Positions 1-64,000 of a stretch of 64,000 bases of DNA are shown one piece after another. Below the pieces are notes generated by a model. The model saw only the letters and a list, made by a program, of their open reading frames with translations. It ran no database searches and was not told where the DNA came from. Origin of the DNA: Bacillota bacterium (lineage in GTDB: Bacteria > Bacillota > Clostridia > Acetivibrionales > DTU013); the NCBI GenBank assembly GCA_023435745.1, contig JAEZMD010000007.1:106738-170737 (forward strand). The letters run 5' to 3'. A program made the position numbers and the translations under genes. Every line of letters begins with the position of its first letter. Positions within the stretch are counted from its first letter, which is position 1.

Positions 1-855
1 ACCTATTACCGAAATATCACCAGGTATTTTCAAACCGAACTCATTGAGTGCATTAACCGCTCCAAATGCGACACTGTCATTTGCGGCACATACTGCTGTT
101 GGTAATTCAGTTGCATTTATCAAAAAATTTTTCATTTGCTTGTAGCCGCTTTCTTTTGAAAAAACTCCGGGAATGATCCAATACTTATCAATATTTGAAA
201 TGTTCTTTTCAATTCCGATTGAGAAGCCCTTATTCCTCAGAACCCCTGAGTACATGCTCGGGTCCCCGTTTATAACGGCGATCTTCCTGTGGTTTAAGCT
301 TGCTATATAGTCAACGGCATTCGTTGCAGTCCTGATACATTCGTAGTTGGCTATAACAAGATTTTTTTCATTCCGGCCATTGAAATCATAGTCAACGACA
401 CCGATTAAAAATCCTTCCGTAACAAGTTCCTCCAGCAGAGGTTCGCTACCTGCCACCCCCTTGAATATTCCTGCATCTATACGCTGTTGGCGAAAAACAT
501 CCTTAACTGTTTTTATGGTTGCTTCATCGGAAGTATCCGAAATAATGTAAGAGAGCACATGATATCCATACATTGCTGCGTTTTCTATAACGGCAGCTAT
601 ATAATATGTATTGAGCAGGTTCTCAGTAACTGCGCCGGATGAAATAAAAAACAAGCCAATTGTATTTGTTCTTTTCCCTTTTAATGCCTGTGCGGATATA
701 TTCGGACTATAGTTATATTCTTCAATTATGCTTAAAACATGATCTCGAGTTTTTTTAGGTACATTAGGATAATTATTGATCACTCTGCTTACAGTACTTC
801 TGGAAACACCGGCCAGCTTAGCTATACTCTCGCTATTAATCATTGAATTACTCAT
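1..855 (-). CDS. LacI-family transcriptional regulator; C-terminus cut by window edge
   Basis: The minus-strand frame is open from ATG at 855 to position 1. It is absent from the ORF track because there is no stop in the window. The N-terminus MSNSMINSESIAKLAGVSRSTVSRVINNYPNVPKKTRDHV is a LacI/PurR-type HTH, and the rest resembles the sugar-binding fold. Confidence 0.85.
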   Translation of the reverse strand, partial: MSNSMINSESIAKLAGVSRSTVSRVINNYPNVPKKTRDHVLSIIEEYNYSPNISAQALKGKRTNTIGLFFISSGAVTENLLNTYYIAAVIENAAMYGYHVLSYIISDTSDEATIKTVKDVFRQQRIDAGIFKGVAGSEPLLEELVTEGFLIGVVDYDFNGRNEKNLVIANYECIRTATNAVDYIASLNHRKIAVINGDPSMYSGVLRNKGFSIGIEKNISNIDKYWIIPGVFSKESGYKQMKNFLINATELPTAVCAANDSVAFGAVNALNEFGLKIPGDISVIG

Positions 856-1054
856 GGAACAAGCCTCATTTCTATCATGCCAGCTCAATCATTGATTAAT
901 CCAGTCTTGGAGTCCATAAACACGTGTTAAATTTTGTATGATTTTAGTTTATCACATGTATTGAAAAAAATCAACACTTTTTTAAAATTCCTATGAATTC
1001 CTTGGAGTCCCTTAGAATTCCTCAAATTTCACTGGCCTTCCTCTGACCTTGTCT

Positions 1055-1104
1055 AAATAGAAAATGAACAAGGCGTGCAGCTGTTATTCCTATATGCACG
1101 CCTT
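1055..1104 (-). terminator. Intrinsic terminator after the dehydrogenase gene
   Basis: Perfect 10-bp stem AAGGCGTGCA (1070-1079) / TGCACGCCTT (1095-1104). On the minus strand it is followed by GTTCATTTTCTATTT. Confidence 0.6.
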
Positions 1105-1123
1105 ATATATCTGTTTGCTATTC

Positions 1124-2014
1124 TTATTTTTTTACCTCAATTCCGGCCATCTTTTCATAGAATTGAACGATTCCGCTGTGATCCAGCCCTGCTTTGCCAT
1201 CCACCTTCAATGCCTGCATGGTCTCCAATATCTGGCTTGTCAACGGTACCGGCACGCCTACCTCATGCGCTGTATCCATCGCATTCATCAGATCCTTTAT
1301 GTGCAGCTCTATACGGAAACCCGGCTTAAAGTTTCTGTTGAGCACCATTGGCGCCTTTGCATCTAAAACCGTACTTCCGGCAAGTCCGCCTCTGATGGCT
1401 TGATATACCTTTTCCGGGTTGACGCCGGCCTTTGTAGCCAGTACCATAGCCTCCGACATTGCGGCAATATTCAAAGCAACAATGATCTGGTTGGCAAGCT
1501 TTGTCATATTTCCGCTTCCAATTTCACCTATCAGGACGACTGAACTTCCCATGACCTTCAATACGCTCTCCACTTTTTCAAAAGCGTCCTGCGGACCTCC
1601 TACCATTATGGAAAGAGTACCGTCGATTGCTTTGGGTTCACCACCGCTGACCGGCGCGTCCAACATAATTCCTCCGGCTTTCTTGAGCTCCTCTGCAATT
1701 TCCTTTGAAGCAAGAGGGGCTATTGAACTCATATCCACCAGTATGGTACCCGCCTTAATTCCTTCGGCTACTCCGTTTTTGCCCAGAACAGCTTCCTTCA
1801 CATGCGGTGAATTAGGCAGCATCGTAATGATGAGATCGGTTTTTTGAGCTACATCCTTCGGTGAGCTTCCCTGTTCGGCTCCCGCTGCTGTTAATTCATC
1901 TGCAGCCGCTTTTACAATATCATACACGACCAAAGAGTAACCTGCCTTCAGCAGGTTCTTTGCCATCGGCTTTCCCATTATTCCAAGACCGATAAATCCT
2001 ACTTTATTAAACAT
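1124..2014 (-). CDS. NAD(P)-dependent beta-hydroxyacid dehydrogenase (3-hydroxyisobutyrate / tartronate-semialdehyde reductase family)
   Basis: N-terminal Rossmann motif MFNKVGFIGLGIMGKPMAKNL and family-typical length. The ATG at 2014 is preceded by GGAGGAAATACA; the longer track ORF (to 2035) lacks an RBS. Confidence 0.85.
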   Translation of the reverse strand: MFNKVGFIGLGIMGKPMAKNLLKAGYSLVVYDIVKAAADELTAAGAEQGSSPKDVAQKTDLIITMLPNSPHVKEAVLGKNGVAEGIKAGTILVDMSSIAPLASKEIAEELKKAGGIMLDAPVSGGEPKAIDGTLSIMVGGPQDAFEKVESVLKVMGSSVVLIGEIGSGNMTKLANQIIVALNIAAMSEAMVLATKAGVNPEKVYQAIRGGLAGSTVLDAKAPMVLNRNFKPGFRIELHIKDLMNAMDTAHEVGVPVPLTSQILETMQALKVDGKAGLDHSGIVQFYEKMAGIEVKK

Positions 2015-2051
2015 TGTATTTCCTCCGGTTCCCACATTAATTTTTACATAC

Positions 2052-3023
2052 CTATTTATTCAACATTTTCCTGACTTTTTCCGCTATATCATGATCTGTG
2101 AGCGCATAATGCTCAAGCAATTCCTCATAAGTATACGCTGACTGGCCAAATACATCCTGTATTGCCACAACTTCTATCGGAACTGCTTTACCACGCAAAG
2201 CATAGGTGATTGCGCTGGCCAATCCTCCGATACAGCTGTGCTCTTCAGCCGTAACGACGCCTTTCATCCCCGCAGCCAGATCATTGATCGCCTCTTCATC
2301 CAACGGCTTTAATGTACTCACATTGACTACTCTTACCGAAACGCCTTCTTTTTCAAGGGTTTCAGCAGCCTTTAAAGCCATTGATACCATCATGCCGATC
2401 GCGAATATTGTTATATCCTTTCCTTCCTTTAATACATAAGGCTTTCCGAGCTTGAACTCCTGATCCTCCGGAAAAATTTCAGGCATATCATTTCTTATAA
2501 TCCTCACATAGACCGGTCCGTCATATTCCGTAATCGCTCTTGTAACTTTTTTCATTTCAATGGCGTCACAAGGAGCGATAACCGTCATGTTCGGAATGGC
2601 TCTCATGATAGCAATGTCCTCCACCGACTGATGAGTGGCTCCGTCGCCGAAGTCGGACAACCCCGAGCTTGAACCGATGATCTTTACGTTCAGCCCTCCC
2701 GTACAAATGCTTTGGCGGATCTGATCGAACGGACGTCCTGACGCAAAAACCGCAAAAGTATTTGCAAATGGGATTTTTCCCGTCAGTGAAAGCCCTGCAG
2801 CAAATGAAATCATGTTTGCTTCCGCAATACCCATTTCAAAATACCGTTCAGGGAATTCCTGCTGGAACTCATACGTCATGGTTGATTTTCCTAGATCTGC
2901 CTCCAGCACTACTATATCCTTGTTTTCCTTACCTAATTCAATCAGGGTTTCCCCATATACCTTTCTCTGGTTGCTGAGCTTTATATCCCGCTCATTGTTG
3001 CCCCCCGCGTTATCCATAGCCAT
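2052..3023 (-). CDS. Transketolase, C-terminal (pyrimidine-binding) subunit
   Basis: 323 aa. Resembles the C-terminal half of transketolase (GIAEANMISFAAGLS, FASGRPFDQIR) and pairs with the N-terminal subunit directly upstream. Confidence 0.9.
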   Translation of the reverse strand: MAMDNAGGNNERDIKLSNQRKVYGETLIELGKENKDIVVLEADLGKSTMTYEFQQEFPERYFEMGIAEANMISFAAGLSLTGKIPFANTFAVFASGRPFDQIRQSICTGGLNVKIIGSSSGLSDFGDGATHQSVEDIAIMRAIPNMTVIAPCDAIEMKKVTRAITEYDGPVYVRIIRNDMPEIFPEDQEFKLGKPYVLKEGKDITIFAIGMMVSMALKAAETLEKEGVSVRVVNVSTLKPLDEEAINDLAAGMKGVVTAEEHSCIGGLASAITYALRGKAVPIEVVAIQDVFGQSAYTYEELLEHYALTDHDIAEKVRKMLNK

Positions 3024-3036
3024 ATCTGCAGCTCCT

Positions 3037-3852
3037 TTACATTAAACTTTTACAAGCCTGATCGTACTGTTCTTGCGTCAAAGATCCATTATGAAATGCA
3101 ACATTATTTTCCGCACAACATATCCCTTTTCCCTTAACCGTATTAGCAATAATAACGGTGGGCTTCCCTTTAACCTTTTCTGCTTTATCCAGAGCATCTA
3201 TGATTTGTTCGATATCATGCCCGTCGATTTCGATAACATTCCAGTTAAATGCTTCCCATTTCTCCTTCAAAGGATTTGTATCGAAGCGTTCAACGATAGC
3301 TCCTGTGGCCTGCAGCCTATTGCGGTCCAGAATTACCGTCAGATTGTCAAGCTTATAATTAGCCGCAGACATGGCAGCTTCCCAGATCTGGCCTTCGGCT
3401 ATTTCACCGTCGCCCACTATACAGTAAACCCTGTACGATTTTTCGTCCAGCTTTGCTCCTGCCGCAATCCCGCAGGATATCGACAGGCCTTGCCCCAATG
3501 AACCCGTATTGGCTTCTATGCCCGGAGTCTTTCTCATATCCGGATGGCCCTGAAGCATGGATCCTAACTTTTTTAATCCTGCCAATTCCTCTTCGCGGAA
3601 ATAACCGCACATGCCAAGCGCGGCATACTGCACTATCGCCGCATGTCCCTTGCTGAAAATCAACCTGTCCCTGTCCTCCCAATGCGGATTCTTTGGATCA
3701 TGCCTCATTTTTTGAAAGTAAAGCACGGATACAACGTCGGCAATTGAACAGGAACCTCCGAAATGGCCTGTCTTGTCTGGTCCTACCATTTTTACGATGT
3801 CGAGCCGGACTGCCTTTGCCTTTTTGCTGAGCCCTTCAATGGAGCTGTTCAT
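3037..3852 (-). CDS. Transketolase, N-terminal (TPP-binding) subunit
   Basis: 271 aa with a TPP-binding signature (GHFGGSCS, GSLGQGLS, VGDGEIAEGQIWEA). This is a split transketolase arrangement. Confidence 0.9.
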   Translation of the reverse strand: MNSSIEGLSKKAKAVRLDIVKMVGPDKTGHFGGSCSIADVVSVLYFQKMRHDPKNPHWEDRDRLIFSKGHAAIVQYAALGMCGYFREEELAGLKKLGSMLQGHPDMRKTPGIEANTGSLGQGLSISCGIAAGAKLDEKSYRVYCIVGDGEIAEGQIWEAAMSAANYKLDNLTVILDRNRLQATGAIVERFDTNPLKEKWEAFNWNVIEIDGHDIEQIIDALDKAEKVKGKPTVIIANTVKGKGICCAENNVAFHNGSLTQEQYDQACKSLM

Positions 3853-3882
3853 AATATCAATCCTTTCTTGTGTGATGTAGTA

Positions 3883-4590
3883 CTACTTGACTTCTTCCGT
3901 TACCAACACTTTTTTAACCTTGCTCATCGTTGAATCAATATGTTCCTTCATAAGCTCGGCAGATAATTTGTCATCCTTGCTTTTTATGGCTTCAAGAATT
4001 TTTTTATGGTAGTATATGCCTCCCTCATAGCCTGTTAATCCGACAATTTCTTCCATTGATTTTTTTAGCATATCCGACAGTATTGCATTCACTTTTATGA
4101 TAACGTTATTATGAGTAGCGATAGCCATAGCATAGTGGAAATTCAAATCCTGGGCCGAAAACAACTGTTTATCGCCCTGACTGTCTTCCATTTTTTTTAT
4201 GATATTGGTCATTCTCTCAATATCATGCTCATCAGCCCGTTTGGATACCAGCCTGGCGCTTTCGACCTCGATAATATTTCTGAATTCAAGCATCTCAAGC
4301 ACATTTGGCCTTTCAATCGTCAATATGGGAAGTAAAGTATCGAAATAGTCACTGGGAATGATCTCAGAAACAAAAGTCCCCTCTCCCCTCTTTATGATTA
4401 AAACTCCCATCCCCACAAGGCGGTGAATTGCTTCTCTCACCGAGACCCTGCTCACTTCAAAAAGATCCACAAGTTCAAGCTCACCGGGTATTTTCGAACC
4501 CGGTGACCATTCCCCTGATACTATTTGATCCTTCATCTGCTCAAATACTTCATCACTGACTCTTTTTTTCTCAATTGCTTTAATAGACAT
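3883..4590 (-). CDS. GntR/FadR-family transcriptional regulator (winged HTH + FCD domain)
   Basis: 235 aa. N-terminus ...SGEWSPGSKIPGELELVDLFEVSRVSVREAIHRL is a GntR wHTH; the C-terminus is an all-helical FCD-like domain. Confidence 0.85.
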   Translation of the reverse strand: MSIKAIEKKRVSDEVFEQMKDQIVSGEWSPGSKIPGELELVDLFEVSRVSVREAIHRLVGMGVLIIKRGEGTFVSEIIPSDYFDTLLPILTIERPNVLEMLEFRNIIEVESARLVSKRADEHDIERMTNIIKKMEDSQGDKQLFSAQDLNFHYAMAIATHNNVIIKVNAILSDMLKKSMEEIVGLTGYEGGIYYHKKILEAIKSKDDKLSAELMKEHIDSTMSKVKKVLVTEEVK

Positions 4591-4687
4591 TGATTACCTC
4601 TTGTCAAAACGACCTAATTCAAATAAATTCTCTCGTTGTAGTAAAGATTTTTTTATCTGTTGAGCTTCAACGAGGCCGACTCGTTAT

Positions 4688-4704
4688 ATGATGTATTACA
4701 TCAT
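4688..4704. promoter_or_regulatory. 17-bp perfect palindrome ATGATGTA-T-TACATCAT; candidate GntR-type operator
   Basis: Seen directly in the sequence. It lies just downstream of a TTGACA/TATAAC-like promoter upstream of the GntR gene. The TGTATTACA core fits the GT-N-AC logic of GntR/FadR operators. Confidence 0.45.
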
Positions 4705-4710
4705 AACACA

Positions 4711-4739
4711 ATGTTATAATATTTATATCTAATTGTCAA
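4711..4739 (-). promoter_or_regulatory. Sigma-A-like promoter of the GntR-transketolase-dehydrogenase unit
   Basis: On the minus strand there is TTGACA (4734-4739) and, 15-17 nt later, TATAAC/TAACAT (4711-4718). Confidence 0.4.
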
Positions 4740-4818
4740 GCAGCATTTTTTGATTCATCACCGCTTACAAAAAATAGTTAAGATCCTTAATATAGCATAA
4801 TCATTTAGGTACAGGGAT

Positions 4819-5613
4819 TTATACTGTTTTACCCTTCCATAAGGGATATACCATGCGTATGATCTTACTGAAATTCTCTGCATCCCATGCACTTCTTCCG
4901 ATAAAAAGGCCATCAATTTCAGGCATTTGTATTAATTCCTCTGCATTCTGAGGATTCACACTGCCCCCATATAGAATAGGTATCTGTAACCCTGTCTTTT
5001 CACCAAACAGCTCAAAAAGAACTTTTCGTATTACTCCATGCTTTTGTGCAGCATACTCTTTGGTCGCGGGTATCCCATTGACACCAATAGCCCACACAGG
5101 CTCATAGGCAATCCATATTTGTTGTGCCTGTTTCTCGTTTACCCCATACAGGCCTATTTTTATCTGAGTACTCAATATCTCGTCGCTTAAGTCATATTCC
5201 TTCTGTTCCAATGTCTCACCTATACATAGTAATGCTTTGAAGCCATGCTCCAAGGCACATCTTACCTTAAGATTCGCCTGCAGGTCTGTCTCGCCCAGTA
5301 CATGACGCCTTTCAGAATGCCCGATCTCCACAATGCTCACTCCGACTTCCTTCAGCATCAACGGAGATATCTCGCCGGTGAACTGTCCCCTATCCTCCCA
5401 GCCCATATTTTGCGCTCCCAGCAGTATCTTGCTTCCCTTCAGCTGCCTTCCTGCGCTCTCCAGCGTTGTGAAGGATGGTATGACGAACAATTCAAGATCG
5501 GTTTCGGGCATGCCTGCTGTCAGTAAATCCAATTCCTTCAAATAGCCAAGTGTCTCGGATATCGTCTTGTACATCTTGGTGTTTGTTCCAAGATATAGTT
5601 TTCTTTGTCTCAT
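4819..5613 (-). CDS. Triosephosphate-isomerase-family paralog (accessory; possible tetrulose-phosphate isomerase/racemase)
   Basis: TIM catalytic motifs are present: GTNTKMY (Lys), IGHSERR (His), AYEPVWAIG (Glu). It sits in a sugar operon rather than with gap-pgk. The ATG at 5613 is preferred over the GTG at 5622. Confidence 0.8.
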   Translation of the reverse strand: MRQRKLYLGTNTKMYKTISETLGYLKELDLLTAGMPETDLELFVIPSFTTLESAGRQLKGSKILLGAQNMGWEDRGQFTGEISPLMLKEVGVSIVEIGHSERRHVLGETDLQANLKVRCALEHGFKALLCIGETLEQKEYDLSDEILSTQIKIGLYGVNEKQAQQIWIAYEPVWAIGVNGIPATKEYAAQKHGVIRKVLFELFGEKTGLQIPILYGGSVNPQNAEELIQMPEIDGLFIGRSAWDAENFSKIIRMVYPLWKGKTV

Positions 5614-5615
5614 CA

Positions 5616-6089
5616 CTAACACTCCCCCGACACTTTCAGGTTTTCAGATTCTATCTTCCTAATTTCTTCCACCTTAGGAGTCGAAGGTCCATCCTTGAAG
5701 GTCAGAGTTATCCATTCACCCAGAATCTTCTTCGCCAGTTCATACCCTATAACCCGTTCACCCATACAAATGACATTACAGTCATTGCTCAGTATCGACC
5801 GCTCTGCCGAAAAATTGTCATGACACAGCGCCGCCCGAATCCCATAGAATTTATTAGCTGTTATAGACATTCCAATTCCTGTACCGCATACCAGTACACC
5901 TTTCTTGCTGTAACCGCTGTCTATGATCGCATTACATACCTTTGCTGCCACATTCGGGTAGTAAATGCTGTCTTCCTTGGAAAAACAACCGACATCCTCC
6001 ACGTTTATACCTTTTTTCTTCAAAAAATCGACTAAAACATCTTTCATATCTACAGCCGCATTGTCGCAGCCTATCACTATCGTATCCAT
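5616..6089 (-). CDS. rpiB: RpiB/LacA/LacB-family sugar-phosphate isomerase
   Basis: 157 aa with MDTIVIGCDNAAVDMK... and VLVCGTGIGMSITANK, typical of RpiB. Confidence 0.85.
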   Translation of the reverse strand: MDTIVIGCDNAAVDMKDVLVDFLKKKGINVEDVGCFSKEDSIYYPNVAAKVCNAIIDSGYSKKGVLVCGTGIGMSITANKFYGIRAALCHDNFSAERSILSNDCNVICMGERVIGYELAKKILGEWITLTFKDGPSTPKVEEIRKIESENLKVSGEC

Positions 6090-6093
6090 TAAC

Positions 6094-6741
6094 CTACTCC
6101 CCCTTCTGCTGTTCCATCCATTCCCTCATCGCCCTGAACATCAGATAAACACTTGTCGCTCCCGCATCCTGGTACCCTATCGCTCTTTCCATCAGCGACT
6201 TCGCCCGTCCGAATTTTGCAATATAATTCTTTGTCGCGTCCATACCCTGTTCCGCCGCTTTCTCTGCGGCCGCCAGCATCTCGGTGAAATCCTTGCCTGC
6301 TGCTGCATATTCACTCATTGCAATGCACGCCGGCTCGAATGCATCTACCATTGTCTTGTCTCCAGGCTCGGCTTTCCCACGCTGTTTTATTACTGCAAGG
6401 CTCTTTTCCATAATCTGAGCAAAACTAACGGTTGTCAATTCGTCAATCGTATCTGCGCCTTTTATGCCTCCCAGGAAAATTGAACTGAATATGACTCCCG
6501 ATGCGCCTCCCATTGAGTTGAGCATTGCCATACCAATTTCCCTGAACATATCGTTTATGCTTCCAAATTCCTTTGCTTCGAGCACGCTCTTCACTTTGAG
6601 AAATCCGGTCTCCATACCGATGCCGTGATCCCCGTCACCTATTTTTGAATCCACTTGTGTAAGGTATGGCTTGCTTTCAATTATTTTACCGGCGAGATAT
6701 ATCAACATTTCTTTTGTTTGAATAATATTAAGCCGCTCCAT
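6094..6741 (-). CDS. dhaL: Dihydroxyacetone-kinase-family subunit L (nucleotide-binding)
   Basis: 215 aa with the DGDHGIGM motif, next to DhaK. Confidence 0.9.
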   Translation of the reverse strand: MERLNIIQTKEMLIYLAGKIIESKPYLTQVDSKIGDGDHGIGMETGFLKVKSVLEAKEFGSINDMFREIGMAMLNSMGGASGVIFSSIFLGGIKGADTIDELTTVSFAQIMEKSLAVIKQRGKAEPGDKTMVDAFEPACIAMSEYAAAGKDFTEMLAAAEKAAEQGMDATKNYIAKFGRAKSLMERAIGYQDAGATSVYLMFRAMREWMEQQKGE

Positions 6742-6769
6742 TAAATCCTCTCCCCGCTACATTCAATTA

Positions 6770-7762
6770 TCACCTTCTGTTATAGTATGGGCTCCAGCAA
6801 GGCACATCATAGTACTTCTGCAGCTCGTCATCCAGCCTGAACAAAGTGATCGAGGCTCCCGCCATTTCCTGTGTGGTTATATATGAATTGACTTCCATGT
6901 CGTATATAACTATATTTGCTTCCTTCAACCTTTTTGCCAGATGGCGGTTCATTATATATAACTCTGCTAGAGTCGTAGAACCTAAGCCGTTTACAAGTGT
7001 ACAAACGCGATCCCCGGCTTTTATACCCGAATCTTCAAGTATCTTATCCAGCAATATATCTGTGATCTCATCCGCAGGAAGTATTTTCATGCGTTTGATC
7101 CCGGGCTCGCCGTGAACTCCCATGCCGAATTCTATCTCATCGTCCGGCAGCGTGAAGGCAGGCTTGTCTTCCCCGGGTATCGTTCCGCCCGACAGCGCCA
7201 CTCCTACACTAAATATATTGTCTCTGGCTTTCGCGGTAACCCTGTATGCTTCGTCAAGGTCTAAACCCGCCCCGGTTGCGGCACCCCCTATCTTTATTAC
7301 ATAAAGGTCTCCCGCTATTCCTCTGCGATCCTCAGTCCTTTCCTTTGGAGCAGAGGATATATCGTCCCACACCCGTACGGTACGGCTTTGTATGCCCATA
7401 TCCTCGAGCATTTCAGCGGTCATGTCGAAGTTCAGATTGTCACCTGCATAGTTGCCGTATACGAACAGGATTCCCTTTCCCCTGTTCACCGATAATGCGG
7501 TTTGCAGTATCGTATTCGGATCCGGCGATGCGAATATGTTGCCGGAGGCTGTGGCATCCGCTAGGTTTTCTCCAAGGAACATCGCGAAAAGAGGCTCGTG
7601 TCCGCTGCCGCCTCCGATTACAAAGCTGACTTTGTCCTTTACCTCTCTGACTTTCAGTCCCTTTACGGCTCCAACCCGTTCATACAAATGCCCGTATGCT
7701 TCTATAAAGCCTTCCAGTGTTTCATTCACAACATCCTTCGGCGAATTAATTATTTTTTTCAT
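6770..7762 (-). CDS. dhaK: Dihydroxyacetone-kinase-family subunit K (substrate-binding)
   Basis: 330 aa with MKKIINSPKDVVNETLEGF... and GGGSGHEP, typical of DhaK. Confidence 0.9.
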   Translation of the reverse strand: MKKIINSPKDVVNETLEGFIEAYGHLYERVGAVKGLKVREVKDKVSFVIGGGSGHEPLFAMFLGENLADATASGNIFASPDPNTILQTALSVNRGKGILFVYGNYAGDNLNFDMTAEMLEDMGIQSRTVRVWDDISSAPKERTEDRRGIAGDLYVIKIGGAATGAGLDLDEAYRVTAKARDNIFSVGVALSGGTIPGEDKPAFTLPDDEIEFGMGVHGEPGIKRMKILPADEITDILLDKILEDSGIKAGDRVCTLVNGLGSTTLAELYIMNRHLAKRLKEANIVIYDMEVNSYITTQEMAGASITLFRLDDELQKYYDVPCWSPYYNRR

Positions 7763-7820
7763 TGGCTATTGCCCCTCCCTGGCACGACTTTACATTATCA
7801 TTAACATTGAGAACACCGTA

Positions 7821-9200
7821 TCACATTCTGTCTATTGCAATCCCTGGAATGTACTTGCATACTTCTTCTAATACGTCAGCAAATTTCCCATGCACTCCCG
7901 CACAGTGGTGTATGTACGGGCCTTCCACAAGAGTCCTCTCCCATTTCACCCAGTTGTCCACTTCGAGCCACATATAGGTTCCCTTTGTTTTGGGTCCGTC
8001 TATGCCTTTCCCTTCTCCTATGAACATCCGGTATTCTCCATGATCGCCATCAAACCTTAGAACTGTTACATCGCCGTTCTTTATTTTCCATTCCCCCGTT
8101 CCGCATTTATGCTCGGGGAATATGAAATGATGTCCCAGTTCCTTTGCTGAATTCTCATCGGCAAGCGACGGCGGGAAGTTTCCGCAGTGCCATAAAAGCT
8201 CTGCATTGTCGTTTTCCGGATGACGCACGGTAAGATCGGCGAAAAATACGGGTGACGCTGAAAGCGAGGCTTCCTGCAGCAATATAGCTGTTATCGCACC
8301 ATGTATATCCGTTTCACACACCACCGGCAGACCTTCCTCAGCAAGCATTGCGTTTACCATACACGGCATTATCCCAAGGCCCGTCTGAAGAGCATTCCAG
8401 CATTGTATTGCTACACAGGTGCAGCCATTCTCTTCGCTCATCCTTCTGATTGCAACCTTTAATGCGGCAATCTTCCTTACGTCATCCTCATCGTTGCCGG
8501 CTACGCACACTGTGCTTCTGATCTTCTCCATTGACCTTTCAAACTCTTCTCCTGCCTCATCCTTTATCTTCAGCGTCAGCTGTACCAGATCTATAAGTGA
8601 AACAGGAAATGTATGAATATTGAATTTTTCTATCAATTCTCCCTCGTTGCAGATAACTGACCAAAATCCGTCTGGTCTCGGCCCTATCTGGAGAATCTTT
8701 AGCCTTCTGAAAGCCCTGACTGCGGAGCATACCCTGATAAACCTGCGGTAGCCGCTTATGAACGCATTTTCCTCCGGCCGGCAGTTTTCAATGTATGTGA
8801 ATGGTACGTTGAATCGGCGCAAAACTTTTCCGGTCGCAAACAGACCGCACTGAGTATCCCTCGTTCTCAGTCCGTCGTCCAGAGGCGCATCGTCTCTCGG
8901 CCCCCATAAAAGCACCGGTTTTCTTAATTCTCTTGCTGCCTTGGCGACCAGATCCTCTGTTCCGAAATTGCAGTGTGGAAAAAACAGTCCATCGACTTCA
9001 TTTGCCTTCATTTTTGCTATAATGGCAGGAAGTTCCCTTTCGTCAAATAGCAGTCCCTCGCTATTTATATCATCAATATCTATCAGCTCTGCGCCAAGCG
9101 GCTTAATAGTCTCCAGAACCAACTGCCTATATCTGCGTGCTTCATCTTTGCTAAATACGTTTCGTCTCGTCGGCAAATACCCTATTTTTACTGTTCCCAT
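7821..9200 (-). CDS. L-fucose/L-arabinose-isomerase-family aldose-ketose isomerase (substrate unknown)
   Basis: 459 aa. The N-terminus VKIGYLPTRRNVFSKDEA and the overall length and pattern resemble the short FucI-like family of Firmicutes. Confidence 0.7.
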   Translation of the reverse strand: MGTVKIGYLPTRRNVFSKDEARRYRQLVLETIKPLGAELIDIDDINSEGLLFDERELPAIIAKMKANEVDGLFFPHCNFGTEDLVAKAARELRKPVLLWGPRDDAPLDDGLRTRDTQCGLFATGKVLRRFNVPFTYIENCRPEENAFISGYRRFIRVCSAVRAFRRLKILQIGPRPDGFWSVICNEGELIEKFNIHTFPVSLIDLVQLTLKIKDEAGEEFERSMEKIRSTVCVAGNDEDDVRKIAALKVAIRRMSEENGCTCVAIQCWNALQTGLGIMPCMVNAMLAEEGLPVVCETDIHGAITAILLQEASLSASPVFFADLTVRHPENDNAELLWHCGNFPPSLADENSAKELGHHFIFPEHKCGTGEWKIKNGDVTVLRFDGDHGEYRMFIGEGKGIDGPKTKGTYMWLEVDNWVKWERTLVEGPYIHHCAGVHGKFADVLEEVCKYIPGIAIDRM

Positions 9201-9279
9201 ATTTTACACCCCGTTATCTGTTTCAGATTTGATTATCAAAAGCTAGCCAATGCTATTTATTTAATAACCCGTAATAATA

Positions 9280-10116
9280 TCAACCCTTGACGGATCCTGC
9301 AGTCACACCTGCAATAATTTGTTTGCTTAGTATTAGATAAGTCAATATTGTTGGTACTACTGCAATTGAAATCGCCGCAAAAGTCGCACCCCAGTCCCTT
9401 CCTATCTGAGAATCCATATATGCAGCAAGCCCGGCCTGCAACATCTTTTGACTGGTAGATGATACAAAAGTTTGTGACACAAGAAGGTTATTCCATATAC
9501 CAAAGAAGGTAAGCATTAGTACTGTAACGTAACCATTACCAGTCATCGGTACTGCAATATGGAAGAAACATCTGTATACGCCGCACCCGTCTATTACTGA
9601 TGATTCTATTATCTCATCAGGTATAAATTTATAGAATCCGATAAGCAAAAAAGTAGCCATGGATATGCTGCTTCCAAAAGCAATGATCAACGCCCATAAG
9701 GTATTTAAAACATTCATATTCCTGAACATAATAAACTGTGGCAGCAATAGTACAAAAGGAGGGATAAACATACCCAATCTGATAAATAATGAAACGGCGC
9801 CAGACAATTTCCATTTAAGCTTGCTTAATGCAAAAGCTGCAGTAGAACTCAGTACTAAAACTATAAAAAGAGAAGCAATCGTTACAATAACTGTATTTTT
9901 AAAAAGCACACTAACCTTTCCAACTGTCCAGGCATATACATAATTGCCCAGATAGAGACCTTCCGGAAGTGAATAAATAGGATTCATTGTGAATTCCTCT
10001 GTTGTCTTAAAGGAAGAAAGAACAAGCCATATTAAAGGATATACTTCCACGATAAGGAAGGTGATAATAAAAATACGCAATATTATCTTTCCGAATTTTT
10101 TCTTGTCTTTTTTCAT
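9280..10116 (-). CDS. Carbohydrate ABC transporter permease
   Basis: 278 aa, multi-TM, MalG/BPD_transp_1-like; follows a partner permease. Confidence 0.9.
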   Translation of the reverse strand: MKKDKKKFGKIILRIFIITFLIVEVYPLIWLVLSSFKTTEEFTMNPIYSLPEGLYLGNYVYAWTVGKVSVLFKNTVIVTIASLFIVLVLSSTAAFALSKLKWKLSGAVSLFIRLGMFIPPFVLLLPQFIMFRNMNVLNTLWALIIAFGSSISMATFLLIGFYKFIPDEIIESSVIDGCGVYRCFFHIAVPMTGNGYVTVLMLTFFGIWNNLLVSQTFVSSTSQKMLQAGLAAYMDSQIGRDWGATFAAISIAVVPTILTYLILSKQIIAGVTAGSVKG

Positions 10117-10119
10117 TAT

Positions 10120-11010
10120 CTACACCTCCTCATTATTCTTTCTGTTAAGATAGTTAACACCTTGCGTTACCAGCAGAATAAAGAACATCATCATAACGGC
10201 AAGAAGACTTGCATAGCCGTACCGCCAATCATAAAATGCTGTTTGATAGGTATACAGGGATAAAACATATGTTGCACGTCCCGGGCCTCCCATAGTGAGA
10301 ACAGTTGGCATGTCATACACCTTAAAGGTATTATTCAGACATAATATAACCGACATGATTGTTACAGGACGCAATATGGGCATCAGGATACGCTTTATTG
10401 TCTGGAGAGTGCTGGCCCCATCGATTCTTGCTGCCTCTTCCAATTCCTTCGGAAATGCAACAATACCTGCATAAAAAATCACTGTATAGTACCCTATACT
10501 TCGCCAAATATCTGCAATGCACAAGGCGCCCAGAGCTGTTGCACTCGATCCTATCCAGGATTTAACCATGGATTCCAGGCCTACTGCTGCGAGTAAACCA
10601 TTTAATAACCCGTAATTCGGCTGTATCTCATATATCTTTGAAAATAGAGCTGCTACACCAACTGCGGGTATAACGACCGGCATATAGATCATGGTGCGCG
10701 ATAAATTAACAAAACGCTTCATCCCATATTTCAAAAACAAAGCTGTAAGCAATCCAAGCACAAGCTGTCCTGTTGCCGTAATCAGCACATATTTGATAGT
10801 AGTGGTTAAACTTCCGATAAACACCTTGTCCGCAAACAGCTTTGAAAAATTAGAAAAACCTGTGAACTTAAAGTCTAGGCCGGGAACTCCGTCAAAAAAC
10901 GAGAAATATAAAGATTGGCAAATCGGGTAAAAGGTAAACACTATATATACTAAAAGTGTTGGCAATATAAATACTATAATAGCTTTCTTGTCTCGTAATA
11001 GTTGATTCAT
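10120..11010 (-). CDS. Carbohydrate ABC transporter permease
   Basis: 296 aa, MalF-like, with an EAA-loop-like ELEEAARIDGAS. Confidence 0.9.
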   Translation of the reverse strand: MNQLLRDKKAIIVFILPTLLVYIVFTFYPICQSLYFSFFDGVPGLDFKFTGFSNFSKLFADKVFIGSLTTTIKYVLITATGQLVLGLLTALFLKYGMKRFVNLSRTMIYMPVVIPAVGVAALFSKIYEIQPNYGLLNGLLAAVGLESMVKSWIGSSATALGALCIADIWRSIGYYTVIFYAGIVAFPKELEEAARIDGASTLQTIKRILMPILRPVTIMSVILCLNNTFKVYDMPTVLTMGGPGRATYVLSLYTYQTAFYDWRYGYASLLAVMMMFFILLVTQGVNYLNRKNNEEV

Positions 11011-11097
11011 TTGAGCACTCCTTGTTATATATCTGCATCGGGGACATGTTTATATGTCCCCGATGCAGATGTTTGCGGCACCTAAACCAGCCGATGT

Positions 11098-12489
11098 TTA
11101 TTTTTTCAAGTCTTCTTCTATTGCTGCCGCTATAATCTCGCAGAATTGTTCCGGAGTAATGGCGCCCTCAGAAAGCAGCTGCCCTTCCTGAAATGCTTTT
11201 GTAGTAACGGCAGTTGACATATTGCCTTCAAACCAGGTCAATTGATATTCCATTGTGTTATAATAATCCATTATGTCGTTCATTAAAGGCGGGAAGCCAT
11301 CCGGCATCTCTACCTTATACGGTGAAATGGCTCCAAGTTCCCAAAGGTACTGGCCTATATTACTGACAAGAGCTTTAAGAACACCGTGATTTGTGCCTTC
11401 CTCGAACTTTGTCTTTCCAAAGCAAAGTGCCTGTCCCGGGTTTACAATAGCCATTTTTCGTCCATCTTCCTTGGTTTTTGAAGCCTCCATATTGGGCATG
11501 TTGAAGACACCGATGGCATCCGTCCCGATCTTATTGATTTCTGGATTCATAAGAGATGCTACGATAGTTCCTGTGTAATATATCATGGCTGTTTTGCCTG
11601 TCAGGAACATATTGATGGATGTAGAAACATCAATTGAATTCCAGCCTTCTCCGAAATACCCCTTCTGGAACAATCTCTGCATGTACCCGGTTGCCTCCGC
11701 ATAGCCCTCATCCCTGAAAGTAACTCCGTTTTTCATTGTGGAAGCATTTATAACAGCATCATGCCCGAGCATTCTGGTCATTGCCAACACGACCCAACGT
11801 GTAACCGGCCATTGGCCTGCACCACCTGCAACCATAGGCTGAATGCCGGCTGCTTTGAGCTTTTCACAGACAGCTTCGAATTCTTCCCATGTTTCAGGAA
11901 TTTTAATATTATTAGCTGCAAATATTTCTTTGTTATACCAAACACCGCTTATTGCATAACGGGTCGGCAGATAATAATATGGTCTGCCGTTTATAACATT
12001 CATTCCGCCTTTTGCACCATCTGCAACTATATCGTCATAATTAAACCCGAGTTCCTTAACAGCCTCCTCCATGTTGGCAATCCCGCCGGATTGAATGATA
12101 TTCTGCATTGCCCCGCCCGCCTCGGTAGTAAAAAAGTCGGGCACATCATTGGATGCTATAAGAAGTGATATTTTACCTGGTATATCCATTTGCTCAACCA
12201 CTTCGTAGTCATACGTGTAATTTGGGTTTTCAGCGACATAATCCTTCAGAACACGGCCAAAAACATAGCCGTAGTCACCCTTGTCATCCATAGCTCTTGA
12301 AGTGATGACATGGATATTGTAAGGTTTTCCTTCGGGTGCCGGCTCTGAGCTCTTGGCAGGCTCACTTCCCGTTTTGTCGACTGATGGTGAAGTTTTTGGA
12401 TCATTACCTGATGATGAACACGCTGCAAATAATCCCATTACGATAAATGCTACGAGGAATAATGATACTAAACGCATTGTTTTTTTCAC
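11098..12489 (-). CDS. Extracellular sugar-binding lipoprotein of ABC transporter
   Basis: 463 aa. Signal peptide with lipobox LFAAC followed by an S/P-rich linker; SBP family-1-like. Confidence 0.9.
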   Translation of the reverse strand: MKKTMRLVSLFLVAFIVMGLFAACSSSGNDPKTSPSVDKTGSEPAKSSEPAPEGKPYNIHVITSRAMDDKGDYGYVFGRVLKDYVAENPNYTYDYEVVEQMDIPGKISLLIASNDVPDFFTTEAGGAMQNIIQSGGIANMEEAVKELGFNYDDIVADGAKGGMNVINGRPYYYLPTRYAISGVWYNKEIFAANNIKIPETWEEFEAVCEKLKAAGIQPMVAGGAGQWPVTRWVVLAMTRMLGHDAVINASTMKNGVTFRDEGYAEATGYMQRLFQKGYFGEGWNSIDVSTSINMFLTGKTAMIYYTGTIVASLMNPEINKIGTDAIGVFNMPNMEASKTKEDGRKMAIVNPGQALCFGKTKFEEGTNHGVLKALVSNIGQYLWELGAISPYKVEMPDGFPPLMNDIMDYYNTMEYQLTWFEGNMSTAVTTKAFQEGQLLSEGAITPEQFCEIIAAAIEEDLKK

Positions 12490-12677
12490 GATCTGTTTCC
12501 TCCCAAATTAAGAAATTTTAACATTATAAAGCTTACGGTATCCAGTAGTCTATCCTTACTTACGGTCGGCCCTCAGGTCTGATCCGACACAATTAACCTC
12601 TTTATCCCCCCCCTTCGAATTAAATCAGCAAACCATCATAATTAAGGTAAACCACTAAGAAATTTTATCTACTCAAT

Positions 12678-14210
12678 CTATTTTTTAATGTTTAGTCTAA
12701 TCAGATTGATGGAGTGCTTTTTTGCTTTAAATATACAGCATTGGTCTGCAATGTTCGGTGCTGGAATTTCCCTGATTACAACTGCTTGTGGATCAGATAC
12801 TGTATTTGCCGCATTTACATCCTCGTGATAAATCTCAAAAGCTGTATTGCCAGTGTTTGAAATGATTTCACCATAAAAATCTATTTTTACGTCTATGTCT
12901 TCGTCAGGATGCTTGTTAACCAGAGAAATAAATACCCTTCCGTCGTGATCGCCTGTCACTGCTGCATCGATATAAGGTACTGTAGCTAAAGAATCCTGAT
13001 TATTGTCAATATTGTCCAGCTTCAATCTTGGCCTCTGACGCAGCGACTTTGGATCAATTGGCTGCACTACGGTAAAATTGTCGCACATAACATCGGAATT
13101 GTAAAAAATCTCTCCCGTATTATTGCTGAGCAAATCGAAAACATGGTATTGAGGCCTTAATACTAACTCATCCCCTTCAACCCTGACAGCTCCGTTTATA
13201 TTGATAAAAGCTGAGTAGTTTGCCATACCTACCGTATTGCAGTTGCGGATAAACATATTTATGATCGAGGCTGTAACAATTGCATTCTGCAGGTCATAAT
13301 TCCTGTCATCTGTTACGCCATCTATCTTCCAACCGTACATGTTCCATTCATCCCACGCAACCTTGATCCTGCTGCGACAGTTGTCGTTTGTTGCAGTCAT
13401 TATTGCTGCAACCGTAATATCCGTGAGCCTTTGCATATGCTCAGGTATATACATGCACTCCAGATAGTTGTTTTTGTCAAATATTCCCCAACCGCACGAA
13501 TAATGATGCGCCGAAACATAATCGATCAAATAGTTCAATTTCTTAAGTATGACGGTATTCCAATCCGAATTTTTTTCATATCCGCTTGCAATAAGCTTAA
13601 TACTGTTATCTACCCACCTCATTGCTTTGGCAAAATCAAAAGCAGCCTTAGCGTATTCTTCAGCATCCATATGGCACATTTGCCAGTCAGAGTACATTTC
13701 ATTGCCAAGACCCCAATATTTAACATTAAAAGGTTGTTCATATCCATGTTTTCTTCGCAGATTGGCATAATAAGTATCACCAGTTCCATTACAGTATTCC
13801 ACCCAGTGCATTGCCTCTTCAGCAGTACCGCTTCCCATATTTACACACAGGCAGGGTTCTGCTCCCAATTTTCGGCACAATTCAATAAAATCGGCTGTGC
13901 CAAATTGATTACTTTCTTCCGCCTGCCATGCGTAATCGAACATCTTTCTGCGGTCTTCCTTCGGTCCAATTCCATCCTCCCAGTGGTAATTCGATACAAA
14001 ATTACCGCCCGGATAACGAAGTATTGATGGCTTGACCTTTTTAAGAAGTGCGACGGTATCTTCCCTTTGACCATCGGAACAAGCATTTTTATTGCCTGGA
14101 TCATAAATTCCGCCGTAAATGTTTCCAAATGCATGCTCCAAAAAATGACCAAATATCTTGTGATCTACAGTACCGGCATTTTTTTTTAGATTTACTAAAA
14201 TTTTTGCCAT
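12678..14210 (-). CDS. GH51 alpha-L-arabinofuranosidase
   Basis: MAKILVNLKKNAGTVDHKIFGHFLEHAFGNIYGGIYDP..., WGLGNEM and WDEWN motifs. The ATG at 14210 is preceded by GGAGGACAAT. The longer track ORF (to 14315) reads through the operator sites. Confidence 0.85.
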   Translation of the reverse strand: MAKILVNLKKNAGTVDHKIFGHFLEHAFGNIYGGIYDPGNKNACSDGQREDTVALLKKVKPSILRYPGGNFVSNYHWEDGIGPKEDRRKMFDYAWQAEESNQFGTADFIELCRKLGAEPCLCVNMGSGTAEEAMHWVEYCNGTGDTYYANLRRKHGYEQPFNVKYWGLGNEMYSDWQMCHMDAEEYAKAAFDFAKAMRWVDNSIKLIASGYEKNSDWNTVILKKLNYLIDYVSAHHYSCGWGIFDKNNYLECMYIPEHMQRLTDITVAAIMTATNDNCRSRIKVAWDEWNMYGWKIDGVTDDRNYDLQNAIVTASIINMFIRNCNTVGMANYSAFININGAVRVEGDELVLRPQYHVFDLLSNNTGEIFYNSDVMCDNFTVVQPIDPKSLRQRPRLKLDNIDNNQDSLATVPYIDAAVTGDHDGRVFISLVNKHPDEDIDVKIDFYGEIISNTGNTAFEIYHEDVNAANTVSDPQAVVIREIPAPNIADQCCIFKAKKHSINLIRLNIKK

Positions 14211-14252
14211 ATTGTCCTCCTGAATTTTATTGAGTATTCTGAATCGTTTTAT

Positions 14253-14264
14253 GTGTGCGCACAC
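14253..14264. promoter_or_regulatory. Operator copy 1: perfect palindrome GTGTGCGCACAC
   Basis: Seen in the sequence, in the 5' leader of the GH51/ABC operon. The same 12-mer recurs at 17153. Confidence 0.6.
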
Positions 14265-14305
14265 GAAATGACTTATAAAAAAATATGTTTTCCACAAAAT
14301 TTTAT

Positions 14306-14317
14306 GTGTACGCACAC
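14306..14317. promoter_or_regulatory. Operator copy 2: GTGTACGCACAC (one mismatch)
   Basis: Lies just downstream of the -10 of the GH51 promoter. The shared extended context is ATGTGT(G/A)CGCACACG. Confidence 0.55.
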
Positions 14318-14329
14318 GTTCATAATAAT

Positions 14330-14358
14330 ATTGTATAGTAACACTGTTTTTTTGTCAA
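14330..14358 (-). promoter_or_regulatory. Sigma-A-like promoter of the GH51/ABC/isomerase/kinase operon
   Basis: On the minus strand: TTGACA (14353-14358), a 17-nt spacer, then TACAAT (14330-14335). Confidence 0.6.
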
Positions 14359-14392
14359 CCAAATCGGCAACAATTGTAATATTTTTATCCTC

Positions 14393-16048
14393 TTATATAG
14401 GCATCGGATTATGGTTTATGTAAATCAATATTGAAATAATGACAGCAACAGCAATTGAATATATAATAACAGGTACCGCATTCCTCATTATGATCCTGCC
14501 TTCATTACCTTCCGCGCCAACAGTAGCACATGCAGCCACAACATTATTGACACATATCATATTACCTATCGATCCTCCGATAACCTGCAGCGTTATTATA
14601 TAAACCTCTGGCATACTTAGTATTGAAGCGGTTTCGAACTGCAAGGACGAGAACAAAATATTTGAGACTGTGTTTGAACCTGAAATAAAGGCACCCAATA
14701 CTCCAATAAACGGCGATACGAAAGGATAAGCCATACCTGACAAATCAGCAAGAGAGCTAGCAAGAACCGTTAACATACTCTCGAGTCCTGCTCTATTTAC
14801 AGAAGAGTTCAGCATGAGCTGCACCATCGCTACGCCTGCAAATAGTGCCACAGCCGGTCCTGTTACCTGCTTGAAAGTGGTCGTCCATGACGATTTTACC
14901 CTGTTCCAACGCATTTTAAAGATAAAATGAGACAATACTGCAACAAGTATGAATGGAATAACTCCTGGCAGATAAGCCCACTTCAGTGAATAGTCAAGCC
15001 CTTCAACATTCAGTATGCTTCCTATGGTGATTTTCTGCGATGAGAGAATGCCCTTCAATCCCAGTGATGGAATTCGGGTAATTAAAAGAATTACAGCTAT
15101 AATAATATACGGAAGCCATACTTTAATTAGCGAATAATTCCCTTCTTCGTTTTCCTCGATAATAATATTTGCTTTCCAGTTATTTTCCCATTCTGATTCT
15201 CCGGGAAAATCCCAGATCGTTTTAGGCATTAAAAAGCCTTTTCTTGCAGCAGTAATCACAATGGCGAGTCCTGTAAATGCTCCCACAAGCGAAGGGAGCT
15301 CCGGCCCAAAAAGCATTGCAGTGGCAGCATACGGAATTACAAAGGCAAAGCCTGAAAACAATGCAAAAGGTATGACTTCCAACGCAGGCTTAAAGGAACG
15401 TTCCTTACCAAAGAATTTAGTCATCATGGCTACCCCTATCAAAGGGATGAATATACCTACTGCTCCGTGAGTTAATGCTATATATTTGGTTGCAGCCATT
15501 TCGAAAGCCTCATGGTTTGCCCCAACTGCCGAAAGGTTTCCCGCTATTGTACTGAATGCCGCCAAAGTTGGAGTTCCAACCACTCCGAATGCCACTGGAG
15601 TGCTATTGTAAATAAGGGCAACCATTGCTGCCGCTAGCGGCGGAAACCCTAATCCAACCAGAAGAGGACCCGCGAGTGCCGCCGGAGTTCCAAATCCGGC
15701 CGCTCCCTCAATAAAAGCGCCAAACATCCACCCTATGATTATTGCTTGGATTCTCCGGTCTTTAGTAATACTTGCAAAGCCCCTGTTTATAACGGACATT
15801 GCTCCGGATTGCTTTAGCGTATTCAGGACAAGTATTGCTCCGAATATTACTATTATTACATCCAGTGAACTTAATACTCCAAAAATCGAATATGCAAGAA
15901 TATGATGCAAGTCCATCTTCCAAACAAATAACGCCAGCACTGCAGTTATCAGCCATACTACCGGAAGCGCCTTACGTGCCGACCAGTTAGCGAAAGTCAT
16001 TAATACAACAGCTATAAGAATTGGTATTACTGCAACTAATGCATACAT
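14393..16048 (-). CDS. lctP: LctP-family (L-lactate/glycolate) permease
   Basis: 551 aa, polytopic, with a typical LctP N-terminus and length. Confidence 0.85.
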
Positions 16049-16104
16049 AGCTAGTTCCCCCTGGTAAAATTTAAGCTGCCTTATTACTAGAAAGAGGAGG
16101 TGTT

Positions 16105-17097
16105 CTAAAGTGTTTCACCCTCAATAAACTCATAATCGTTAAGTTGATTCATTACCGCTTCACTGCCCTGTATCAGATCGTATAAAACACTGAACAATTT
16201 GTATCCCATGTTTTTTTCATTATAATCTACCGTTGCTAGTCTGGGTGAAATATATTGCAGCATATCAATATTGTCAAATCCCATTACTCCTAGCTGATCA
16301 GGAATTCTTATACCGTTTTTACTGCAGGTTTCCATCACTCCCAACGCATATGTGTCATTATTACAAAGAATAGCTGTCTTCATATTTTTTGATTTTTCTA
16401 TTATAAAAGGTATATCTATCTTTTTACTTTCCAGAATAATTGGCTCTTTTTGAACACCTGTCTTCTTTATTCCATCCAGATATCCCAATAAACGCTGCTC
16501 GAGAGAGTATACATTTAACCCTGCCTTTCTTTTCGATGTAATATTTACAGTGTTGAAGATGATCTGCTGATATCCTTTATCTACCATCCTGCATGTTGCT
16601 TTACACATGATCTCCCGCTCATTAACACCAATATATACAAAATCGTCGGATATCTTGTTATATATAGTAATTACAGGTACATTAAGACCTTTTAACTGTG
16701 CAATGTATTCAGAACCCTGTCCGACTGGAAAAATGATCAAGCCATCCACTTTACGACTTGCAAGATACTGGATGCCATCCAATTCCTTCTTCAAATCCCC
16801 ATGTGTAAGTATTAATGTTATAAAATACTCCTTTTCTTTAGCTGCAGCTTCAACTATATCAACCAATTCGGCAAAAAAATTATTCTGCAGATCAAAACAA
16901 ATAATACCAATTGTCATCGTTTTCCCGGTTGCAAGACTCTGTGCAACCCTGTTTGGTTTATATCTCAACTCATTAGCTACCTGAAGTATCCTCTGCTTAG
17001 TAGCTTCATTTATTCCCTTCCTGCTATTTAAGGCACGGTCAACAGAACCTTCGGACACATTGCATGCCCTGGCAATATCTTTAATCGTAGCAGACAA
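16105..17097 (-). CDS. LacI-family transcriptional regulator
   Basis: [49 protein letters not shown] is the HTH, followed by a PBP1-type sensor domain. Confidence 0.9.
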
Positions 17098-17152
17098 CTA
17101 ATACTTTCCTCCTCTTTTAACCGGGTAATTTTATTTGGATAGTTTACATATT

Positions 17153-17164
17153 GTGTGCGCACAC
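17153..17164. promoter_or_regulatory. Operator copy 3: perfect palindrome GTGTGCGCACAC
   Basis: Lies immediately downstream of the -10 of the LacI/lctP promoter, which implies autoregulation. Confidence 0.6.
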
Positions 17165-17168
17165 GTAA

Positions 17169-17197
17169 ATGATATTACAGAAATATTAGCTTGTCAA
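17169..17197 (-). promoter_or_regulatory. Sigma-A-like promoter of the LacI-lctP unit
   Basis: On the minus strand: TTGACA (17192-17197), a 17-nt spacer, then TATCAT (17169-17174). Confidence 0.6.
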
Positions 17198-17263
17198 GTA
17201 CAATTTTACACTACCTTCTAACCAAAATCAGAAACACTTGACAGTATAATTTTGCATTAACTT

Positions 17264-18934
17264 CTAATCATCAATCAGTTCATCGATCGGTGCTCCGGGT
17301 GGAACAATCGGGAAAACCATATCATCCATACCAATCTCAAAGTTAATCAGAACAGGTCTGTCAGTTGAAGCCAGAGCCCTTTTAATTGCAGGATCCACTT
17401 CATCGGCCGACCGCACGTTGATCCCGACTGCGCCAAACGCCTGAGCCAACGCCACAAAGTCAGTGCCCCTGTCTATTGTCGTTGCAGAATGCCTGCCTCC
17501 GTAAAACAGTGTCTGCCACTGCCTGACCATACCCAGCACATGATTGTTCAAAATTGCAATGATCACAGGCAGCTTGTATTCGACAGCCGTGGCAAGCTCG
17601 GTGCAGTTCATTCTAAAGCTGCCGTCTCCGGCAATATTGATCACTTTCTTTTCCGGTCTTCCGATCTGTGCTCCAATGCATGCGCCAAGTCCATAGCCCA
17701 TCGTACCCAGTCCTCCCGACGAGATAAACTGTCTTGGTCTGGTGTATTTATAGAACTGAGCAGCCCAGAGCTGATTCTGTCCTACCTCGGTGGTGATCAG
17801 CGCCTCGCCTCCCGTTAATTCATATAGTCTTTCAACAATGAAGTGCGGCTTGAGCGAGCTGTCCTGATCATACTTCAGAGGGTACTGCTCCTTCCATCCC
17901 GCTATTTTATCATTCCACTCAGAGCTCTGCCGTAGCTCGAGCCTTTCTGTGAGTTCGCGGAGTATTTCCCTCACATTTCCAATCAATGGATAATGAACGT
18001 TGATATTCTTTCCGATCTCGGCGGGATCGATATCTATATGCATGATTTTCGCATCAGGCGCAAATCTGTTGACATTACTGATTACCCGGTCGCTGAATCT
18101 CGCACCGATGGCAATGAAAAGATCCGACTCTGAAACCGCCATATTTGAAGTTCTGCTGCCATGCATGCCCACCAGACCGGTAAACATCTCATGAGTGCCC
18201 GGGAATGAACCCAGCCCCATCAAAGTGGTTGCAACAGGGATTTTAGCCTTCTCAGCCAGCGCCAGCATCTCCGCATCGGCACGTGCAATGGAAACACCGC
18301 CGCCGGACAGTATAATCGGCCGCTTTGCAGCACGAATGATGGCTGCAGCTTCGTTCAATGCCCCCGGCGTTACGCCAATGGGCGGATATTCGATATCTTC
18401 CGGCTTTACCGGTTCATATTCAGTAACAGCTGCAGTGACATCCTTGCAGATATCGATCAGCACCGGCCCAGGACGGCCGCTTGCTGCTATTCTGAACGCA
18501 TCGCGGACTATTCCCGCCAGTTTCGTTACGTCCTTGACAATATAATTGTGTTTTGTCACAGGCATCGTTATCCCGGTGATATCGACCTCCTGGAAGGAAT
18601 CCTTCCCCAGGAGCGCCGTAGATACCTGTCCCGTGATGGCAACCATGGGCACGGAGTCCATATAGGCCGTTGCTATGCCGGTAACCAGATTGGTTGCACC
18701 GGGACCGGAGGTGGCAATACACACACCGGTTTTCCCGGTAGCGCGGGCATATCCGTCCGCGGCATGAGACGCACCCTGTTCATGTGACGTCAGGATATGC
18801 CTGATCTCCTTTTGAGCCGTATACAGCGCATCATATATGTTGAGCACAGCACCTCCCGGAAATCCGAAGACCGTGTCGACCCCTTGCTCTTTCAAACACT
18901 CTACCAATATTTCAGAACCTGTTAATTTCATCAT
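17264..18934 (-). CDS. ilvB: Acetolactate synthase large (catalytic) subunit
   Basis: 556 aa. TPP enzyme with MKLTGSEILVECLKEQGVDTVFGFPGG and GDGSFRMN motifs. No small-subunit gene is adjacent. Confidence 0.9.
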   Translation of the reverse strand: MMKLTGSEILVECLKEQGVDTVFGFPGGAVLNIYDALYTAQKEIRHILTSHEQGASHAADGYARATGKTGVCIATSGPGATNLVTGIATAYMDSVPMVAITGQVSTALLGKDSFQEVDITGITMPVTKHNYIVKDVTKLAGIVRDAFRIAASGRPGPVLIDICKDVTAAVTEYEPVKPEDIEYPPIGVTPGALNEAAAIIRAAKRPIILSGGGVSIARADAEMLALAEKAKIPVATTLMGLGSFPGTHEMFTGLVGMHGSRTSNMAVSESDLFIAIGARFSDRVISNVNRFAPDAKIMHIDIDPAEIGKNINVHYPLIGNVREILRELTERLELRQSSEWNDKIAGWKEQYPLKYDQDSSLKPHFIVERLYELTGGEALITTEVGQNQLWAAQFYKYTRPRQFISSGGLGTMGYGLGACIGAQIGRPEKKVINIAGDGSFRMNCTELATAVEYKLPVIIAILNNHVLGMVRQWQTLFYGGRHSATTIDRGTDFVALAQAFGAVGINVRSADEVDPAIKRALASTDRPVLINFEIGMDDMVFPIVPPGAPIDELIDD

Positions 18935-18950
18935 TAATCCTCCATCCGAC

Positions 18951-20609
18951 CTACTTCAGTACTGCTCCTGTGCTGGCTGAAGTCACCAGCCTTGCGTACC
19001 TGCCCAGATAGCCTGTGGTGTTTCTGGGTGTCGGGGCTTTCCAGAGCGTCATCCTGTTCTTCAGTTCTTCGTCTGAAACTTCCGCATTCAGCTTTCCATC
19101 AGGGATATTGATGCAAATCATGTCGCCCTCGCGTACTGCCGCGATCATTCCGCCCTCCATCGCCTCGGGAGAAACATGTCCTATACTTGCGCCCCTGGAT
19201 GCGCCGGAAAATCTGCCGTCCGTGATTAAAGCCACGTCCTTGTCCAATCCCATGCCTGCGATTGCAGACGTCGGGCCGAGCATCTCCCTCATTCCGGGGC
19301 CGCCCTTCGGTCCCTCATAACGGATGATGACCACATCTCCCTTGAGAATCCTTCCCTCATATATGGCCTTAATGGCCTCCTCTTCAGAGTCGAACACTCT
19401 TGCAGGGCCTGTGTGCACCAACATTTCCTTCGCAACTGCTGAACGCTTGACAACCGCGCCGTCTCTGGCAATATTTCCGCGCAGAATGGCAATGCCGCCA
19501 GTCTTGCTGTACGGTTCCTCAATGCTCCTGATAACGTTCGGGTCTGTGATCCGGGCTGTTATGATGTTCTCTCCCACGGTTTTCCCTGTAGCCGTCATTA
19601 GCTCCAGATGCAGCAGATCCTTTCGGGAGAGCTCCTTCATGACGGCCTGAACGCCTCCGGCAGCATACAGATCCTGAATGTGATGCTCTCCGGCCGGCGA
19701 CAGCTTGCACAGGTTCGGCACCCTGCCGCTGATTTCATTTATTATATCCAGATTTATTTCGATGCCAAGTTCATGGGCAATGGCCGGCAGATGCAGCACT
19801 GAATTGGTCGAGCAGCCCAGCGCCATATCAACGGTCAGCGCATTTTCAAATGCCTTTTCGGTCATTATATCTGAAGGACGTATCCCTTTTTCCACCAGCT
19901 CCACGACCTTCATTCCCGCATGCTTGGCCAACCGGACCCTCTCGGCATACACCGCAGGGATTGTTCCGTTTCCTGTCAGCCCCATTCCGAGTACCTCTGT
20001 AAGGCAATTCATGGAGTTCGCCGTAAACATGCCGGAGCAGGAACCGCACCCGGGACATGCGTGATCTTCATATTCAGCAACCTCATCTTCCGTCATCAGC
20101 CCTGCCTTGCAAGCTCCTACCGCCTCAAAAACACTGTTGAGATCCAGTTGCTTTCCATTGCGGTTCAGCGACAGCATAGGGCCTCCGCTGACGACCACAG
20201 ACGGCACGTTGACCCTGGCGGCTGCCATCAGCATACCAGGCACGATCTTGTCGCAGTTTGGTATGAAGACCATGCCGTCAAGGCTGTGGGCGCGTCCCAT
20301 GGATTCGCAGGAATCGGCGATCAGCTCTCTGGAAGCCAGAGAGTATTTCATGCCCTCGTGACCCATGGCGATCCCGTCACAAATACCGATCGCGCCGAAT
20401 TCCACCGGCGTACCTCCGGCCATTCTGATACCGGCCTTAACTGCTTCTGCTATTGTATTTAGATGAATGTGCCCGGGCACAATGTCGTTCTTTGAATTAA
20501 CCACACCGATCAGCGGTCTGCCGATCTCCTCGTCCGTATACCCCATTGCCTTAAAAAGCGCCCTGTGCGGAGCTCTCTCCACACCCTTTTTCACAATATC
20601 GCTTTTCAA
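18951..20609 (-). CDS. ilvD: Dihydroxy-acid dehydratase
   Basis: [36 protein letters not shown] and other IlvD motifs. A TTG start at 20609 preceded by AAAGGCGGTG gives the canonical N-terminus. The 44-aa upstream extension in the track ORF is probably not translated. Confidence 0.9.
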
Positions 20610-20627
20610 ATTATTACACCGCCTTTC

Positions 20628-20667
20628 TTTGAAATAAGCAAATAGCCGGGTATTCTGTCTCCCGGCT
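20628..20667 (-). terminator. Hairpin AGCCGGG-N10-CCCGGCT plus U-rich tail; cvpA terminator or ilvD leader attenuator
   Basis: 7-bp GC-rich stem 20644-20650/20661-20667, followed on the minus strand by ATTTGCTTATTTC. It lies between cvpA and ilvD. Confidence 0.5.
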
Positions 20668-20803
20668 AACGTTAAAAACATTTTACTACGATTCAACTGG
20701 CTATGTCTATAAATAAATACAAAAAAGTTAGAAGCGTTCATTTTACAAACCGAATCAGCGCAAAATTCGTGAACCCTCTATCCGCCGCGCCATTACTGAT
20801 CCG

Positions 20804-21511
20804 TCAGACAATGACCGGCGGAAACAACCAATTGATAATGAAATTATTTTCATAAAATCCTCTGGCAAAAAGAGAGGTCCCAAGACCGTCAAAAATTGGC
20901 TCAAATCCCGGATTTGAGTTGAACAGTACTAATATGGCGCATAATATATAAATCGCAAGGAACCCCTGCAGCGCTCCAAGGATAAAACCGCCGAGCTTGT
21001 TCACCTGCTTGAAGACCGGTAATTCAGATATGCCCTTTAGCAGAAGTCCTACAAACGCAAGTATGACTCTCAATACTATGTACAGTACGATTAAACTCAA
21101 TACTGACACAATCATCTTTGCAAGTTCGTCTCCTATGGCATTGACGATCCCCTCAGTATTGATCAGTTCGGAAGCCGACGGCAGTTTCCCCAGCAGGGAC
21201 TTCCGGAAGAACTCGGGCAGCGGCAATGTTCCGAGCACGGTTTCCGCTCCGGCAGCTCCGGATACAGCCTCGGATGAAGCAAAAGCCTCTTTCCCGATCA
21301 GCGGCAGGTTCTTTACGATCGTGTTTTTAATCCAGTCGTACACAGATGTTTTGCTGATAATTTGAGCAACCGCCGGAGAAAACTTAATTGATGCAAAAAT
21401 ACATACAACAAAGGCTACTAATTTGTAAATTGACATGATAAATCCCTTGAACAGTCCGACAATGGCAAATGCGGCAATCAAACCGATAACAATAAAATCA
21501 ATCCAGTTCAT
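20804..21511 (-). CDS. cvpA: CvpA-family membrane protein
   Basis: 235 aa; MNWIDFIVIGLIAAFAIVGLFKGFI... followed by several TM helices. Confidence 0.8.
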   Translation of the reverse strand: MNWIDFIVIGLIAAFAIVGLFKGFIMSIYKLVAFVVCIFASIKFSPAVAQIISKTSVYDWIKNTIVKNLPLIGKEAFASSEAVSGAAGAETVLGTLPLPEFFRKSLLGKLPSASELINTEGIVNAIGDELAKMIVSVLSLIVLYIVLRVILAFVGLLLKGISELPVFKQVNKLGGFILGALQGFLAIYILCAILVLFNSNPGFEPIFDGLGTSLFARGFYENNFIINWLFPPVIV

Positions 21512-21565
21512 ACATCCTCCCCGCCACCGGTAATTACCGGCTCCATTTATTTATCATAAATAGTT

Positions 21566-22774
21566 TTAATTTATATTAACAACCGCTACTTGACGATCAG
21601 TCACAACAGCAGCCTGATTTTTGTCAAAGAAACATACCTGTCTGATGGGAGTCCCTGTAGAATATTTACTGATGGTCCTGCCTTTACTGTTATAAAAATA
21701 TGCTGTGTCGGAGGTGTTCACGCAAACAACTCCTCTGATAGCGCTGAGTCCTTCCGGTTTACTTCTCAGTACGCACGAAGCCAGCTCCTGCCCGTCCGTC
21801 TGATAGATCTTCATCATAGAGCCTTCCTCGCTCTCCGCTGCTACGGCAAACTGTCCGTTTCCTGCAGGAGAAGCGCCTGCAACACTCAGGAACTGTTTTT
21901 CCCAAACCACAGTACCCGACGGGTCGATTGAAGCGACTGCCCTGTCGCCTACGGCAAATATACTGCCATTATTATTATACGAGAATATTGGAAGCAATTC
22001 CGCCGAAGCCTGAAAGGACAACTCCGCTAAATTATCGCCCTTCATATCATAAAACTTATAGACTGAATATGCTCCAACAGCTCCCGTACTTATCGCGGAC
22101 AATATGAAGCTTTCTTCCGACGGAGATATATTCGCACTGACCGCAAAATCGCTTGCGATCACCTTGCGAAAAAGCTCAACACCATGTGCTTCAAAAACTC
22201 TGACTTCATTGTTGTCCCTTTTTGCCGTAGTAATAACTGTCACATAGCCATCCTCGCTGATATCGGCATTTAGGATGGACTCATCGATTTTTTCACGCCA
22301 TTGTATGGATCCGCTATTAAGAACCGCCAGATCTCCGGTTCCCTGATCAGCCGCCAGGATCAGTGAGCCGTTCGTTTTAATAATAGGATTGTTGTAAATC
22401 AGGCCTTCCGATCGGATGACCTCCCCGGTTTTATCGAGAAACCAGATCCCGCTGCCGCCGCATTTGACTATATAATCCTTATAGACTATAAACTCCGGCT
22501 TTTCTCTGGCGTCAAATTCATATATGTATTGAGTCTGAGCCTCTTTAATCTCGCCGGCGTCCGAAGCTTGAAACAGCCTGAGCAGATCCTCCGGGCCTGC
22601 GGAAGGATCCAGACTTCTCTGCCAGGTAAAAAAAGCTACCGACACAACGCACAGAAACAGCAGCAGTGCTGCCGCGATACTTCCCGCATGCCCCTCGGCT
22701 CCTGATTCTTTCTGTCCTGGCCGTGTCTTCAAAAGGTCCACCCCTGTTTCATCTTTTGCAAATTCTCCAAACAA
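21566..22774 (-). CDS. Membrane-anchored hypothetical protein with repeated beta-strand (propeller-like) ectodomain
   Basis: 402 aa with a single N-terminal TM (IAAALLLFLCVVSVAFF). I recognise no catalytic motif. The start is uncertain: TTG at 22774 without a clear RBS. Confidence 0.6.
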   Translation of the reverse strand: MFGEFAKDETGVDLLKTRPGQKESGAEGHAGSIAAALLLFLCVVSVAFFTWQRSLDPSAGPEDLLRLFQASDAGEIKEAQTQYIYEFDAREKPEFIVYKDYIVKCGGSGIWFLDKTGEVIRSEGLIYNNPIIKTNGSLILAADQGTGDLAVLNSGSIQWREKIDESILNADISEDGYVTVITTAKRDNNEVRVFEAHGVELFRKVIASDFAVSANISPSEESFILSAISTGAVGAYSVYKFYDMKGDNLAELSFQASAELLPIFSYNNNGSIFAVGDRAVASIDPSGTVVWEKQFLSVAGASPAGNGQFAVAAESEEGSMMKIYQTDGQELASCVLRSKPEGLSAIRGVVCVNTSDTAYFYNSKGRTISKYSTGTPIRQVCFFDKNQAAVVTDRQVAVVNIN

Positions 22775-22795
22775 AAATTATTTTACCATAGAAAT

Positions 22796-23863
22796 CTATT
22801 TCCTGCCACCATGTCGGGTAAACAGCTTTACAACGCTCTGAGCCAGGATCACCAGGATCATAAACAGGCCCAGATAGCCAAATACAGGGTAGATTGCCGA
22901 TATCAGCCTGGAGAATCCCAGTGTTGATAAGGGAACTGCAGCAATGCACAAAACAATCGTCACAACCCTCATGTCGATCTTCATTGTCATACTGATCCTT
23001 TCTGTAAAGCAAAAACCGGAAGTAACTGCCGAGGTCATCATTGCAAGCCAGAGGATAATTGAATAAAATCCTCCCGCCGGACTGTCAAAGCTTTTGAGGA
23101 TTGCCAGTATGGGAAGCTCATTTTCAAATGCCAAAGAATAAAACAGATTGATGGCGGCATGGATGACAAGAGCCGCTAAACAGAGCAGGGCCCCGCCTGC
23201 AATCCCTCCGGCCGCAGCCGTCCTCCGGGTTTTCAGATAGGGCAGAAGACTGCACATGATGACTATTGCCAAAATGCTGTTATAGCTTACATAAAGCAAT
23301 GATGAAAAAAACCAGTTATCAGATATACGCTGGAAATATCCGACGGCCTGAAATGTTTCGGCGGCACCGGTAAAAATGATGGAGAAGCCGGCCAGAATGA
23401 TCCCTGCGATAAGAAAAGGCGTAACAATCGTGCTGAGCGTGACGATTCCCTTGATATTTGTCATGATCAGCGCGGTGCATATCACACCCGTCAGCAGCGC
23501 CGCAAATTTAAAAGGTATCCCCAGCCTGTCAGACACCACGCTGCCTGAACCTGCTGTCATGATACAGAATATGCAAAGCATAAAAATGGTCACCGCGATG
23601 TCAATAAACCATCCCATCCGCCAGCCGAATACGGGAAAAAGAAATTCCTCGAAATTTCTAATGCGTTCATTACAGACCTTCACAAGCACTACACTGCCCG
23701 TAATGGCAAATAGGGCCCCCGCCAGCACGATCCCGTAAAATCCGCCGCTCCTGTAGACAGAAAAAAACTGCATGATTTCCTGTCCCGACGCAAAGCCTGC
23801 TCCAATAATGCTGGTCGCATAGATGCAGGCAACCTTAATGATATTTTTAACCTCTTCTGACAT
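22796..23863 (-). CDS. YkvI-family polytopic membrane protein (putative transporter)
   Basis: MSEEVKNIIKVACIYATSIIGAGFASGQEIMQFF is typical of YkvI. The ATG at 23863 is preferred. Confidence 0.75.
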   Translation of the reverse strand: MSEEVKNIIKVACIYATSIIGAGFASGQEIMQFFSVYRSGGFYGIVLAGALFAITGSVVLVKVCNERIRNFEEFLFPVFGWRMGWFIDIAVTIFMLCIFCIMTAGSGSVVSDRLGIPFKFAALLTGVICTALIMTNIKGIVTLSTIVTPFLIAGIILAGFSIIFTGAAETFQAVGYFQRISDNWFFSSLLYVSYNSILAIVIMCSLLPYLKTRRTAAAGGIAGGALLCLAALVIHAAINLFYSLAFENELPILAILKSFDSPAGGFYSIILWLAMMTSAVTSGFCFTERISMTMKIDMRVVTIVLCIAAVPLSTLGFSRLISAIYPVFGYLGLFMILVILAQSVVKLFTRHGGRK

Positions 23864-23956
23864 AAAAGCAACTCCAACGATAGAATAAGAATAGTTCATT
23901 CTATGTCGGAGTTGCTATTTACAGTACTGAAGCCGTGCACCAAGGCATGACAGATT

Positions 23957-25363
23957 TTATTTACTCTGAGCGGCAAGGAAGTCCATCATGGTATTATAAG
24001 CTTCCTTCATGCCCTTTATGCCAAACTCCCCTTTGTTTTTACTCACCAGTATGCCTGCATATTCCCCGTTACGGACCACATAATAATAGTTTTCATCCTT
24101 GGGGATATATTCGACTTTCATAGAACCGGTTTTCAACTTATAATCGATGGTTATTTCTGCCTCTTTTACAGGAATACCTTCAACGTCGATTTCATCGAGG
24201 CTGATGCCTATAAGCGCCTGGTAGAACTTCCTGAACGGCTGGTCATCCTTTTCATCTTTACCGCTTGCGTCGATACCGTTTACGGTGAACTTATCCTTGT
24301 CGTTATCCGTTTTTCCATCCGCATCCTTGTAAACATCAAGCGTCATGTGGGTCGTTTTGCCGTCCATGGTCAGGTCGATCTGCAGCACCTGATCGATATT
24401 GACGATATACGCAAATACATCAACGATCTCCTTCAGAGGCTTGTCAAGGAAGGTGTATGCAGTTATGTCCATCGTAAGCACTTCATTGCTTCCATCGAGC
24501 TGAGCATATATCTGCGAGCCTTTTACCTTTTCCTCGCCCATTTTGAGCTTATACGTTTTGCCCGCTGCAGTAAAGTCAAATACATACCTCGGAGCGTCCA
24601 ACCCATACTGAACCAGATCTGCCGGGTTATCCTCAATGAACTCTGTGACAGTTGAATTAACCAACGCTTCCATCATTGGGGTCAGCGCTGAGGAATTCAT
24701 ACTTCCTTTAATCGGCTTTACCATGGACCAGTTTGCACTGCTTCCGGCTCCCTTTTCCGACGCAAATATGTTCTCGCCTCTTCTGTCCATAGCCAATGCG
24801 GTCATATCCTCGGAGGTAAATTCAAACATTTTCTTCGAGCGCATACCGTTGCGGGTAGTGACCAGATATTTCCCGGTGTAGGAGCTGACTATATAAACAT
24901 CGTTCTTACCGGCTTCTTTTATATAATATCCGCCCTTTGTGGGAGTCATGTCACCGACCTCCAGCACCGTCTCCTTGCCGTCAGTGTCCTTCAGCTTGAC
25001 AGTGACCGCATTATCAAGTCCATATATCGTCAGATCCTGCGCATTCTCTTCAATCACCTTGTCACAAACGATTGATGATGCATTGATCACAATAGATTTC
25101 AACACGGAAGAATCATATTTCAGATCGGCCGGTGAGGACAGAACCCACTCCGTATCCTTTTTCACAATGACAAAGGTACCTTCAGGATTGATCAGTGTCA
25201 GTGATTCAATCTTATCCGTTGTGTAGTCCGTTAGCCGGACATAGTCATCAGAAGGATCATCCGTCCCATCGTCAGCCGGTTTGATATTGCTTATCACAAA
25301 ATATGCACCAACAAGAAGCGCAACTATCGCTAGAAGAATAATTGCATTCCTGTACAATTTCAT
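23957..25363 (-). CDS. DUF4340-like secreted/anchored protein
   Basis: 468 aa with an N-terminal TM. Its start overlaps the upstream GldG-like stop by 4 nt; this is the usual partner of GldG-type ABC systems. Confidence 0.7.
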   Translation of the reverse strand: MKLYRNAIILLAIVALLVGAYFVISNIKPADDGTDDPSDDYVRLTDYTTDKIESLTLINPEGTFVIVKKDTEWVLSSPADLKYDSSVLKSIVINASSIVCDKVIEENAQDLTIYGLDNAVTVKLKDTDGKETVLEVGDMTPTKGGYYIKEAGKNDVYIVSSYTGKYLVTTRNGMRSKKMFEFTSEDMTALAMDRRGENIFASEKGAGSSANWSMVKPIKGSMNSSALTPMMEALVNSTVTEFIEDNPADLVQYGLDAPRYVFDFTAAGKTYKLKMGEEKVKGSQIYAQLDGSNEVLTMDITAYTFLDKPLKEIVDVFAYIVNIDQVLQIDLTMDGKTTHMTLDVYKDADGKTDNDKDKFTVNGIDASGKDEKDDQPFRKFYQALIGISLDEIDVEGIPVKEAEITIDYKLKTGSMKVEYIPKDENYYYVVRNGEYAGILVSKNKGEFGIKGMKEAYNTMMDFLAAQSK

Positions 25364-26805
25364 AAGTGACGCCTCCTCAAAAACACAGCAAGACCGGTAC
25401 CGAGTATCAGCAGCGGGAATATGATAACAAGAGCTCCGCCTACTATAGTTGTCTGCTGTTGTGTAATTGTGATCGTGTTGTTTTCGTAATTCTTTGTCGG
25501 CACGATGATCTCATCCTTTTTGTCAATCATCCAATTCATGGATTGAAGGAAAAAAGCCATGCTGTTATTGTAGTAATCGCCAAATGCCTCATAGGCGCTG
25601 TCACTGATAAATGAAGCATTTCCCATGACAATGATCTTCGAAGGCTTCATTCCTCCTTCATACTCTACGGCCACAGCAATATCCAAAGGCCCCTTCAGAT
25701 CGTCTCCCCTCGACTTGCTAACCATTTCGCCGATCGCATCCTTGCTTGTTGACATCAGTGAAGTCGTTTTAACATATTCCTTTACATTCTTTAGAATATT
25801 GATGCTTCTTGAGTTGTTCAGCAGTGTTTTAAAGCTCTGAGGAATAATGCTGTTGGAGGATACATCCAATACCATGGTGCTTGGATCATTGGGTATGTGC
25901 CTGCTCTCATCCGTTTCCTTCACCTTGTCATAATTCAATGCCACATTGAACTTGCCGAACAAATTGTTAAACTGGTCAAAGGATGGGTCGCTGGCAAGGT
26001 AATCAAACATGAATATCGCCTTGCCTCCATTGGAGAGATACTCATCAAGCACTTCCTTTTCATTGACCGTAATATCCTTTTTAGGAGAAGCAATAATGAT
26101 CAGCGCAGCATCCTCAGGGATCTTATCTACTGATATCAGATTAAGCTTCTTCACAAGGAAGTTGTTCTTCTCCAGATAGTTTTTCACATTAGTGTATTCA
26201 GAATCCATCTCGATCTCATCATGATCCTCTGTGAAATATACCACAGGTGTGACCTCGGAGGATACATACTTTATGGCCCCAGTAAAGCCCTGCTCCGCGG
26301 TGGAACCCGTCACATAGGATTGGAAAGTACTCTGATCGAACTGAACTGCAAACAAATCATAATATTCCAGCTTCTTTTTCTTTTCATTGCCGTTTACAAT
26401 GCTCTTGACGATAAAGTCACTGCTGCCAAGATCCATTGTATCATCCGGATCCAGTTCCTTGATAATGCCGGGGTTCCTGTCAGGATCTATATAGCTGACC
26501 TTTATACGGGGATTTTTGCCATACAGGTTCAGCAGCTCCGTAACCTGCTTGTATTGAGGGTCACCGGAAACCTTGAGTTCATCAAACAACCCGATGATTT
26601 CCACATCCTTGTCCAGCTTCTCCAGTTCAGATTTTGTCACATCCGATAAAGAGAAAAGCTTGTTGGTGGTCAAGTCCAGCTTCAGTCCGGTCATTCCCAC
26701 AAGTATATTCACCAGTATTGCAATCGCCACAACTGCAACGATAAGGATGGCGGCATTCGAACCGTATTTTAAACTTCTTTTATTCAAAAATTTATTCTTT
26801 TCCAT
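25360..26805 (-). CDS. GldG-family ABC-transporter auxiliary protein
   Basis: 481 aa with N- and C-terminal TM anchors and a large ectodomain; downstream of an ABC-2 permease. Confidence 0.75.
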   Translation of the reverse strand: MEKNKFLNKRSLKYGSNAAILIVAVVAIAILVNILVGMTGLKLDLTTNKLFSLSDVTKSELEKLDKDVEIIGLFDELKVSGDPQYKQVTELLNLYGKNPRIKVSYIDPDRNPGIIKELDPDDTMDLGSSDFIVKSIVNGNEKKKKLEYYDLFAVQFDQSTFQSYVTGSTAEQGFTGAIKYVSSEVTPVVYFTEDHDEIEMDSEYTNVKNYLEKNNFLVKKLNLISVDKIPEDAALIIIASPKKDITVNEKEVLDEYLSNGGKAIFMFDYLASDPSFDQFNNLFGKFNVALNYDKVKETDESRHIPNDPSTMVLDVSSNSIIPQSFKTLLNNSRSINILKNVKEYVKTTSLMSTSKDAIGEMVSKSRGDDLKGPLDIAVAVEYEGGMKPSKIIVMGNASFISDSAYEAFGDYYNNSMAFFLQSMNWMIDKKDEIIVPTKNYENNTITITQQQTTIVGGALVIIFPLLILGTGLAVFLRRRHL

Positions 26806-26810
26806 CTATA

Positions 26811-27515
26811 TCACCCCTGACTCCAACGTCTTTTTTCTATTACCCTCACAGTGAGAAACAAAAATACTGCTATAAAACTCAGATAGTATACCACAGGACT
26901 CAAACCAAGAATGCCCTGGGTGAAATCCTCATATCTCGTCAGCAGAGAAAACCATCCAAGCACTTTAGAAGCAAATCCGCCGATCATGCTGGCCAGACTG
27001 TCAGACAACCACATAATGAGAAGCGAAACATAACTGATGATGACAGCAACCACCTGACTCTCTGTGAGAGAAGAGGCAAAAACTCCAACGGCAATGTATG
27101 TCATGCCAAGAAGTATAAAGCCAACATAGCCGCCAATCAAATCAACCGTAAAGGTCCCGCCAAAGGCTAATAGAACAATCGGGTAAATAAAAGACAAAAC
27201 AGTAATTACAGAAAATACAAAGCATGCTGCCAGATACTTGCCGGTCACAATTGACGTTATGCTGGCGGGAGAGGTGATCAGCAGCACCTCGGTGCCATTC
27301 TTTCTGTCCTCAGACAGGATTCTCATTGTTAATACCGGTACAATGAAGAGGAGTATAAAGCCCATATTGGACAGCCCGCTCGTAAATGACCCTGCTCCGT
27401 ATATCAGATTGGGAAGGAAAAATATCGATGTCAGAAGCATAAACAAGCCAATGAGAATATAGGCCATCGGTGAATAAAAATATGATTTGACTTCTTTCCA
27501 GAATATTGCCGCCAT
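26811..27515 (-). CDS. ABC-2-type transporter permease (GldF-like)
   Basis: 234 aa with six predicted TM segments. Confidence 0.85.
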   Translation of the reverse strand: MAAIFWKEVKSYFYSPMAYILIGLFMLLTSIFFLPNLIYGAGSFTSGLSNMGFILLFIVPVLTMRILSEDRKNGTEVLLITSPASITSIVTGKYLAACFVFSVITVLSFIYPIVLLAFGGTFTVDLIGGYVGFILLGMTYIAVGVFASSLTESQVVAVIISYVSLLIMWLSDSLASMIGGFASKVLGWFSLLTRYEDFTQGILGLSPVVYYLSFIAVFLFLTVRVIEKRRWSQG

Positions 27516-27518
27516 ACG

Positions 27519-28466
27519 TCAATCAACCTCCTTTTCCTGGGTAACGATCTGCAGGAATATATCTTCAAGGCTAAGATTAAGTCCTTTTAGTTCGAGAATG
27601 GGATAGCCCAGCTTTGCCATTGCATAGAACAGAGGCTTTCTGATATCGATTTCCTTATCGGACTCAACAATATAGCTGAATGCTTCCCTTTCTTTTTCAA
27701 CTCCTGCTTCAACATACTTCACACCGTAAATTTCCCTTATCGCACTTTCAACAGAGCTCTTCGGTCCGGCTACCGTCAACATAAGCTTGGTCGCGACGCC
27801 AAATCCTCTGGAAAGATTGTCAGGAGTATCTATTGCTGCAATTTCGCCGTTATTGATAATAACGACCCGTTCACAAACAGCACTTACCTCAGGAAGAATA
27901 TGTGAACTGAGAATGATCGTATGCTCTTTGCCCAATGCTTTGATCAGTTTGCGGATTTCGATGATTTGCTTGGGGTCCAGACCGACAGTCGGCTCGTCCA
28001 GTACAAGAACCTGCGGATTTCCGATCAGGGCTTGTGCAAGTCCTACCCTTTGTTTGTACCCTTTGGAAAGGTTTTTGATCAGCCTGTTCCTGTGGTCGCC
28101 GATTTTAACAAGCTCCATAATGTCGCTCAGCTGATTTTTCTTAAGTTTTTTATCCACCAGCTTCAGATCCGCTACAAAATTAAGATAGTCCTTCACTGTC
28201 ATGTCCATATAGACCGGTGGCTGTTCGGGAAGATACCCTGTAAGTTTTTTAACTTCCTTCGGAGACTCCATGATATCATATCCGTTTACCTTTACTGTCC
28301 CTTCACTGGAAGGGATATAACCGGTGATGATATTCATCGTTGTGGACTTGCCTGCTCCATTGGGACCGAGGAATCCGAGAACTTCACCTTTCTCCACAGT
28401 GAAATTCAGATTGTTTACAGCTTTTATCTGACCATATCTTTTGGTCAAATTCTGTATTTCTATCAT
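27519..28466 (-). CDS. ABC transporter ATP-binding protein (GldA-like)
   Basis: Walker A GPNGAGKST, signature LSKGYKQR, Walker B LVLDEPT. Confidence 0.95.
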   Translation of the reverse strand: MIEIQNLTKRYGQIKAVNNLNFTVEKGEVLGFLGPNGAGKSTTMNIITGYIPSSEGTVKVNGYDIMESPKEVKKLTGYLPEQPPVYMDMTVKDYLNFVADLKLVDKKLKKNQLSDIMELVKIGDHRNRLIKNLSKGYKQRVGLAQALIGNPQVLVLDEPTVGLDPKQIIEIRKLIKALGKEHTIILSSHILPEVSAVCERVVIINNGEIAAIDTPDNLSRGFGVATKLMLTVAGPKSSVESAIREIYGVKYVEAGVEKEREAFSYIVESDKEIDIRKPLFYAMAKLGYPILELKGLNLSLEDIFLQIVTQEKEVD

Positions 28467-28537
28467 CTTTTTCCCTCCTGCTTTTCATGTCAATCCGGCA
28501 TGTGATGCTACCACAATTATGAAAGATACATTTTAAT

Positions 28538-28553
28538 AAATTGTGAACAATTT
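28538..28553. promoter_or_regulatory. Palindrome AAATTGT-GA-ACAATTT inside the spacer of a TTTACA/TAAAAT promoter for the ABC operon
   Basis: 7-bp arms seen in the sequence. On the minus strand it is embedded in TTTACA-aattgttcacaatttat-TAAAAT. Confidence 0.4.
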
Positions 28554-28588
28554 GTAAAATAATCATTCATAACATGTTGGGATTACAG

Positions 28589-28620
28589 CCCAAAAAGCCT
28601 CAAAATATGACTTTTAAGGC
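28589..28620 (-). terminator. Intrinsic terminator ending the defence-gene/non-coding-tail transcript
   Basis: Minus strand reads GCCTTAAAA-GTCATA-TTTTGAGGC followed by TTTTTGGG. There is no U-tract in the plus orientation. Confidence 0.7.
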
Positions 28621-28699
28621 TCCACTAATTATATAGTTTTTTATTTTGCATTTCAAGTGGAATTTCTGAGCTTGCTTTTTACTTGCTTTTTTCTCTCTT

Positions 28700-28965
28700 G
28701 CTACCGATTTTGACCGCCCAAAATCGGCGAAAAGGCGCCACTCAAACGACGTGGTGTCTGCTAGGGCACTGAGGAAAAACTTCTATACACCGTGCGACGA
28801 AAAACTTGTGGGGCAGTCGGCGCTTATTCGCCATCTAGGTTGCATAGGCGAGCAGTGAAGCAGTGAAGCTTCACGACCAGCCCATGGACTCAGGCGCGCC
28901 TGAAATGTACATCGTGTACATTTCACTGCCTTCTTTTGTCTTTCCCCGGGTGTATCACGAAGCTT
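28700..28965 (-). ncRNA. Candidate structured non-coding RNA / structured 3' tail (family not recognised)
   Basis: GC-rich core in an ORF-free interval of about 530 nt. It has several perfect hairpins (28704-28727, 28902-28924), a 12-bp palindrome (28891-28902) and nested long-range complementarity (28780-28791 with 28949-28962; 28812-28817 with 28925-28930). The strand is inferred only from the downstream minus-strand terminator. Confidence 0.35.
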
Positions 28966-29121
28966 TTCCTAACACTTTTAAGTGTCTTAGTAGAGCTTCA
29001 TTCTAATATGCTTTTCGATTTCTTCTACTAGCTGATATACGGTAGTACAAGGAGCTCTATCAGCAGGCGAATTTATAGACTCTGATCTGCAAAATAATAG
29101 TCTTGCATTTCGCATTGCATT

Positions 29122-29661
29122 TTAAAGATTAACTTCAGTATTAAGCATAGCAAAATGGTCATCTGATTTATTATATTTGGCCCCAAAAATATCACTAAGT
29201 CTCTTATAATATTCATCTCTTGTGATATTGCTTTCCAATAAATTAAAATGAAGCAAAAACCATAGCTCAATACATTCATTAGACCAAATGGGAATATAGC
29301 CTTTTCGGGCTGCCATATATATTGCGTCGTTAAATTGTCTCTTCGTAAATGAATCTTTATCAAAAACTGCAAAAACCTTTCCGTATGGGATGTTCGTTTT
29401 CCGTTTCAATTCATCAACAAAAGAAAAATACTCATCAACAGAGGATACCAATGACTCAGTGTTCCATCCCGTCCCTTTAATTTCAGGCTTTATTTTCCTA
29501 TCAGACTTTGAATTAACATAATCAAACAAGCTATTAAAGTAATTTGGCTCGGTCTTTTTGCCTTCACAAACAATTAACCATGTCTCCGATCTCGTTTTTA
29601 ATTCCTTTGATTTTCTTTCACGCCGGGCCTTCCCGTATTTTCTAAATAAATCATCCCCCAT
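29122..29661 (-). CDS. RloB-like (Toprim-like) protein, partner of the AAA15 ATPase
   Basis: WLIVCEGKKTEPNYF (conserved Glu) and FAVFDKD (DxD) are typical of RloB/Toprim. The ATG at 29661 is preceded by GAGGAAAA and overlaps the ATPase stop by 11 nt. Confidence 0.8.
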   Translation of the reverse strand: MGDDLFRKYGKARRERKSKELKTRSETWLIVCEGKKTEPNYFNSLFDYVNSKSDRKIKPEIKGTGWNTESLVSSVDEYFSFVDELKRKTNIPYGKVFAVFDKDSFTKRQFNDAIYMAARKGYIPIWSNECIELWFLLHFNLLESNITRDEYYKRLSDIFGAKYNKSDDHFAMLNTEVNL

Positions 29662-30883
29662 TGTCGTTTTCCTCGTCCTGAAATGGTATTGCTCCGAATC
29701 GTCCTGATAAATAATGCTTGCCAAAGCTTAAATCCGACCTGACTAATACTTCATCTTCTTTGAAATCATACAAAGAATACAAATTCGAAACTTGATTAAC
29801 CTTTTCAACAAACCAGATTTCATCTCTGCGTAAATCAGAGGAGTCAAGACAAACTAAATTGTGTGATGAAAAAATCAATTGCCCATCGCCGGTATTCACT
29901 TGTCTGTTACCATATAACGCTATGATATAGCGGAGAATTAAAGGGTGCAATTTTGCATCCAACTCATCAACCCAAAGCACCAATCCATTATAAAGAGAAA
30001 TAAACAACAGCGCCGCTAACGCAAACAATTTTTTAGTTCCACTGGATTCACTCTCGAAAGGTAATTGAATTACGTTTCCTTTATCATCGAGATGATAGCT
30101 ATACACAACATATTTTTCATTTAAGTCTGCATCCTTCTCGGGCAAAATCTCCAGGCGAACGATTGAACTGTCAAATTTACGAAGTAATTCCTCAACATCC
30201 TTTTTATTTTTCTCCCTTTTATATAGAAATTCTGCTATCAATTTTGTGCTCCACTTTTCATTAGAATCATCAGAAAAATCCTGATTCAAGCATGTTAATG
30301 AAAACCATTCGTAAACGTTTCTGTACTCACTTTTTTCTCTGCGACCAACAGCAGTCAATAATAACTCATTATCATTTATCATACTGCCGAGATATTCCAA
30401 CTCTTTTTTCTCAGTTTGATTTAATTTACCAACCGTAACTTTTCTATTGTTCCTGTAAAAAATCATTTTTTCTTTTGATTTTGTCCCTTTAGAAAATTTC
30501 TTTGTATACAGCCATTCATCAAATACTTGTGATTGATTCCTTACAAAACCGTATCTATACTCTTTATCATCAATATTAATGCTAACCTCATATTCGGTCG
30601 GTTCCTTTTCTGTGGTTTTGCTAAAGATATATGGTGTGATCAAATAATGATTTTCTTTTTTTTCATACACTGCCACGACATCTCTTCCCATGCTAAAAAA
30701 AGCAGAAAAAATGTTGGATTTCCCGCTTGCATTTGCGCCAAAAATCGCAGCTATCGGCAGCACCTTATTACCATTCTTTTCAATCAAGCTATTAACATGC
30801 TCCCTAATACTGGTAGCGGTTAAATCCAGCACTGCTTCTTCAGCAAATGATTTATAGTTCTTAAACCTGAATTGTAATAGCAT
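29651..30883 (-). CDS. ABC/AAA15-type ATPase of an AbiL-like two-gene defence module
   Basis: MLLQFRFKNYKSF start, Walker A GANASGKSN, signature-like SESSGTKK, Walker B LVLWVDELD, H-loop SSHN. The start at 30883 lies downstream of the predicted promoter; the track start at 30916 lies inside the -10. Confidence 0.85.
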   Translation of the reverse strand: MLLQFRFKNYKSFAEEAVLDLTATSIREHVNSLIEKNGNKVLPIAAIFGANASGKSNIFSAFFSMGRDVVAVYEKKENHYLITPYIFSKTTEKEPTEYEVSINIDDKEYRYGFVRNQSQVFDEWLYTKKFSKGTKSKEKMIFYRNNRKVTVGKLNQTEKKELEYLGSMINDNELLLTAVGRREKSEYRNVYEWFSLTCLNQDFSDDSNEKWSTKLIAEFLYKREKNKKDVEELLRKFDSSIVRLEILPEKDADLNEKYVVYSYHLDDKGNVIQLPFESESSGTKKLFALAALLFISLYNGLVLWVDELDAKLHPLILRYIIALYGNRQVNTGDGQLIFSSHNLVCLDSSDLRRDEIWFVEKVNQVSNLYSLYDFKEDEVLVRSDLSFGKHYLSGRFGAIPFQDEENDNGG

Positions 30884-30914
30884 GGTACACCCCGCTAAGT
30901 CTTTATTAACTATC

Positions 30915-30942
30915 ATTATATCACCTTCATCAATTTTGTAAA
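30915..30942 (-). promoter_or_regulatory. Sigma-A-like promoter of the defence pair
   Basis: On the minus strand: TTTACA (30937-30942), a 16-nt spacer, then TATAAT (30915-30920). Confidence 0.6.
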
Positions 30943-31147
30943 CATTTTCGAGAATATTTCTCCAAAATGCAGCTTTTTATAAATATTATTGACATATATC
31001 TGTACACTATTCAAACAATAAAGCATTTATACTAAAATTTGGAAGCTGGACATTCAGAAAGGGAGCACTACTGCAAGTGCTTGGAAACACAACCGGACTA
31101 AATGGATCTGACGGTACCTGAAGGGTCACTACCCACCTGGTTTAGTG

Positions 31148-33802
31148 TCACCTTCTTGTCTCTTCCCTCCCCCTTGGGAAGAAGCTGGCGAGCATAGGCA
31201 CAAGGCATGTAAGCCCGACGGTGACGAGCCACTCGTTCAAGCCAAGCGGCACCGTTTTAAAAATGTTCTGTAAAGAAGGAACATATACCACACCAAGCGT
31301 CATAAACAGCGAACAGAGCACTGCCAGTACAAGATACAGATTGTTAAAGATGGGAATCCGGAAGATGCTCATGCGCTCGGATTTACATTCAAACACATGA
31401 ATCAGCTGTGTGAGAACCAGCGTTACAAAAGCGCCTGTCCGTGCCATTCCGATATCGGCGGTATAATAGATCATGGTAATGTACACTGTCAGTGTCGTCA
31501 GGCCGATTAGAATGCCTCTGGAAAGTATAATATTGGCAAGCCCATGTGAAAAGATGCTTTCATCCGCTTTTCTGGGCATTCTCTTCATCACGTCCTTTTC
31601 CGGCGGATCAAAGCCCAGCGCCACTGCAGGCAAGCCATCCGTCACCAGGTTAATCCACAGTATCTGTATTGGAAGCAGAGGGACGGGTAAACCGGCAATC
31701 ATTCCCAGAAACATCGTCAGCACTTCTCCGATATTGCATGCCAGCATATACCTGATAAACTTGCGGATATTATTGTAGATGACCCTTCCCTCTTCAATGG
31801 CCGCTATAATGGTCGCGAAATTATCATCAAGCAGCGTCATGGCGGAGGCCTCCTTAGTCACATCCGTTCCTGTCATCCCCATTGCGACGCCAATATCCGC
31901 TTCTTTCACAGCTGGTGCGTCATTGACGCCGTCCCCGGTCATTGCTACAATATTGCCATTCCTTTTCAATGCTCTGACAATCCTCAGCTTATGCTTGGGC
32001 GAGACTCTCGCATATACGCTTACACCTTCAACAACCCTCTCAAGTTGTTTATCATCCAGTTCGTCCAATTCTGCTCCGGTCATAACCTTTTCATCGTCTG
32101 AGTAAATGCTCAATTCTCTGGCAATGGCGACTGCCGTCAACTTATGATCTCCAGTTATCATGACCGGTTTAATGCCTGCCAGCCTGCATTTGATAACAGC
32201 TTCAGCCGCTTCCTGCCTCGGCGGATCCAGCATTCCGATCAGTCCGATAAAGGTAAGATCCGATTCCAGTTCATCCCTGCTGTAGGGCAGGTAATCAAGC
32301 CTCTTATATGCAACGGCAATCACCCTCAGTGCATCAAGAGCCATTGCATCATTGGCTTTCGATATCTTTCGCTCCAGCTCATGAGTCAGTTGGGTGATCC
32401 CTTTTGCCTGACGGATGCTGCTGCATTTTTTCAGAAGCATATCCGGAGCGCCTTTTGTAAAAACAAGAGTTTCATCATTCTTATTACTGCACACAACGGA
32501 CATGCATTTTCTTTCAGAGTCAAAGGGGATCTCATCGATCCTGTAATACAGGGAGGCAAGCACCTCCGGAGTCAATCCTGCTTTGGCTGAAGCCACCATT
32601 AACGCGCCTTCTGTCGGATCCCCCGTAAAATTCCATTTTGTTTTATCTTGCTTTAAATGCTCACTCACAAGGCCTGCATTGTTGCATACAGCGGCAATCT
32701 CAAGGGCAAGCCTCACCACCTGATCCTTCAAAGGATCGATAGTACTGCCTCCTGAAAAAAATATATGCCCGTTTCCTTTTTTATCCTTGAGTTCCACCAC
32801 GCGGTCCCCTGCAAAAATCTTTCTGACTGTCATTTTATTCTGTGTCAGTGTCCCTGTCTTGTCAGAGCACACTACTCCGGCACATCCCAGCGTTTCCACC
32901 GCAGGAAGCCTTCTGATCAGAGCATTTCTCTTCAGCATTCTCTGAACGCCAAGTGCCAGCGAAATAGTAACTAACGCAGGCAATCCCTCCGGCACGGCCG
33001 CAACAGCAAGACTGATACCTGAAAGCAGCATGGAAAACGCATCCTCACCCCTCATGATTCCCGCTGCGGTCACGATCGCACATATGACCAGGCACCCGGC
33101 CGCAATGACCTTTCCAAGCTTCGCAAGTCTCTTCTGAAGCGGCGTCTGCTCTTCTTCGATGTTTTGTATCAAGTCGGCAATGCCGCCCATTTCCGTATTC
33201 ATGCCGGTGGCTGTAACAAGCGCTCTGGCTCTGCCCCCTGTTATGCTTGTGCCCATAAATACTCTGTTCTTTTTTTCTCCCAAGCCCATTTCTCTGTCCG
33301 GTGATACGGCAAACTTCTCCACAGGCACCGATTCTCCCGTGAGAAGGGATTCATCCACCTGAATACTTGAGCTTTCCAGTATAACCGCATCGGCTGGGAT
33401 TCTGTCGCCTGTTTCGAGTATGATCACATCCCCCGGAACAATCTGCTCTGCAGGGATGCTGATATGTCTGCCGCTTCGCAGCACCTTTGCTGCAGGCGCT
33501 GTTAAACTCTTCAGCGCCTCCATGGTTCTTTCCGTTCTGAATTCCTGAATAAAGCCCAGCAAGGCATTGAGAACAATAATTGCAATGATTGTGACCGCTT
33601 CGGTCATTTCTCCCATGAACGCAGAAATTGCTGTCGAAGCCATAAGAATGATTACCATGATATCTTTAAATTGGCCAAGCAGCAGTTTTATCATTGATAT
33701 TTTCTTTTTTTCTGAAAGCAGGTTCGGGCCGTGCTCCAGCAGCTTCTTTTTTGCCTCTCTCTCGCTCAGCCCGATACCCGAAGACGTATACTGTCTGTTC
33801 AA
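31148..33802 (-). CDS. P-type cation-transporting ATPase (Ca2+/Mg2+ P2-type)
   Basis: 884 aa with phosphorylation motif CSDKTGTLTQN, TGES, and hinge MTGDGVNDAPA. Apparent TTG start at 33802. Confidence 0.9.
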   Translation of the reverse strand: MNRQYTSSGIGLSEREAKKKLLEHGPNLLSEKKKISMIKLLLGQFKDIMVIILMASTAISAFMGEMTEAVTIIAIIVLNALLGFIQEFRTERTMEALKSLTAPAAKVLRSGRHISIPAEQIVPGDVIILETGDRIPADAVILESSSIQVDESLLTGESVPVEKFAVSPDREMGLGEKKNRVFMGTSITGGRARALVTATGMNTEMGGIADLIQNIEEEQTPLQKRLAKLGKVIAAGCLVICAIVTAAGIMRGEDAFSMLLSGISLAVAAVPEGLPALVTISLALGVQRMLKRNALIRRLPAVETLGCAGVVCSDKTGTLTQNKMTVRKIFAGDRVVELKDKKGNGHIFFSGGSTIDPLKDQVVRLALEIAAVCNNAGLVSEHLKQDKTKWNFTGDPTEGALMVASAKAGLTPEVLASLYYRIDEIPFDSERKCMSVVCSNKNDETLVFTKGAPDMLLKKCSSIRQAKGITQLTHELERKISKANDAMALDALRVIAVAYKRLDYLPYSRDELESDLTFIGLIGMLDPPRQEAAEAVIKCRLAGIKPVMITGDHKLTAVAIARELSIYSDDEKVMTGAELDELDDKQLERVVEGVSVYARVSPKHKLRIVRALKRNGNIVAMTGDGVNDAPAVKEADIGVAMGMTGTDVTKEASAMTLLDDNFATIIAAIEEGRVIYNNIRKFIRYMLACNIGEVLTMFLGMIAGLPVPLLPIQILWINLVTDGLPAVALGFDPPEKDVMKRMPRKADESIFSHGLANIILSRGILIGLTTLTVYITMIYYTADIGMARTGAFVTLVLTQLIHVFECKSERMSIFRIPIFNNLYLVLAVLCSLFMTLGVVYVPSLQNIFKTVPLGLNEWLVTVGLTCLVPMLASFFPRGREETRR

Positions 33803-33843
33803 AATAGGACACCCCTTTATCGCAGGTTTATGTCCTATTTCTA

Positions 33844-33874
33844 TTCAAAAGCGGTATGGTTTAGACCATACCGC
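33844..33874 (-). terminator. Strong hairpin plus U-tract between mgtC and the P-type ATPase gene
   Basis: Perfect 10-bp stem GCGGTATGGT (33851-33860) / ACCATACCGC (33865-33874) with a 4-nt loop. On the minus strand it is followed by TTTTG. Confidence 0.65.
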
Positions 33875-33912
33875 CATCGCTATTACCCTGACTCCTTTAT
33901 TCTCAAAACCTC

Positions 33913-34575
33913 TTATTGCTCGTACACCTTTTTCACACCCTCAATGCTCTGAATATCCGCGAGGGTCTGCAGATCGATCGTACTGCCCGGCATCTTCACC
34001 AGCAGCTTGATTCTCGTTTCGTTTTCCTTGCTCTTGTATAGCTGTATATTCTTAATATCTATTTTGTATTGCTCCAGCATGCCGCTGACAGCACCGACCA
34101 GGCCGGGAGCATTATCGGACTCAACTATAAAGGTTCTATACCTGTTTCTCTTTGAAAAATGTTTTTCTGCCTTCTTCAGAATAATTAATGTGAGGAAAAT
34201 GAAAATAGTGGCGGCAACAGCCCCGCTGTAAAAACCCGCGCCTGCCGCAATACCAACACACGAAACCGCCCATAAGCTAGCGGCTGTTGTCAGTCCTCGG
34301 ACATTGAACCCATCGCGTATAATCGTGCCGGCGCCAAGGAAACCAACCCCGCTGACAACCTGAGCGCCAAGCCTTGTCGGATCAATACCTGCCAACCCCG
34401 TGTACCTCCTGAAGGTAAACTCAGAGGTGACCATGACAAGAGCAGCTCCGACACACACCAAAATATGTGTCCTGAAGCCGGCCGGCCTGCTCGTATGCTC
34501 CCTCTCATAACCGATCGCTCCGCCAAGTCCAACAGATAGCAATAGCCGGAGCACCATCTCAACAGCAAAAGGCAT
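33913..34575 (-). CDS. mgtC: MgtC/SapB-family membrane protein
   Basis: LLLSVGLGGAIGYEREHTSRPAGFRTHILV is typical of MgtC; there is a C-terminal soluble domain. Confidence 0.85.
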   Translation of the reverse strand: MPFAVEMVLRLLLSVGLGGAIGYEREHTSRPAGFRTHILVCVGAALVMVTSEFTFRRYTGLAGIDPTRLGAQVVSGVGFLGAGTIIRDGFNVRGLTTAASLWAVSCVGIAAGAGFYSGAVAATIFIFLTLIILKKAEKHFSKRNRYRTFIVESDNAPGLVGAVSGMLEQYKIDIKNIQLYKSKENETRIKLLVKMPGSTIDLQTLADIQSIEGVKKVYEQ

Positions 34576-34602
34576 ATTTCCACCTCAATATAATTCAGAT
34601 TA

Positions 34603-35115
34603 TTAGTTCTGGAGAATCTTTCTCGGGATATAGATCTTAAAGTTCCTCAGCATTCTCTCGTCAGGCTCAAAGATAACAATGGTCTTCTCTCCCTTATAAT
34701 TGAGTGAAGCAAACCATGCATCCGTTGAAGCTGTAGAGCTTGAAGCATCAATCTTTTTTTTGATCTCCTGCGAAGACCGGTTGTAACTATCACTTCTTAC
34801 AGGTGCGACGATATCAAATTCCTTGCAGTTTGCGCTGAAGATCCTCTTTCTTTTCCGTCTTGAAACAATTTTATCGATATCAAGATCTCCATTCGTGACT
34901 ATATATTCGTACTCCACATTCCTCGATGAAAGAAGTCTATATCCAAGATATGCAATACCCGCGGCTATTATGAGGCTGATGCCAAGCTCCTGAAGCACCG
35001 GTATAATCAAGACGATCATGATCAGCAGCATCGCGGCCAGCACTATTCCGACGGTAATCAGATGATCAGCCATTGATTTCTTTTTTGTCACCAGTTTTTC
35101 CATAAAAGTATCCAT
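34603..35115 (-). CDS. Hypothetical membrane protein (two TM segments plus a soluble C-terminal domain)
   Basis: 170 aa with a good RBS (AGGAGGA). I recognise no functional motif. Confidence 0.6.
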   Translation of the reverse strand: MDTFMEKLVTKKKSMADHLITVGIVLAAMLLIMIVLIIPVLQELGISLIIAAGIAYLGYRLLSSRNVEYEYIVTNGDLDIDKIVSRRKRKRIFSANCKEFDIVAPVRSDSYNRSSQEIKKKIDASSSTASTDAWFASLNYKGEKTIVIFEPDERMLRNFKIYIPRKILQN

Positions 35116-35212
35116 TATTAAAATCCTCCTAATATATGAACCATAAATCGTAGATCGCTTTGTAAATTAGATTTTACCACAACTGCAAATGATAAACAAT
35201 AACTCCGAAGGT

Positions 35213-36058
35213 CTATTCCGCACTTCCTTTGACATCAATCACGACAACCTCGGGCGGATTGAATATGCGCGGTACACGAAGAGGATTGGAAGCGCCGCGG
35301 CTAACGATATGCGTTAATGAGCCGTGTCTGTACATTCCTCCGGCATGTTTGGGGAACCAACCCTGGTCCGGCGCATATAACCCGTTCAAAATCAGCGGAA
35401 TGCGTATTTGTCCGCCATGTGTATGCCCGGAAACCACCAGATCAAAACCATATTTTTTATACTCATCAATCCGCTCGGGACGATGAGCCAGAAGGATTTT
35501 AAACCCGGATTCATTGCGCAATGGCAGGAATGCACCTTCCATTTCGACCGTCCAATCAGATACCGAGCTTTCAAACAGGTCCATATCCGGGTCATCGATA
35601 CCCGCAAAGGTGATCATCGCACCGCCGGCCATCCTTTGCTCGTATTCGCCTTCAAGAACCTTCACCCCATAACTGCGGATGACCTCTTTTATAGACTCGA
35701 CATCAAACGACCAAAACTCGTGGTTTCCGGTAACGTAATATACAGGTGCAATTCCCCTGATCCCCTTCAGCAGTAATCGCACGCCCCTGAACGGTATCTT
35801 GTCATCAGCGATATCACCGACGAGTAAAAGTACGTCCGGCTGCTGCTTTTTAATCAGCGATACAAGCTCGTTCTGGTTCTCTCCATAAATGTGGCTGTGC
35901 AAATCTGTGATCAATACTATTCTGAAGGACTCTCCCACATTCATTTTATCTGTTTGAACGGTATATCTTCGCACTATCAGGCCATTATAAAAAGCGGCAA
36001 CAACTAATATGACCGCAAGACTGATACTTATCAATATTATGATTGTCTTTTTCCTCAT
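35213..36058 (-). CDS. Membrane-anchored metallophosphoesterase (YkuE-like)
   Basis: Calcineurin-like motifs DLHSH, GDIADD, GNHEF and GHTHGGQ. The ATG at 36058 gives an MRKKTIIILISI... anchor; the track ORF starts at a TTG at 36106. Confidence 0.8.
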   Translation of the reverse strand: MRKKTIIILISISLAVILVVAAFYNGLIVRRYTVQTDKMNVGESFRIVLITDLHSHIYGENQNELVSLIKKQQPDVLLLVGDIADDKIPFRGVRLLLKGIRGIAPVYYVTGNHEFWSFDVESIKEVIRSYGVKVLEGEYEQRMAGGAMITFAGIDDPDMDLFESSVSDWTVEMEGAFLPLRNESGFKILLAHRPERIDEYKKYGFDLVVSGHTHGGQIRIPLILNGLYAPDQGWFPKHAGGMYRHGSLTHIVSRGASNPLRVPRIFNPPEVVVIDVKGSAE

Positions 36059-36109
36059 CAAAAATGATTTCCTTATTTTGTTTGCTGCTTCTGCTCCTGT
36101 ATTCAAATT

Positions 36110-36673
36110 CTAAACGTTGTCCCCGTTTTTTCTGCCAGAAGCCAACGCATATCCCGCTGCCTTGGCTGCTTGCTTTTTGTAGTCATTGTTCCATCTGTTA
36201 ACTCCGATATAATCGAAAATAACAGCACCTGTATGGCGACAGAAACGATCCAACTGTTCGAAGCAGCTCAGCAAACCATTCCCCGAGCCACCCGGAGTGG
36301 CAATAAGCAGGATTTGCTTGTTTCGCAAAGCTTCTGTTTGATTGAATTCACATCGGCGCAGTCGATCCATAAAGCTTTTGAGTGCTTCTGAAGCCTCTCC
36401 CCAGTATACCGGCGTCGCAAAGATGACGGCGTCACTGGATTTAATTCTTTTTTGTACATCGTCAAAGCCATCAGATCCATAAATGCAGTAATTCTCGTCT
36501 CGGCATGTACCCCAGCCGTCTCCGCAAACCTGACAGCAGTCCATCTTCAGGTCACAAAGTTTGATCTCCTCAACCTCTGCCCCGCCTTCCATCGCACCTG
36601 CTTTTGCCGCATCAATCACGGACTGGCACAATCCGTCTTTTTTGGGATTTCCGGATAAAATAACTATTTTCAT
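36110..36673 (-). CDS. Flavodoxin-like fold NAD(P)H-dependent FMN reductase / iron-sulfur flavoprotein-like
   Basis: MKIVILSGNPKKDGLC..., a Cys cluster CCQVCGDGWGTC, and IFATPVYWG. Confidence 0.7.
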   Translation of the reverse strand: MKIVILSGNPKKDGLCQSVIDAAKAGAMEGGAEVEEIKLCDLKMDCCQVCGDGWGTCRDENYCIYGSDGFDDVQKRIKSSDAVIFATPVYWGEASEALKSFMDRLRRCEFNQTEALRNKQILLIATPGGSGNGLLSCFEQLDRFCRHTGAVIFDYIGVNRWNNDYKKQAAKAAGYALASGRKNGDNV

Positions 36674-36692
36674 TGTGAAGACCCTTTCATAT

Positions 36693-36881
36693 TTAATTAT
36701 TAGTCAATTTACTATTACCGGTGCTTCCGGTGCTTCCAGCGCTTCTAGCGTTTTTATGTTTACAGTACGGTTCAGTATAACGTTTGTTGGTTTTATGGTA
36801 TGCAATACATTCACCGCATTTTCCATGTCTTTCACACTTCTTTTTTTTGCAATTACAACCCTCTAATCCTTTTTCCAGCAT
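36693..36881 (-). CDS. Small cysteine-rich protein (62 aa)
   Basis: MLEKGLEGCNCKKKKCERHGKCGECIAYHK... The ATG at 36881 is preceded by AGGAGTG. It lies immediately downstream of helD. Confidence 0.55.
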   Translation of the reverse strand: MLEKGLEGCNCKKKKCERHGKCGECIAYHKTNKRYTEPYCKHKNARSAGSTGSTGNSKLTNN

Positions 36882-36926
36882 CCTGTTCACTCCTGTTAAT
36901 ATCATACCACAAACAATATTTCAAGA

Positions 36927-39203
36927 CTATTTTTTACAGCTTTTGTTCCGGCCAAGAATCAAATTGGATAATTCACCACAATAATATAAATGCAGTTCAT
37001 GCAACGCCCTGGTACAAACCGTGTAAAGCAGCCTCCTGTCAACCTCCCCCGAATAATCCCATTCATCAGCCGTGCAAACAATTACGGCGTCAAACTCAAG
37101 GCCTTTCGCGAGATAGGAAGGAATTGCGACAATACCTTCCTTGTATACTTCTTTTTGATTTGTTATCGGGCTAATATCCACATACGGGTGCATGGATTGA
37201 TATAACCTTTCACATTCGCCTGCTGTTTTACATATGACTGCTATTAGTTTGTGGCCGTTGTTTTTAAGTTGTTTTATATCCTCGGCAATTTCTCTGTAAA
37301 GGTTTCCCCTGTCGCACTTGATAATTTCAGGTTTATTACCGTGCCGCCCGAGCTGTTCAGCGTTGGTCCGACATTGAAGAATTTCATTGCAGAAATCAGA
37401 AATCTCCAATGTAGAACGGTAACTTTTAGTTAATGTTATAAGTTCAGTATCCTTCGTTCCAAAGATATCTGCTGTAATATCAAAGCTGCCAATGTTCATA
37501 TAGGCATTTACGGTTTGATTCAGATCCCCCAGAATTGTTATATTACAGTGTTCAAAGGTCCTTCTCAGGACTTCATACTGAACAGCGGTATAGTCCTGTG
37601 CCTCATCAATGATAACATGCTTAATTGCTTTCGCATTATATTCACCCCCAAGTGCGGTGATTAATAGTAAAATCGGCGCCAAATCCTCATAATCGATGAG
37701 CCCCTGCTCCAATCGCCGGATGGTATATGCCCCTATATTTTCAAGATCATTATCATTTATATTATCACCGAGCCGGCCGCATGAGTCTTGATTAACATAC
37801 GATTTCAAATTTTTGATCAGATCACCATATAGCCGGTAAATATCAACAGAAGTCATTTGCTCTATTTCGTTCAGGATTGGCCCGAGCAATGCTTTGGCTT
37901 TCTGAGATGCCATTGTATTTTTCTCTGTTTCGTTTAGTGAACTATCCGCTGATAAATCACTTCTCAATATCTCATCAACCAGCTTTTCCTCGTAGGGTGC
38001 CGCAAGATAAAAGAGCCTTTGTCTCAGCTTTTCCAGCCGTTTCATATATGGCAGGTAGTTATAGTCTTCCCTGAACAGTCTGCTGATCTCTTCGGAAGAA
38101 ATAATAAGCACTCCGCCGTATGACAAGCTTTTGAATATTACGCTCCCTCCATGTTCAAGGTATTTCACGTAATCCTGTAAAATCATCAAAAATGTATAAG
38201 TTGCCTTAAGTTTAATGCTTTTAAGCCTTATGCTGTCAGATTTACCTTTCAGGACATATTCCATATGCCCGTTCATTGTCTCTATTCGATATTTAGTATC
38301 CGCCATCATACTCGCAAAAAAGTCTGCAAAGGTACTGCTTTCCACATTTTCTTCTCCAAGCTCTGGTAGAACATTAGAAATATAGTCCTCAAATACATGA
38401 TTCGGTGAAAAAATCAAAATATTCTCGGATTTCATATTCTCCCTGTATTTATACAAAAGAAACGCTGCTCTATGAAGCGCAATTGAAGTTTTTCCACTGC
38501 CGGCCGGGCCCTGGACTACAAGGATTCTATTCCGATCATCCCTTATGACACGGTTCTGCTCCTTTTGAATGCTCGTTACAATGGTTCTCATTCTGTTGTC
38601 TGTACTTTTCCCCAACATCTCCTGGAGCATTTCATCATTGATCCTTAGACTGCTGTCAAACATATACAAAATACGCTCGTTTTCGATTTTGTATTGTCTT
38701 TTAAGCAGCATCTGTCCATTTATACGTCCCATCGGACAGTCATACCCGGAAGGACCGGTTTCAAAGTCGTAAAACATACCTGATATAGGGGCTCTCCAAT
38801 CATACACGAGAATTTCCATACTTCCCACTTTAGCGAGGTTATATATTCCAATATAGATTTTTTCTGAAGCTTCCTCTCCCTCTTCTTTAAAATCTATCCT
38901 GCCGAAATACGGGCTTTTAAGCATTTTCTCCAGACGGCTGACCATATCGGTAGACCTCTTGTACTTTCTGGCCTGATTTGAAATATCCACCTGGTACTGC
39001 CACATCTGAGCTGGAGCGTCCAGGTCACACAAGTCGGTAGGTGTGCATTTGACCTCCTCCCACATACTCTTTTGAATTTCGATTGCTTCCCTTTTAAAGT
39101 TCCCAGCATCGCTGATACCTTTATCCAATTGTTTTTTAATTTCATTGACGACTTCTGTAAGGTAAATATTTTCAAACGCCAAGACGTTTTTATCAGTAAT
39201 CAT
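36927..39203 (-). CDS. helD: HelD-type UvrD/Rep superfamily-1 helicase (RNA-polymerase-associated)
   Basis: 758 aa with an N-terminal coiled-coil-like region, Walker A GPAGSGKTS, DEAQD, and C-terminal helicase motifs. Confidence 0.8.
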   Translation of the reverse strand: MITDKNVLAFENIYLTEVVNEIKKQLDKGISDAGNFKREAIEIQKSMWEEVKCTPTDLCDLDAPAQMWQYQVDISNQARKYKRSTDMVSRLEKMLKSPYFGRIDFKEEGEEASEKIYIGIYNLAKVGSMEILVYDWRAPISGMFYDFETGPSGYDCPMGRINGQMLLKRQYKIENERILYMFDSSLRINDEMLQEMLGKSTDNRMRTIVTSIQKEQNRVIRDDRNRILVVQGPAGSGKTSIALHRAAFLLYKYRENMKSENILIFSPNHVFEDYISNVLPELGEENVESSTFADFFASMMADTKYRIETMNGHMEYVLKGKSDSIRLKSIKLKATYTFLMILQDYVKYLEHGGSVIFKSLSYGGVLIISSEEISRLFREDYNYLPYMKRLEKLRQRLFYLAAPYEEKLVDEILRSDLSADSSLNETEKNTMASQKAKALLGPILNEIEQMTSVDIYRLYGDLIKNLKSYVNQDSCGRLGDNINDNDLENIGAYTIRRLEQGLIDYEDLAPILLLITALGGEYNAKAIKHVIIDEAQDYTAVQYEVLRRTFEHCNITILGDLNQTVNAYMNIGSFDITADIFGTKDTELITLTKSYRSTLEISDFCNEILQCRTNAEQLGRHGNKPEIIKCDRGNLYREIAEDIKQLKNNGHKLIAVICKTAGECERLYQSMHPYVDISPITNQKEVYKEGIVAIPSYLAKGLEFDAVIVCTADEWDYSGEVDRRLLYTVCTRALHELHLYYCGELSNLILGRNKSCKK

Positions 39204-39512
39204 GTAATACCTCCTGCCGGTTTCAGATATGTACTACTTATCATACAGGGAGTATGAGGGCATTAAAAGACTGTTATTCTGCTTTTTTATATGATACAAT
39301 AAAAATAGATAAAGCATTCACGCCATGACAAAAAAACCGGCCTGCACTTGTGGTTGGTTTGCCGGGTATTCCGGCTAATCGTTGTCGCGCTATATCTGTA
39401 TTAAAAGGCATTCATTTGAATTTTTTACCATTATTTTAGTACCGTCGAAATCATGCCAAGATCGCCACGTAATCGGGTATAAATCGTGTCAGTACCGTGT
39501 GTTTTTACGATA

Positions 39513-39791
39513 TCATATGCAGCCTACGGTATATGTCCAATTTCCATTTATCTTTTTTGCCGTACAACCATTAAAATAGTACACACCATCTTCGCCGCGC
39601 CATTTACTGATATCAAAAGTGAATTGGTCAGCCTCGGTATTTGAGATTTCAATGATAAACAGTATCCCGGTTTCAAAACTCAGGTATTCTTTGTCTATAT
39701 AGCCTTGCTCGCTCAATTCATTATAAGTGCCGCGTGTCGCCTCCATTTCATAGAAACTGCCCAGTCGGTGAAAGCAGACCACGCTGATCAC
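39513..39791 (-). CDS. Orphan hypothetical ORF (possibly a truncated remnant)
   Basis: 92 aa with no recognisable motif. It sits in an AT-rich gap of about 0.9 kb. A GCCGG/CCGGC hairpin followed by a T7 run lies downstream at about 39337-39385. Confidence 0.3.
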   Translation of the reverse strand: MISVVCFHRLGSFYEMEATRGTYNELSEQGYIDKEYLSFETGILFIIEISNTEADQFTFDISKWRGEDGVYYFNGCTAKKINGNWTYTVGCI

Positions 39792-40024
39792 TTTTACAGT
39801 TTTAGGACTATATTAGCCTGGAATAAGCCCAATTTTATGGAAATTTGACTATAATATAGTCTTTATATAAGATAATTCTGTTCTAAAGTTGAAAAAAGGA
39901 GTAGTGCGGTTCCATAATCGTTTAAGATATTTGAGGTATTATATATCACTAACAGTACAATCCAATAACACCTGACATTTCTGTAAAATTCATAAGGTTT
40001 ACCCGCTTGAATCGTCTCCTCTTT

Positions 40025-40056
40025 TTCGCAAAAAAAGACCCGCAATATGCGGGTCT
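40025..40056 (-). terminator. groEL intrinsic terminator
   Basis: Stem AGACCCGC/GCGGGTCT (40036-40056). On the minus strand it is followed by TTTTTTTGCG. Confidence 0.8.
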
Positions 40057-40089
40057 CTTCATCTAGCAGTATTAGTACATATTATCGGT

Positions 40090-41724
<1,635 letters not shown>

Positions 41725-41774
41725 TTATGCCTCCTTATTAGCATTGATATTTAATTATTAAAGCCATGATGGAA

Positions 41775-42095
<321 letters not shown>

Positions 42096-42122
42096 TTAGC
42101 ACTCAAGCGAATTGAGTGCTAA
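42096..42122. promoter_or_regulatory. CIRCE element (HrcA operator)
   Basis: Perfect TTAGCACTC-N9-GAGTGCTAA directly upstream of groES. Confidence 0.95.
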
Positions 42123-42191
42123 TCACATTAATAATATAATATATTAACCAATTTGTAATCAAATATGCGTAATTGCCAAATTGTGCTGTTA

Positions 42192-42320
42192 TAAGCCGAT
42201 TATGGTTAATTATCTGGCTTTTTCACAGAATTTCACTGTTTTTTAATTATGCTCATTTCCTGTGATCCAATTCCTCATAGATTTCGTTAAGCGACATGCC
42301 TCTTTCTGAAAGGAGAACCA
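42192..42320. repeat. Direct-repeat copy A (orphan duplicate of the hisIE 3' end plus downstream flank)
   Basis: Aligns with 52659-52789. Roughly 85% identity by eye over the last 22 codons of hisIE plus about 30 nt of 3' flank, and weaker (roughly two thirds) over a further 45 nt. The longest identical runs are TTTTAATTATGCTCATTTCCT and TCGTTAAGCGACATGCCTCTTTC. Confidence 0.8.
42253..42320 (-). pseudogene. Detached hisE C-terminal fragment (...[17 protein letters not shown])
   Basis: The minus-strand translation matches the C-terminus of the intact HisIE ([17 protein letters not shown]). Upstream of residue about 22 the similarity is lost. It is embedded in a 40-codon ORF (42253-42375) with an unrelated N-terminus. 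Confidence 0.7.
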
Positions 42321-42453
42321 GACTCGGCCCTTTTATCGTAGCATCATTGTACTGGGCATAGGTAAGCCCTGTCATCTAAAAAACAGTTAGAGACCTCTTT
42401 TATAGATGACAGCAGCACCGTAATCAGTAATTTAGTCTTCAGCAGAACACTTC

Positions 42454-43563
42454 TCATATACCCTTTCTGCACTTGGAACAAGAAGCTTTACTAATAAAAT
42501 TCACCAGATCCTGCGCTTCATTCTGTGTCATGGAGTGATCCTTACAGACCAGCATAACGCCTCTGGGATCCAAAGCGCTGGTCAGAACCTCCACCTCGTG
42601 GGGCCAACAGCGAAGTACCAGACCCTTACCGGCTTTCTGTATTCTTTGAAGTACAGGAATAAAGTCTGTAATGGGGGGCTGACCGGCCACCGGTTGCCAC
42701 TGGATCATATTGAGTTTTGGTAAGGAGAGCAACATATCCAGATGGCGTATTTGCTCCTGTCCGTCCAGATGGTAGACTGAATGATCAAGCCAAGCCGTCG
42801 TCCTTTCAAGCTCTGGCATTACAAATCTCTCGAACATCTCAGGACTGAGCATTACAGAAAGGTCACACTGTAGCTGCATCATTTTGCCCGGCGACCAGAG
42901 GTTCATCCAACCGTGACAGGAACCTCCATCGCAGGTAGGTCGTAACAGATCTATAAATTGATCCCCGCTCCGAACAAGGGTGTCAACAGCTCCATTAATG
43001 TAATCACTTACTAAATCAGGTTCTGTTATCATTTCCATCATTAGGTTATCCGGGCCGATCAGTTGGGCAAGCATATCGATGGAGCCGCAGTTATCCGGCT
43101 GTGCTACTGAGTACAATCGGTCTGAAAGCTTCGCCAGACGCATAAGACAATTTCTTTCCTGCAGAAAAGCAGGGTTATTCTCGTCAAATTGAATAGGTAT
43201 GGCTGACAACGAATCAAACTTGGGGAAAAACCAAATAGTCTCCTTTTTATATACAATATCTATAGGATAGTATTTAACATGCCCTGCTGTCCCGCAAAAA
43301 GGAAACAGGGTAGGAAAGGCATCCCCTGCATAGTATTGATTGTTCAATGCATAGAGCGCCCGCTCATGCATGTATTCCGGGTCTGTATAATAGCTCTCCA
43401 ATTCGGTGGGGTCATCTGGCCTTTCAATACGGCTCGAATCCCACTTCTCCGGATCCAGCGGACCGGTTATGCAGATCCCAAACCTTTCCTCATAATCAAA
43501 ATTCCATATGGCCTCCATACGTTTTTTAAGCTTCTCCGGTAGGATTTCTCTATTTTTTTCCAT
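42454..43563 (-). CDS. Hypothetical cytoplasmic protein, possibly URO-D/methyltransferase-like TIM-barrel fold; function unknown
   Basis: 369 aa, last gene of the island's ABC operon. The family assignment rests only on my recollection of similar proteins next to sugar ABC transporters. Confidence 0.45.
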   Translation of the reverse strand: MEKNREILPEKLKKRMEAIWNFDYEERFGICITGPLDPEKWDSSRIERPDDPTELESYYTDPEYMHERALYALNNQYYAGDAFPTLFPFCGTAGHVKYYPIDIVYKKETIWFFPKFDSLSAIPIQFDENNPAFLQERNCLMRLAKLSDRLYSVAQPDNCGSIDMLAQLIGPDNLMMEMITEPDLVSDYINGAVDTLVRSGDQFIDLLRPTCDGGSCHGWMNLWSPGKMMQLQCDLSVMLSPEMFERFVMPELERTTAWLDHSVYHLDGQEQIRHLDMLLSLPKLNMIQWQPVAGQPPITDFIPVLQRIQKAGKGLVLRCWPHEVEVLTSALDPRGVMLVCKDHSMTQNEAQDLVNFISKASCSKCRKGI

Positions 43564-43585
43564 AGTATTCTCGCTCCTATTCTCT

Positions 43586-44422
43586 TTATTCTTTCACTCC
43601 ACCATGCATGATTCCTCCAAGTATATTCTTCTGAAAGACAAGCACCATAAGGATTAATGGAATAACAATCACGGCAGCGGCAGCTGAAATAGTACCAAAG
43701 GGCAATACAAGTGTTGTCTGATACAGCGTCATACCCACTACCACAGTACGGTGAGAAGTGTGCTGATTAAACACCTGCGAGAATAGGTACTGGTTCCAAG
43801 CGCTAATAAATACCAATATATTAATTGAAAATATTCCAGTTTTAATCATTGGAAGCAAAATGTCCACAAACATATGGAACATATTGCAACCCTCCAGCTC
43901 GGCACTCTCCTCAATGGAGACGGGAATGGACTTGAAAAGCGCTGTCATGAACCAGATCACCATGGGGAGATCACAAACCGCACAAACAAGCGCCAACCCG
44001 ATATAGCTGTTCAGTAATCCCACAGTGCTGAATATACGGAAGAGCGGGTTAATTATGGTTATGGGTGGTAGAAGGGCAATTGCCAATATAAATATTAGAA
44101 ATAGCTTTTTAAAACGAATGTTTGTACGCGTCAATGCGTATGATGCAAGTGCGCCGCAAACGGTACATATTACCAGTACGATGATTGTGACCACTGCGCT
44201 GTTAAACAGGTAGAGCAGTAGCGGCTGCATGGTAAACGCCTCAATGTAGTTATCCAGCACGAGCCTACTGGGCAATAGCCTTGGAGGAACACTGCTGATA
44301 TCTATTTCAGGCATCAGGGAGTTTGTAAACATAAAAAAAACCGGAAAGCCCATTGTAATAAAAAAAGCAGAAAGTAATAATATGAACAATACACGATTCA
44401 AAATTTTTGCCCGTCTCTTCAT
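43586..44422 (-). CDS. Carbohydrate/glycerophosphodiester ABC transporter permease
   Basis: 278 aa, MalG/UgpE-like, with the loop IEESAELEGCN. Confidence 0.9.
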   Translation of the reverse strand: MKRRAKILNRVLFILLLSAFFITMGFPVFFMFTNSLMPEIDISSVPPRLLPSRLVLDNYIEAFTMQPLLLYLFNSAVVTIIVLVICTVCGALASYALTRTNIRFKKLFLIFILAIALLPPITIINPLFRIFSTVGLLNSYIGLALVCAVCDLPMVIWFMTALFKSIPVSIEESAELEGCNMFHMFVDILLPMIKTGIFSINILVFISAWNQYLFSQVFNQHTSHRTVVVGMTLYQTTLVLPFGTISAAAAVIVIPLILMVLVFQKNILGGIMHGGVKE

Positions 44423-44424
44423 TT

Positions 44425-45303
44425 TTATTCTACCACCTTCGTTTTTAGGCTACCCACAAAAAACAGGCTGATCCCCATAGCAATCATCAGCATAATCACT
44501 GCCAGCGCTGAGCCGTATCCTAAGTTACCATAAGTGAAATACGTGTTAATCGTATACATTGATAATGTCTCGGTACCTCCTGCAGGCCCCCCTGAGGTAA
44601 TGGAAACGATAAGGTCATACACCCTAAGAGCAGAGATAATCCTGAACATAAGCGCTACCATCATTGCTGGCTTGATCATCGGCAGCGTGATGTGCCAGAA
44701 TGATTGCCACCGACCCGCACCGTCTATTTTAGCTGCCTCATAGTAGTATTCAGAGACCATCAGCATCCCGGATAACAGTAACAGAGCCATATAAGGAGTA
44801 GTCTTCCATATGTCCGCCACCAGCAATGCCAGCCTTGAGGTCGGAATCTTATCCAGCCAGTGAACGGCTTCAGGTATCAATCCCAGACTCAATAAAAGAT
44901 GATTGATAATTCCACTCCGGTTGAAAAACTGCTTCCATAGCACACCTGAAACAATAGTGGGTATAACCCAAGGGATCAAAACTGTAGTACGAATTATTCC
45001 CTGTCCTGGAAGCTGCTGCTTCATCAACAGTGCAAGTAGCATACCAATGAATAGCTCAAAGGCAACGGAAATGGAGGTGAACCCCAGTGTCCATCGGACG
45101 GTTGTCCAAAAATGTGCGTCGTTTATGGCTCTGACATAGTTGTTCAAGCCATTGAACTGCATGCCCTGCGTCCATGTTTGTGTTCTGAAATCAAAAAAGC
45201 TTGTATAAATCGTACTGCATACCGGATAAAGGATCAGCAGCACTATAAACAGCATGCTGGGTAACATGAAAAAGTAGCCCAACCTGTTCTTCCTTTTTAA
45301 CAT
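44425..45303 (-). CDS. Carbohydrate/glycerophosphodiester ABC transporter permease
   Basis: MalF/UgpA-like with the loop YYEAAKIDGAG. The ATG at 45303 (MLKRKNRLGYFFMLP) is preceded by GAGGTG; the 49-aa track extension is unlikely. Confidence 0.9.
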   Translation of the reverse strand: MLKRKNRLGYFFMLPSMLFIVLLILYPVCSTIYTSFFDFRTQTWTQGMQFNGLNNYVRAINDAHFWTTVRWTLGFTSISVAFELFIGMLLALLMKQQLPGQGIIRTTVLIPWVIPTIVSGVLWKQFFNRSGIINHLLLSLGLIPEAVHWLDKIPTSRLALLVADIWKTTPYMALLLLSGMLMVSEYYYEAAKIDGAGRWQSFWHITLPMIKPAMMVALMFRIISALRVYDLIVSITSGGPAGGTETLSMYTINTYFTYGNLGYGSALAVIMLMIAMGISLFFVGSLKTKVVE

Positions 45304-45454
45304 ACGTATCACCTCAACAGTAGTAACTCTGCGGGCCCACAATCTGACAGGAACCGCTAGACAAGGATGGACGGCATTCACCGCATACGATTGGATAAAA
45401 TCTTGGCGATTTGCCGTCCATAGCTTATCAAACATTAGCAGTTGTTTCAATTGC

Positions 45455-46783
45455 TTATTTCAGTAACTGCTCAATTTTGGTCTTGATATTGGCGGCTGCC
45501 TCTGCAGGCGTCTTGACATCACTCAACACGCTGTGGATCTCAAGCTGCAGTATAGCAGAGAGTTCTGCGTAGTAAGGTGTTCTTGGACGGGGCTTGGTTG
45601 CATACATAGCAGCTTTCAAATCCTTGATAACCGGGTATTTTGTAAGGCATTCAGGATCATCGTAGAGCGGAATATATGATGGATTATTAAGCTTGAAATT
45701 CATGATAACATCCTTTTGCACTTCAGAACTAGCACGGAACATTGCAAATTTAACAGCAGCATCGACATTCTTTGAATAAGCCGAGATCATCGCACCCCAG
45801 CCCCCGAGTGCGCTTGCGCTCGATCCACTTGTTCCCGCCGGTAACGCAGCCAACTCAACTTTACCAGCTACTTTGGATTTTTCAGGATCGTTATACTGGC
45901 TGTATGCACTGGACCAGTCCCGGGTAAAGATGACATTTCCACTAAACATCTCATTACGTAATTCAGTATTTCCGAAGGTCGTGATGCCCTCGCACGCTAT
46001 CTTGTCGGTATAAATCATATCATACATCATTTGCAGGGAGCTCTCGATCTCAGCCGTCTTGATATCAGGTTCAGAATTTTCGTTGACAATGTCCCCTCCG
46101 TTAGCCCATATGATTTCCAGCGCACTACAGGTAAGGCCTTCGAACTGTTTCCAGATGGATCCAAAACCACGCAGCGCGGGATCTTTCTCTGCATCCATGA
46201 TCTCCTTACTGGTGACAATGAGATCCTCCCAGGTTGTTGGAACACGTTTATTGTATTTATCCAGCAGATCACTTCTATAGAATAGGACACCGCCGTCTAC
46301 ATAGAATGGCAGACCATATGTTACCCCCTTATACGTGAATGCATCGAGGCCACCTGGCATATAGTCTTTCAACTGCTCCCTGGATACCAGCTCATCCCAG
46401 GGCAGGACCCATTTTGCGCCAGCGAAAACGGGCGCCCAAGCCACATCAGCAACGAACACATCAATAGAGGAATCACCTGCTTGCAGTACTGTGTTGATTG
46501 TCTTCAGCTTGTCATCGGAGGCATCAGGCAGTTCAACTAGCCTGACCTTAATCCCAGGATTCTGCTCCTCAAAGGCTGTAATAAATTTGGACTCCATTCC
46601 CTTATCATCAACAAATCCATAATAGTTAATGGTCACCGGCTCAGCGTTTTCACTTGTGTTTGGGCTGTTCACCTTTGATCCCGCATCAGTTTGATCAGTT
46701 ACGGAACTTCCAGCACAGCCCGTGAGAATTACAAATATCATCACCGTACATAACAACATGTAATACAATTTCTTATTCTTCAC
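45455..46783 (-). CDS. Extracellular solute-binding lipoprotein
   Basis: 442 aa with signal peptide and lipobox LTGCAG; SBP family 1. Confidence 0.9.
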   Translation of the reverse strand: MKNKKLYYMLLCTVMIFVILTGCAGSSVTDQTDAGSKVNSPNTSENAEPVTINYYGFVDDKGMESKFITAFEEQNPGIKVRLVELPDASDDKLKTINTVLQAGDSSIDVFVADVAWAPVFAGAKWVLPWDELVSREQLKDYMPGGLDAFTYKGVTYGLPFYVDGGVLFYRSDLLDKYNKRVPTTWEDLIVTSKEIMDAEKDPALRGFGSIWKQFEGLTCSALEIIWANGGDIVNENSEPDIKTAEIESSLQMMYDMIYTDKIACEGITTFGNTELRNEMFSGNVIFTRDWSSAYSQYNDPEKSKVAGKVELAALPAGTSGSSASALGGWGAMISAYSKNVDAAVKFAMFRASSEVQKDVIMNFKLNNPSYIPLYDDPECLTKYPVIKDLKAAMYATKPRPRTPYYAELSAILQLEIHSVLSDVKTPAEAAANIKTKIEQLLK

Positions 46784-46805
46784 TTAATTCCCTCCTCCAA
46801 TCTAT

Positions 46806-46820
46806 TTGACCTACGTGTCC
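46806..46820. promoter_or_regulatory. TACGTGTC-containing site (third, degenerate copy) upstream of the island SBP gene
   Basis: TTGACCTACGTGTCC lies 23 nt upstream of the SBP start and shares the TACGTGTC core with 47856 and 48047. Confidence 0.35.
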
Positions 46821-46991
46821 GCTCAGAAAGTCGCATATGCAGATTTTGGCGGATCCCTGGTATTTATAACAATTGAAGCATTTGCTTCACACTGTTATGT
46901 TGAAACGGGAGATATGCTCACCTCCTGTTTTGGGTAATCGGTACCCGCCACCTATTTAAGTGGGGCGGGGGCCCATTTTGTTGCCTCGTTA

Positions 46992-47831
46992 TTACATTGC
47001 ACGCTGCTTGAGAAAGCTGGCAAGAAGTCCTGGCCAGTCGGTCTGTATGATCCTAAAGCCCTTATCAATTAACCACCCCCATCCATTATCAGGATCTACA
47101 AACAACGATGTGTAATCATCATGCCCTGCACTCAGCCGCTTGTAATCATTCAAATTAATAGCATTTGCCCAGAGTTGAATATTCCGCCTTTTGAGTTTTT
47201 CAAGAATATCTGGAGCCAGTAGTGGACTGTCATCATTTTCGAATATCAGCTCCGCCGCAATTATGTTCAGCCTGCTTGTACAGGCCTGCTCCAGCTCGGT
47301 GATTGTTTTTACGATAGGCATATAACAAAAAGGTTTTTCCATTTCCTCTATGACTTGTATGTATTTCTTCACCACTGGTGATTTGATAATCACCTGGTCA
47401 AGCATATTATGACGTTCCACTGTGCGAAGTACTATATCCATACTATCCCAGCAACGATCCAGGTTAATAACCGCTCGACCCTTAAAATGTTCCAGGACTG
47501 TATCAAGCTTTTCAATGGGCTGTCCTATCTCAGCACTATTGCTGTTTCGGTAGCGTAAAGCGCCAATCTCGGCATATGTCATTTGTTTTACATTGGCAGG
47601 CTTTGTCAGCAGCCTCCCTTCCATGCCATCGTGAATCAATACTGGTACGTCGTCTGCAGTAGTAGCTATATCCGCTTCAATAATATGTGAACCATGCATA
47701 AGAGCGACTTCAAAGGCTTTTATGGTGTTTTCAATAATATTCCCACCTGAACAGCCTCGATGTGCCGCAATTAGCACTCCTTCCCCATTCAGAATCTCTT
47801 CAACCGTTATCACTATTATTACCCCTTTCAT
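46992..47831 (-). CDS. Glycerophosphodiester phosphodiesterase family protein
   Basis: AAHRGCSGGNIIENTIKAFEVAL...IEADI...VLIHDG matches the GDPD HRG/ENT/E-D/HD pattern. Confidence 0.8.
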   Translation of the reverse strand: MKGVIIVITVEEILNGEGVLIAAHRGCSGGNIIENTIKAFEVALMHGSHIIEADIATTADDVPVLIHDGMEGRLLTKPANVKQMTYAEIGALRYRNSNSAEIGQPIEKLDTVLEHFKGRAVINLDRCWDSMDIVLRTVERHNMLDQVIIKSPVVKKYIQVIEEMEKPFCYMPIVKTITELEQACTSRLNIIAAELIFENDDSPLLAPDILEKLKRRNIQLWANAINLNDYKRLSAGHDDYTSLFVDPDNGWGWLIDKGFRIIQTDWPGLLASFLKQRAM

Positions 47832-47855
47832 TTTATGTTAATTATACGCTGCATA

Positions 47856-47869
47856 TTGGTACGTGTCAA
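47856..47869. promoter_or_regulatory. Candidate LacI-type operator TTGGTACGTGTCAA
   Basis: Imperfect palindrome around a central ACGT (10 of 14 positions symmetric), 25 nt upstream of the GDPD start. Confidence 0.45.
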
Positions 47870-48046
47870 TAATTATTTCATTACTTTTTTGCCTACTGAT
47901 TCCGGTTTGCTTCAGGTCAGAGGTTCTGCCTTGGAGGTATTGTGTAATAAAAGAAACATCACCAGAATGAAGCTTAGAGAGCTGTAGTCAGAGCGCGGAT
48001 ATGCAACCCAGGTGTTTTCTACGTTTTTACTATAAACCTAATAAGT

Positions 48047-48060
48047 TTGGTACGTGTCAG
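48047..48060. promoter_or_regulatory. Candidate LacI-type operator TTGGTACGTGTCAG
   Basis: 13 of 14 positions identical to the 47856 site, in the divergent intergenic region upstream of the fusion-regulator gene. Confidence 0.45.
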
Positions 48061-48245
48061 TTTATTTATGCCCGTTTTTTGAAATAATGCTTGTATTTCA
48101 TCCTATGTACAGCTATTTATGGTATGGATTCTATAAATTTATTATAAATGCGTTTTGAACGTTTTAATTTTTGACAAATGTATATTGTTAATATCGAAAA
48201 AAACTGTTATGATATCCATAAAATTAGGAGTAGAGGTGTTCATGA

Positions 48246-50435
48246 ATGGCAACAATCAAGGATCTGGCAAGAGTTGCGGGTGTATCCCATGGGACAGTGT
48301 CCAACGTGCTCAATGGCCGAGGAAATGTCAGCAGCGAGAAGATCCAAAAGGTGGAGGAAGCCGCCCAAGCTTTAGGCTATACCGTCAACGAGAGAGCAAA
48401 GCTGTTGCGAAAAGGTATTTCTAACATCATCGCAATCATCATACCAGATATATTTGACCGAAAATATCACGACTTTTACCTTAGCTTTAGTGGGTATGCT
48501 CATGAGCATGGCTACAAGACAAATCTGTACGTTACCGGAGATATTCCGGAGCGTGAGACAGAGATCATCGGGGAACTAAAGTCTAATATGATCTGTGCCG
48601 TCGTCACCTTTTCCAGCCTTCCAAATAAGCAGGATCTTTACAGTGCATACGGTTTTGAAGGATCCAATATCATCTTTGTAGAACGCAGGCCCCCTTTTGA
48701 CTGCAATTTTATTGGATATGAATATACTCTATGTGGGGAGGAATTGGCGAAGCTCGCTCTGGAAAAACGTTATAAAAACATCACCCTGGTGACGGAGTAT
48801 GCTCACTTCTCGAATATAAAGGAGCTCTACGGCTCTTTTTCGAGCATAGTTTCTTCCAGTAATTCCTGTAGCTTCAAACATGTTGAGACGGATTTTCAAC
48901 GGTGTAATCATAACGCTATGCAGATTTTCAACGCTGTCCCGCCTCCCGAGGCCATTTTTTGCTCAAGCTTTTCTCTTGCACAAATCATAAAGAACATCTG
49001 GCAGGCCTTTTTTTCAGACATTTCCATCAAGCTGTATACAGTATCCTCCACCTTCACCATACCGCAGGTTGATTTTGATATGTGCTATGAACTGGATTAC
49101 CGATTGATGGGCAGAACTGCCGCAGAAAGCCTTATCCGTCATATAAAGGGTAAAACTACTCGAACCGAACAGATCACTTTGGAGAACGTTGGTTTTCTTG
49201 ACTGGTTTCAAGCTCCGGGTATCTCCGGTCGGGAACACTCTCATCTTACGTTGCTTACCCTTGAAAGCCCAGCAACGCTTGCACTTAAAAGTCTTAGCCG
49301 CATCTATACCGAGCGTACCGGTACTGAGATCAAGATTGTTTCCTTTCCATACGACGGGCTTTTTGAAGCGATTGACAATATTGGCACCTCAAATGCGTTC
49401 GATATTATTCGTTTTGATGTCACCTGGCTGCCCTGGTTTGCAGAGAAGTTACTGATTCCCCTAAAATCTCTTGACCCCAACATCCAGAATCTATTTTCCA
49501 CATTCCTTCCCGGAATCGCGCAGAATTTCTCTTATGTAAACGGAACGCTTTACACCCTTCCCGAAACCCCCAGTATCATGATGATGTTCTATCGCCGCGA
49601 CCTTTTTGAGAATACCGGACTGCGCAGGATTTACAGAGAACAGTATAATGAGGATCTTGAAATTCCCAAGGACTTTGCAAGTTACAATCGCATCGCCCGC
49701 TTCTTTACGCAGAAATTTAACAAGGCTTCTCAGGTAGAATACGGTACCACACTGACGTTAGGCACCCCAGCAGTGGCAGCAACAGAGTATCTAACCCGAT
49801 ATTTCAGTCTGACCAGAGATCTAATCGGGCAAGATGATCGTCTGCTGCTTACCGATGAAAATGCGATGAAGGCGGCCGTTCTGTTGCAGGAGGCCGGTGA
49901 TTATGCACGGCCTTTGAATAACAATTGGTGGTCCGGCACGGCAAAAGAGTTTGCTGACGGCAATGTCGCAATGGCACTTCTCTTCACTAACTATGCTTCC
50001 AATATTATCGGTTACGACTCCAAAGTCATCAACAAAATCGGCTATGCCCCTGTTCCAGGTGGTAGCCCACTGGTAGGCGGCGGGGTACTAGGTATCTCCA
50101 AAAGGAGCGCTCATGCACAGGAAGCACTGGAGTACATGAAATGGCTCAACAGCGAAGCTGTTAGCGGGGCTATGTCGCTGCTGGGAAATTTGTCTCCATG
50201 CAGCAAGACATATCAGAATTACGAGGTTCTTGACATCTATCCATGGCTTTCTCTTGCTAAAGACTGTTTTGCAAAATCCCGCAATAATCGGATGCCCCAT
50301 AGGACGTCAAAGCCATTTGATCAGCGAAAGCTGATGAATATCATTGGCATGGCAGTGAACCATATTTTTATAAAGGCAATGGCACCCAAGGAGGCACTTG
50401 AATATGCAATGGAGGCATTCAGCCGTTCTTTCTGA
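48246..50435 (+). CDS. Three-module regulator: LacI HTH + LacI-type PBP1 domain + C-terminal ABC solute-binding-protein (SBP family 1)-like domain
   Basis: 729 aa. MATIKDLARVAGVSHGTVSNVLNGRGNVSSEKIQKVEEAAQALGYTVNERAKLLRKG is the HTH. Residues about 60-320 are LacI-sensor-like. Residues about 325-729 (LTLLTLESPATLALKSL...FDVTWLPWFAEK...MMMFYRRDLFE) look like an extracytoplasmic SBP but have no signal peptide. Confidence 0.75.
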   Translation: MATIKDLARVAGVSHGTVSNVLNGRGNVSSEKIQKVEEAAQALGYTVNERAKLLRKGISNIIAIIIPDIFDRKYHDFYLSFSGYAHEHGYKTNLYVTGDIPERETEIIGELKSNMICAVVTFSSLPNKQDLYSAYGFEGSNIIFVERRPPFDCNFIGYEYTLCGEELAKLALEKRYKNITLVTEYAHFSNIKELYGSFSSIVSSSNSCSFKHVETDFQRCNHNAMQIFNAVPPPEAIFCSSFSLAQIIKNIWQAFFSDISIKLYTVSSTFTIPQVDFDMCYELDYRLMGRTAAESLIRHIKGKTTRTEQITLENVGFLDWFQAPGISGREHSHLTLLTLESPATLALKSLSRIYTERTGTEIKIVSFPYDGLFEAIDNIGTSNAFDIIRFDVTWLPWFAEKLLIPLKSLDPNIQNLFSTFLPGIAQNFSYVNGTLYTLPETPSIMMMFYRRDLFENTGLRRIYREQYNEDLEIPKDFASYNRIARFFTQKFNKASQVEYGTTLTLGTPAVAATEYLTRYFSLTRDLIGQDDRLLLTDENAMKAAVLLQEAGDYARPLNNNWWSGTAKEFADGNVAMALLFTNYASNIIGYDSKVINKIGYAPVPGGSPLVGGGVLGISKRSAHAQEALEYMKWLNSEAVSGAMSLLGNLSPCSKTYQNYEVLDIYPWLSLAKDCFAKSRNNRMPHRTSKPFDQRKLMNIIGMAVNHIFIKAMAPKEALEYAMEAFSRSF

Positions 50436-50470
50436 ACGGATATACCATACGAAACGGCTTTTACGGTAAC

Positions 50471-50513
50471 TAAATAATATTCATTCCATTAATATTCTAA
50501 TGAATATTATTTA
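50471..50513. promoter_or_regulatory. 15-bp perfect inverted repeat TAAATAATATTCATT-N13-AATGAATATTATTTA
   Basis: Seen in the sequence between the regulator stop (50435) and the MFS start (50564). It could be a terminator-like hairpin or an operator for RpiR. Confidence 0.4.
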
Positions 50514-50563
50514 CCTTTGGTTGCTCTTGTGTTACAATTGATTAATTCAAGGGGGACCGCCGT

Positions 50564-51787
50564 ATGAAACTTTTACCTCGAACCAGAATTTTTTTCATAT
50601 GCTGGAGTACATATATTTGTATCTATATTTGCAGAGTCAATATATCTATCGCATTGCCTGAAATTAAAAAAACATTCCAGAATGGGATGGGATTAGCGGG
50701 TATTATCGGTAGTGCATTCTTTATGGTTTACGCTATTGGCCAGCTTGTCAACGGTTTTCTTGGCGACAGGCTGCCTTCAAAGAAACTCGTGGCTGCTGCA
50801 TTGCTGGGCACTGTGCTGATGAACCTTATCATTGGGATCTCAAATAGTATAATGGTGATTGCCGTGTGCTGGGGTATTAACGGCTACTTCCAGTCTATGG
50901 TCTGGGGCCCCTTAATGCGCATCCTCTCAGGCCTTTTCAACAAAGAGGAATTGAGGAAGGTTTCAACGCGTATGTCAACCACCATGGTACTGGGTTACGC
51001 ATTGGCCTGGACAGTTTTAGGCCGCGTCATTCTATTTGCATCATGGAAATGGTTGTTTCTTATTCCAGCAGGGGTCGGAGCTCTTATGCTGGCGGTGTGG
51101 CTGTTGTTTATTGAAAATCAACAGGTACCAAACCCGGGACAGGTTGCCGCTCATAGAACCATCTTGCAATCGCTGGATTTTATTACGAAGCGCCGTCTGT
51201 GGCTTCTGGTATCTGCCTGCTGCTTTATGGGCATAGTGAAGGAAGGCATATCGCTATGGGCGCCTATTCTGTTTCAAGAGGCCATTGGGCTCAGTTTATC
51301 CAACTCCCTAAGCCTCGTATTGCTTATTCCGCTGGCCAATTTATGTGGTATTTTGTTTGCCGGCTGGCTCCATAAAATGATGGGGCGAAGTGACCTGTAT
51401 CCCGTATTGGTAATGTGTGGTATAATTCTGATGTGCGCTGGGGTCTTTAGTCTACCCCTGGGGTTGCCAAAAATGGTCTCTGTGATATTGATTGCATGCA
51501 TCTCTGCAATGTCCTATGGTTGTAATTGCATATTTCTATCACTGATTCCTCTGCGCTTTGGGAAGGATAATATGGTTTCCACCCTTGTGGGAACTTTAGA
51601 TTTCAGCACCTATGTAGGTGCGGCACTCTCCTCTGTTATCACGGGCTTCGTCGTATCTACCGCCGGCTGGGGTCGAATACCGATTCTGTGGCTTGTCGCC
51701 GGTGGTATCGGGTTGTTGCTCTTGTTCCTTCAAGTTCGGACTAGACCAAAAAAAGAGGTGTTAACAATTGTTGAGCAGGAGGTTTAA
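50564..51787 (+). CDS. MFS transporter, GlpT/UhpC-like organophosphate:phosphate antiporter family
   Basis: 407 aa, 12-TM-like, with the N-terminal motif YICRVNISIALPEI typical of the sugar-phosphate antiporter subfamily. Confidence 0.75.
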   Translation: MKLLPRTRIFFICWSTYICIYICRVNISIALPEIKKTFQNGMGLAGIIGSAFFMVYAIGQLVNGFLGDRLPSKKLVAAALLGTVLMNLIIGISNSIMVIAVCWGINGYFQSMVWGPLMRILSGLFNKEELRKVSTRMSTTMVLGYALAWTVLGRVILFASWKWLFLIPAGVGALMLAVWLLFIENQQVPNPGQVAAHRTILQSLDFITKRRLWLLVSACCFMGIVKEGISLWAPILFQEAIGLSLSNSLSLVLLIPLANLCGILFAGWLHKMMGRSDLYPVLVMCGIILMCAGVFSLPLGLPKMVSVILIACISAMSYGCNCIFLSLIPLRFGKDNMVSTLVGTLDFSTYVGAALSSVITGFVVSTAGWGRIPILWLVAGGIGLLLLFLQVRTRPKKEVLTIVEQEV

Positions 51788-51790
51788 AAA

Positions 51791-52648
51791 ATGCATAGTG
51801 AAAAAGAGAATGCACTGATCATCATTGACAGGAACTATCTTTCAATGTCGGAAGCCGAGAAAAAAATTGCGGATTATATTTTAAAAAAACCTGCAGTTGT
51901 TATAAATATGACCGTGCATCAGCTTTCGACTTTAGCGGGTGTATCGGACGGCAGTGTGATACGCTTTGCAAACCAAATGGGGTTCAATGGGTTTACGCAG
52001 CTTAAAATAAATATTGCACAAAATCTTATCAATAAGGAGGAAATACTATATGATCGGCTGTCCGACAGTGACACGCCAAAAAGCGCCATGATTAAAACTT
52101 TCGAAAATGCCATTGCCGCTTTGCGGCAGACCAGCGAATTCATATCAGAGGTGGATATGGAAAAAGCCGCACAATTGCTTTTATGTGTAAAAGACAAGCT
52201 GGAATTTTACGGTGTGGGCAGTTCTTCGATGGTGGCCCTGGATGCGTATTACCGTTTCATGCGCATTGGAATGCCCGCTTACGTAGTGACGGATTCAATT
52301 ATCAGTTCGGTTTCAGCAAGTATGCTGAATGAACACTGTGTGGCTGTGGGCATTTCTCACTCGGGTACAACCATTGAGACCTTACGGGCCATGGAGATAG
52401 CGAAGAATAAGGGTGCAAAAACAATTTGTTTGACCAGTTTTGCCCGAAGCCCTCTTGCAAACCTCTGTGACGTGAGCTTAATTGTCGCATCCAACGAAGC
52501 GGAGTATTATAAAGAAGCGGTGTCCTCACGGCTTGTTCACCTAGCATTACTTGACGCTCTTTGCGGTTATATTGTAGTGAAACGAGCAGACAAATCCATT
52601 GGTTATATGGAAAACCTGGTAGAGATTATGGGAGAACACAGAAAATAG
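51791..52648 (+). CDS. RpiR-family transcriptional regulator (HTH_6 + SIS domain)
   Basis: 285 aa with LSMSEAEKKIADYIL...VHQLSTLAGVSDGSVIRFANQMGFNGF and a SIS sugar-phosphate-binding domain. Confidence 0.85.
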   Translation: MHSEKENALIIIDRNYLSMSEAEKKIADYILKKPAVVINMTVHQLSTLAGVSDGSVIRFANQMGFNGFTQLKINIAQNLINKEEILYDRLSDSDTPKSAMIKTFENAIAALRQTSEFISEVDMEKAAQLLLCVKDKLEFYGVGSSSMVALDAYYRFMRIGMPAYVVTDSIISSVSASMLNEHCVAVGISHSGTTIETLRAMEIAKNKGAKTICLTSFARSPLANLCDVSLIVASNEAEYYKEAVSSRLVHLALLDALCGYIVVKRADKSIGYMENLVEIMGEHRK

Positions 52649-52658
52649 AAGTGTGTTT

Positions 52659-52789
52659 TAAGCCAATTATCGCCGATTACCCGATGATTTCTAACAATTT
52701 CATCGTTTTTTTTAATTATGCTCATTTCCTATTATCCAATTCATCATAGATCTCGTTAAGCGACATGCCTCTTTCCACAAGAAGAACCA
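52659..52789. repeat. Direct-repeat copy B (functional hisIE 3' end plus downstream flank)
   Basis: Partner of 42192-42320. It begins 11 nt after the rpiR stop. Confidence 0.8.
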
Positions 52790-53516
52790 TAATATGATAA
52801 ATCAGGTCTGCAATCTCAGCGCTGATTTCACTGCTATCGCCGTTTTTTGAAGCGATCATAACCTCACCGGCCTCTTCTCCGATCTTTTTAAGTATCTTAT
52901 CAAGCCCCTTGGTAAATAGATAATTTGTATAGGAGCCTTCCTTCGGATGGACCAGCCTGTCTGCGATCACATCAAATACTTCTCCAAGCACCTCTGCCCC
53001 GGCGGTCTTACTCTCTCCGTCTGCTATGCTCTCACCGTTTGTCTTGCTCTCTCCCGCTGCACTGCTTTGGACAGTCTCTGCCATGTTCTGCGCGCTGCCC
53101 TCCGCACCTTGCCCTTCCTGTGCCGGCAGACTTCCGGCTGCCGCCGACGCTGCATCAATCTTCTTCATATCCGCGCCGGCCTTCAGTTCATCAGCCTCCA
53201 GCCTTGTGAAGAAACAGGAACGGTGCCCGGTATGGCAGGCTGCTCCTGTCTGCTCGACCTTGAGAAGCAGGGTGTCTCCGTCACAGTCGATGCTTATGGA
53301 TCTCACCTTCTGAAAGTGACCTGAGGTCTCCCCCTTCAGCCAGAGCTTCTGCCTGCTCCTGCTGTAATAGTATACTTTTCCGGTTTCCACCGTCTTTTTG
53401 AGGGACTCTTCGTTCATCCAGGCCAGCATCAGCACCTCATCGGTCCTGATGTCCTGGGTAACTGCCGGAATAAGCCCGTCCGCATTATATTTAACCATTT
53501 CCAGAATATTTGGCAT
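52722..53516 (-). CDS. hisI: Bifunctional phosphoribosyl-AMP cyclohydrolase / phosphoribosyl-ATP pyrophosphatase with a long low-complexity linker
   Basis: The HisI part has GLIPAVTQD...WLKGETSG...CDGDTLLL...CHTG and the HisE part has TNYLF...[12 protein letters not shown]...[11 protein letters not shown]. The linker of about 70 aa is A/G/S/E/Q-rich. Confidence 0.9.
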
Positions 53517-53517
53517 G

Positions 53518-54279
53518 CTACAACCTCACTTCAATTCCTTTTTCTTTTAAGAAGGCCTTCAGTTCGCGGATCTCCATTTCCCGGAAGTGGAACAGCGACG
53601 CCGCAAGCACTGCATCAGCCTTTCCAACAGTCAGCGCCTCATAAAAGTGCTCCATCGTCCCGGCGCCTCCCGAAGCAATGACCGGTATTTTCACAACCTC
53701 CGAGATGGACCGGGTCAGCTCAATATCATAACCGTTTTTTGTCCCGTCGCAATCCATACTTGTCAGAAGGATCTCGCCCGCGCCCAGCTTTGCCGCCTCG
53801 GCCGCCCATTCGACAGCATCCCGGCCGGTGTTGATACGGCCGCCGTTGAGATAGACATCCCAACCGCTCCCGTCCTCCCGTTTCTTTGCATCAATAGCCG
53901 CCACAACACACTGGCTTCCAAACCGGTCTGCAGCTTCGGAGATAAGCTCCGGCCTCTTTAAGGCCGCAGAATTGACCGATACCTTGTCTGCGCCGGCCTT
54001 TAGTATTTCCCTGAAATCATCAGCGGTCCTGATCCCGCCTCCGACGGTGAACGGGATAAATACCTGCTCAGCCACCCGCCTTACCACATCTGTCATAATA
54101 TTTCTGGCGTCGGAGGATGCGGTAATATCCAGAAAGGTCAACTCATCCGCGCCGGCCTTATCATAAAAGGAAGCGATCTCTACCGGATCACCTGCGTCTC
54201 TGATATTGACAAAATTGACGCCCTTGACGACTCTGCCGCCGCGGACATCCAAACATGGGATAATACGCTTCGTATGCAT
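53518..54279 (-). CDS. hisF: Imidazole glycerol phosphate synthase cyclase subunit
   Basis: [23 protein letters not shown]..., typical HisF. Confidence 0.95.
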
Positions 54280-54307
54280 AACGACACCTCTTCACTTCGT
54301 TTCTTTA

Positions 54308-55030
54308 TTACTTCGCAGCTGCGATAGCTTCCTGCAGCTTGATATCTCCCGTGTAGAGGGCTTTTCCAACGATTGCTCCCGAGACGCCCAGTTCCTTTAG
54401 ATTGATGATATCCTGAAGACCTGTCACACCTCCGGATGCGATCACCTCTATACCAACGCTTCTGACCATTTCCTCCATGGCTTTGAGGTTCGGCCCTCTC
54501 AGCATCCCATCGCGTGATATATCTGTATAAATGATGGTCTTTGCTCCAAGCTCCTCCATCTTTTTTGCAAATCCAACAGCCGTAAACGAACTTGTTTTTG
54601 CCCAGCCCTCAATAGCTACCAGGCCATCCCTGGCATCAATGGCAACCGCAAGATTATTTCCGAAGCTTTGAACAGCTTTTTTAACCATATCCTGATCCTT
54701 AACGGCAGAGGTCCCCAAGATGACTCTTTCAATGCCCTTGCACAGAATAATTTCCATCATTTCGATCGTGCGGATACCTCCGCCCAGTTGAATCGGGATA
54801 CCCATCTTTACAGCCATTTCGCTGATAATGGCAATGTTCTGCGGCTCCCCGAGCCTGGCTCCGTCCAGATCAACCACATGCAGATATTCCGCTCCCATCT
54901 GCTCAAAATTTCTCGCCATTTCCACGGGATGATTGGAATAAATGGTTTCATCATTAAATTGACCCTGTACCAGTCTGACGCACTTGCCGTCCTTGATGTC
55001 TATTGCGGGATAAATAATCATCCTCTTCAC
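54308..55030 (-). CDS. hisA: ProFAR isomerase
   Basis: MIIYPAIDIKDGKCVRLVQG..., typical HisA. Confidence 0.95.
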   Translation of the reverse strand: MKRMIIYPAIDIKDGKCVRLVQGQFNDETIYSNHPVEMARNFEQMGAEYLHVVDLDGARLGEPQNIAIISEMAVKMGIPIQLGGGIRTIEMMEIILCKGIERVILGTSAVKDQDMVKKAVQSFGNNLAVAIDARDGLVAIEGWAKTSSFTAVGFAKKMEELGAKTIIYTDISRDGMLRGPNLKAMEEMVRSVGIEVIASGGVTGLQDIINLKELGVSGAIVGKALYTGDIKLQEAIAAAK

Positions 55031-55086
55031 TCCTGTTTAGATTCTGTTTTGATTATCGTATAGCTGATATGTCCCTGTTATATCCG

Positions 55087-55701
55087 TTAAATCATTGCCG
55101 CCCAGTTTTTCAGGATGTCGAGGCCGATATCCCCGCTCTTTTCAGGGTGAAATTGTGTGGCGAAGATCCTGCCGCTGCTGATGGCCGCATCAAAGCGGAC
55201 GCCATAATCGCAGGTTGCCGCAACAATAGCTTTGTCCGCCGCATCCAGATAAAAAGAATGTACGAAATAAACAAACGGGTTTTCCGGCAGCCCCTTAAAA
55301 AGCGGACTATCAGTACATTGCAGCGAGTTCCAGCCCATGTGGGGCACCTTCAATCCCGCATCCTGCGGTAATCCTCTGATCGCGCCGCCAAAAAGCCCAA
55401 GCCCCCGCACATTATTACCGCCCTCTTCGCTGGTTTCAAAGAGCAGCTGCATACCTAGGCAGATCCCCAGAAAAAGTCTGTTCTGCCTAACAATTTCACT
55501 AACCGTCTCAACCATTCCACGCTTTTCCAGACGCATCATGGCGTCGGAGTACGCTCCTACGCCCGGCAGGACAACAGCGTCTGCACGCCTTATTGTATCA
55601 AGCTCCGATGTAATGCAAGTCTTCAGGCCTATAAACCTCATGGCCTTTTCCACGCTGCCCAGATTTCCAACACCATAATCTATAATTGCTATCAACGTCA
55701 A
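55087..55701 (-). CDS. hisH: Imidazole glycerol phosphate synthase glutamine amidotransferase subunit
   Basis: IAIIDYGVGNLGSV, GICLGMQ and FHPEKS motifs. The start is a TTG at 55701 or 55695, overlapping or abutting the purC stop. Confidence 0.93.
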   Translation of the reverse strand: MTLIAIIDYGVGNLGSVEKAMRFIGLKTCITSELDTIRRADAVVLPGVGAYSDAMMRLEKRGMVETVSEIVRQNRLFLGICLGMQLLFETSEEGGNNVRGLGLFGGAIRGLPQDAGLKVPHMGWNSLQCTDSPLFKGLPENPFVYFVHSFYLDAADKAIVAATCDYGVRFDAAISSGRIFATQFHPEKSGDIGLDILKNWAAMI

Positions 55702-56582
55702 CCCAGCCTTTTCCCGGTAATTCTTTCATACGCCTCGATATACTTTGCTTCCGTTTTGCTGATGACGCTCTTCGGGAGTGTCGGCGCCGGCGGCTGCTTG
55801 TTCCATTTGATTTCTTCAAGATATTCTCTGACAAACTGCTTGTCAAAGCTTTTCTGTGGTCTGCCCGGCTCATAGTCGGCCATTTCCCAGAACCTTGAGG
55901 AATCTGGCGTAAAGGCTTCATCCGCCAGTACCAGTTTTCCATCCAATATGCCGAATTCAAACTTGGTGTCGGCAAGAATGATTCCCTTGCTTTCCGCATG
56001 GAGGCAGGCCGCCTTGTACAGGGCCAAGCTGGTATCTCTCAGAAGCGTCGCCATTTCCGACCCTATTCGATGAGACAGCTCTTCAAACGTTACGTTTTCA
56101 TCGTGTCCCTCCGAAGCCTTTGTAGAGGGTGTGAATATCGGTTCGGGCAATTTTTCACACTGTCTTAGCCCGGCAGGAAGCTTAATCCCGCAAATGCTGC
56201 CGGCGGCGTTGTATTCCTTCAAGCCCGAGCCCTCAAGATAGCCGCGGACAATACATTCCGCCTCAGCCATCTGCACCTTGTGAACCAGCATGGATCTGCC
56301 CTGCAGCTCCTCCTTATATTTTGACAGGCCATCGGGATATTGGCTTACATCTGTGGTGATCATGTGATTGCCGATAATATTGGAGGTGTGGTTAAACCAA
56401 AACTCCGATATACTGTTGAGTACCTTGCCCTTGTTGGGGATCAGGTCGTCAAATACGACGTCAAAGGCCGATATCCTGTCTGTTACAACGATCAGCAGCT
56501 TATCACCCAGGTCGTAAACATTTCTTACCTTTCCTCTGATAAAAAGTGGTTTTTCAATAAAATTGGTGTCATTCATCAACAT
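55698..56582 (-). CDS. purC: SAICAR synthetase (long form) embedded in the his operon
   Basis: 294 aa with LFIRGKVRNVYDLGDKLLIVVTDRISAFD, ADTKFEFG and KQFVREYL motifs. Confidence 0.9.
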   Translation of the reverse strand: MLMNDTNFIEKPLFIRGKVRNVYDLGDKLLIVVTDRISAFDVVFDDLIPNKGKVLNSISEFWFNHTSNIIGNHMITTDVSQYPDGLSKYKEELQGRSMLVHKVQMAEAECIVRGYLEGSGLKEYNAAGSICGIKLPAGLRQCEKLPEPIFTPSTKASEGHDENVTFEELSHRIGSEMATLLRDTSLALYKAACLHAESKGIILADTKFEFGILDGKLVLADEAFTPDSSRFWEMADYEPGRPQKSFDKQFVREYLEEIKWNKQPPAPTLPKSVISKTEAKYIEAYERITGKRLG

Positions 56583-56613
56583 ATTCTATATCCTTTCATT
56601 CCTTGTTTATCAA

Positions 56614-57201
56614 TCACAGCAGGCCCTTGGTGGACATAACCCCTTTTATTCGGTCATCACATCGGATCGCCTCGTCAAGCGCCCTGCCAAAAGCCTTGAA
56701 TACCGCTTCAACGATATGATGATTATTACTGCCGTACAGCACATTTATATGTACATTCATTGCCGCATTTACCGAAACCGCTCTGAAAAATTCCTCTACG
56801 AGCTCCGTCTCCATATCACCCACACGCTCATTGGTGTACCGGGTATTGCAGACCAGATACGGCCTCCCTCCAAGGTCAACACAAACCATCGCCATAGCCT
56901 CATCCATCGGCACGTAAGACGTTCCGTACCTTCTGATGGAGATCTTGTCGCCCAACGCCTGCTTCAAGGCCTGCCCCAGCACAATCCCTAAGTCCTCCAC
57001 CGTGTGATGGGCATCTACCTGCAAGTCTCCCCGGGCTTTAATCTCCAGATTTATTAAACCGTGCTTTGAAAACAGCGTCAGCATATGATCCAGAAACCCA
57101 ATGCCAGTATCGATGACGGAATTTCCTTCTCCGTCGAGCTCCAGTTTCAATGTAATATCTGTTTCGGCTGTCTTCCTGCTCAATTGCGCAGCTCTGGACA
57201 T
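56614..57201 (-). CDS. hisB: Imidazoleglycerol-phosphate dehydratase
   Basis: [16 protein letters not shown]..., [14 protein letters not shown] and NNHHIVEA motifs. The ATG at 57201 is preceded by GGAGGTG. Confidence 0.95.
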
Positions 57202-57304
57202 ATCGCACCTCCGCTTGCTTATCTTTACCAACGTAATTATAACAAAACTGCCCTATACAAATCCACAGTATTCTATATTTTTATTAAACCGCTCTGTTTC
57301 AATG

Positions 57305-58381
57305 TTACCTTTCAGAGCCTTGTTCATTCATTATATCGTCCAAAGCTGCAACGACGGCTGTCATCTCCTCATCAGTGCCGATACTGATCCGCAGATGGTT
57401 GTCTATAAGCGGCTTACTGAAGTAACGGACAAGAATGCCCCGCTTGCGAAGCTCCGTGAATATTTTCTCAGCACGTACGCTCCTGTGGCTGACAAACACA
57501 AAATTGGCCGCAGAATCGGTAACGGTGAACTCTCTTTTAAGAAGCTCCTCAACAAATCTTTCGCGCGTGGTAACGACCTTTTCAGTAACCGTTCTGTAGT
57601 ACTCTTCGTCCTTAAACGCCGCTGCACCGGCAACAATCGCCAGTCTGTCGAGCGTATAGGAATTGAATGAATTCTTCACACTGTCAAGCGCACGGATCAA
57701 TTCGCTGTCTCCAAATGCAAACCCTATTCTCATGCCGGCCAGCGCACGGGATTTGGAAAAAGTCTGTATGACCAGCAGGTTCGGATATTCGCTGATCAGC
57801 CCGACGGCTGTCTCTCCGCCGTAATCGATATAAGCTTCGTCCACAATCACCACCGTATCCGGATTACCTCCGAGCAACTTGCGGATGGCCGAAAGAGGCA
57901 TCGCCTTGCCGGTCGGAGCATTCGGATTTGCCAGAATCACTCCTCCGCAGCTGTTAAGAAGCTGCTCAGATGGAATGTTAAATTCGCTGTCCAGCGGCGT
58001 GGTAACATAGTCAAGCTGAAACAGCGACGCGTACACAGGGTAGAAGGAGTAGGTGATATTGGGAAACACGATCGCCCGGCCGGGGTCAAAGAACGCCATA
58101 AAGGCAAAGGCCAGCACCTCATCGGAGCCATTTCCCGCAAAGATCTGATCCTTATGTATTCCAAAGCTCTCCGCCGCCGCGCTGATAAGAACGTCACAAG
58201 TCGGATCGGGATATAATCTGAGACTGTCGTCCGCTGCCTCCCTGATCGCCTCCAGCACCTTCGGCGACGGACCGTAGGGGTTTTCATTGGTATTTAGCTT
58301 GATATATCGTCTGTCCCTGGGCTGTTCACCAGGTACATAAGGCTCCAGTCCGCCGGCCAGAATACTCCAGTATTTGTTCAT
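57305..58381 (-). CDS. hisC: Histidinol-phosphate aminotransferase
   Basis: LNTNENPYGPSP and the PLP-Lys context QTFSKSRALAG. The ATG at 58381 is preceded by GAGGGGAG. Confidence 0.93.
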   Translation of the reverse strand: MNKYWSILAGGLEPYVPGEQPRDRRYIKLNTNENPYGPSPKVLEAIREAADDSLRLYPDPTCDVLISAAAESFGIHKDQIFAGNGSDEVLAFAFMAFFDPGRAIVFPNITYSFYPVYASLFQLDYVTTPLDSEFNIPSEQLLNSCGGVILANPNAPTGKAMPLSAIRKLLGGNPDTVVIVDEAYIDYGGETAVGLISEYPNLLVIQTFSKSRALAGMRIGFAFGDSELIRALDSVKNSFNSYTLDRLAIVAGAAAFKDEEYYRTVTEKVVTTRERFVEELLKREFTVTDSAANFVFVSHRSVRAEKIFTELRKRGILVRYFSKPLIDNHLRISIGTDEEMTAVVAALDDIMNEQGSER

Positions 58382-58413
58382 TAGTTTTCTCCCCTCACCT
58401 TCCGTCTTGCCGA

Positions 58414-59721
58414 TCACTTGCCTTTATTCCCTTCAAACCGCACTCTGATCGCATTTGCATGTCCGTCCAGGCCTTCATATTCCGCGAACCGCATCACATC
58501 TTCGCTTGCCTTCTCCAGCGCCTGCCTGGTGTACGAGATCACACTGGATTTTTTCATGTAGTCGTCCACATTTAACGGAGAGAAAAATCTGGCTGTCCCA
58601 CCGGTGGGAAGCACATGATCCGGGCCTGCAAAATAATCCCCCAGCGGTTCCGGCGACCAGTGTCCAAGGAAGACAGCTCCGGCATTTTTCACATAGGCCA
58701 GCCGGCTGAACGGATCCTCAATACACAGCTCCAGGTGCTCAGGAGCAATACGGTTCACAACATCCATTGCTTCATCCAGATCGTTTACAATAACAGCCGC
58801 GCCGTAATCGGCAAGAGATTTGTCCAGAATATCTTTTCTGGTCAGCTTTGCAGCCTGTTTTTCAATTTCTGTCCGCACAGCCTGCGCCAGCTTCTGTGAA
58901 GGAGTGACCAGAATGGATGCCGAAAGCGCGTCATGCTCGGCCTGGGACAGCAGATCGGCAGCAACATATCCGGGATTGGCGGAATCATCGGCAACCACGG
59001 CTATCTCACTTGGTCCTGCAAACATATCTATATCACAATACCCGAAAACGAGTCTTTTAGCCGTCGATACATAAATATTTCCGGGGCCGAATATCTTGTC
59101 CACCCTTGTTACGGTACGGGTTCCGAAGGCCATCGCCGCGATAGCCTGAGCTCCGCCCACCTTGAAGATTTCTGTCACACCGGCTTCCTGCGCTGCTACA
59201 AGTACTCCGGGATTTATTTTTCCATCCCTTCCCGGAGGCGTCGCCATGATTATTTTATCAACACCGGCGACCTTTGCGGGCAGTGCGTTCATCAATACAG
59301 AGGAGGTCAGCACCGCAGTGCCGCCCGGTACATATATGCCCACTATTTCAAGGGGTCTGTACAACTGCCCCAGCAAAATACCGTCGGTACCTGTCGAAAA
59401 CCAGGAATTCTGCTTCTGTTTCTCATGGAAGGCTATGATATTTTCTTTTGCTCTCCTGATCACACCGATCATTTCCGGGTCTATCAGATCGTATGCTTCC
59501 TTCATTTCCCGTTCAGAGACCTTCAAGGATCCAGGCTCCAGCTCAACCCTGTCAAAAAGCTTTGTATACTCCAGCAGCGCTTCGTCACCTTTTGCTCTGA
59601 TGTTTGCCAGGATCTCACCCACTACCCGGACCACATCCGCTTTCCCGACTCTGTCCCGCTCAACCAGCTTGCTAAAAAGTCCGGCATCCTTACTCTCGCG
59701 CATATCTATTATTTTTATCAT
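58414..59721 (-). CDS. hisD: Histidinol dehydrogenase
   Basis: GGAQAIAAMAFGT, SQAEHD and other HisD motifs. The ATG at 59721 is preceded by GGGGTGAGGG. Confidence 0.95.
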   Translation of the reverse strand: MIKIIDMRESKDAGLFSKLVERDRVGKADVVRVVGEILANIRAKGDEALLEYTKLFDRVELEPGSLKVSEREMKEAYDLIDPEMIGVIRRAKENIIAFHEKQKQNSWFSTGTDGILLGQLYRPLEIVGIYVPGGTAVLTSSVLMNALPAKVAGVDKIIMATPPGRDGKINPGVLVAAQEAGVTEIFKVGGAQAIAAMAFGTRTVTRVDKIFGPGNIYVSTAKRLVFGYCDIDMFAGPSEIAVVADDSANPGYVAADLLSQAEHDALSASILVTPSQKLAQAVRTEIEKQAAKLTRKDILDKSLADYGAAVIVNDLDEAMDVVNRIAPEHLELCIEDPFSRLAYVKNAGAVFLGHWSPEPLGDYFAGPDHVLPTGGTARFFSPLNVDDYMKKSSVISYTRQALEKASEDVMRFAEYEGLDGHANAIRVRFEGNKGK

Positions 59722-59786
59722 ATCCCTCACCCCTACCCATCATTACTTCTATACTTTTATCTCAGTGCCTCGTTCATGCGATAGCC

Positions 59787-60419
59787 TTACAGCTGCTTCC
59801 TGAGACCCTCTATGATTTCATTGACCCGTTCACTTTCCACCTTCATGCTTACCCTGTTCACCACCAGCCTTGCGCTGATGTCAGCAATGGTATCCAGTAT
59901 GACAAGTCCGTTGTCTTTCAGCGTTCTCCCGCTTTCCACCAGATCCACGATGACCTCCGACAAACCGACCAGCGGCGCAAGCTCCACCGACCCGCTCAGC
60001 TTTATTACCTCTATGGATTCCCGGCGTTTATGCTCAAAGTACTCTTTTGCAATGCGGGGATATTTAGTGCCAACTCTCTTATTATTAAGACTGTCCAGTT
60101 TACCGGCCAGCTCCGCAGGCCCTGCGACCACCATCCGGCAGGCAGCAAATCCGAGATTCAGCACTTCATATAAATGCCTCCCCTCTTCGAGCAGCGTATC
60201 CTTTCCGACCACGCCGATGTCTGCCGCGCCATATTCCACGTAAGTTGGCACATCAGCAGGCTTTACAAGAAAAAACCTGGTTTTACTCTTTTCATCCGTA
60301 AAGATCAGCTTGCGCGATTCGTCATAATATTCGGAGCAGTCTATTCCGATCTTCTCCAGCATTTCTATGGACAGGTCTGCCAGTCTTCCCTTTGACAACG
60401 CTATTGTAAGATATCTCAA
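59787..60419 (-). CDS. hisG: ATP phosphoribosyltransferase, short (HisZ-dependent) form
   Basis: [12 protein letters not shown]...; about 210 aa. A TTG at 60419 preceded by GAGGTG is preferred over the GTG at 60428. Confidence 0.9.
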
Positions 60420-60424
60420 CCAAC

Positions 60425-61681
60425 TCACCTCTTCAATAATTCACTGATTTTTACACTGGCTGTTTCGCCCGACTGTATATAATGGATCTCCACTGTGTCC
60501 TCATCTACGATACTGATTACTCCGCCGATATTCCTTGCGGCCGCATATTTTTTTGCCTCTTCAATAGTATAACCTGCAATGTCCAGTTCTACCACTATGC
60601 CCTGTTTCCTCAGCTCGGCGCACAGTTCAAACGCAATCCTCCTGCCTGAGCCCATATAGCAGACGAAGCTGTCGATCGAAGGCTTTTCTACAGCTACTTT
60701 TTGCCTTTGGATCGCCATCATAATCATATTTACCCCCAGAGAAAAACCGGTTGCCGGGCAATTCTTTCCAAACTCTCCCACCAGCCTGTCATATCTTCCT
60801 CCCGTAAGGACGGGGAATCCTATCCCGTATGTAAATCCTCTGAAAATGATGCCGGTATCATATGCCAGGCCTCTGAGCATACCCAGATCCACCGATACAT
60901 GCTGCCCCAAGCCATAATCTTCGAGTATTTGCAGTACCTGCCGGATATTTTTCAGCGCATCACGGGATCGCTTGTTTAATTCCAATGCTTCCACCTTTTC
61001 GATCACGTCAACGGAGCCGAAGAGTCCGGGCAGATCAAATATCAGCTTCTTCAGATTCTCCCTGATCTCACATCGCTTAAGAAACTCCTCCAGTCCCACA
61101 TAATCCTTCCGGTCGATCAACATGCGCACCTGAGCAGTGTCCTCATCCGACAGACCGGTCTCTTCCATCAGACCATTAAAAAACTCCACCTGTCCGATAT
61201 CAACCTGAAAGCTTTTCAGACCTGCTGCTTTTAAAGCCTGGATGGCAACTGCAATCACCTCGGCGTCTGACTGCGGCGTATTGACGCCAAGCACCTCTAT
61301 TCCCGCCTGGGTGAACTCATTTTGCTTTCCTCCGCCATAATCATCATATCTGAACACGTTTCCTACATATGAAACCCGAAGAGGATATTCCGCCTCCCTG
61401 TATTTTGTTGCCGTAATCCTGGCGACAGGAACCGTGATATCCGGACGCAGAACCAGGATTCTTCCCTGCTGGTCAAAGAATTTGAACATGTTTTCCTGAG
61501 GCATTGCACCTTCATCGGATGCAAAAACATCATAAAACTCAATCGTCGGAGTCTCCACCTCACAGAAACCACAGCTTCTGAACAATGACCTGAACTTTTG
61601 CTCCAGACCTCTTTTCAGATAACAGTCCTCAAACAGGATATCCTGTACGCCATCAGCTGTATAAATCTTCCAGTTGGTCAT
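60425..61681 (-). CDS. hisZ: ATP phosphoribosyltransferase regulatory subunit (HisRS paralog)
   Basis: 418 aa with a class-II aaRS-like core; it lies directly before the short hisG. Confidence 0.9.
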
Positions 61682-61744
61682 TCTTTACACCTCGTTTGCT
61701 TTATCACTTTACTACGCTAAACTTATAAATTAATGAATTGAAAT

Positions 61745-61781
61745 AATTATAAAATAAAGCCATTAATTTGTCAATGGCTTT
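61745..61781 (-). terminator. Intrinsic terminator after the GGDEF/HD-GYP gene
   Basis: Stem AAAGCCATT/AATGGCTTT (61756-61781). On the minus strand it is followed by ATTTTATAATTATTT. Confidence 0.6.
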
Positions 61782-61898
61782 ATTAATGCCTGTAATTCAG
61801 CTACCTTCGATAAAATCCCTTAGTCCATGTACAATTTACACATGGTTTTTATGCCATTTTCCCCAAAGCTTTCAGACAGACGCAGTACCGTCCCTGTC

Positions 61899-63566
61899 CT
61901 ATCGGGAGTCGGAAATTTCATTCATCATCTGAATAAAGAGCTGAACCAGAGAGGGATCAAACTGGCTTCCCGCTTTAAGATGAAGTTCCAGTAAAGCTTC
62001 TTCTGCAGTCATGGCGGGTTTATTCTGCTGCCGGTGGGTCATGACGTCAAAGGCGTCCAAAATGGATATAATGCGTGACATAAGAGGAATCTCTTCTTCC
62101 TTAAGACCCTGCGGATATCCCTGACCATTCCACCATTCATGGTGATATAAAATGATATCAGCGAGATGGGTAAATTCACCGGAAGCTTGGGCAATTCGAT
62201 AACCAATTTCTACATGCTTTCTCATGATAAGCCATTCCGCATCATTAAGAAGGGACTTTTTCAGAATAATATCTTTTGATATGCCAATTTTGCCGATATC
62301 ATGAAGCGTTACAGCTCGTATAAGAGTATTCAGGTTTTCCGCGGAAAAACCAAGAACCCTTGCGAACTCTTTTGCGAGTGTTTGGAGTCTTTCGATGTGC
62401 CCTTTCATTTCATAATCATTTGCCTGCAACACTTTTCCCAGGGTTTCTGCGATTGCTCCCCTGACTTTCCTGCCTTCGATCAGCTTAACCTGATACATTA
62501 AGTCTTCCGCTTCCTTTAACACCTTAGACAAGCAGGCTTCTCCATCTGTCTTCGTTGCCACTCCCATGGATAAACTTAGAAGAAGGTCCGTCTCCTGAAA
62601 GCTATTACAAGCTGCACTGATCTTATCCCGAATAGTATTAGCTGTTTCATTGTCCGTATTTGGGAGAATAATAGCAAACTCATCACCGCCCCATCGTGCG
62701 ATAATATCATTTTGGCGACAGGATTGCTGAATAATGAGCGCTATTTTTTTAAGTCTTTGATCACCCTCATGATGGCCAAAAACATCGTTAACAAATTTCA
62801 GCCCGTTCATATCCCCAATTATCAGGGAAATGGGCAGATATTCTTTGTTGTTTTCCATCTCTTGAAGTCTATTATCAAAATATGTCTTATTATACAATCC
62901 GGTTAATCCGTCATGGAGCGTAAGATAGGTTATGTAATCCAGACCTTCCCGAATCGCATCCTTCTGTTCTTTAAAATAGAGCTGGATCAGTCCAATAGCG
63001 TTTAAAAGCAGGATAATTTGAGAAACAACATAGGGAGCCATATGGGGCATTTTCAAAATATAAGAAAAAATCAAATTATTGCCGACCCAGGCTATATTTA
63101 ATAAGCCTAATACAAGAATGAGCCTTCCGTATTGTTTGGCCGATCTGATCATAACGATCCCTACCAGAGAGAATAACGCAAATACCGTTAAATACGTGTA
63201 TTGAATCATATATAAAGCCGGCAGGTTTTGCATTGAGAAAACAATAAATACGATTAGCCATATCATTCCGATTCCAAAAAACTGAACTGTTTTGACTTTG
63301 GTTTTCAGGAATAATAGAGTACCCCATGCTAATAAAAGATTTGCACAGAAATAGGAACATAGGCTTAGAAAGAAAACCGATTGATTTTGTCTCAGAAAAT
63401 ATGGGAAAAACGCATCAAGTAAATAATTTAATGCAATGATAGACCAGCCGGCAAACCACAACACCAGAAAGTGTCTGCGTTCAAACGTAAAGATATAGAC
63501 AAACAACATCAGCAAGACTGCAATAGACCCAAGCGATGCAATTAATAAAAGCGCGGATGTTTCCAT
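61899..63566 (-). CDS. Polytopic membrane sensor with GGDEF and HD-GYP domains
   Basis: About 6 N-terminal TM segments. GGDEF motif RWGGDEFAI. HD-GYP motifs HDIGKIGI and HHEWWNGQGYPQGL. Confidence 0.9.
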   Translation of the reverse strand: METSALLLIASLGSIAVLLMLFVYIFTFERRHFLVLWFAGWSIIALNYLLDAFFPYFLRQNQSVFFLSLCSYFCANLLLAWGTLLFLKTKVKTVQFFGIGMIWLIVFIVFSMQNLPALYMIQYTYLTVFALFSLVGIVMIRSAKQYGRLILVLGLLNIAWVGNNLIFSYILKMPHMAPYVVSQIILLLNAIGLIQLYFKEQKDAIREGLDYITYLTLHDGLTGLYNKTYFDNRLQEMENNKEYLPISLIIGDMNGLKFVNDVFGHHEGDQRLKKIALIIQQSCRQNDIIARWGGDEFAIILPNTDNETANTIRDKISAACNSFQETDLLLSLSMGVATKTDGEACLSKVLKEAEDLMYQVKLIEGRKVRGAIAETLGKVLQANDYEMKGHIERLQTLAKEFARVLGFSAENLNTLIRAVTLHDIGKIGISKDIILKKSLLNDAEWLIMRKHVEIGYRIAQASGEFTHLADIILYHHEWWNGQGYPQGLKEEEIPLMSRIISILDAFDVMTHRQQNKPAMTAEEALLELHLKAGSQFDPSLVQLFIQMMNEISDSR

Positions 63567-63719
63567 AATCTCTCCTGGTAAGTTTAGCTATTGCTTAAAT
63601 AGAATTTATTAAATAGTCCATCAAATAACCAGGCTATTCCAATATATATACTATATCAGTAAAATAGTAAAAATGTAACATAAATATATTTTTTCAAGCT
63701 AAATGCGTCATCTTATTAT

Positions 63720-63741
63720 CACCTCAACGTGCGTTGAGGTG
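63720..63741. repeat. Perfect palindrome CACCTCAACG-TG-CGTTGAGGTG
   Basis: Seen in the sequence about 95 nt upstream of the transposase remnant. It could be a hairpin or an element end. Confidence 0.4.
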
Positions 63742-63834
63742 GCAATAAAAGCTTATAATTCGACGCCTCTAAACGTTAAACACCTCCACGCCTAATTCTG
63801 TTGGTACATGACTATATGTTCCGTCCGGATTTAA

Positions 63835-64000
63835 AACGATACCTGTTGTAATCTTGCTTGGGTCACATCAATTCCTAACTCAAGAGAAAAGCTGAACAAC
63901 AAATCTCCATTTGAAATGTTCAGCTTCCTCTATGAGAAAGATGTTCTCGATAACCTTGGACTGTTTCCTGTCACGCCTGACGAGATTTTATTAAAAACCT
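63835..64000 (+). mobile_element. C-terminal fragment of a DDE transposase (IS30-like by my recollection); truncated upstream by an in-frame stop and running off the window
   Basis: The frame reads ...VTSIPNSREKLNNKSPFEMFSFLYEKDVLDNLGLFPVTPDEILLKT, which resembles the (I)N-x-x-P-R-x-x-L-x-x-K-(S/T)-P-x-E-x-F tail of IS30-type transposases. There is a stop at 63832-63834, and no matching upstream frame was found. Confidence 0.35.

Follow-up and report, generated by a model that had tools for sequence, protein, structure and literature searches.

In Brucella, Rhizobium and Mycobacterium, the families of a Dha-type kinase, a TIM paralog (LerI/EryH) and an RpiB paralog (DerI/EryI) run the steps which lead from L-erythrulose to D-erythrose-4-phosphate (PMC10733421). 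A co-regulated cluster of DAK, TpiA2, RpiB and transaldolase genes is found in Listeria (lmo0343-0348), where a role in boosting triose and pentose phosphate flow has been proposed (PMC3721983), and the apiose cluster of E. coli has been experimentally validated (PMC13001218).

We compared these systems with a locus in a window of 64,000 nucleotides from the genome of an uncultured member of the Clostridia, the window being the whole stretch of DNA that was analysed. The locus consists of 13 ORFs, all on the minus strand and located where the first-pass annotation had placed them, and its account of the gene content was confirmed by a Pfam/NCBIfam family for each ORF. The same annotation had treated the locus as a single pathway, which did not hold. 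The 13 genes are two independent units: unit 1 (4819-14358), encoding a CUT1 ABC importer, a GH51 enzyme, an isomerase, DhaK/DhaL, an RpiB paralog and a TIM paralog, and unit 2 (1124-4590), encoding a GntR regulator, a split transketolase and a tartronate-semialdehyde-reductase-like enzyme. Unit 2 was absent from all 12 of the other loci containing the unit 1 module and is conserved elsewhere without unit 1. No publication on the unit 1 module was found in the literature.

Gene content and regulation of the two units

The sigma-70-type promoter-like site annotated ahead of unit 1 (14330..14358, minus strand) is a real match (TTGACA-17-TACAAT, 11/12 positions), although it should be noted that such matches are not enriched in the region (44 vs 40.6 expected from shuffles). 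It gains weight because two operator palindromes (14251-14266 and 14304-14319) lie between it and the GH51 start codon. A further palindrome with the GTGTGCGCACAC core (17151..17166) is located upstream of a gene encoding a LacI-family repressor, the predicted regulator of unit 1 (16105..17097, minus strand; Pfam LacI and Peripla_BP_1/3), and just downstream of a promoter-like site (17197-17169). The pattern search gave six matches to GTGTGCGCACAC in the window, i.e. three sites on both strands, a number reached in 0/100 shuffles. Unit 2 is preceded by a promoter-like site of its own (4711..4739, minus strand; TTGACA-17-TAACAT, 10/12 positions) within the 228-bp gap separating the TIM and GntR genes, and the stretch from the TIM stop codon to the start codon of GntR contains no convincing terminator (z = +1.1). 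The first strong intrinsic terminator (1052..1106, minus strand; a hairpin then a U-rich tail, −22.7 kcal/mol) follows the last gene and ends the array; its z of −3.8 was equalled by 0/200 shuffles.

The first gene of unit 1 encodes a cytoplasmic GH51 alpha-L-arabinofuranosidase of 510 aa without a signal peptide (12678..14210, minus strand; Pfam Alpha-L-AF_C and ASD1_dom), the start of which we corrected from GTG 14315 to ATG 14210, behind an AGGAGG ribosome-binding site. Its best PDB matches are proven Thermotoga arabinofuranosidases (3s2c, 4atw and 3ug3, E ~1e-107) and both catalytic Glu motifs (GNE and DEWN) are conserved, so the enzyme looks functional. It is followed by genes for a CUT1-family solute-binding lipoprotein (11098..12489, minus strand; SBP_bac_1/8, lipobox LFAAC), remote PDB relatives of which bind xylo-, arabinoxylo- or chitin-oligosaccharides, and for two ABC permeases (10120-11010 and 9280-10116, minus strand; BPD_transp_1). 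The ATPase of CUT1 systems is usually encoded elsewhere.

The kinase consists of a substrate-binding subunit, DhaK (6770..7762, minus strand; Dak1, 349 bits), which keeps His56, Asp109 and His218 of E. coli DhaK and has PTS-dependent DhaK proteins as its nearest PDB entries, and a nucleotide-binding subunit, DhaL (6094..6741, minus strand; Dak2, TIGR02365 170.5 vs a cut-off of 138.3), which matches 2btd and 3pnl. The absence of DhaM from the window, also reported by the first-pass annotation, was borne out by Pfam searches of every ORF of 150 aa or more, by a tblastn search with the E. coli protein and by inspection of small intergenic ORFs. Phosphoryl groups would come from ATP or from a DhaM whose gene lies outside the window.

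The TIM and RpiB copies, which had been suspected to be more than housekeeping enzymes, are specialised paralogs, of the type found in the erythritol and threitol pathways. The RpiB paralog (5616..6089, minus strand; LacAB_rpiB; EryI/DerI type) has Asn, Ser, Pro and Lys at the positions of the canonical His10, His99 (the ring-opening residue), Arg133 and Arg137, respectively, and it has the motif CHDNFSAERSILSN (CHDxFSAER..LSN) in common with Rhizobium EryI, but differs from EryI at phosphate-site residues. It passes TIGR01120 with 150.8 bits (cut-off 138.65). The TIM paralog (4819..5613, minus strand, probable start ATG 5613; Pfam TIM; EryH/LerI type) has L-erythrulose-1-phosphate isomerase 11ef as its best PDB match (223 bits, vs 211 for T. 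maritima TIM) and exceeds the cut-off of one NCBIfam TIM model (311 bits vs 293). LerI shares its loop-6 insertion (IGVNGIPA) and its loop-8 motif (FIGRSAW), and so does every variant-A TIM homolog (see below) read through that region; the paralog retains Asn10 where LerI and EryH have Ser. Both paralogs thus have motifs of the carbonyl-shifting EryH/LerI and EryI/DerI enzymes, but are not identical to them.

Unit 2 encodes a GntR/FCD regulator (3883..4590, minus strand; Pfam GntR and FCD), the N- and C-terminal subunits of a split transketolase (3037-3852, Transketolase_N; 2052-3023, Transket_pyr and Transketolase_C; both minus strand) and a beta-hydroxyacid dehydrogenase resembling 2-hydroxy-3-oxopropionate (tartronate semialdehyde) reductase (1124..2035, minus strand; NAD_binding_2/11; NF008592 509, cut-off 397). 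Elsewhere, locus L178 has conserved the regulator along with the transketolase genes, and the dehydrogenase gene follows the latter in L178 and in L179, where a glycerate kinase gene comes next. The first-pass annotation had likened the transketolase to the apiose type, but the subunits have only 41% (N) and 33% (C) identity to the proven AptA and AptB of E. coli, and more than 100 proteins from various clostridial genera match the C-terminal subunit with 68-93% identity. The transketolase is most likely the general pentose-phosphate enzyme of the lineage.

Recurrence of the module and its link to arabinofuranosides

Genes for GH51, the isomerase, DhaK, DhaL, RpiB and TIM co-occur in nine other loci of this variant, A (L001-L006, L085, L090 and L091), with the exception that no RpiB match was found in L005. 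This recurrence in other genomes makes the gene association more than chance. The isomerases show 66-85% identity, and in the nine loci the enzymes are orthologous to those of the window while the solute-binding proteins and permeases are not. Next to the module, L001-L006 and L090 encode LacI homologs with 47-53% identity. Conservation of the LacI operator extends from the window to five other loci: in L001 and L003 it lies upstream of both LacI and the first module gene, and in L004-L006 it precedes the latter.

Three loci (L088, L092 and L093) contain a second variant, B, which comprises GH127, a ketose-3-epimerase-like protein, the same isomerase, DhaKL and RpiB. The epimerase-like protein stands in the place of the TIM paralog and is nearest to D-psicose 3-epimerase, at 182 bits and thus under the cut-off of 300. 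Between the window and L092/L093, RpiB is 72% identical and DhaK only 38%, which is consistent with different kinase substrates leading to a common late intermediate. GH127 is the beta-L-arabinofuranosidase family. Two unrelated arabinofuranosidase families have therefore been recruited, and the product common to both is L-arabinose. The link of the locus to arabinofuranosides, suggested in the first-pass annotation, is thus real, the module being tied to GH51 or GH127. Canonical araB and araD were found neither in the window nor near any DhaKL-type module, and canonical AraA-like matches occurred only in unrelated FucI-like loci.

The isomerase

The isomerase (7821..9200, minus strand) has an AraA fold and belongs to the FucI/AraA superfamily, with Fucose_iso_C as its only Pfam match; its sequence had no match in the PDB. 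Its AlphaFold model (pLDDT 92) was nearest to L-arabinose isomerases by Foldseek (TM 0.85-0.88, E ~1e-27), with FucI at TM 0.75. A relative with 59% identity (L172) sits between araB and araD, beside GH127 and an ABC importer, and the flanking genes encode a ribulokinase (758 bits, cut-off 428) and an L-ribulose-5-phosphate 4-epimerase (362 bits, cut-off 257); this isomerase takes the place of AraA in a true araB-araD cluster. In the isomerase tree it is sister to the variant-B locus L088 (88% bootstrap), and variant A, variant B and the AraBD type form one clade (98% bootstrap), outside which the apiose-type isomerases form a clade of their own (82% bootstrap). The latter, at 50-54% identity, occur in LacI-isomerase-TK-TK-FGGY clusters beside apiosidase genes (Thermobacillus, Evansella, Listeria and Monoglobus), the proteins of which match the validated E. 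coli apiose cluster, and specificity within the family therefore varies. Because of the GH51 and GH127 loci and the relative between araB and araD, the enzyme of the window is most likely an L-arabinose isomerase analogue, its substrate presumably being L-arabinose and not a tetrose or apiose. In view of the AraA fold, the GH51/GH127-tied clade and the replacement of AraA in L172, a tetrose or branched sugar, raised as a possibility in the first-pass annotation, is not the most fitting substrate.

A proposed L-arabinose route and its rivals

We tentatively propose, at slightly less than even chances, that unit 1 is an operon under LacI repression that handles oligosaccharides containing arabinose, with DhaKL and the TIM and RpiB paralogs in place of AraB and AraD. 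Oligosaccharides would be imported by the lipoprotein and the two permeases, with an ATPase encoded elsewhere, L-arabinose would be set free by the cytoplasmic GH51 enzyme and the AraA-fold isomerase would convert it to L-ribulose. The textbook ribulokinase and 4-epimerase would then be replaced by three enzymes borrowed from tetritol pathways. DhaK/DhaL would place a phosphate onto the hydroxymethyl group beside the carbonyl, giving L-ribulose-1-phosphate; the EryH/LerI-like TIM paralog would move the carbonyl from C2 to C3, giving what is, after renumbering, a 3-pentulose-5-phosphate; and the EryI/DerI-like RpiB paralog would shift it by another carbon to yield D-ribulose-5-phosphate (or D-xylulose-5-phosphate), which would enter the pentose phosphate pathway. 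This is the tetritol chemistry from erythrulose-1-phosphate via erythrulose-4-phosphate to erythrose-4-phosphate, carried out on the five-carbon homologue.

We know of no report of an enzyme that forms or consumes L-ribulose-1-phosphate in such a way, or a 3-pentulose-5-phosphate, and the pentose route needs three new specificities at once, which argues against it. So does known chemistry alone, by which a triad of kinase, TIM-like and RpiB-like enzymes points to a tetrulose and not a pentulose. For variant B, a C2 to C3 carbonyl shift by the epimerase-like protein has to be assumed instead of an epimerisation. The RpiB of L085, which is canonical in place of the specialised type, the lack of a nearby DhaM despite PTS-dependent-like DhaK/DhaL and the varying specificity within the isomerase family also count against the route.

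The tetrose route of the first-pass annotation, in which L-threose or L-erythrose is converted via L-erythrulose, L-erythrulose-1-phosphate and D-erythrulose-4-phosphate to D-erythrose-4-phosphate by the isomerase, DhaKL, the TIM paralog (LerI/EryH) and the RpiB paralog (DerI/EryI), in that order, survives as a rival but is no longer the leading explanation, and we consider it unlikely. Its three lower enzymes are in exactly the required families and carry family-specific motifs, and variant B, including its divergent DhaK, is explained with known chemistry if L-erythrulose is epimerised to D-erythrulose and the kinase phosphorylates C4. Since L-threose matches L-arabinose in configuration at C2 and C3, it could be a substrate of an AraA-like enzyme. 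However, the module is always joined to an oligosaccharide importer and a GH51 or GH127 arabinofuranosidase, and natural tetrose glycosides are not known to us. The sister isomerase standing in for AraA, the absence of a polyol dehydrogenase and of an EryA/B/C-type enzyme, and the differences at TIM Asn10 and the RpiB phosphate site also speak against a tetrose.

That unit 1 combines an ordinary dihydroxyacetone/glyceraldehyde kinase with extra TIM and RpiB copies, boosting triose and pentose phosphate flow during growth on arabinosides, is quite improbable. Such a role has its precedent in the Listeria cluster, every catalytic residue of the E. coli DHA kinase is kept in DhaK and both paralogs pass TIM or RpiB family models, but the module lacks an aldolase or glycerol dehydrogenase by which L-arabinose or L-ribulose could give rise to dihydroxyacetone or glyceraldehyde, L-ribulose would be a dead end when AraB and AraD are missing, and TIM loops 8 (phosphate) and 6 (lid) and RpiB His99/Arg133/Arg137 are altered as in tetrulose-phosphate isomerases.

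Catabolism of D-apiose (a branched pentose) via apulose, with DhaKL in place of the FGGY apulose kinase and the split transketolase acting as AptA/AptB, is very improbable even though that transketolase adjoins unit 1 and isomerase relatives occur in apiose clusters, given the separate isomerase clades, a transketolase of general clostridial type that is absent from all other module loci, the absence of an apiosidase gene and the lack of a hydrogen at C3 of apulose, which makes a LerI-type shift or 3-epimerisation impossible.

If confirmed, the L-arabinose route proposed for unit 1 would be an undescribed route of arabinose breakdown, in which enzymes of the type used in erythritol breakdown, one kinase and two isomerases, take the place of the textbook ones.

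Organisation and regulation of the locus

All of the genes named in the first-pass annotation were confirmed as real and lie on the minus strand, with families assigned by Pfam and NCBIfam. Unit 1 (4819-14358) begins with a GH51 arabinofuranosidase gene (start ATG at 14210, with an AGGAGG site upstream and no signal peptide in the product), followed by genes encoding a CUT1 solute-binding protein with the lipoprotein signal LFAAC (11098-12489), two permeases (10120-11010 and 9280-10116), an isomerase matching only the L-fucose isomerase C-terminal domain (7821-9200; PF02952, Fucose_iso_C), DhaK (6770-7762; Dak1), DhaL (6094-6741; Dak2, TIGR02365), an RpiB-family protein (5616-6089) and a TIM-family protein, the start of which is most likely ATG 5613. 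A 228-bp gap separates the TIM gene from unit 2, which encodes a GntR/FCD regulator (3883-4590), the N (3037-3852) and C (2052-3023) halves of a split transketolase and, as its last gene, a beta-hydroxyacid dehydrogenase scoring 509 bits as an NCBIfam 2-hydroxy-3-oxopropionate reductase (cut-off 397). In the rest of the window we found no gene for DhaM, AraA, AraB, AraD, an FGGY kinase or a PTS, and the window contains no apiosidase gene.

The promoter-like site described for unit 1 was present (14358-14330, TTGACA-17-TACAAT). Two copies of a palindrome core, GTGTGCGCACAC, lie between this site and the GH51 start, and a third lies upstream of a LacI-family gene (16105-17097). The operator pattern matched six times in the window, always at one of these three sites, a number not reached in any of 100 shuffles. 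The same operator was found before the first module gene in the related loci L001, L003 and L004-L006, and also before the LacI gene in L001 and L003, with the LacI proteins of related loci sharing 47-53% identity with that of the window. Because operator copies occur both at unit 1 and at the LacI gene and are conserved in related loci, unit 1 is predicted to be an operon under the control of this LacI protein. A lactate/glycolate-permease-family gene (14393-16048, minus strand) sits between the LacI gene and the unit 1 operon and is missing from the matching position in related loci. Directly upstream of the LacI gene are genes for an acetolactate-synthase-like ThDP enzyme and an IlvD/Edd-family dehydratase (17264-20741, minus strand), most of which lie in a block at 18-20 kb with a GC content of 53.5%, versus about 41% around it.

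No operator was found before the GntR gene, which has its own promoter-like site (4739-4711). A strong terminator follows the dehydrogenase gene, whereas none was found in the gap between TIM and GntR. Transcription may continue from unit 1 into unit 2, but by their conservation the two units are separate. Just downstream of the unit 2 terminator there is another LacI-family gene (window 1-888, minus strand), which starts near 800 and runs off the window start.

A single pathway comprising all 13 genes was considered and rejected, as unit 2 was missing from all other module loci and was conserved alone elsewhere: the transketolase, GntR regulator and dehydrogenase were found in none of L001-L006, L085, L090 and L091. 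In another genome context, L178 (34-10898), the unit 2 block occurs at 89% identity beside secE-nusG and a different sugar cluster, comprising canonical AraA, FGGY, Zn-ADH and DeoC, and in a relative of [Clostridium] cellulosi (L179, 6134-10111) two transketolase genes are followed by a dehydrogenase and a glycerate kinase. This conservation suggests that transketolase and glycerate metabolism are connected in a way not yet characterised. Ruminiclostridium, Anaerobacterium, Thermoclostridium and others contain more than 100 homologs of the C-terminal transketolase subunit at 68-93% identity, the distribution expected of a core enzyme. An apiose-specific role of the split transketolase was also considered. 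The apiose cluster of E. coli has been experimentally validated (PMC13001218), but identity to its AptA and AptB is no more than 41% and 33% for the two subunits, which are of the general clostridial type, and with neither an FGGY kinase nor an apiosidase in the window this idea was abandoned. We read unit 2 as probably comprising the general split transketolase of the lineage and a glycerate-forming reductase, useful for pentose catabolism and not specific to it.

Elsewhere in the window, the part with the lowest GC content (about 39%) contains a gene pair matching the AbiL abortive-infection system (29122-30916, minus strand; PADLOC AbiLi 272 bits, AbiLii 82 bits). A 729-aa protein (48246-50435, plus strand) joins a LacI-type HTH to a CUT1 solute-binding domain (SBP_bac_1/8), an unusual architecture for a regulator, and the divergently oriented neighbours of its gene are a GDPD/DUF4996 gene (46992-47831) and another CUT1 ABC operon (42454-46783). 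A histidine biosynthesis operon (52722-61681, minus strand) contains a HisZ-like gene, hisG, hisD, hisC, hisB, hisH, hisA, hisF and hisIE, with purC (SAICAR synthetase, 55698-56582) embedded between hisB and hisH.

Recurrence of the module and its predicted substrate

Uncultured Bacillota and metagenomes yielded relatives of the isomerase at 66-85% identity. The order GH51, isomerase, DhaK, DhaL, RpiB, TIM beside a CUT1 importer (variant A) was kept in L001-L006, L085, L090 and L091, with two departures: L005 has no RpiB match, and in L085 a canonical RpiB lies beyond a reversed gene. The module enzymes were orthologous across these loci whereas the solute-binding protein and permeases were not orthologous to those of the window, which suggests that what counts is the released sugar and not the carrier oligosaccharide. 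In variant B (L088, L092 and L093) GH127 takes the place of GH51, and an epimerase-like protein accompanies the same isomerase, DhaK, DhaL and RpiB. RpiB is 72% identical between the variants (window vs L092/L093) and DhaK just 38%, a contrast which fits variants that start from different kinase substrates and converge on one last intermediate. A DhaM gene alongside dhaK and dhaL, as expected of the PTS-dependent kinase DhaKLM, was not found within 10 kb in any module locus, although one may be encoded elsewhere in the genome, and neither a polyol dehydrogenase nor an EryA kinase with an EryB dehydrogenase was found in the window or the module loci. In L004, from a MAG, the gene order is otherwise that of the window, with about 2.2 kb between dhaK and dhaL (12446-14655) which may be a mobile element.

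The GH51 protein contains the Pfam domains Alpha-L-AF_C and ASD1_dom and was nearest to proven Thermotoga arabinofuranosidases (E about 1e-107). Assignment was based on a catalytic domain with a C-terminal beta-sandwich, an acid/base Glu in GNE and a nucleophile Glu in DEWN, and both catalytic Glu motifs are kept (WGLGNEMY and VAWDEWNM, compared to WGIGNEMY and IALDEWNV in Thermotoga). With 337 bits against the NCBIfam ArfA equivalog (cut-off 625), it is a member of the family and not that equivalog. PDB matches of the solute-binding protein were remote only and indicated no specificity. GH127 is the family of beta-L-arabinofuranosidases, and the product which it has in common with GH51 is L-arabinose.

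By sequence the isomerase matched no PDB chain, and it matched Fucose_iso_C only, not the canonical AraA Pfam domains AraA_N, AraA_central and Arabinose_Iso_C. Against the model for the sulfoquinovose isomerase SftI (NCBIfam NF048012) it scored 171 bits, under the cut-off of 700. Foldseek searches with its AlphaFold model (pLDDT 92) found AraA from E. coli, Thermotoga and Geobacillus at TM 0.85-0.88 (E about 1e-27), and L-fucose/D-arabinose isomerases fitted the model worse (TM about 0.75). The predicted structure has the three-domain fold of AraA. E296, E334, H338 and H432 do not vary among 31 homologs; from their spacing, which is similar to that of E306, E333, H350 and H450 in AraA, they may be the counterpart of its Mn-binding Glu/Glu/His/His site.

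We also examined the gene context of related isomerases. In L172, a metagenomic Bacillota locus, a 59%-identical isomerase lies between a ribulokinase (758 bits, cut-off 428) and an L-ribulose-5-P 4-epimerase (362 bits, cut-off 257), followed by GH127 and an ABC importer. As it is flanked by bona fide arabinose genes, this isomerase takes the position that AraA has in classical arabinose operons. The logic is that of unit 1, in that an arabinoside is imported, split intracellularly and its sugar isomerised, whereas the lower pathway of L172 is the canonical ribulokinase and 4-epimerase and not DhaKL with two isomerases. Bootstrapped NJ analysis placed variants A and B in one clade (98% support) with the AraBD-type member and three further sequences, L172 being sister to the variant-B locus L088 (88%), and put the isomerases of apiose-type clusters in a separate clade (82%). 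Taken together, the GH51 and GH127 enzymes, the model fold, the L172 context and the tree predict that the substrate is most likely L-arabinose. Remoter relatives (38-47% identity) mostly adjoin class II aldolases.

The apiose-type clusters, found in Thermobacillus, Evansella, Listeria and Monoglobus, consist of LacI, isomerase, two transketolase and FGGY kinase genes adjoining apiosidase genes, and their putative assignment to apiose comes from these neighbours and from likeness to the E. coli cluster. Their isomerase is of the same family as ours (50-54% identical) and a split transketolase adjoins the window module as it does theirs, but DhaKL, TIM and RpiB are missing from them, and they encode an FGGY kinase and a dedicated transketolase together with an apiosidase and a transporter of the monosaccharide or PTS type. 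Monoglobus is a pectin specialist, and in Monoglobus pectinilyticus (L181, 10802-18232) genes for LacI, the FucI-like isomerase, the split transketolase and an FGGY kinase are followed by a DUF5060 protein. In Listeria monocytogenes NCTC7974 (L180, 4004-13086) the same four are followed by a PTS transporter and a DUF4038 (apiosidase-family) protein; we know of no description of apiose use by Listeria. Both clusters resemble the D-apiose transketolase pathway, which PMC13001218 attributes to Carter et al. 2018, with the E. coli SE15 cluster ECSF_RS02670-02715.

Two further loci are worthy of note. L086 (7455-13715) combines an isomerase of the same clade (55% identity) with a rhamnulokinase-like FGGY kinase, a protein of the class II ketose-bisphosphate-aldolase family and GH3, and would be a fourth lower-pathway type for this clade. 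L109 (9983-20442) has a FucI-like isomerase (45% identity) with PfkB, a Zn-dependent dehydrogenase, FGGY, a glycyl-radical enzyme with its activase and GH127, and may serve to break down a compound derived from arabinose by anaerobic radical chemistry.

Kinase, isomerase paralogs and the proposed route

DhaK keeps His56, Asp109 and the hemiaminal His218 and lies under the cut-off of TIGR02363 (331.7 bits, cut-off 406.25); DhaL passes TIGR02365 (170.5 bits, cut-off 138.3). By sequence, both were closest to PTS-dependent enzymes.

The best PDB match of the TIM paralog was the L-erythrulose-1-phosphate isomerase 11ef (223 bits, vs 211 bits for T. maritima TIM), although the identities to the two, 48% and 46%, are similar overall. 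The lid loop 6 has a one-residue insertion (IG[VAT]xG[IVT]PA, in TIM IG-TGxxA) and loop 8 reads F[IV]GR[SA]AW (in TIM VGGASL) in the window, in all variant-A homologs except L091, in 11ef and in Rhizobium EryH. The TIM barrel, the catalytic Lys/His/Glu, the loop-6 insertion and a FIGRSAW loop 8, which together define the LerI/EryH type, are all present, and the phosphate grippers of housekeeping TIM (IGTGK in loop 6 and GGAS in loop 8) are absent; the protein nonetheless passes NCBIfam NF000722 (311 bits, cut-off 293). Asn10 is kept in the window (GTNTKMY) and in the other module homologs, whereas the two LerI/EryH sequences compared, LerI (11ef) and EryH, have Ser (GTSWKMN). In L091 (about 6925-7582) the TIM-paralog reading turns into canonical TIM (IG-TGKTAT) midway, near the contig end and before loop 8; it is probably an assembly chimera of the paralog and a housekeeping TIM gene and was left out of the comparison.

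The RpiB paralog keeps the catalytic Cys66 and Thr68. His10, His99, Arg133 and Arg137 are replaced by Asn, Ser, Pro/Ser (Pro in the window) and Lys; in RpiB, His99 is responsible for ring opening, and Arg133 and Arg137 for phosphate binding. Alignment with Rhizobium leguminosarum EryI, taken from the plasmid erythritol locus L177, revealed a common CHDxFSAER..LSN, while at positions 133 and 137 EryI has Arg and Asn. The window protein has every feature by which we defined the EryI/DerI type, namely the RpiB fold, Cys66, Thr68, Ser in place of His99 and CHD/THD-x-[FY]SAER. It passes TIGR01120 narrowly (150.8 bits, cut-off 138.65) and scored 142.9 bits against the NCBIfam DerI equivalog NF051858, under the cut-off of 240. 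Only in L085 is RpiB fully canonical. The altered TIM loops 6 and 8 and the replacement of His99, Arg133 and Arg137 in RpiB bear out the earlier view that neither copy is a housekeeping enzyme.

We tentatively propose that the module encodes an undescribed phosphorylative L-arabinose pathway of anaerobic Bacillota, in which DhaK/DhaL phosphorylate C1 and the TIM and RpiB paralogs lead via a 3-pentulose-5-phosphate to D-ribulose-5-phosphate, replacing ribulokinase and 4-epimerase, with a ketose-3-epimerase-family protein standing in for the TIM paralog in a second version. From context and motifs we infer the following steps. L-arabinose released by GH51 would be converted to L-ribulose by the isomerase and to L-ribulose-1-P by DhaK/DhaL; the TIM paralog would move the carbonyl from C2 to C3, giving a 3-pentulose-5-P when renumbered from the phosphate end; and the RpiB paralog would convert this to D-ribulose-5-P, or to D-xylulose-5-P if the opposite face were protonated. 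Since both stereocentres of L-ribulose would be erased or re-formed, no epimerase would be necessary.

Within one isomerase clade, the enzyme is paired with AraB and AraD, with DhaKL, RpiB-like and TIM-like proteins, or with DhaKL, RpiB-like and epimerase-like proteins, so that the three lower halves would be expected to have the same function. Precedents exist for both types of carbonyl shift: for C2 to C3, NCBIfam lists 2-oxo-tetronate isomerase among the relatives of the epimerase-like protein, and the ribulose monophosphate pathway includes the conversion of a 3-ulose into a 2-ulose. Three other intermediates or fates were considered and rejected. L-ribulose-5-P was dropped as the kinase product because a Dha-type kinase acts next to the carbonyl or one carbon off and because the two isomerases starting from the 5-phosphate could not invert C4 stereospecifically. 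There is no aldolase that could cleave L-ribulose to dihydroxyacetone, and the tertiary C3 of apulose blocks both isomerase chemistries.

The same triad of kinase, TIM and RpiB is found in the erythritol and threitol systems of Brucella and Rhizobium (EryH (TpiA2) and EryI (RpiB)) and Mycobacterium smegmatis (LerK, LerI and DerI), which share with unit 1 the TIM loop-6 insertion and FIGRSAW as well as the loss of His99 and CHDxxSAER in RpiB. Erythrulose kinases include Dha-type enzymes, and L-ribulose differs from L-erythrulose only in that CH2OH takes the place of one hydrogen at C4, the configuration at C3 being the same. The pathway has been summarised as L-erythrulose to L-erythrulose-1-P, D-erythrulose-4-P and D-erythrose-4-P (PMC10733421). 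In contrast to these systems, unit 1 lacks a polyol dehydrogenase, EryA, EryB and EryC, and is fed by a glycosidase and an aldose isomerase.

A tetrose route, in which an aldotetrose is isomerised to L-erythrulose and taken by the kinase and the TIM and RpiB paralogs to D-erythrose-4-P, requires no new enzyme chemistry. It also accounts for variant B, where a 3-epimerase would convert L-erythrulose to D-erythrulose, the kinase would act at C4 and LerI would not be needed; if right, it would be the first route taking a free aldotetrose into erythrose-4-P. However, all of the modules are joined to an oligosaccharide importer and an arabinofuranosidase, a sister isomerase takes the place of AraA in L172, and we know of no natural tetrose glycoside, and on this evidence we regard the tetrose route as a serious but less likely rival. 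An ordinary DHA kinase accompanied by extra TIM and RpiB copies is a quite improbable explanation, as it would leave L-ribulose with no fate and the altered active-site loops unexplained. D-apiose catabolism was ruled out as very improbable because the window isomerase falls in a different, well-supported clade, FGGY kinase and apiosidase are absent from the window, and apulose has no hydrogen at C3.

Comparison with known arabinose systems and significance

Operons of the Bacillus subtilis araABDLMNPQ-abfA type serve the use of arabinose and arabino-oligosaccharides. Unit 1 has in common with them a CUT1 oligosaccharide importer, an intracellular GH51, an aldose-ketose isomerase in the operon and a repressor. 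It differs in having a distant protein of predicted AraA fold, with a Fucose_iso_C match only, in place of AraA, and DhaK/DhaL, the RpiB paralog and the TIM paralog in place of AraB and AraD. We also compared lmo0343-lmo0348 of Listeria monocytogenes, which includes a transketolase and DhaM. This Bacillota cluster, encoding a transaldolase, SDR, RpiB, TpiA2 and DHA kinase, is like unit 1 in that a Dha-type kinase occurs together with an additional TIM and an additional RpiB (PMC3721983). Unlike unit 1, it contains a dehydrogenase and a transaldolase (PMC3721983) and has no glycosidase, ABC importer or aldose isomerase.

All of the protein families concerned are known, as is the logic of glycoside importer, intracellular glycosidase and isomerase. 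What appears to be new, on the basis of context and motifs only, is the combination of parts and the predicted intermediates. In a literature search of incomplete coverage we found no publication on the module, on L-ribulose-1-phosphate or 3-pentulose metabolism of this kind, or on a FucI-family or alternative L-arabinose isomerase.

L-arabinose is a major pentose of the plant cell wall, and the isomerase pathway of AraA, AraB and AraD is the textbook route on which genome-based prediction of arabinose use relies. If the proposed L-arabinose pathway is true, it would rank as a third phosphorylative route and would introduce L-ribulose-1-P and a 3-pentulose-5-P as new metabolites. The "carbonyl-walking" by isomerases seen in erythritol catabolism would then apply to pentoses as well. 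A large clade of "L-fucose isomerase-like" proteins, at present unannotated, would acquire a function, and the pathway would change genome-based predictions for Clostridia of the gut, digesters and soil which lack araBAD.

Follow-up and report, generated by a model that had tools for sequence, protein, structure and literature searches.

Downstream of an AAA ATPase/RloB gene pair in the 64,000-nt stretch of clostridial DNA analyzed here (the window) lies a hairpin-dense interval, 28589 to 29121, which raises two questions: is it a structured RNA, and does that RNA belong to the defence genes beside it? A first-pass annotation had treated these ~530 nt as one unit, a tail of the defence pair, and suggested that an RNA encoded there might be a partner of the two proteins. 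The results below divide the interval into four parts and separate the structured part from the defence genes.

A composite interval at a variable chromosomal site

The genes of the neighbourhood all lie on the minus strand, and the ATPase/RloB pair corresponds to AbiLi and AbiLii (Table 1). Relatives of the locus were collected through the ABC ATPase protein and are MAGs labelled Oscillospiraceae, Ruminiclostridium or Bacillota, at 85 to 89% identity; the ABC ATPase of R. papyrosolvens is 77% identical. In L003, L006 and L007, the P-type ATPase gene directly adjoins the upstream block of the ABC-transporter operon with no AbiL pair between them, and homology to the window resumes at 28657 to 28665. 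A different 2.4-kb insert, with unknown ORFs and an rve_2 fragment, occupies the ATPase-ABC site of L004. Since three of these relatives have no insert and the fourth has a different one, the comparison places the AbiL pair at a variable site between the P-type ATPase gene and the ABC-transporter operon, where the cargo differs between relatives. We looked for repeats flanking the AbiL insert and found none that was convincing.

The interval downstream of this pair is composite: the 3' end of abiLii/RloB is followed by a structured element, an A-rich spacer and an ancestral promoter/terminator segment. The contrast that had been drawn between a GC-rich core and AT-rich defence genes holds, with a GC content of 0.555 at 28700 to 28899 against 0.29 to 0.38 in the AbiL genes (0.444 for the whole window), as does the absence of ORFs of at least 60 aa, the longest in the interval being 47 aa.

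A stop codon is indeed present at 29122, where the RloB gene had been taken to end, but it is a premature TAA, and the original stop lies 3' of it. The truncation is due to a single AAA-to-TAA nonsense change at 29122 to 29124, a position at which relatives have AAA (Lys), and RloB homologues are 224 to 228 aa long compared with 179 aa in the window. The frame after this codon reads NAMRNARLLFCRSESINSPADRAPCTTVYQLVEEIEKHIRMKLY and then a stop; it aligns with the conserved C termini of homologues P0002 to P0007, so that the C-terminal 44 residues of the RloB domain are still encoded in frame at 28990 to 29121. When the TAA is read as K, the Pfam RloB match extends to 2-195/195 and 137.8 bits. 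The nonsense mutation is recent, and 28990 to 29121 is freshly disabled coding sequence. About one-quarter of the supposed tail is thus disabled RloB coding sequence. The ATPase is of the ABC/Rad50-like type that characterizes AbiLi, whereas its partner, cut at residue 179, is not the full-length TOPRIM/RloB-type protein expected of AbiLii. The AbiL system of the source strain is probably disabled by this codon. Translation of abiLi probably starts a few codons 3' of 30916.

At the other end of the interval, the intrinsic terminator that had been proposed to work on the minus strand only was borne out, its hairpin being followed by a U-run. The hairpin is conserved in the empty-site relatives, and in L007 its stem differs in sequence yet remains self-complementary, as judged by eye rather than by a pair-by-pair count. 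A simple terminator scanner missed it because of an internal mismatch. The first-pass annotation had found no convincing internal promoter; a strong promoter-like site nevertheless lies inside the interval, directly upstream of the terminator hairpin, which begins just after the -10 box.

Table 1. Features of the locus, in window coordinates
Feature	Positions	Strand	Remarks
MgtC	33913-34575	-	
P-type ATPase	31148-33802	-	
Promoter-like TTTACA-16-TG-TATAAT	30915-30942	-	overlaps first ATG of abiLi
abiLi, ABC/AAA_21 ATPase	29651-30916	-	Pfam AAA_21 4e-30; PADLOC AbiLi 1e-81
abiLii/RloB, 179 aa, truncated	29122-29661	-	Pfam RloB 2-147/195, 109.7 bits; PADLOC AbiLii 8e-23
In-frame RloB 3' remnant	28987-29121	-	44 codons (28990-29121) and original TAA stop (28987-28989)
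Type-A structured element, 285 nt	28704-28988	-	limits from homology in unrelated flanks; fold; covariation; no Rfam match
5' hairpin	28971-28986		
Closing helix of rod	28938-28970 / 28772-28805		
Hairpin P7	28902-28924		10-bp stem, 3-nt loop (CGA)
Palindrome CAGGCGCGCCTG	28891-28902		
Optional hairpin	28843-28886		17 bp
Tandem CAGTGAAG x2	28853-28868		TRF period 8; followed by CTTCAC (28869-28874)
3' hairpin	28735-28769		
3' hairpin	28703-28728		
8-bp stem CCGATTTT/AAAATCGG	28704-28711 / 28720-28727		
A-rich unconserved spacer	28666-28703	.	58% identity with indels, window vs L090 (adjoining element 95%)
Ancestral promoter and hairpin/U-run segment	28589-28665	-	also in relatives without defence genes
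Sigma-70-like ancestral promoter TTGAAA-17-TATAAT	28628-28656	-	11/12 match; invariant in relatives with and without AbiL genes
Ancestral hairpin and U-run, intrinsic-terminator-like	28589-28620	-	-14.9 kcal/mol, z = -2.7; then UUUUU
ABC-transporter operon promoter-like site TTTACA-17-TAAAAT	28530-28558	-	in a block strongly conserved in every relative
ABC-transporter operon	from 28466 downwards	-	

A portable element with a conserved fold

The GC-rich core is a 285-nt element, which we call type A and which sits right at the original abiLii stop codon. All of the sequence features listed for it in the first-pass annotation were found at the positions given there, including a GGCG/CGCC/GGCG triplet and both long-range pairings, and the minimum free energy (MFE) fold recovers the pairings that had been proposed. 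The minus strand of 28700 to 28992 (293 nt) has an MFE of -121.7 kcal/mol, compared with -85.3 ± 5.1 kcal/mol for shuffled sequences (z = -7.1); the plus strand reaches -113.9 kcal/mol (z = -5.65). The predicted structure is a long irregular rod, closed by a helix and enclosing P7 and the optional hairpin, with two 3' hairpins after the rod. The 5' hairpin differs in sequence from the 3' hairpin at 28703 to 28728 (by eye). The palindromes of the core are the stems and stem junctions of this fold, and TRF reports only two short tandem repeats in the element, with units of 8 nt (x2.4) and 11 nt (x1.9).

The core had been suggested to be an undescribed structured element, and the Rfam comparison that this suggestion called for supports it. 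None of the 4227 models of Rfam 15 matched the window, L083, L084, L090 or L091 at the gathering score, and a search with a permissive E value over 28400 to 29300 and the L084 insert gave nothing credible, the best subthreshold matches (E = 0.23 to 0.44) being far below gathering. A tRNA/tmRNA scan found neither, and plasmid and phage sequences gave no BLASTN match to the interval.

The limits of the element emerge from its distribution. Orthologous AbiL loci share the MgtC-ATPase-AbiLi-AbiLii-ABC synteny and differ 3' of the RloB stop. L090 carries the same block as the window, L100 carries the element without the 28843-to-28886 hairpin, and the L101 contig runs just 100 nt into the element. 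In contrast, L083, with an RloB 82% identical to that of the window, has no element after the RloB stop and only 258 nt to the ABC start, and L084 has a ~470-nt insert of unrelated sequence, of which the GC-rich ~270-nt part is a second kind of element (type B, described below). The element is also absent from L102, a more distant AbiL pair (71% RloB identity) on a mobile element. A covariance-model search for type A in the L084 insert and L102 gave no match.

Conversely, type A occurs away from AbiL. An exact 32-mer, invariant in the element, retrieved 2 contigs among 241 million metagenome records, and in both of these the homology to the window is confined to 28704 to 28988 (87 to 88% identity) between unrelated flanks. 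Homology to L091, L092, L094 and L098 likewise begins and ends at 28988 and 28704, with unrelated flanks. In the second context, that of the metagenome contigs, a gene for a 761-aa UvrD-like helicase ends ~70 nt before the element, which has the same orientation relative to the upstream gene as in the AbiL context; a SNF2 helicase gene is next downstream, and no AbiL lies nearby. The protein size and domain layout suggest that the 761-aa helicase resembles HelD. Further helicase-context copies were located through a spurious ORF called over the element, and a library-wide HMMER search with a 61-aa translation led to P0124, whose 574-nt contig, L098, carries a ~84% identical copy. An exact 41-mer had no matches in genome contigs, nor did three exact patterns scanned against viral contigs. 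Judged from the loci compared, type A is a discrete, portable element, real and previously uncatalogued, and it is not linked to AbiL; it probably represents a small and new family of structured noncoding elements. Its distribution is narrow, covering a few Ruminiclostridium-like lineages.

Within this range, the element is held more tightly than its surroundings. Between the window and L090, it is 95.0% identical over 281 nt, compared with 84.1% for abiLi, 83.6% for abiLii, 87 to 93% for the ABC genes, 74 to 83% for third-codon positions of the flanking genes and 58% for the adjacent spacer. Six aligned copies are identical over 45 nt around the CGA-loop hairpin, and in L098, the most divergent copy, this core differs only by compensatory substitutions and a few at unpaired positions. 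On their own, the six near-identical sequences give weak covariation (3 two-sided pairs). With L098, L100 and L101 added, 98.0% of the alignment cells in the pairs are paired and 10 two-sided pairs appear, spread over 7 of 12 helices, a count that none of 500 column shuffles reached and for which slid controls gave 0 to 1. These nine sequences represent ~4 lineages, and the pairs were counted on an alignment fitted to the model, chosen because MAFFT had misaligned the divergent L098 locally. Individual changes that are clear by eye include, in L098, a U-A to G-C change in P7, GGCGC/GCGCC to GGCAC/GUGCC, and GGCAGU/ACUGCC to GGCGGU/ACCGCC, and, in L100, GCUUC/GAAGU to GUUUC/GAAAC. The hairpin at 28843 to 28886 is lost as a unit in L093 and L100, and L098 has a 3-nt deletion in its loop and a 29-nt insertion in a junction. 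In the aligned copies, then, indels respect the predicted fold and helices are maintained by compensatory changes. The element therefore shows both general marks of a conserved structured RNA, stability above shuffled sequences and compensatory pairs, the latter from nine sequences in a model-fitted alignment.

A protein-coding core was considered and rejected: the 47-nt deletion disrupts all frames, and the 29- and 3-nt indels add to this. The only recurrent mini-ORF was rejected as well, since compensatory substitutions in it would replace Y by D and Y by S; a 30-aa ATG ORF in the window (28742 to 28834) has lost its start in L091.

Folded RNA, mobile DNA or defence partner

No conserved promoter or terminator belonging to type A itself was seen. 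The simplest reading is therefore still the one given in the first-pass annotation, in which the element would be a 3' extension cotranscribed with the ATPase/RloB genes. The abiLi-abiLii mRNA would start at the promoter overlapping the beginning of abiLi, run through the element as its 3' untranslated region (UTR) and end at the ancestral hairpin and U-run. There the element may act as a folded 3' RNA domain, either as a processing or stability module or as the source of a 3'-UTR-derived RNA, in a role that would be independent of the product of the upstream gene. In Ruminiclostridium cellulolyticum, intergenic stem-loops are signals for mRNA processing and stability (PMC10311766), a precedent at the level of the genus. 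We favor this overall reading, of a composite interval whose portable type-A element is cotranscribed as a 3' UTR and acts at the RNA level, at a probability of roughly 0.55; the element probably works as RNA. A simple stabilizer hairpin is not expected to need 95% conservation over 281 nt, and a processing or stability role may be too modest.

Would a DNA element account for the same observations? Type A could be a nonautonomous mobile repeat, a large imperfect palindrome comparable to MITEs, ERIC/Correia elements or IS200/IS605 PATEs, with hairpins that act in DNA or are mere inverted repeats and with transcription that is incidental read-through, a possibility that we take seriously while considering it somewhat doubtful. 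Presence or absence at orthologous sites, with none in L083 and another element in L084, is what such a repeat would produce, and type B fits as well. This element, found as B1 in L084 and, ahead of the L094 helicase gene, as B2, is similar in size to type A and self-complementary over its whole length (B1 against its own reverse strand, E = 4e-10), and it folds equally well on both strands (z about -7). In L094, type A is directly adjoined by a 40-nt piece of type B, and the optional hairpin of type A is similar to a stretch of B2 read in reverse, although beyond one ~50-nt module and a common CGA-loop hairpin no homology between the two types was found. Logan contigs end inside type A (SRR13347280 at 28731 to 28758 and L101 at element position 100) and, in five runs, inside type B, as would be expected if 31-mers or longer stretches recurred elsewhere. 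In the chimeric copy L093, the 5' half matches the helicase-context type at 99% and the 3' half the RloB-context type at 91%. The contig breaks and the chimera suggest more than one copy per genome and exchange between copies, which would fit either a mobile repeat or a multicopy RNA gene.

Against a mobile repeat, the ends of the element (AAGACACTT... and ...CAAAATCGG) are not complementary, so that the terminal inverted repeats of a MITE are missing, and no target-site duplication is recognizable at the junctions in the two contexts, a weak test with no clean empty site. The 64-kb window holds a single copy, and no second copy occurs in any 15- to 17-kb locus; the two metagenome matches to the 32-mer and the lack of any in the viral collection also make the element very rare in public data. 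An orthologous identity of 95%, set against 74 to 83% at third-codon positions, needs selection or repeated conversion. Strand preference speaks in part for RNA: the consensus fold is better in the gene sense than in the antisense direction by 20 kcal/mol (-82.7 against -62.8 kcal/mol), and in 6 of 7 copies the sense strand also has the lower MFE. Both strands fold well, however, and among all base pairs predicted in the sense or the antisense fold, 24 show G-U and 17 show A-C, a weak test of strand in which the difference is not significant; this lack of asymmetry counts on the side of a DNA repeat. Watson-Crick covariation is strand neutral and would fit a single-stranded-DNA hairpin equally well.

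The idea that the RNA is a functional partner of the AbiLi/AbiLii proteins, as an antitoxin, sensor or regulator, draws on the position of the element directly 3' of abiLii, in the same orientation and with no terminator between, on its retention in four related AbiL loci (the window, L090, L100 and L101) and on the RNA components of several other Abi systems (PMC13064643). Those four loci, however, are one chromosomal site, for which a single ancestral insertion suffices. The proposed linkage also fails in both directions: AbiL loci occur without the element (L083 and L102) or with an insert of unrelated sequence (L084), and the element, instead of always lying 3' of an RloB/AAA15 pair as the partnership would have it, also stands behind a HelD-like helicase gene without AbiL. 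In addition, AbiL is described as a two-protein ATPase-plus-TOPRIM system and placed among the two-component systems without an RNA (PMC13064643), our literature search for an RNA linked to AbiL/RloB found none, and abiLii is itself truncated in the source strain. Such a partnership is thus very improbable.

We give still less weight to the core being a decayed protein gene, an assembly artifact or a cloning scar, which is next to impossible. Dense 6- to 8-bp palindromes that coincide with restriction sites had raised this concern, and a short ORF is called over the element in some assemblies (P0121, P0122 and P0124). The palindromes, however, are accounted for as stems and junctions of the fold, those spurious ORFs are the only database proteins that match the element translation, and no coding frame would survive the 47-, 29- and 3-nt indels together with the compensatory stem changes. 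The artifact and cloning-scar alternative is excluded because independent assemblies (Logan, ENA, JGI and GenBank) and metagenomes from different samples carry the element.

If the favored reading of an RNA-level element is correct, type A represents an undescribed multihelix RNA family whose sequence is held more tightly than neighbouring protein genes and which can be transferred between loci; tight sequence conservation combined with portability is usually a sign of a specific molecular partner. More speculatively, and in our view rather unlikely, type A and perhaps type B would be a new class of ~285-nt functional RNA (a ribonucleoprotein scaffold, ribozyme or guide-like RNA) that spreads as a self-contained module into gene 3' ends in variable or defence-rich regions of Ruminiclostridium-like Clostridia, the near-invariant 45-nt core around the CGA-loop hairpin being its active or protein-binding site. 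If the element is a DNA repeat, it belongs to a family of large palindromes, mosaic in make-up, in cellulolytic Clostridia, and such elements remodel operon 3' ends and break short-read assemblies. Either way, the locus offers no evidence for an RNA requirement of AbiL/RloB modules.

Comparison with known systems

ERIC/IRU sequences, the Correia elements of Neisseria, REP/BIME mosaics and the bcr repeats of Bacillus cereus are cotranscribed palindromic intergenic repeats that fold in mRNA. Compared by description, the elements studied here are likewise noncoding, intergenic and placed just after genes; they likewise include a whole-length imperfect palindrome that forms a long hairpin, are present or absent at orthologous sites, and are built of mosaic modules (type A, type B and the type-B fragment) with hints of multiple copies and recombination. 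Type A differs in being ~285 nt long, with a core that branches instead of forming one simple hairpin, in having no terminal inverted repeats or target duplications that we could see, in its very low abundance in public data, in being conserved above neighbouring genes and in the modest strand preference of its consensus fold.

A survey is said to have described 224 candidate structured bacterial ncRNA motifs. Like the orphan Rfam motifs raiA, OLE and HEARO, type A is a discrete conserved block with a strong fold and compensatory changes, and it is modular in the gain and loss of hairpins; unlike the orphan motifs in Rfam, it matches no model there at the gathering score, and its distribution is narrow.

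Among RNAs of defence systems, type A resembles the ToxI/antiQ type III antitoxins and the RNAs of AbiD/AbiF/AbiV-type systems (PMC13064643) in being a noncoding RNA candidate beside an abortive-infection module. It contains no tandem array of the ~30- to 40-nt repeats that characterize ToxI/antiQ, lies downstream rather than upstream of the genes and shows no linkage to defence genes across loci. It differs also from retron msr-msd, as its neighbours (MgtC, P-type ATPase, AbiLi, AbiLii and ABC-transporter proteins) include no reverse transcriptase domain.

The stem-loops of R. cellulolyticum (PMC10311766) come from the same bacterial group and, like type A, are GC-rich and lie between codirectional genes, with a cis function plausible at the 3' end of the preceding message. 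Those stem-loops, however, are single and specific to one operon, whereas type A is a 285-nt, multihelix element with a conserved sequence that passes from one locus to another.

A second element class and its modules

Besides type A, the structured element found 3' of the original RloB stop, the AbiL and helicase loci include a second element class, type B. This element is GC-rich and nearly perfectly self-complementary (z ~ -7, both strands), and it contains a GGCA-CGA-UGCC hairpin that recalls the CGA-loop hairpin of type A. The copy in L084, an orthologous AbiL locus, follows RloB, and a search of this copy gave no Rfam match; the copy in L094, where type A lies behind a HelD-like helicase gene, precedes that gene. 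Since a reverse-oriented type-B fragment separates type A from the helicase stop codon, type-B sequence in opposite orientations flanks the helicase gene on both sides.

The 17-bp hairpin within type A is missing from two further copies, L093 and L100, which lie in different contexts and have nearly identical deletion ends. It also resembles part of the L094 type-B copy in reverse orientation (score of 43 versus 22 +/- 3 for shuffles). The entire 574-nt contig of L098, which carries a divergent type-A copy, looks like a stack of structured modules without a gene.

Features of the window and of related loci (the gap runs from the P-type ATPase gene to the ABC operon)
Feature	Location	Remarks
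Type B, second element class, ~270-300 nt	L084:5672-5960; L094:5116-5480	
Type-B fragment, 40-63 nt (CAGGACAYTAYCAGCCTGCCTATGACGTAACCYGATGCAT)	L094:7995-8057; L091:2304-2366	reverse orientation
17-bp hairpin with tandem CAGTGAAG	window 28836-28882	optional type-A module
Further long, perfect GC-rich hairpin (GCACAAGGGGACGGTTCT...AGAACCGTCCCCTTGTGC)	L098:150-260	upstream of the type-A copy
Near-consensus promoter (TTGAAA-17-TATAAT), then directly a terminator-like hairpin	window 28589-28656	minus strand
Gap empty	L003, L006, L007	
Gap with AbiL pair	window, L083, L084, L090	
Gap with different 2.4-kb insert	L004:5357-7815	unknown ORFs and rve_2 integrase fragment

A variable chromosomal site and probable mobility of the AbiL pair

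Relatives differ in what occupies the gap that separates the ABC operon from the P-type ATPase gene (window 28665 to 31147). By contents, a more distant AbiL pair (L102:31-8536) looks to be located on a mobile element, given the accompanying HTH_17, Prim-Pol/DUF5906 primase and resolvase genes, which would mean that the AbiL pair travels on mobile elements. A type I restriction HsdR gene neighbors this distant pair.

The promoter-hairpin unit, by comparison of the relatives, is kept in all of them upstream of the promoter that belongs to the ABC operon itself, and the stem sequence of the unit differs among them. A transcript from its promoter would comprise barely more than the hairpin, and the unit could represent a very small RNA or a leader/attenuator.

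Start and integrity of the AbiL genes

The annotated abiLi ATG (30916) overlaps the -10 box of the gene's own promoter-like site (window 30882-30942). The true start is probably an ATG ~30 nt downstream that is preceded by GGGG; annotated lengths in relatives are 409 to 420 aa. In abiLii/RloB, the final 44 residues, which are conserved, are lost through a single-base change from AAA to TAA (window 29122-29124); SRR13347280, an independent Logan assembly, shows this change too. Since the reading frame is otherwise intact beyond this codon, the inactivation looks recent.

Follow-up and report, generated by a model that had tools for sequence, protein, structure and literature searches.

AbiL was described on the Lactococcus lactis plasmid pND861, and this lactococcal prototype is reported to confer phage resistance (Deng et al. 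1999, as cited in PMC13064643). According to the same 2026 review, no mechanism is established for AbiL, and a superposition of AbiLii on AriB, the effector of PARIS, gave a poor fit (PMC13064643). AbiL is grouped with PARIS among the systems combining an ABC ATPase with a Toprim protein and shares an AAA15/21 defence tree with it (PMC11464382). In Clostridium algidicarnis, a RloB-node toxin was validated together with its AAA partner in a toxicity-neutralisation assay, as presented in Fig. 6B of PMC10440598. ATPase and RloB pairs of the AbiL type are already known, catalogued by PADLOC and DefenseFinder, and very common, so that a further pair adds little that is new; at least 5992 relatives of the ATPase described here were found at E ≤ 0.001 among 8000 candidates scored. 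The present pair lies in a stretch of 64,000 nucleotides (the window), at a variable intergenic site of uncultured Clostridia-like Bacillota, with a P-type ATPase gene on one side and an ABC-transporter operon on the other. The overall best explanation, to which we assign a probability of roughly 70%, is an AbiL-type islet whose effector was recently inactivated in this genome.

The gene pair and its family assignment

The module, its genes and its control elements are located as follows:

28987..31039, minus strand: AbiL module proper, i.e., the regulatory region and two genes; the stretch common to the related lineages L002, L005, and L008
29651..30883, minus strand: abiLi, AAA_21/ABC-type ATPase, 410 aa (Pfam AAA_21 4e-30, PADLOC AbiLi 1e-81)
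30713..30739, minus strand: Walker A GANASGKSN, residues 49–57, read from the sequence
30029..30052, minus strand: ABC-signature-like SESSGTKK, residues 278–285 (E279, S280, and G282 invariant)
29957..29977, minus strand: Walker B and D-loop LWVDELD, residues 303–309 (D306, E307, and D309 invariant)
29858..29869, minus strand: H-loop SSHN, residues 339–342 (H341 and N342 invariant)
29125..29661, minus strand: abiLii/rloB, translated part, codons 1–179 (Pfam RloB 2e-31, PADLOC AbiLii 8e-23)
30915..30942, minus strand: sigma-70-type promoter TTTACA-16-(TG)TATAAT, scoring 11/12 with TG extension
30950..30962, no strand assigned: palindrome GAGAAATATTCTC, candidate operator, 7 nt upstream of the −35 hexamer

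In the open reading frame listing, the pair appears as two minus-strand ORFs, 29651..30916 and 29122..29661. The first-pass annotation had interpreted it as AbiL (AbiLi/AbiLii) and let this interpretation hinge on family searches, which bore it out: Pfam assigns the first product to AAA_21 and the second to RloB, and the best PADLOC matches, AbiLi for the first (PDLC02335, 272 bits, residues 8–417) and AbiLii for the second (PDLC02337), far exceed the next ones, AriA (2e-33) and PDC-M12A (8e-17). NCBIfam gave no match for either protein. The module is 81–85% identical to its counterparts in L002 and L008 over ~2.04 kb (blastn). Both genes are adjacent, lie on the same strand, and form one operon, with the 11-nt overlap reported earlier recovered between the ATG of rloB (29661..29659) and the TGA of the ATPase gene (29653..29651), inside AATGGGGGATGA; abiLi and rloB are translationally coupled via this overlap, which is also present in L002 and L008. 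The locus is thus very likely an AbiL-type module. The pair had further been described as a complete ATPase and Toprim pair, which does not hold: AbiLi is intact, but codon 180 of the 224 in AbiLii is a premature TAA. By descent, the module thus belongs to AbiL, probably as a pseudogenised copy.

Regarding the ATPase, all quoted motifs were found, with most key residues unchanged throughout the homologues: for Walker A, this applies to G49, A50, N51, G54, and K55 in 29 homologues, with S53 and S56 conserved at ≥ 90%. An AlphaFold2 (AF2) model of AbiLi (pLDDT 87) matched the heads of SMC, Rad50, and retron PtuA with a probability of 1.00 and E-values of 1e-10 to 1e-8, so that both the four motifs and the head fold identify an ABC-type (SMC/Rad50-like) ATPase; a profile search of the PDB returned weak matches to SMC or retron-PtuA heads and nothing stronger. 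Of the earlier label "ABC/AAA15 ATPase", the ABC-type part is confirmed, whereas Pfam gives AAA_21 and no AAA_15 match for this copy. The dN/dS of abiLi amounts to 0.09–0.11, and the AbiL family is under purifying selection.

The promoter that had been proposed for the pair was found; its hexamers do not vary among five lineages, nor do a Shine-Dalgarno (SD)-like GGGGTG and the ATG at 30883. The AT-rich stretch as such holds no excess of promoter-like sites (12 versus 9.3 ± 3.2 expected). The abiLi ORF also reaches an ATG at 30916, which had been taken as the start; this ATG overlaps the −10 hexamer, and the 11 codons upstream of ATG 30883 show no conservation as protein in the five-lineage alignment. 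Translation therefore probably starts at ATG 30883, giving 410 aa. Twelve of the 13 positions of the palindrome are invariant in the five lineages, the seventh being A in L008 (alignment A5), and it may serve as an operator.

In RloB, the Toprim hallmarks named before, i.e., a Glu and the DxD in FAVFDKD, correspond to E33 (codon 29565..29563) and D101/D103 (within 29373..29353), all invariant in homologues. In the structural model, E33 directly follows strand 27–32 and D101/D103 stand at the end of strand 95–101; together with strands 58–63 and 123–127, which alternate with helices, the order is beta-alpha-beta-alpha-beta-alpha-beta. RloB thus has the Toprim/OLD pattern of a Glu after strand 1, a DxD after strand 3, and a four-stranded alpha/beta core. 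Foldseek comparison of the model with the PDB returned no significant chain, OLD and GajA included (best E 6.5e-3, TM 0.3), an HMM search of the PDB with RloB found nothing, and neither DUF4435 nor Toprim_OLD matched any of 69 RloB homologues. AbiLii is an RloB-family, Toprim-like, predicted metal-dependent nuclease.

An AT-rich islet at a variable site

Two further features describe the surroundings of the module:

28667..31147, minus strand: whole insert (islet), 2.5 kb, between the P-type ATPase stop and the conserved promoter/leader of the ABC operon
28704..28988, minus strand: structured, GC-richer element of ~285 nt, directly 3' of rloB

The insert could be delimited because relatives with an empty site, including L010, L013, L017, L020, and L021, have only ~28 bp between the P-type ATPase gene and the promoter of the ABC operon; in L010, this is the distance between the sequences homologous to window positions ≥ 31175 and ≤ 28666, and the P-type ATPase ORF in the window ends at 31148. 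The AT-richness noted by eye in the first-pass annotation is substantial: GC content of the module is 0.340, versus 0.450 ± 0.035 in other segments of 2053 bp, which places it 3.1 standard deviations under the window mean and lowest of 1157, and GC3 is 0.27–0.34 in the module genes versus 0.46–0.56 in the flanks. Both presence/absence at a conserved site and deviant composition thus characterise the insert as an islet. Identity to relatives differs between module and flanks as well. AbiLi is 89.5% identical to its L002 homologue and 80.7% to that of L008, with 78.8% and 85.0%, respectively, for the flanking P-type ATPase, and RloB is nearer to L008 (80.8%) than to L002 (74.4%); judging by these values, the identity ranks of the module genes are incongruent with the flanks. 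The pS of AbiLi versus L002 is 0.385, compared to 0.66–0.70 for flanking genes.

Of the proposed horizontal acquisition, the islet itself is supported by empty sites and composition, but it is not private to this genome: at least four related lineages (L002, L005, L008, and L009) carry the module at this position and with the same AT-richness. It is an old or repeatedly exchanged insertion. Presence of the two genes with native composition in all relatives had been named as evidence against an islet; this was found in part, as some relatives carry the module and others the empty site. We consider it very probable that the insert was horizontally acquired or exchanged. Inspection for insertion scars or machinery revealed no tRNA, no integrase ORF, no target-site duplication, and no flanking repeats beyond chance. 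A tblastn search of plasmids with the ATPase gave no close relative, the best match being 37.5% identical and located on Clostridium plasmids.

The ~285-nt element folds on the minus strand with −125.9 kcal/mol (z = −6.6). It is missing from L002, L005, L008, and L010 and, as far as these sequences indicate, does not belong to the AbiL module of relatives. L089 and L090 have copies with 87–88% identity, located 3' of a gene for a UvrD-like helicase; this helicase shares just 36% identity with the homologous protein of the window. No further copies were detected by nhmmer with a profile of the element in the 91 compared loci, nor did blastn against plasmids yield a match. Rfam gave no match in the whole window at gathering thresholds and only one chance-level snoRNA match in 28400..31250 at relaxed thresholds. 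A group II intron fragment, considered because of a GTGCGAC motif, was rejected, as the intron families of Rfam gave no match with a threshold as loose as E ≤ 5.

The premature stop in rloB and its competing readings

The 3' part of rloB is divided as follows:

29122..29124, minus strand: premature stop TAA, codon 180 (AAA, Lys, in relatives)
28987..29121, minus strand: untranslated remainder of rloB, codons 181–224 and the ancestral TAG, in the same frame

In the DNA alignment, CTT TAA AAT in this genome stands against CTT AAA AAT/AAC in L002, L003, and L008, so that the stop corresponds to one A-to-T transversion (Lys180, AAA to TAA). Codons 181–224 translate to NAMRNARLLFCRSESINSPADRAPCTTVYQLVEEIEKHIRMKLY, which matches the C-termini of homologues. 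Pfam RloB accordingly covers profile positions 2–147 of 195 here and 2–195 in a full-length homologue. The lost part (positions 148–195, ~20% of the protein) holds the invariant A182 and the near-invariant L189, P204, C205, and T206, and in the homologue model it comprises helices 175–192 and 208–219, the best-predicted region (pLDDT 92–95). Apart from the stop, no rloB position departs from the consensus. The 44 post-stop codons show a dN/dS of 0.09 versus L008, i.e., no relaxed selection, which fits a very recent mutation and equally fits a still-used C-terminus or a sequencing error. The stop is known from one genome, as the Logan assembly L001 (SRR13347280), which has the same TAA and is 100% identical over 2570 bp, may share its reads.

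Loss of RloB also occurs elsewhere: in L005 and L006 (two samples), 511 bp of RloB are missing and the ATPase is kept, a loss that is independent of the nonsense mutation described here. Where the effector is lost, the ATPase is still intact, and so are its promoter and the palindrome upstream. Shorter RloB matches sit on contigs < 1.2 kb, except for one protein of 192 aa (P0225); as its gene begins right after the ATPase stop, without overlap, we judged it short at the N-terminus and discarded it as a second C-terminal truncation. Reassignment of TAA as a sense codon was ruled out, since, of the 49 long ORFs in the window, 16 end with TAA. A metagenome scan for both alleles at the stop codon gave zero matches; L008 itself was also missed, so the collection evidently does not contain these contigs. 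We consider it somewhat likely, from sequence comparison, that the truncated effector is non-functional in this genome. Given the premature stop in the nuclease gene, the system is most likely disabled here, with its effector lost and its ATPase intact.

It appears unlikely that the system is fully functional, with RloB active as a shortened effector of 179 aa that does not need the lost C-terminal helices or had used them for regulation only. The truncated protein could retain activity, since it keeps the catalytic Glu, the DxD, the four core strands, and each conserved residue up to position 165 (K165), its Pfam score of 110 bits is well above the cut-off of 31.5, and promoter and ATPase are intact; however, all 69 aligned homologues are 221–250 aa long, the 44 residues cut off include A182, L189, and P204-C205-T206 and are modelled with the highest confidence, and helix 175–192 is interrupted by the stop. 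The missing helices could also be supplied in trans if translation stopped at 29124..29122 and restarted at the in-frame ATG 29115..29113, 6 nt past the stop, which opens a 42-aa ORF spanning them, so that the peptide would complete the 179-aa fragment without a covalent link. We regard such a split RloB as highly implausible: the Met is ancestral (KNAMRN in homologues) and hence no new start, this ATG is not preceded by a Shine-Dalgarno sequence, the stop interrupts a predicted helix, and no precedent was found.

A sequencing or consensus error, by which TT-AAAAA was read as TTT-AAAA, would leave a true rloB of 224 aa and an intact AbiL. The change does lie where a run of T meets a run of A, it is seen in one genome only, and the remaining gene, including the 44 codons after the stop, looks perfectly conserved. 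We nevertheless hold an error to be improbable, as L001 carries the identical TAA from a different assembler, the change is a substitution, whereas homopolymer errors are typically indels, and the independent RloB knockout in L005 and L006 demonstrates that effector loss does occur in this lineage. Just as improbable is a different primary function, i.e., that the pair mainly acts as a selfish toxin-antitoxin (TA, addiction) cassette or, in the manner of RloAB, as an adjunct to restriction-modification (R-M), and not as a phage defence. The RloB family first drew notice inside type I R-M loci, AAA:RloB pairs are among the type II-like TA systems recovered by NetFlax (PMC10440598), and the flanks contain no phage-defence neighbours; on the other hand, no hsd or R-M genes adjoin the pair, and its best PADLOC models, AbiLi and AbiLii, are built around a phage-protective lactococcal Abi system (PMC13064643, Table 1). 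Furthermore, TA behaviour and abortive-infection defence can coexist.

Possible mode of action and comparison with known systems

Transcription of abiLi and rloB proceeds from the conserved promoter of the module. With a working effector, and in analogy to PARIS and to the pair of RloB-node toxin and AAA antitoxin, an oligomer of the ATPase would bind the RloB nuclease and hold it inactive. A phage-derived trigger would then cause the ATPase to free or activate the nuclease, which would cut host or phage nucleic acid, and the infection would be aborted. Both the sequester-and-release mode and the substrate of the nuclease are inferred from these analogues. In such a pair, losing the toxin before its partner would be the order of events that cells can survive. 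It is conceivable, if rather doubtful, that AbiL decays effector-first and repeatedly in this lineage, with RloB being the toxic partner or an orphan AbiLi having an effector-independent role, and that the ~285-nt element is an undescribed mobile structured RNA. If effector-first decay were true, it would provide natural evidence for RloB as the toxic partner of a TA-like immune pair. The locus offers a natural series at one chromosomal site, comprising the empty site, the intact module, the nonsense mutant, and the deletion mutant, which can be used to test both RloB as the toxic partner and the decay order of such systems. No AbiL structure has been solved, and well-defined homologues with a natural effector-null allele would also be convenient material for work on its structure and mechanism. 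For automated annotation, the locus calls for caution, as HMM matches alone would report a complete AbiL despite the truncated effector.

Several known systems share the basic architecture. The OLD family (P2 Old, Gabija GajA, and retron-associated class 3) likewise combines an ABC ATPase with a Toprim nuclease, and RloB has the corresponding Glu and DxD; in OLD and GajA, however, the domains are fused in a single chain, whereas they are encoded by separate genes here. PARIS is closer in this respect, as it consists of an ABC ATPase (AriA) and a Toprim-class nuclease (AriB) in two polypeptides, and the ATPase of the window also matches the PADLOC AriA model, as mentioned above; its effector differs, being RloB (PF13707) here and DUF4435 in AriB, so that the PARIS effector is lacking. 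RloA/RloB of Campylobacter jejuni share the Pfam family and an AAA ATPase partner, but they belong to type I R-M loci, a context that is not found here. The NetFlax pair TOPRIM_OLD(D44, RloB-like):AAA(D29) of Clostridium algidicarnis also joins an AAA ATPase to a RloB homologue; it was compared by its published description, and its validation concerns TA behaviour. The closest counterpart is AbiL of pND861, with an AAA_21/ABC ATPase followed by a RloB-family protein in a two-gene operon, a likeness judged from the PADLOC/DefenseFinder models. That operon resides on a lactococcal plasmid, whereas the present one lies on the chromosome of an uncultured Clostridia-like genome, with its AbiLii homologue cut by a nonsense mutation.

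The AbiL module and its promoter

Profile searches placed the first protein in Pfam AAA_21 (4e-30) and PADLOC AbiLi (1e-81) and the second in Pfam RloB (2e-31) and PADLOC AbiLii (8e-23), which confirms the AbiL-like, split ATPase and RloB/Toprim families proposed in the first-pass annotation. The next-best PADLOC models for the ATPase followed far behind AbiLi (AriA, 2e-33; PDC-M12A, 8e-17; HEC-01A; mad3). The module is another member of an already known kind of system. For both proteins, PHROGs includes family members encoded by phages, and BFVD adds a Myoviridae protein resembling RloB.

Across 29 homologues with identities as low as 42%, the previously quoted ATPase motifs keep their key residues without exception (G49/A50/N51/G54/K55, E279/S280/G282, D306/E307/D309, and H341/N342). 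An AlphaFold model of the ATPase (pLDDT 87.3, pTM 0.87) matches the ABC heads of SMC, Rad50/SbcC, and retron PtuA with a probability of 1.00. In RloB, E33 (WLIVCEG) and D101/D103 (FDKD) are invariant. The model of a full-length homologue (P0122, 88% identical, pLDDT 82.8) has a strand/helix-alternating core, with E33 directly after strand 27–32 and the DxD ending strand 95–101; as modeled, this arrangement is the Toprim pattern.

Features of the two genes and the upstream region:
29651..30916, minus strand: ORF 1 (ATPase, abiLi), 421 aa counted from the first ATG
29122..29724, minus strand: ORF 2 (RloB), from the ORF listing
29661..29659, minus strand: ATG of gene 2, inside AATGGGGGATGA
29653..29651, minus strand: TGA of gene 1, overlapped 11 nt by the start of gene 2
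30942..30915, minus strand: promoter TTTACA-16-TATAAT with TG extension, from consensus match and conservation
30962..30950: palindrome GAGAAATATTCTC just upstream of the −35 hexamer, 12 of 13 positions invariant in five lineages

The 11-nt overlap is as originally described, and the orthologous loci L002 and L008 share it; the gene 2 ATG is preceded, at a distance of 9 nt, by GAGGA. A consensus promoter match means little here, because this AT-rich DNA contains 12 promoter-like sites when 9.3 ± 3.2 are expected. The promoter noted earlier is present, and its −35 and −10 hexamers show no variation in five lineages, the coding DNA of which diverges by 15–20%; GGGGTG/GAGGTG downstream of the promoter and ATG 30883 are also conserved in this comparison. 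Since ATG 30916 is part of the −10 box (TATAATG) and the 11 codons separating it from ATG 30883 lack conservation at the protein level, we take abiLi to start at 30883, with a predicted product of 410 aa and the N-terminus MLLQFRFKNY. Further upstream, about 100 bp of non-coding DNA up to about 31039 (e.g., TTATTGTTTGAATA and GTCAATAATATTTATAAA) are conserved as much as coding sequence. Together with the palindrome, this stretch suggests a putative regulator binding site of the AbiL operon.

Insertion site and exchange among relatives

The gene order MgtC, P-type ATPase, gap, and ABC-transporter operon is kept in about 20 uncultured Bacillota/Oscillospiraceae-like relatives, most of which have a gap of 200–350 bp. 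In the relative L010, homologues of window positions of at least 31175 and at most 28666 are separated by about 28 bp, and the ABC promoter lies close behind the P-type ATPase stop. Because these flanks nearly abut and the ABC promoter (TTGAAA-17-TATAAT, 28656..28628) sits in the conserved ABC-side flank, the insert was delimited to 28667..31147. The module has a GC content of 0.340, the lowest of 1157 windows, compared to 0.450 ± 0.035 in other 2053-bp windows, and GC3 is 0.27–0.34 in its genes compared to 0.46–0.56 in flanking genes. The empty site in L010 and this composition bear out the earlier call of an islet. A search around the insert for an integrase, a tRNA, or a flanking repeat found none. 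The junction (31040..31147, ~108 bp) that separates the stop of the P-type ATPase gene from the conserved AbiL regulatory region is shared only in part with L009. A small hairpin in it, AGCACT-TGCAGT-AGTGCT, with CCCTTTCT after it, may serve as that gene's terminator.

Other cargo at the same site in relatives:
L014 13079..13963 and L016 12917..13801: 294-aa protein with weak DUF559/REase-like matches
L018 12881..13555: rve-type integrase-core protein, 224 aa
L023 12880..13320: VanZ protein
L047 3978..7916: ~4-kb insert with several ORFs, among them one similar to the VanZ protein of L023

Since its cargo differs among relatives, this intergenic site is a local variable-gene hotspot. The AbiL module itself is not private to this genome: same-site carriers are L002/L011 (GCA_964404395.1), L008, L005/L006, and L009, the closest species representative, whose contig stops 48 codons into abiLi. 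Module GC in carriers (0.32–0.33) is as low as in the window copy.

Identity to the window is 89.5% for AbiLi, 74.4% for RloB, and 78.8% for the P-type ATPase in L002, and 80.7%, 80.8%, and 85.0%, respectively, in L008; module ranks thus disagree with flank ranks. The pS value of abiLi against L002 (0.385) is well under that of flanking genes (0.66–0.70). Regarding the P-type ATPase, L010, which lacks the module, reaches 87%, above all complete carrier loci (L002, L005, and L008), and L009 (94%, cut contig) is the only nearer carrier. These incongruent ranks, the low pS, and the close relative without the module fit a cassette that related lineages have exchanged via conserved flanks, combined with losses, and do not fit strict vertical descent. 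Within the cassette, AbiLi (29651..30883) is nearest to L002, whereas RloB (29125..29661) is nearer to L008 than to L002 (pS 0.571). The module is a mosaic, and these split affinities imply recombination inside the two-gene cassette.

The rloB stop codon and the element 3′ of the gene

RloB comprises 179 aa in the window compared to 221–250 aa in 69 aligned homologues. It ends with ...NTEVNL, where the homologues go on with KNAMRN...APCTTVFQL.EEIE.Y.

29121..28990, minus strand: the 44 lost RloB residues, still in frame
28989..28987, minus strand: ancestral rloB stop TAG
28704..28988, minus strand: structured element, ~285 nt

The sole difference at the DNA level is CTT TAA AAT instead of CTT AAA AAT/AAC (L002, L003, and L008), i.e., one A-to-T transversion, and TAA is an ordinary stop in this genome, since it closes 16 of 49 long ORFs in the window. 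Apart from the stop, rloB shows no departures at strongly conserved columns, and its post-stop codons still appear constrained (dN/dS 0.09 against L008), so that the stop would be a recent mutation, an error, or tolerated. As to an error, Logan's independent assembly of SRR13347280, identical across 2570 bp, has the TAA as well. As to tolerance, the lost part includes the invariant A182 and the near-invariant L189, P204, C205, and T206, and coverage of the Pfam RloB profile is 2–147 compared to 2–195 in a full-length homologue. The stop falls within helix 175–192 of the homologue model, and the lost helices have its top confidence (pLDDT 92–95). We put RloB loss of function in this genome at a probability of about 0.6; the AbiL copy is probably freshly pseudogenised. 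The complete OLD-like pair of the first-pass annotation does not hold here, as the TAA cuts RloB short.

L005 and L006, from two JGI metagenome samples, have an intact abiLi (421-aa ORF, 82% identical) and an rloB with a 511-bp internal deletion (window 29606..29096), leaving a 51-aa remnant (L005 11263..11418; L006 3794..3949). This deletion is a second, independent effector loss. RloB is hence lost and the ATPase kept in two of the four carrier lineages whose locus is complete, and both genes are under purifying selection across lineages (dN/dS 0.09–0.19).

Flanked by the ancestral rloB stop on one side and the ABC promoter on the other, the structured element lies in a segment richer in GC (28667..28986, 0.49), and it is absent at this site from every relative compared. 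Its folding is much more stable than that of shuffled controls, both on the minus strand (−125.9 kcal/mol, z = −6.6) and on the plus strand (z = −4.2); Rfam gave no match. Copies with 87–88% identity occur on two unrelated metagenome contigs (L089 2019..2302; L090 2056..2338), likewise directly 3′ of a minus-strand gene, which encodes a UvrD-like helicase only 36% identical to its window homologue. The latter, a UvrD/helicase-IV-like gene (36927..39203, minus strand, 758 aa) 6 kb from the islet, has no element copy after it. Most substitutions in predicted stems of the three-sequence alignment keep pairing (14 one-sided, one compensatory, and two pair-breaking), weakly supporting the structure from effectively two independent sequences. 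The element holds the perfect palindrome TGAAATGTACA-tcg-TGTACATTTCA, and the Logan contig L001 terminates within it. Candidate explanations are a mobile structured element and an RNA resembling a terminator or insulator.

Comparison with PARIS and a clostridial toxin–antitoxin pair

AbiL acts against phages by abortive infection and was originally described from a lactococcal plasmid. [quoted passage not shown] A 2026 review treats a PARIS-like mode of action of AbiL and RloAB as still to be established (PMC13064643). For a Clostridium algidicarnis pair, neutralisation assays validated toxin–antitoxin behaviour (PMC10440598, Fig. 6B), with the toxin in the RloB-homologous node and an AAA ATPase as antitoxin. 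By analogy with PARIS and this pair, AbiLi would act as sensor and antitoxin, and RloB as toxic nuclease. For such a pair, losing the effector first would be the only viable order of decay, which matches the two natural rloB knockouts, the nonsense allele in the window and the deletion in L005/L006.
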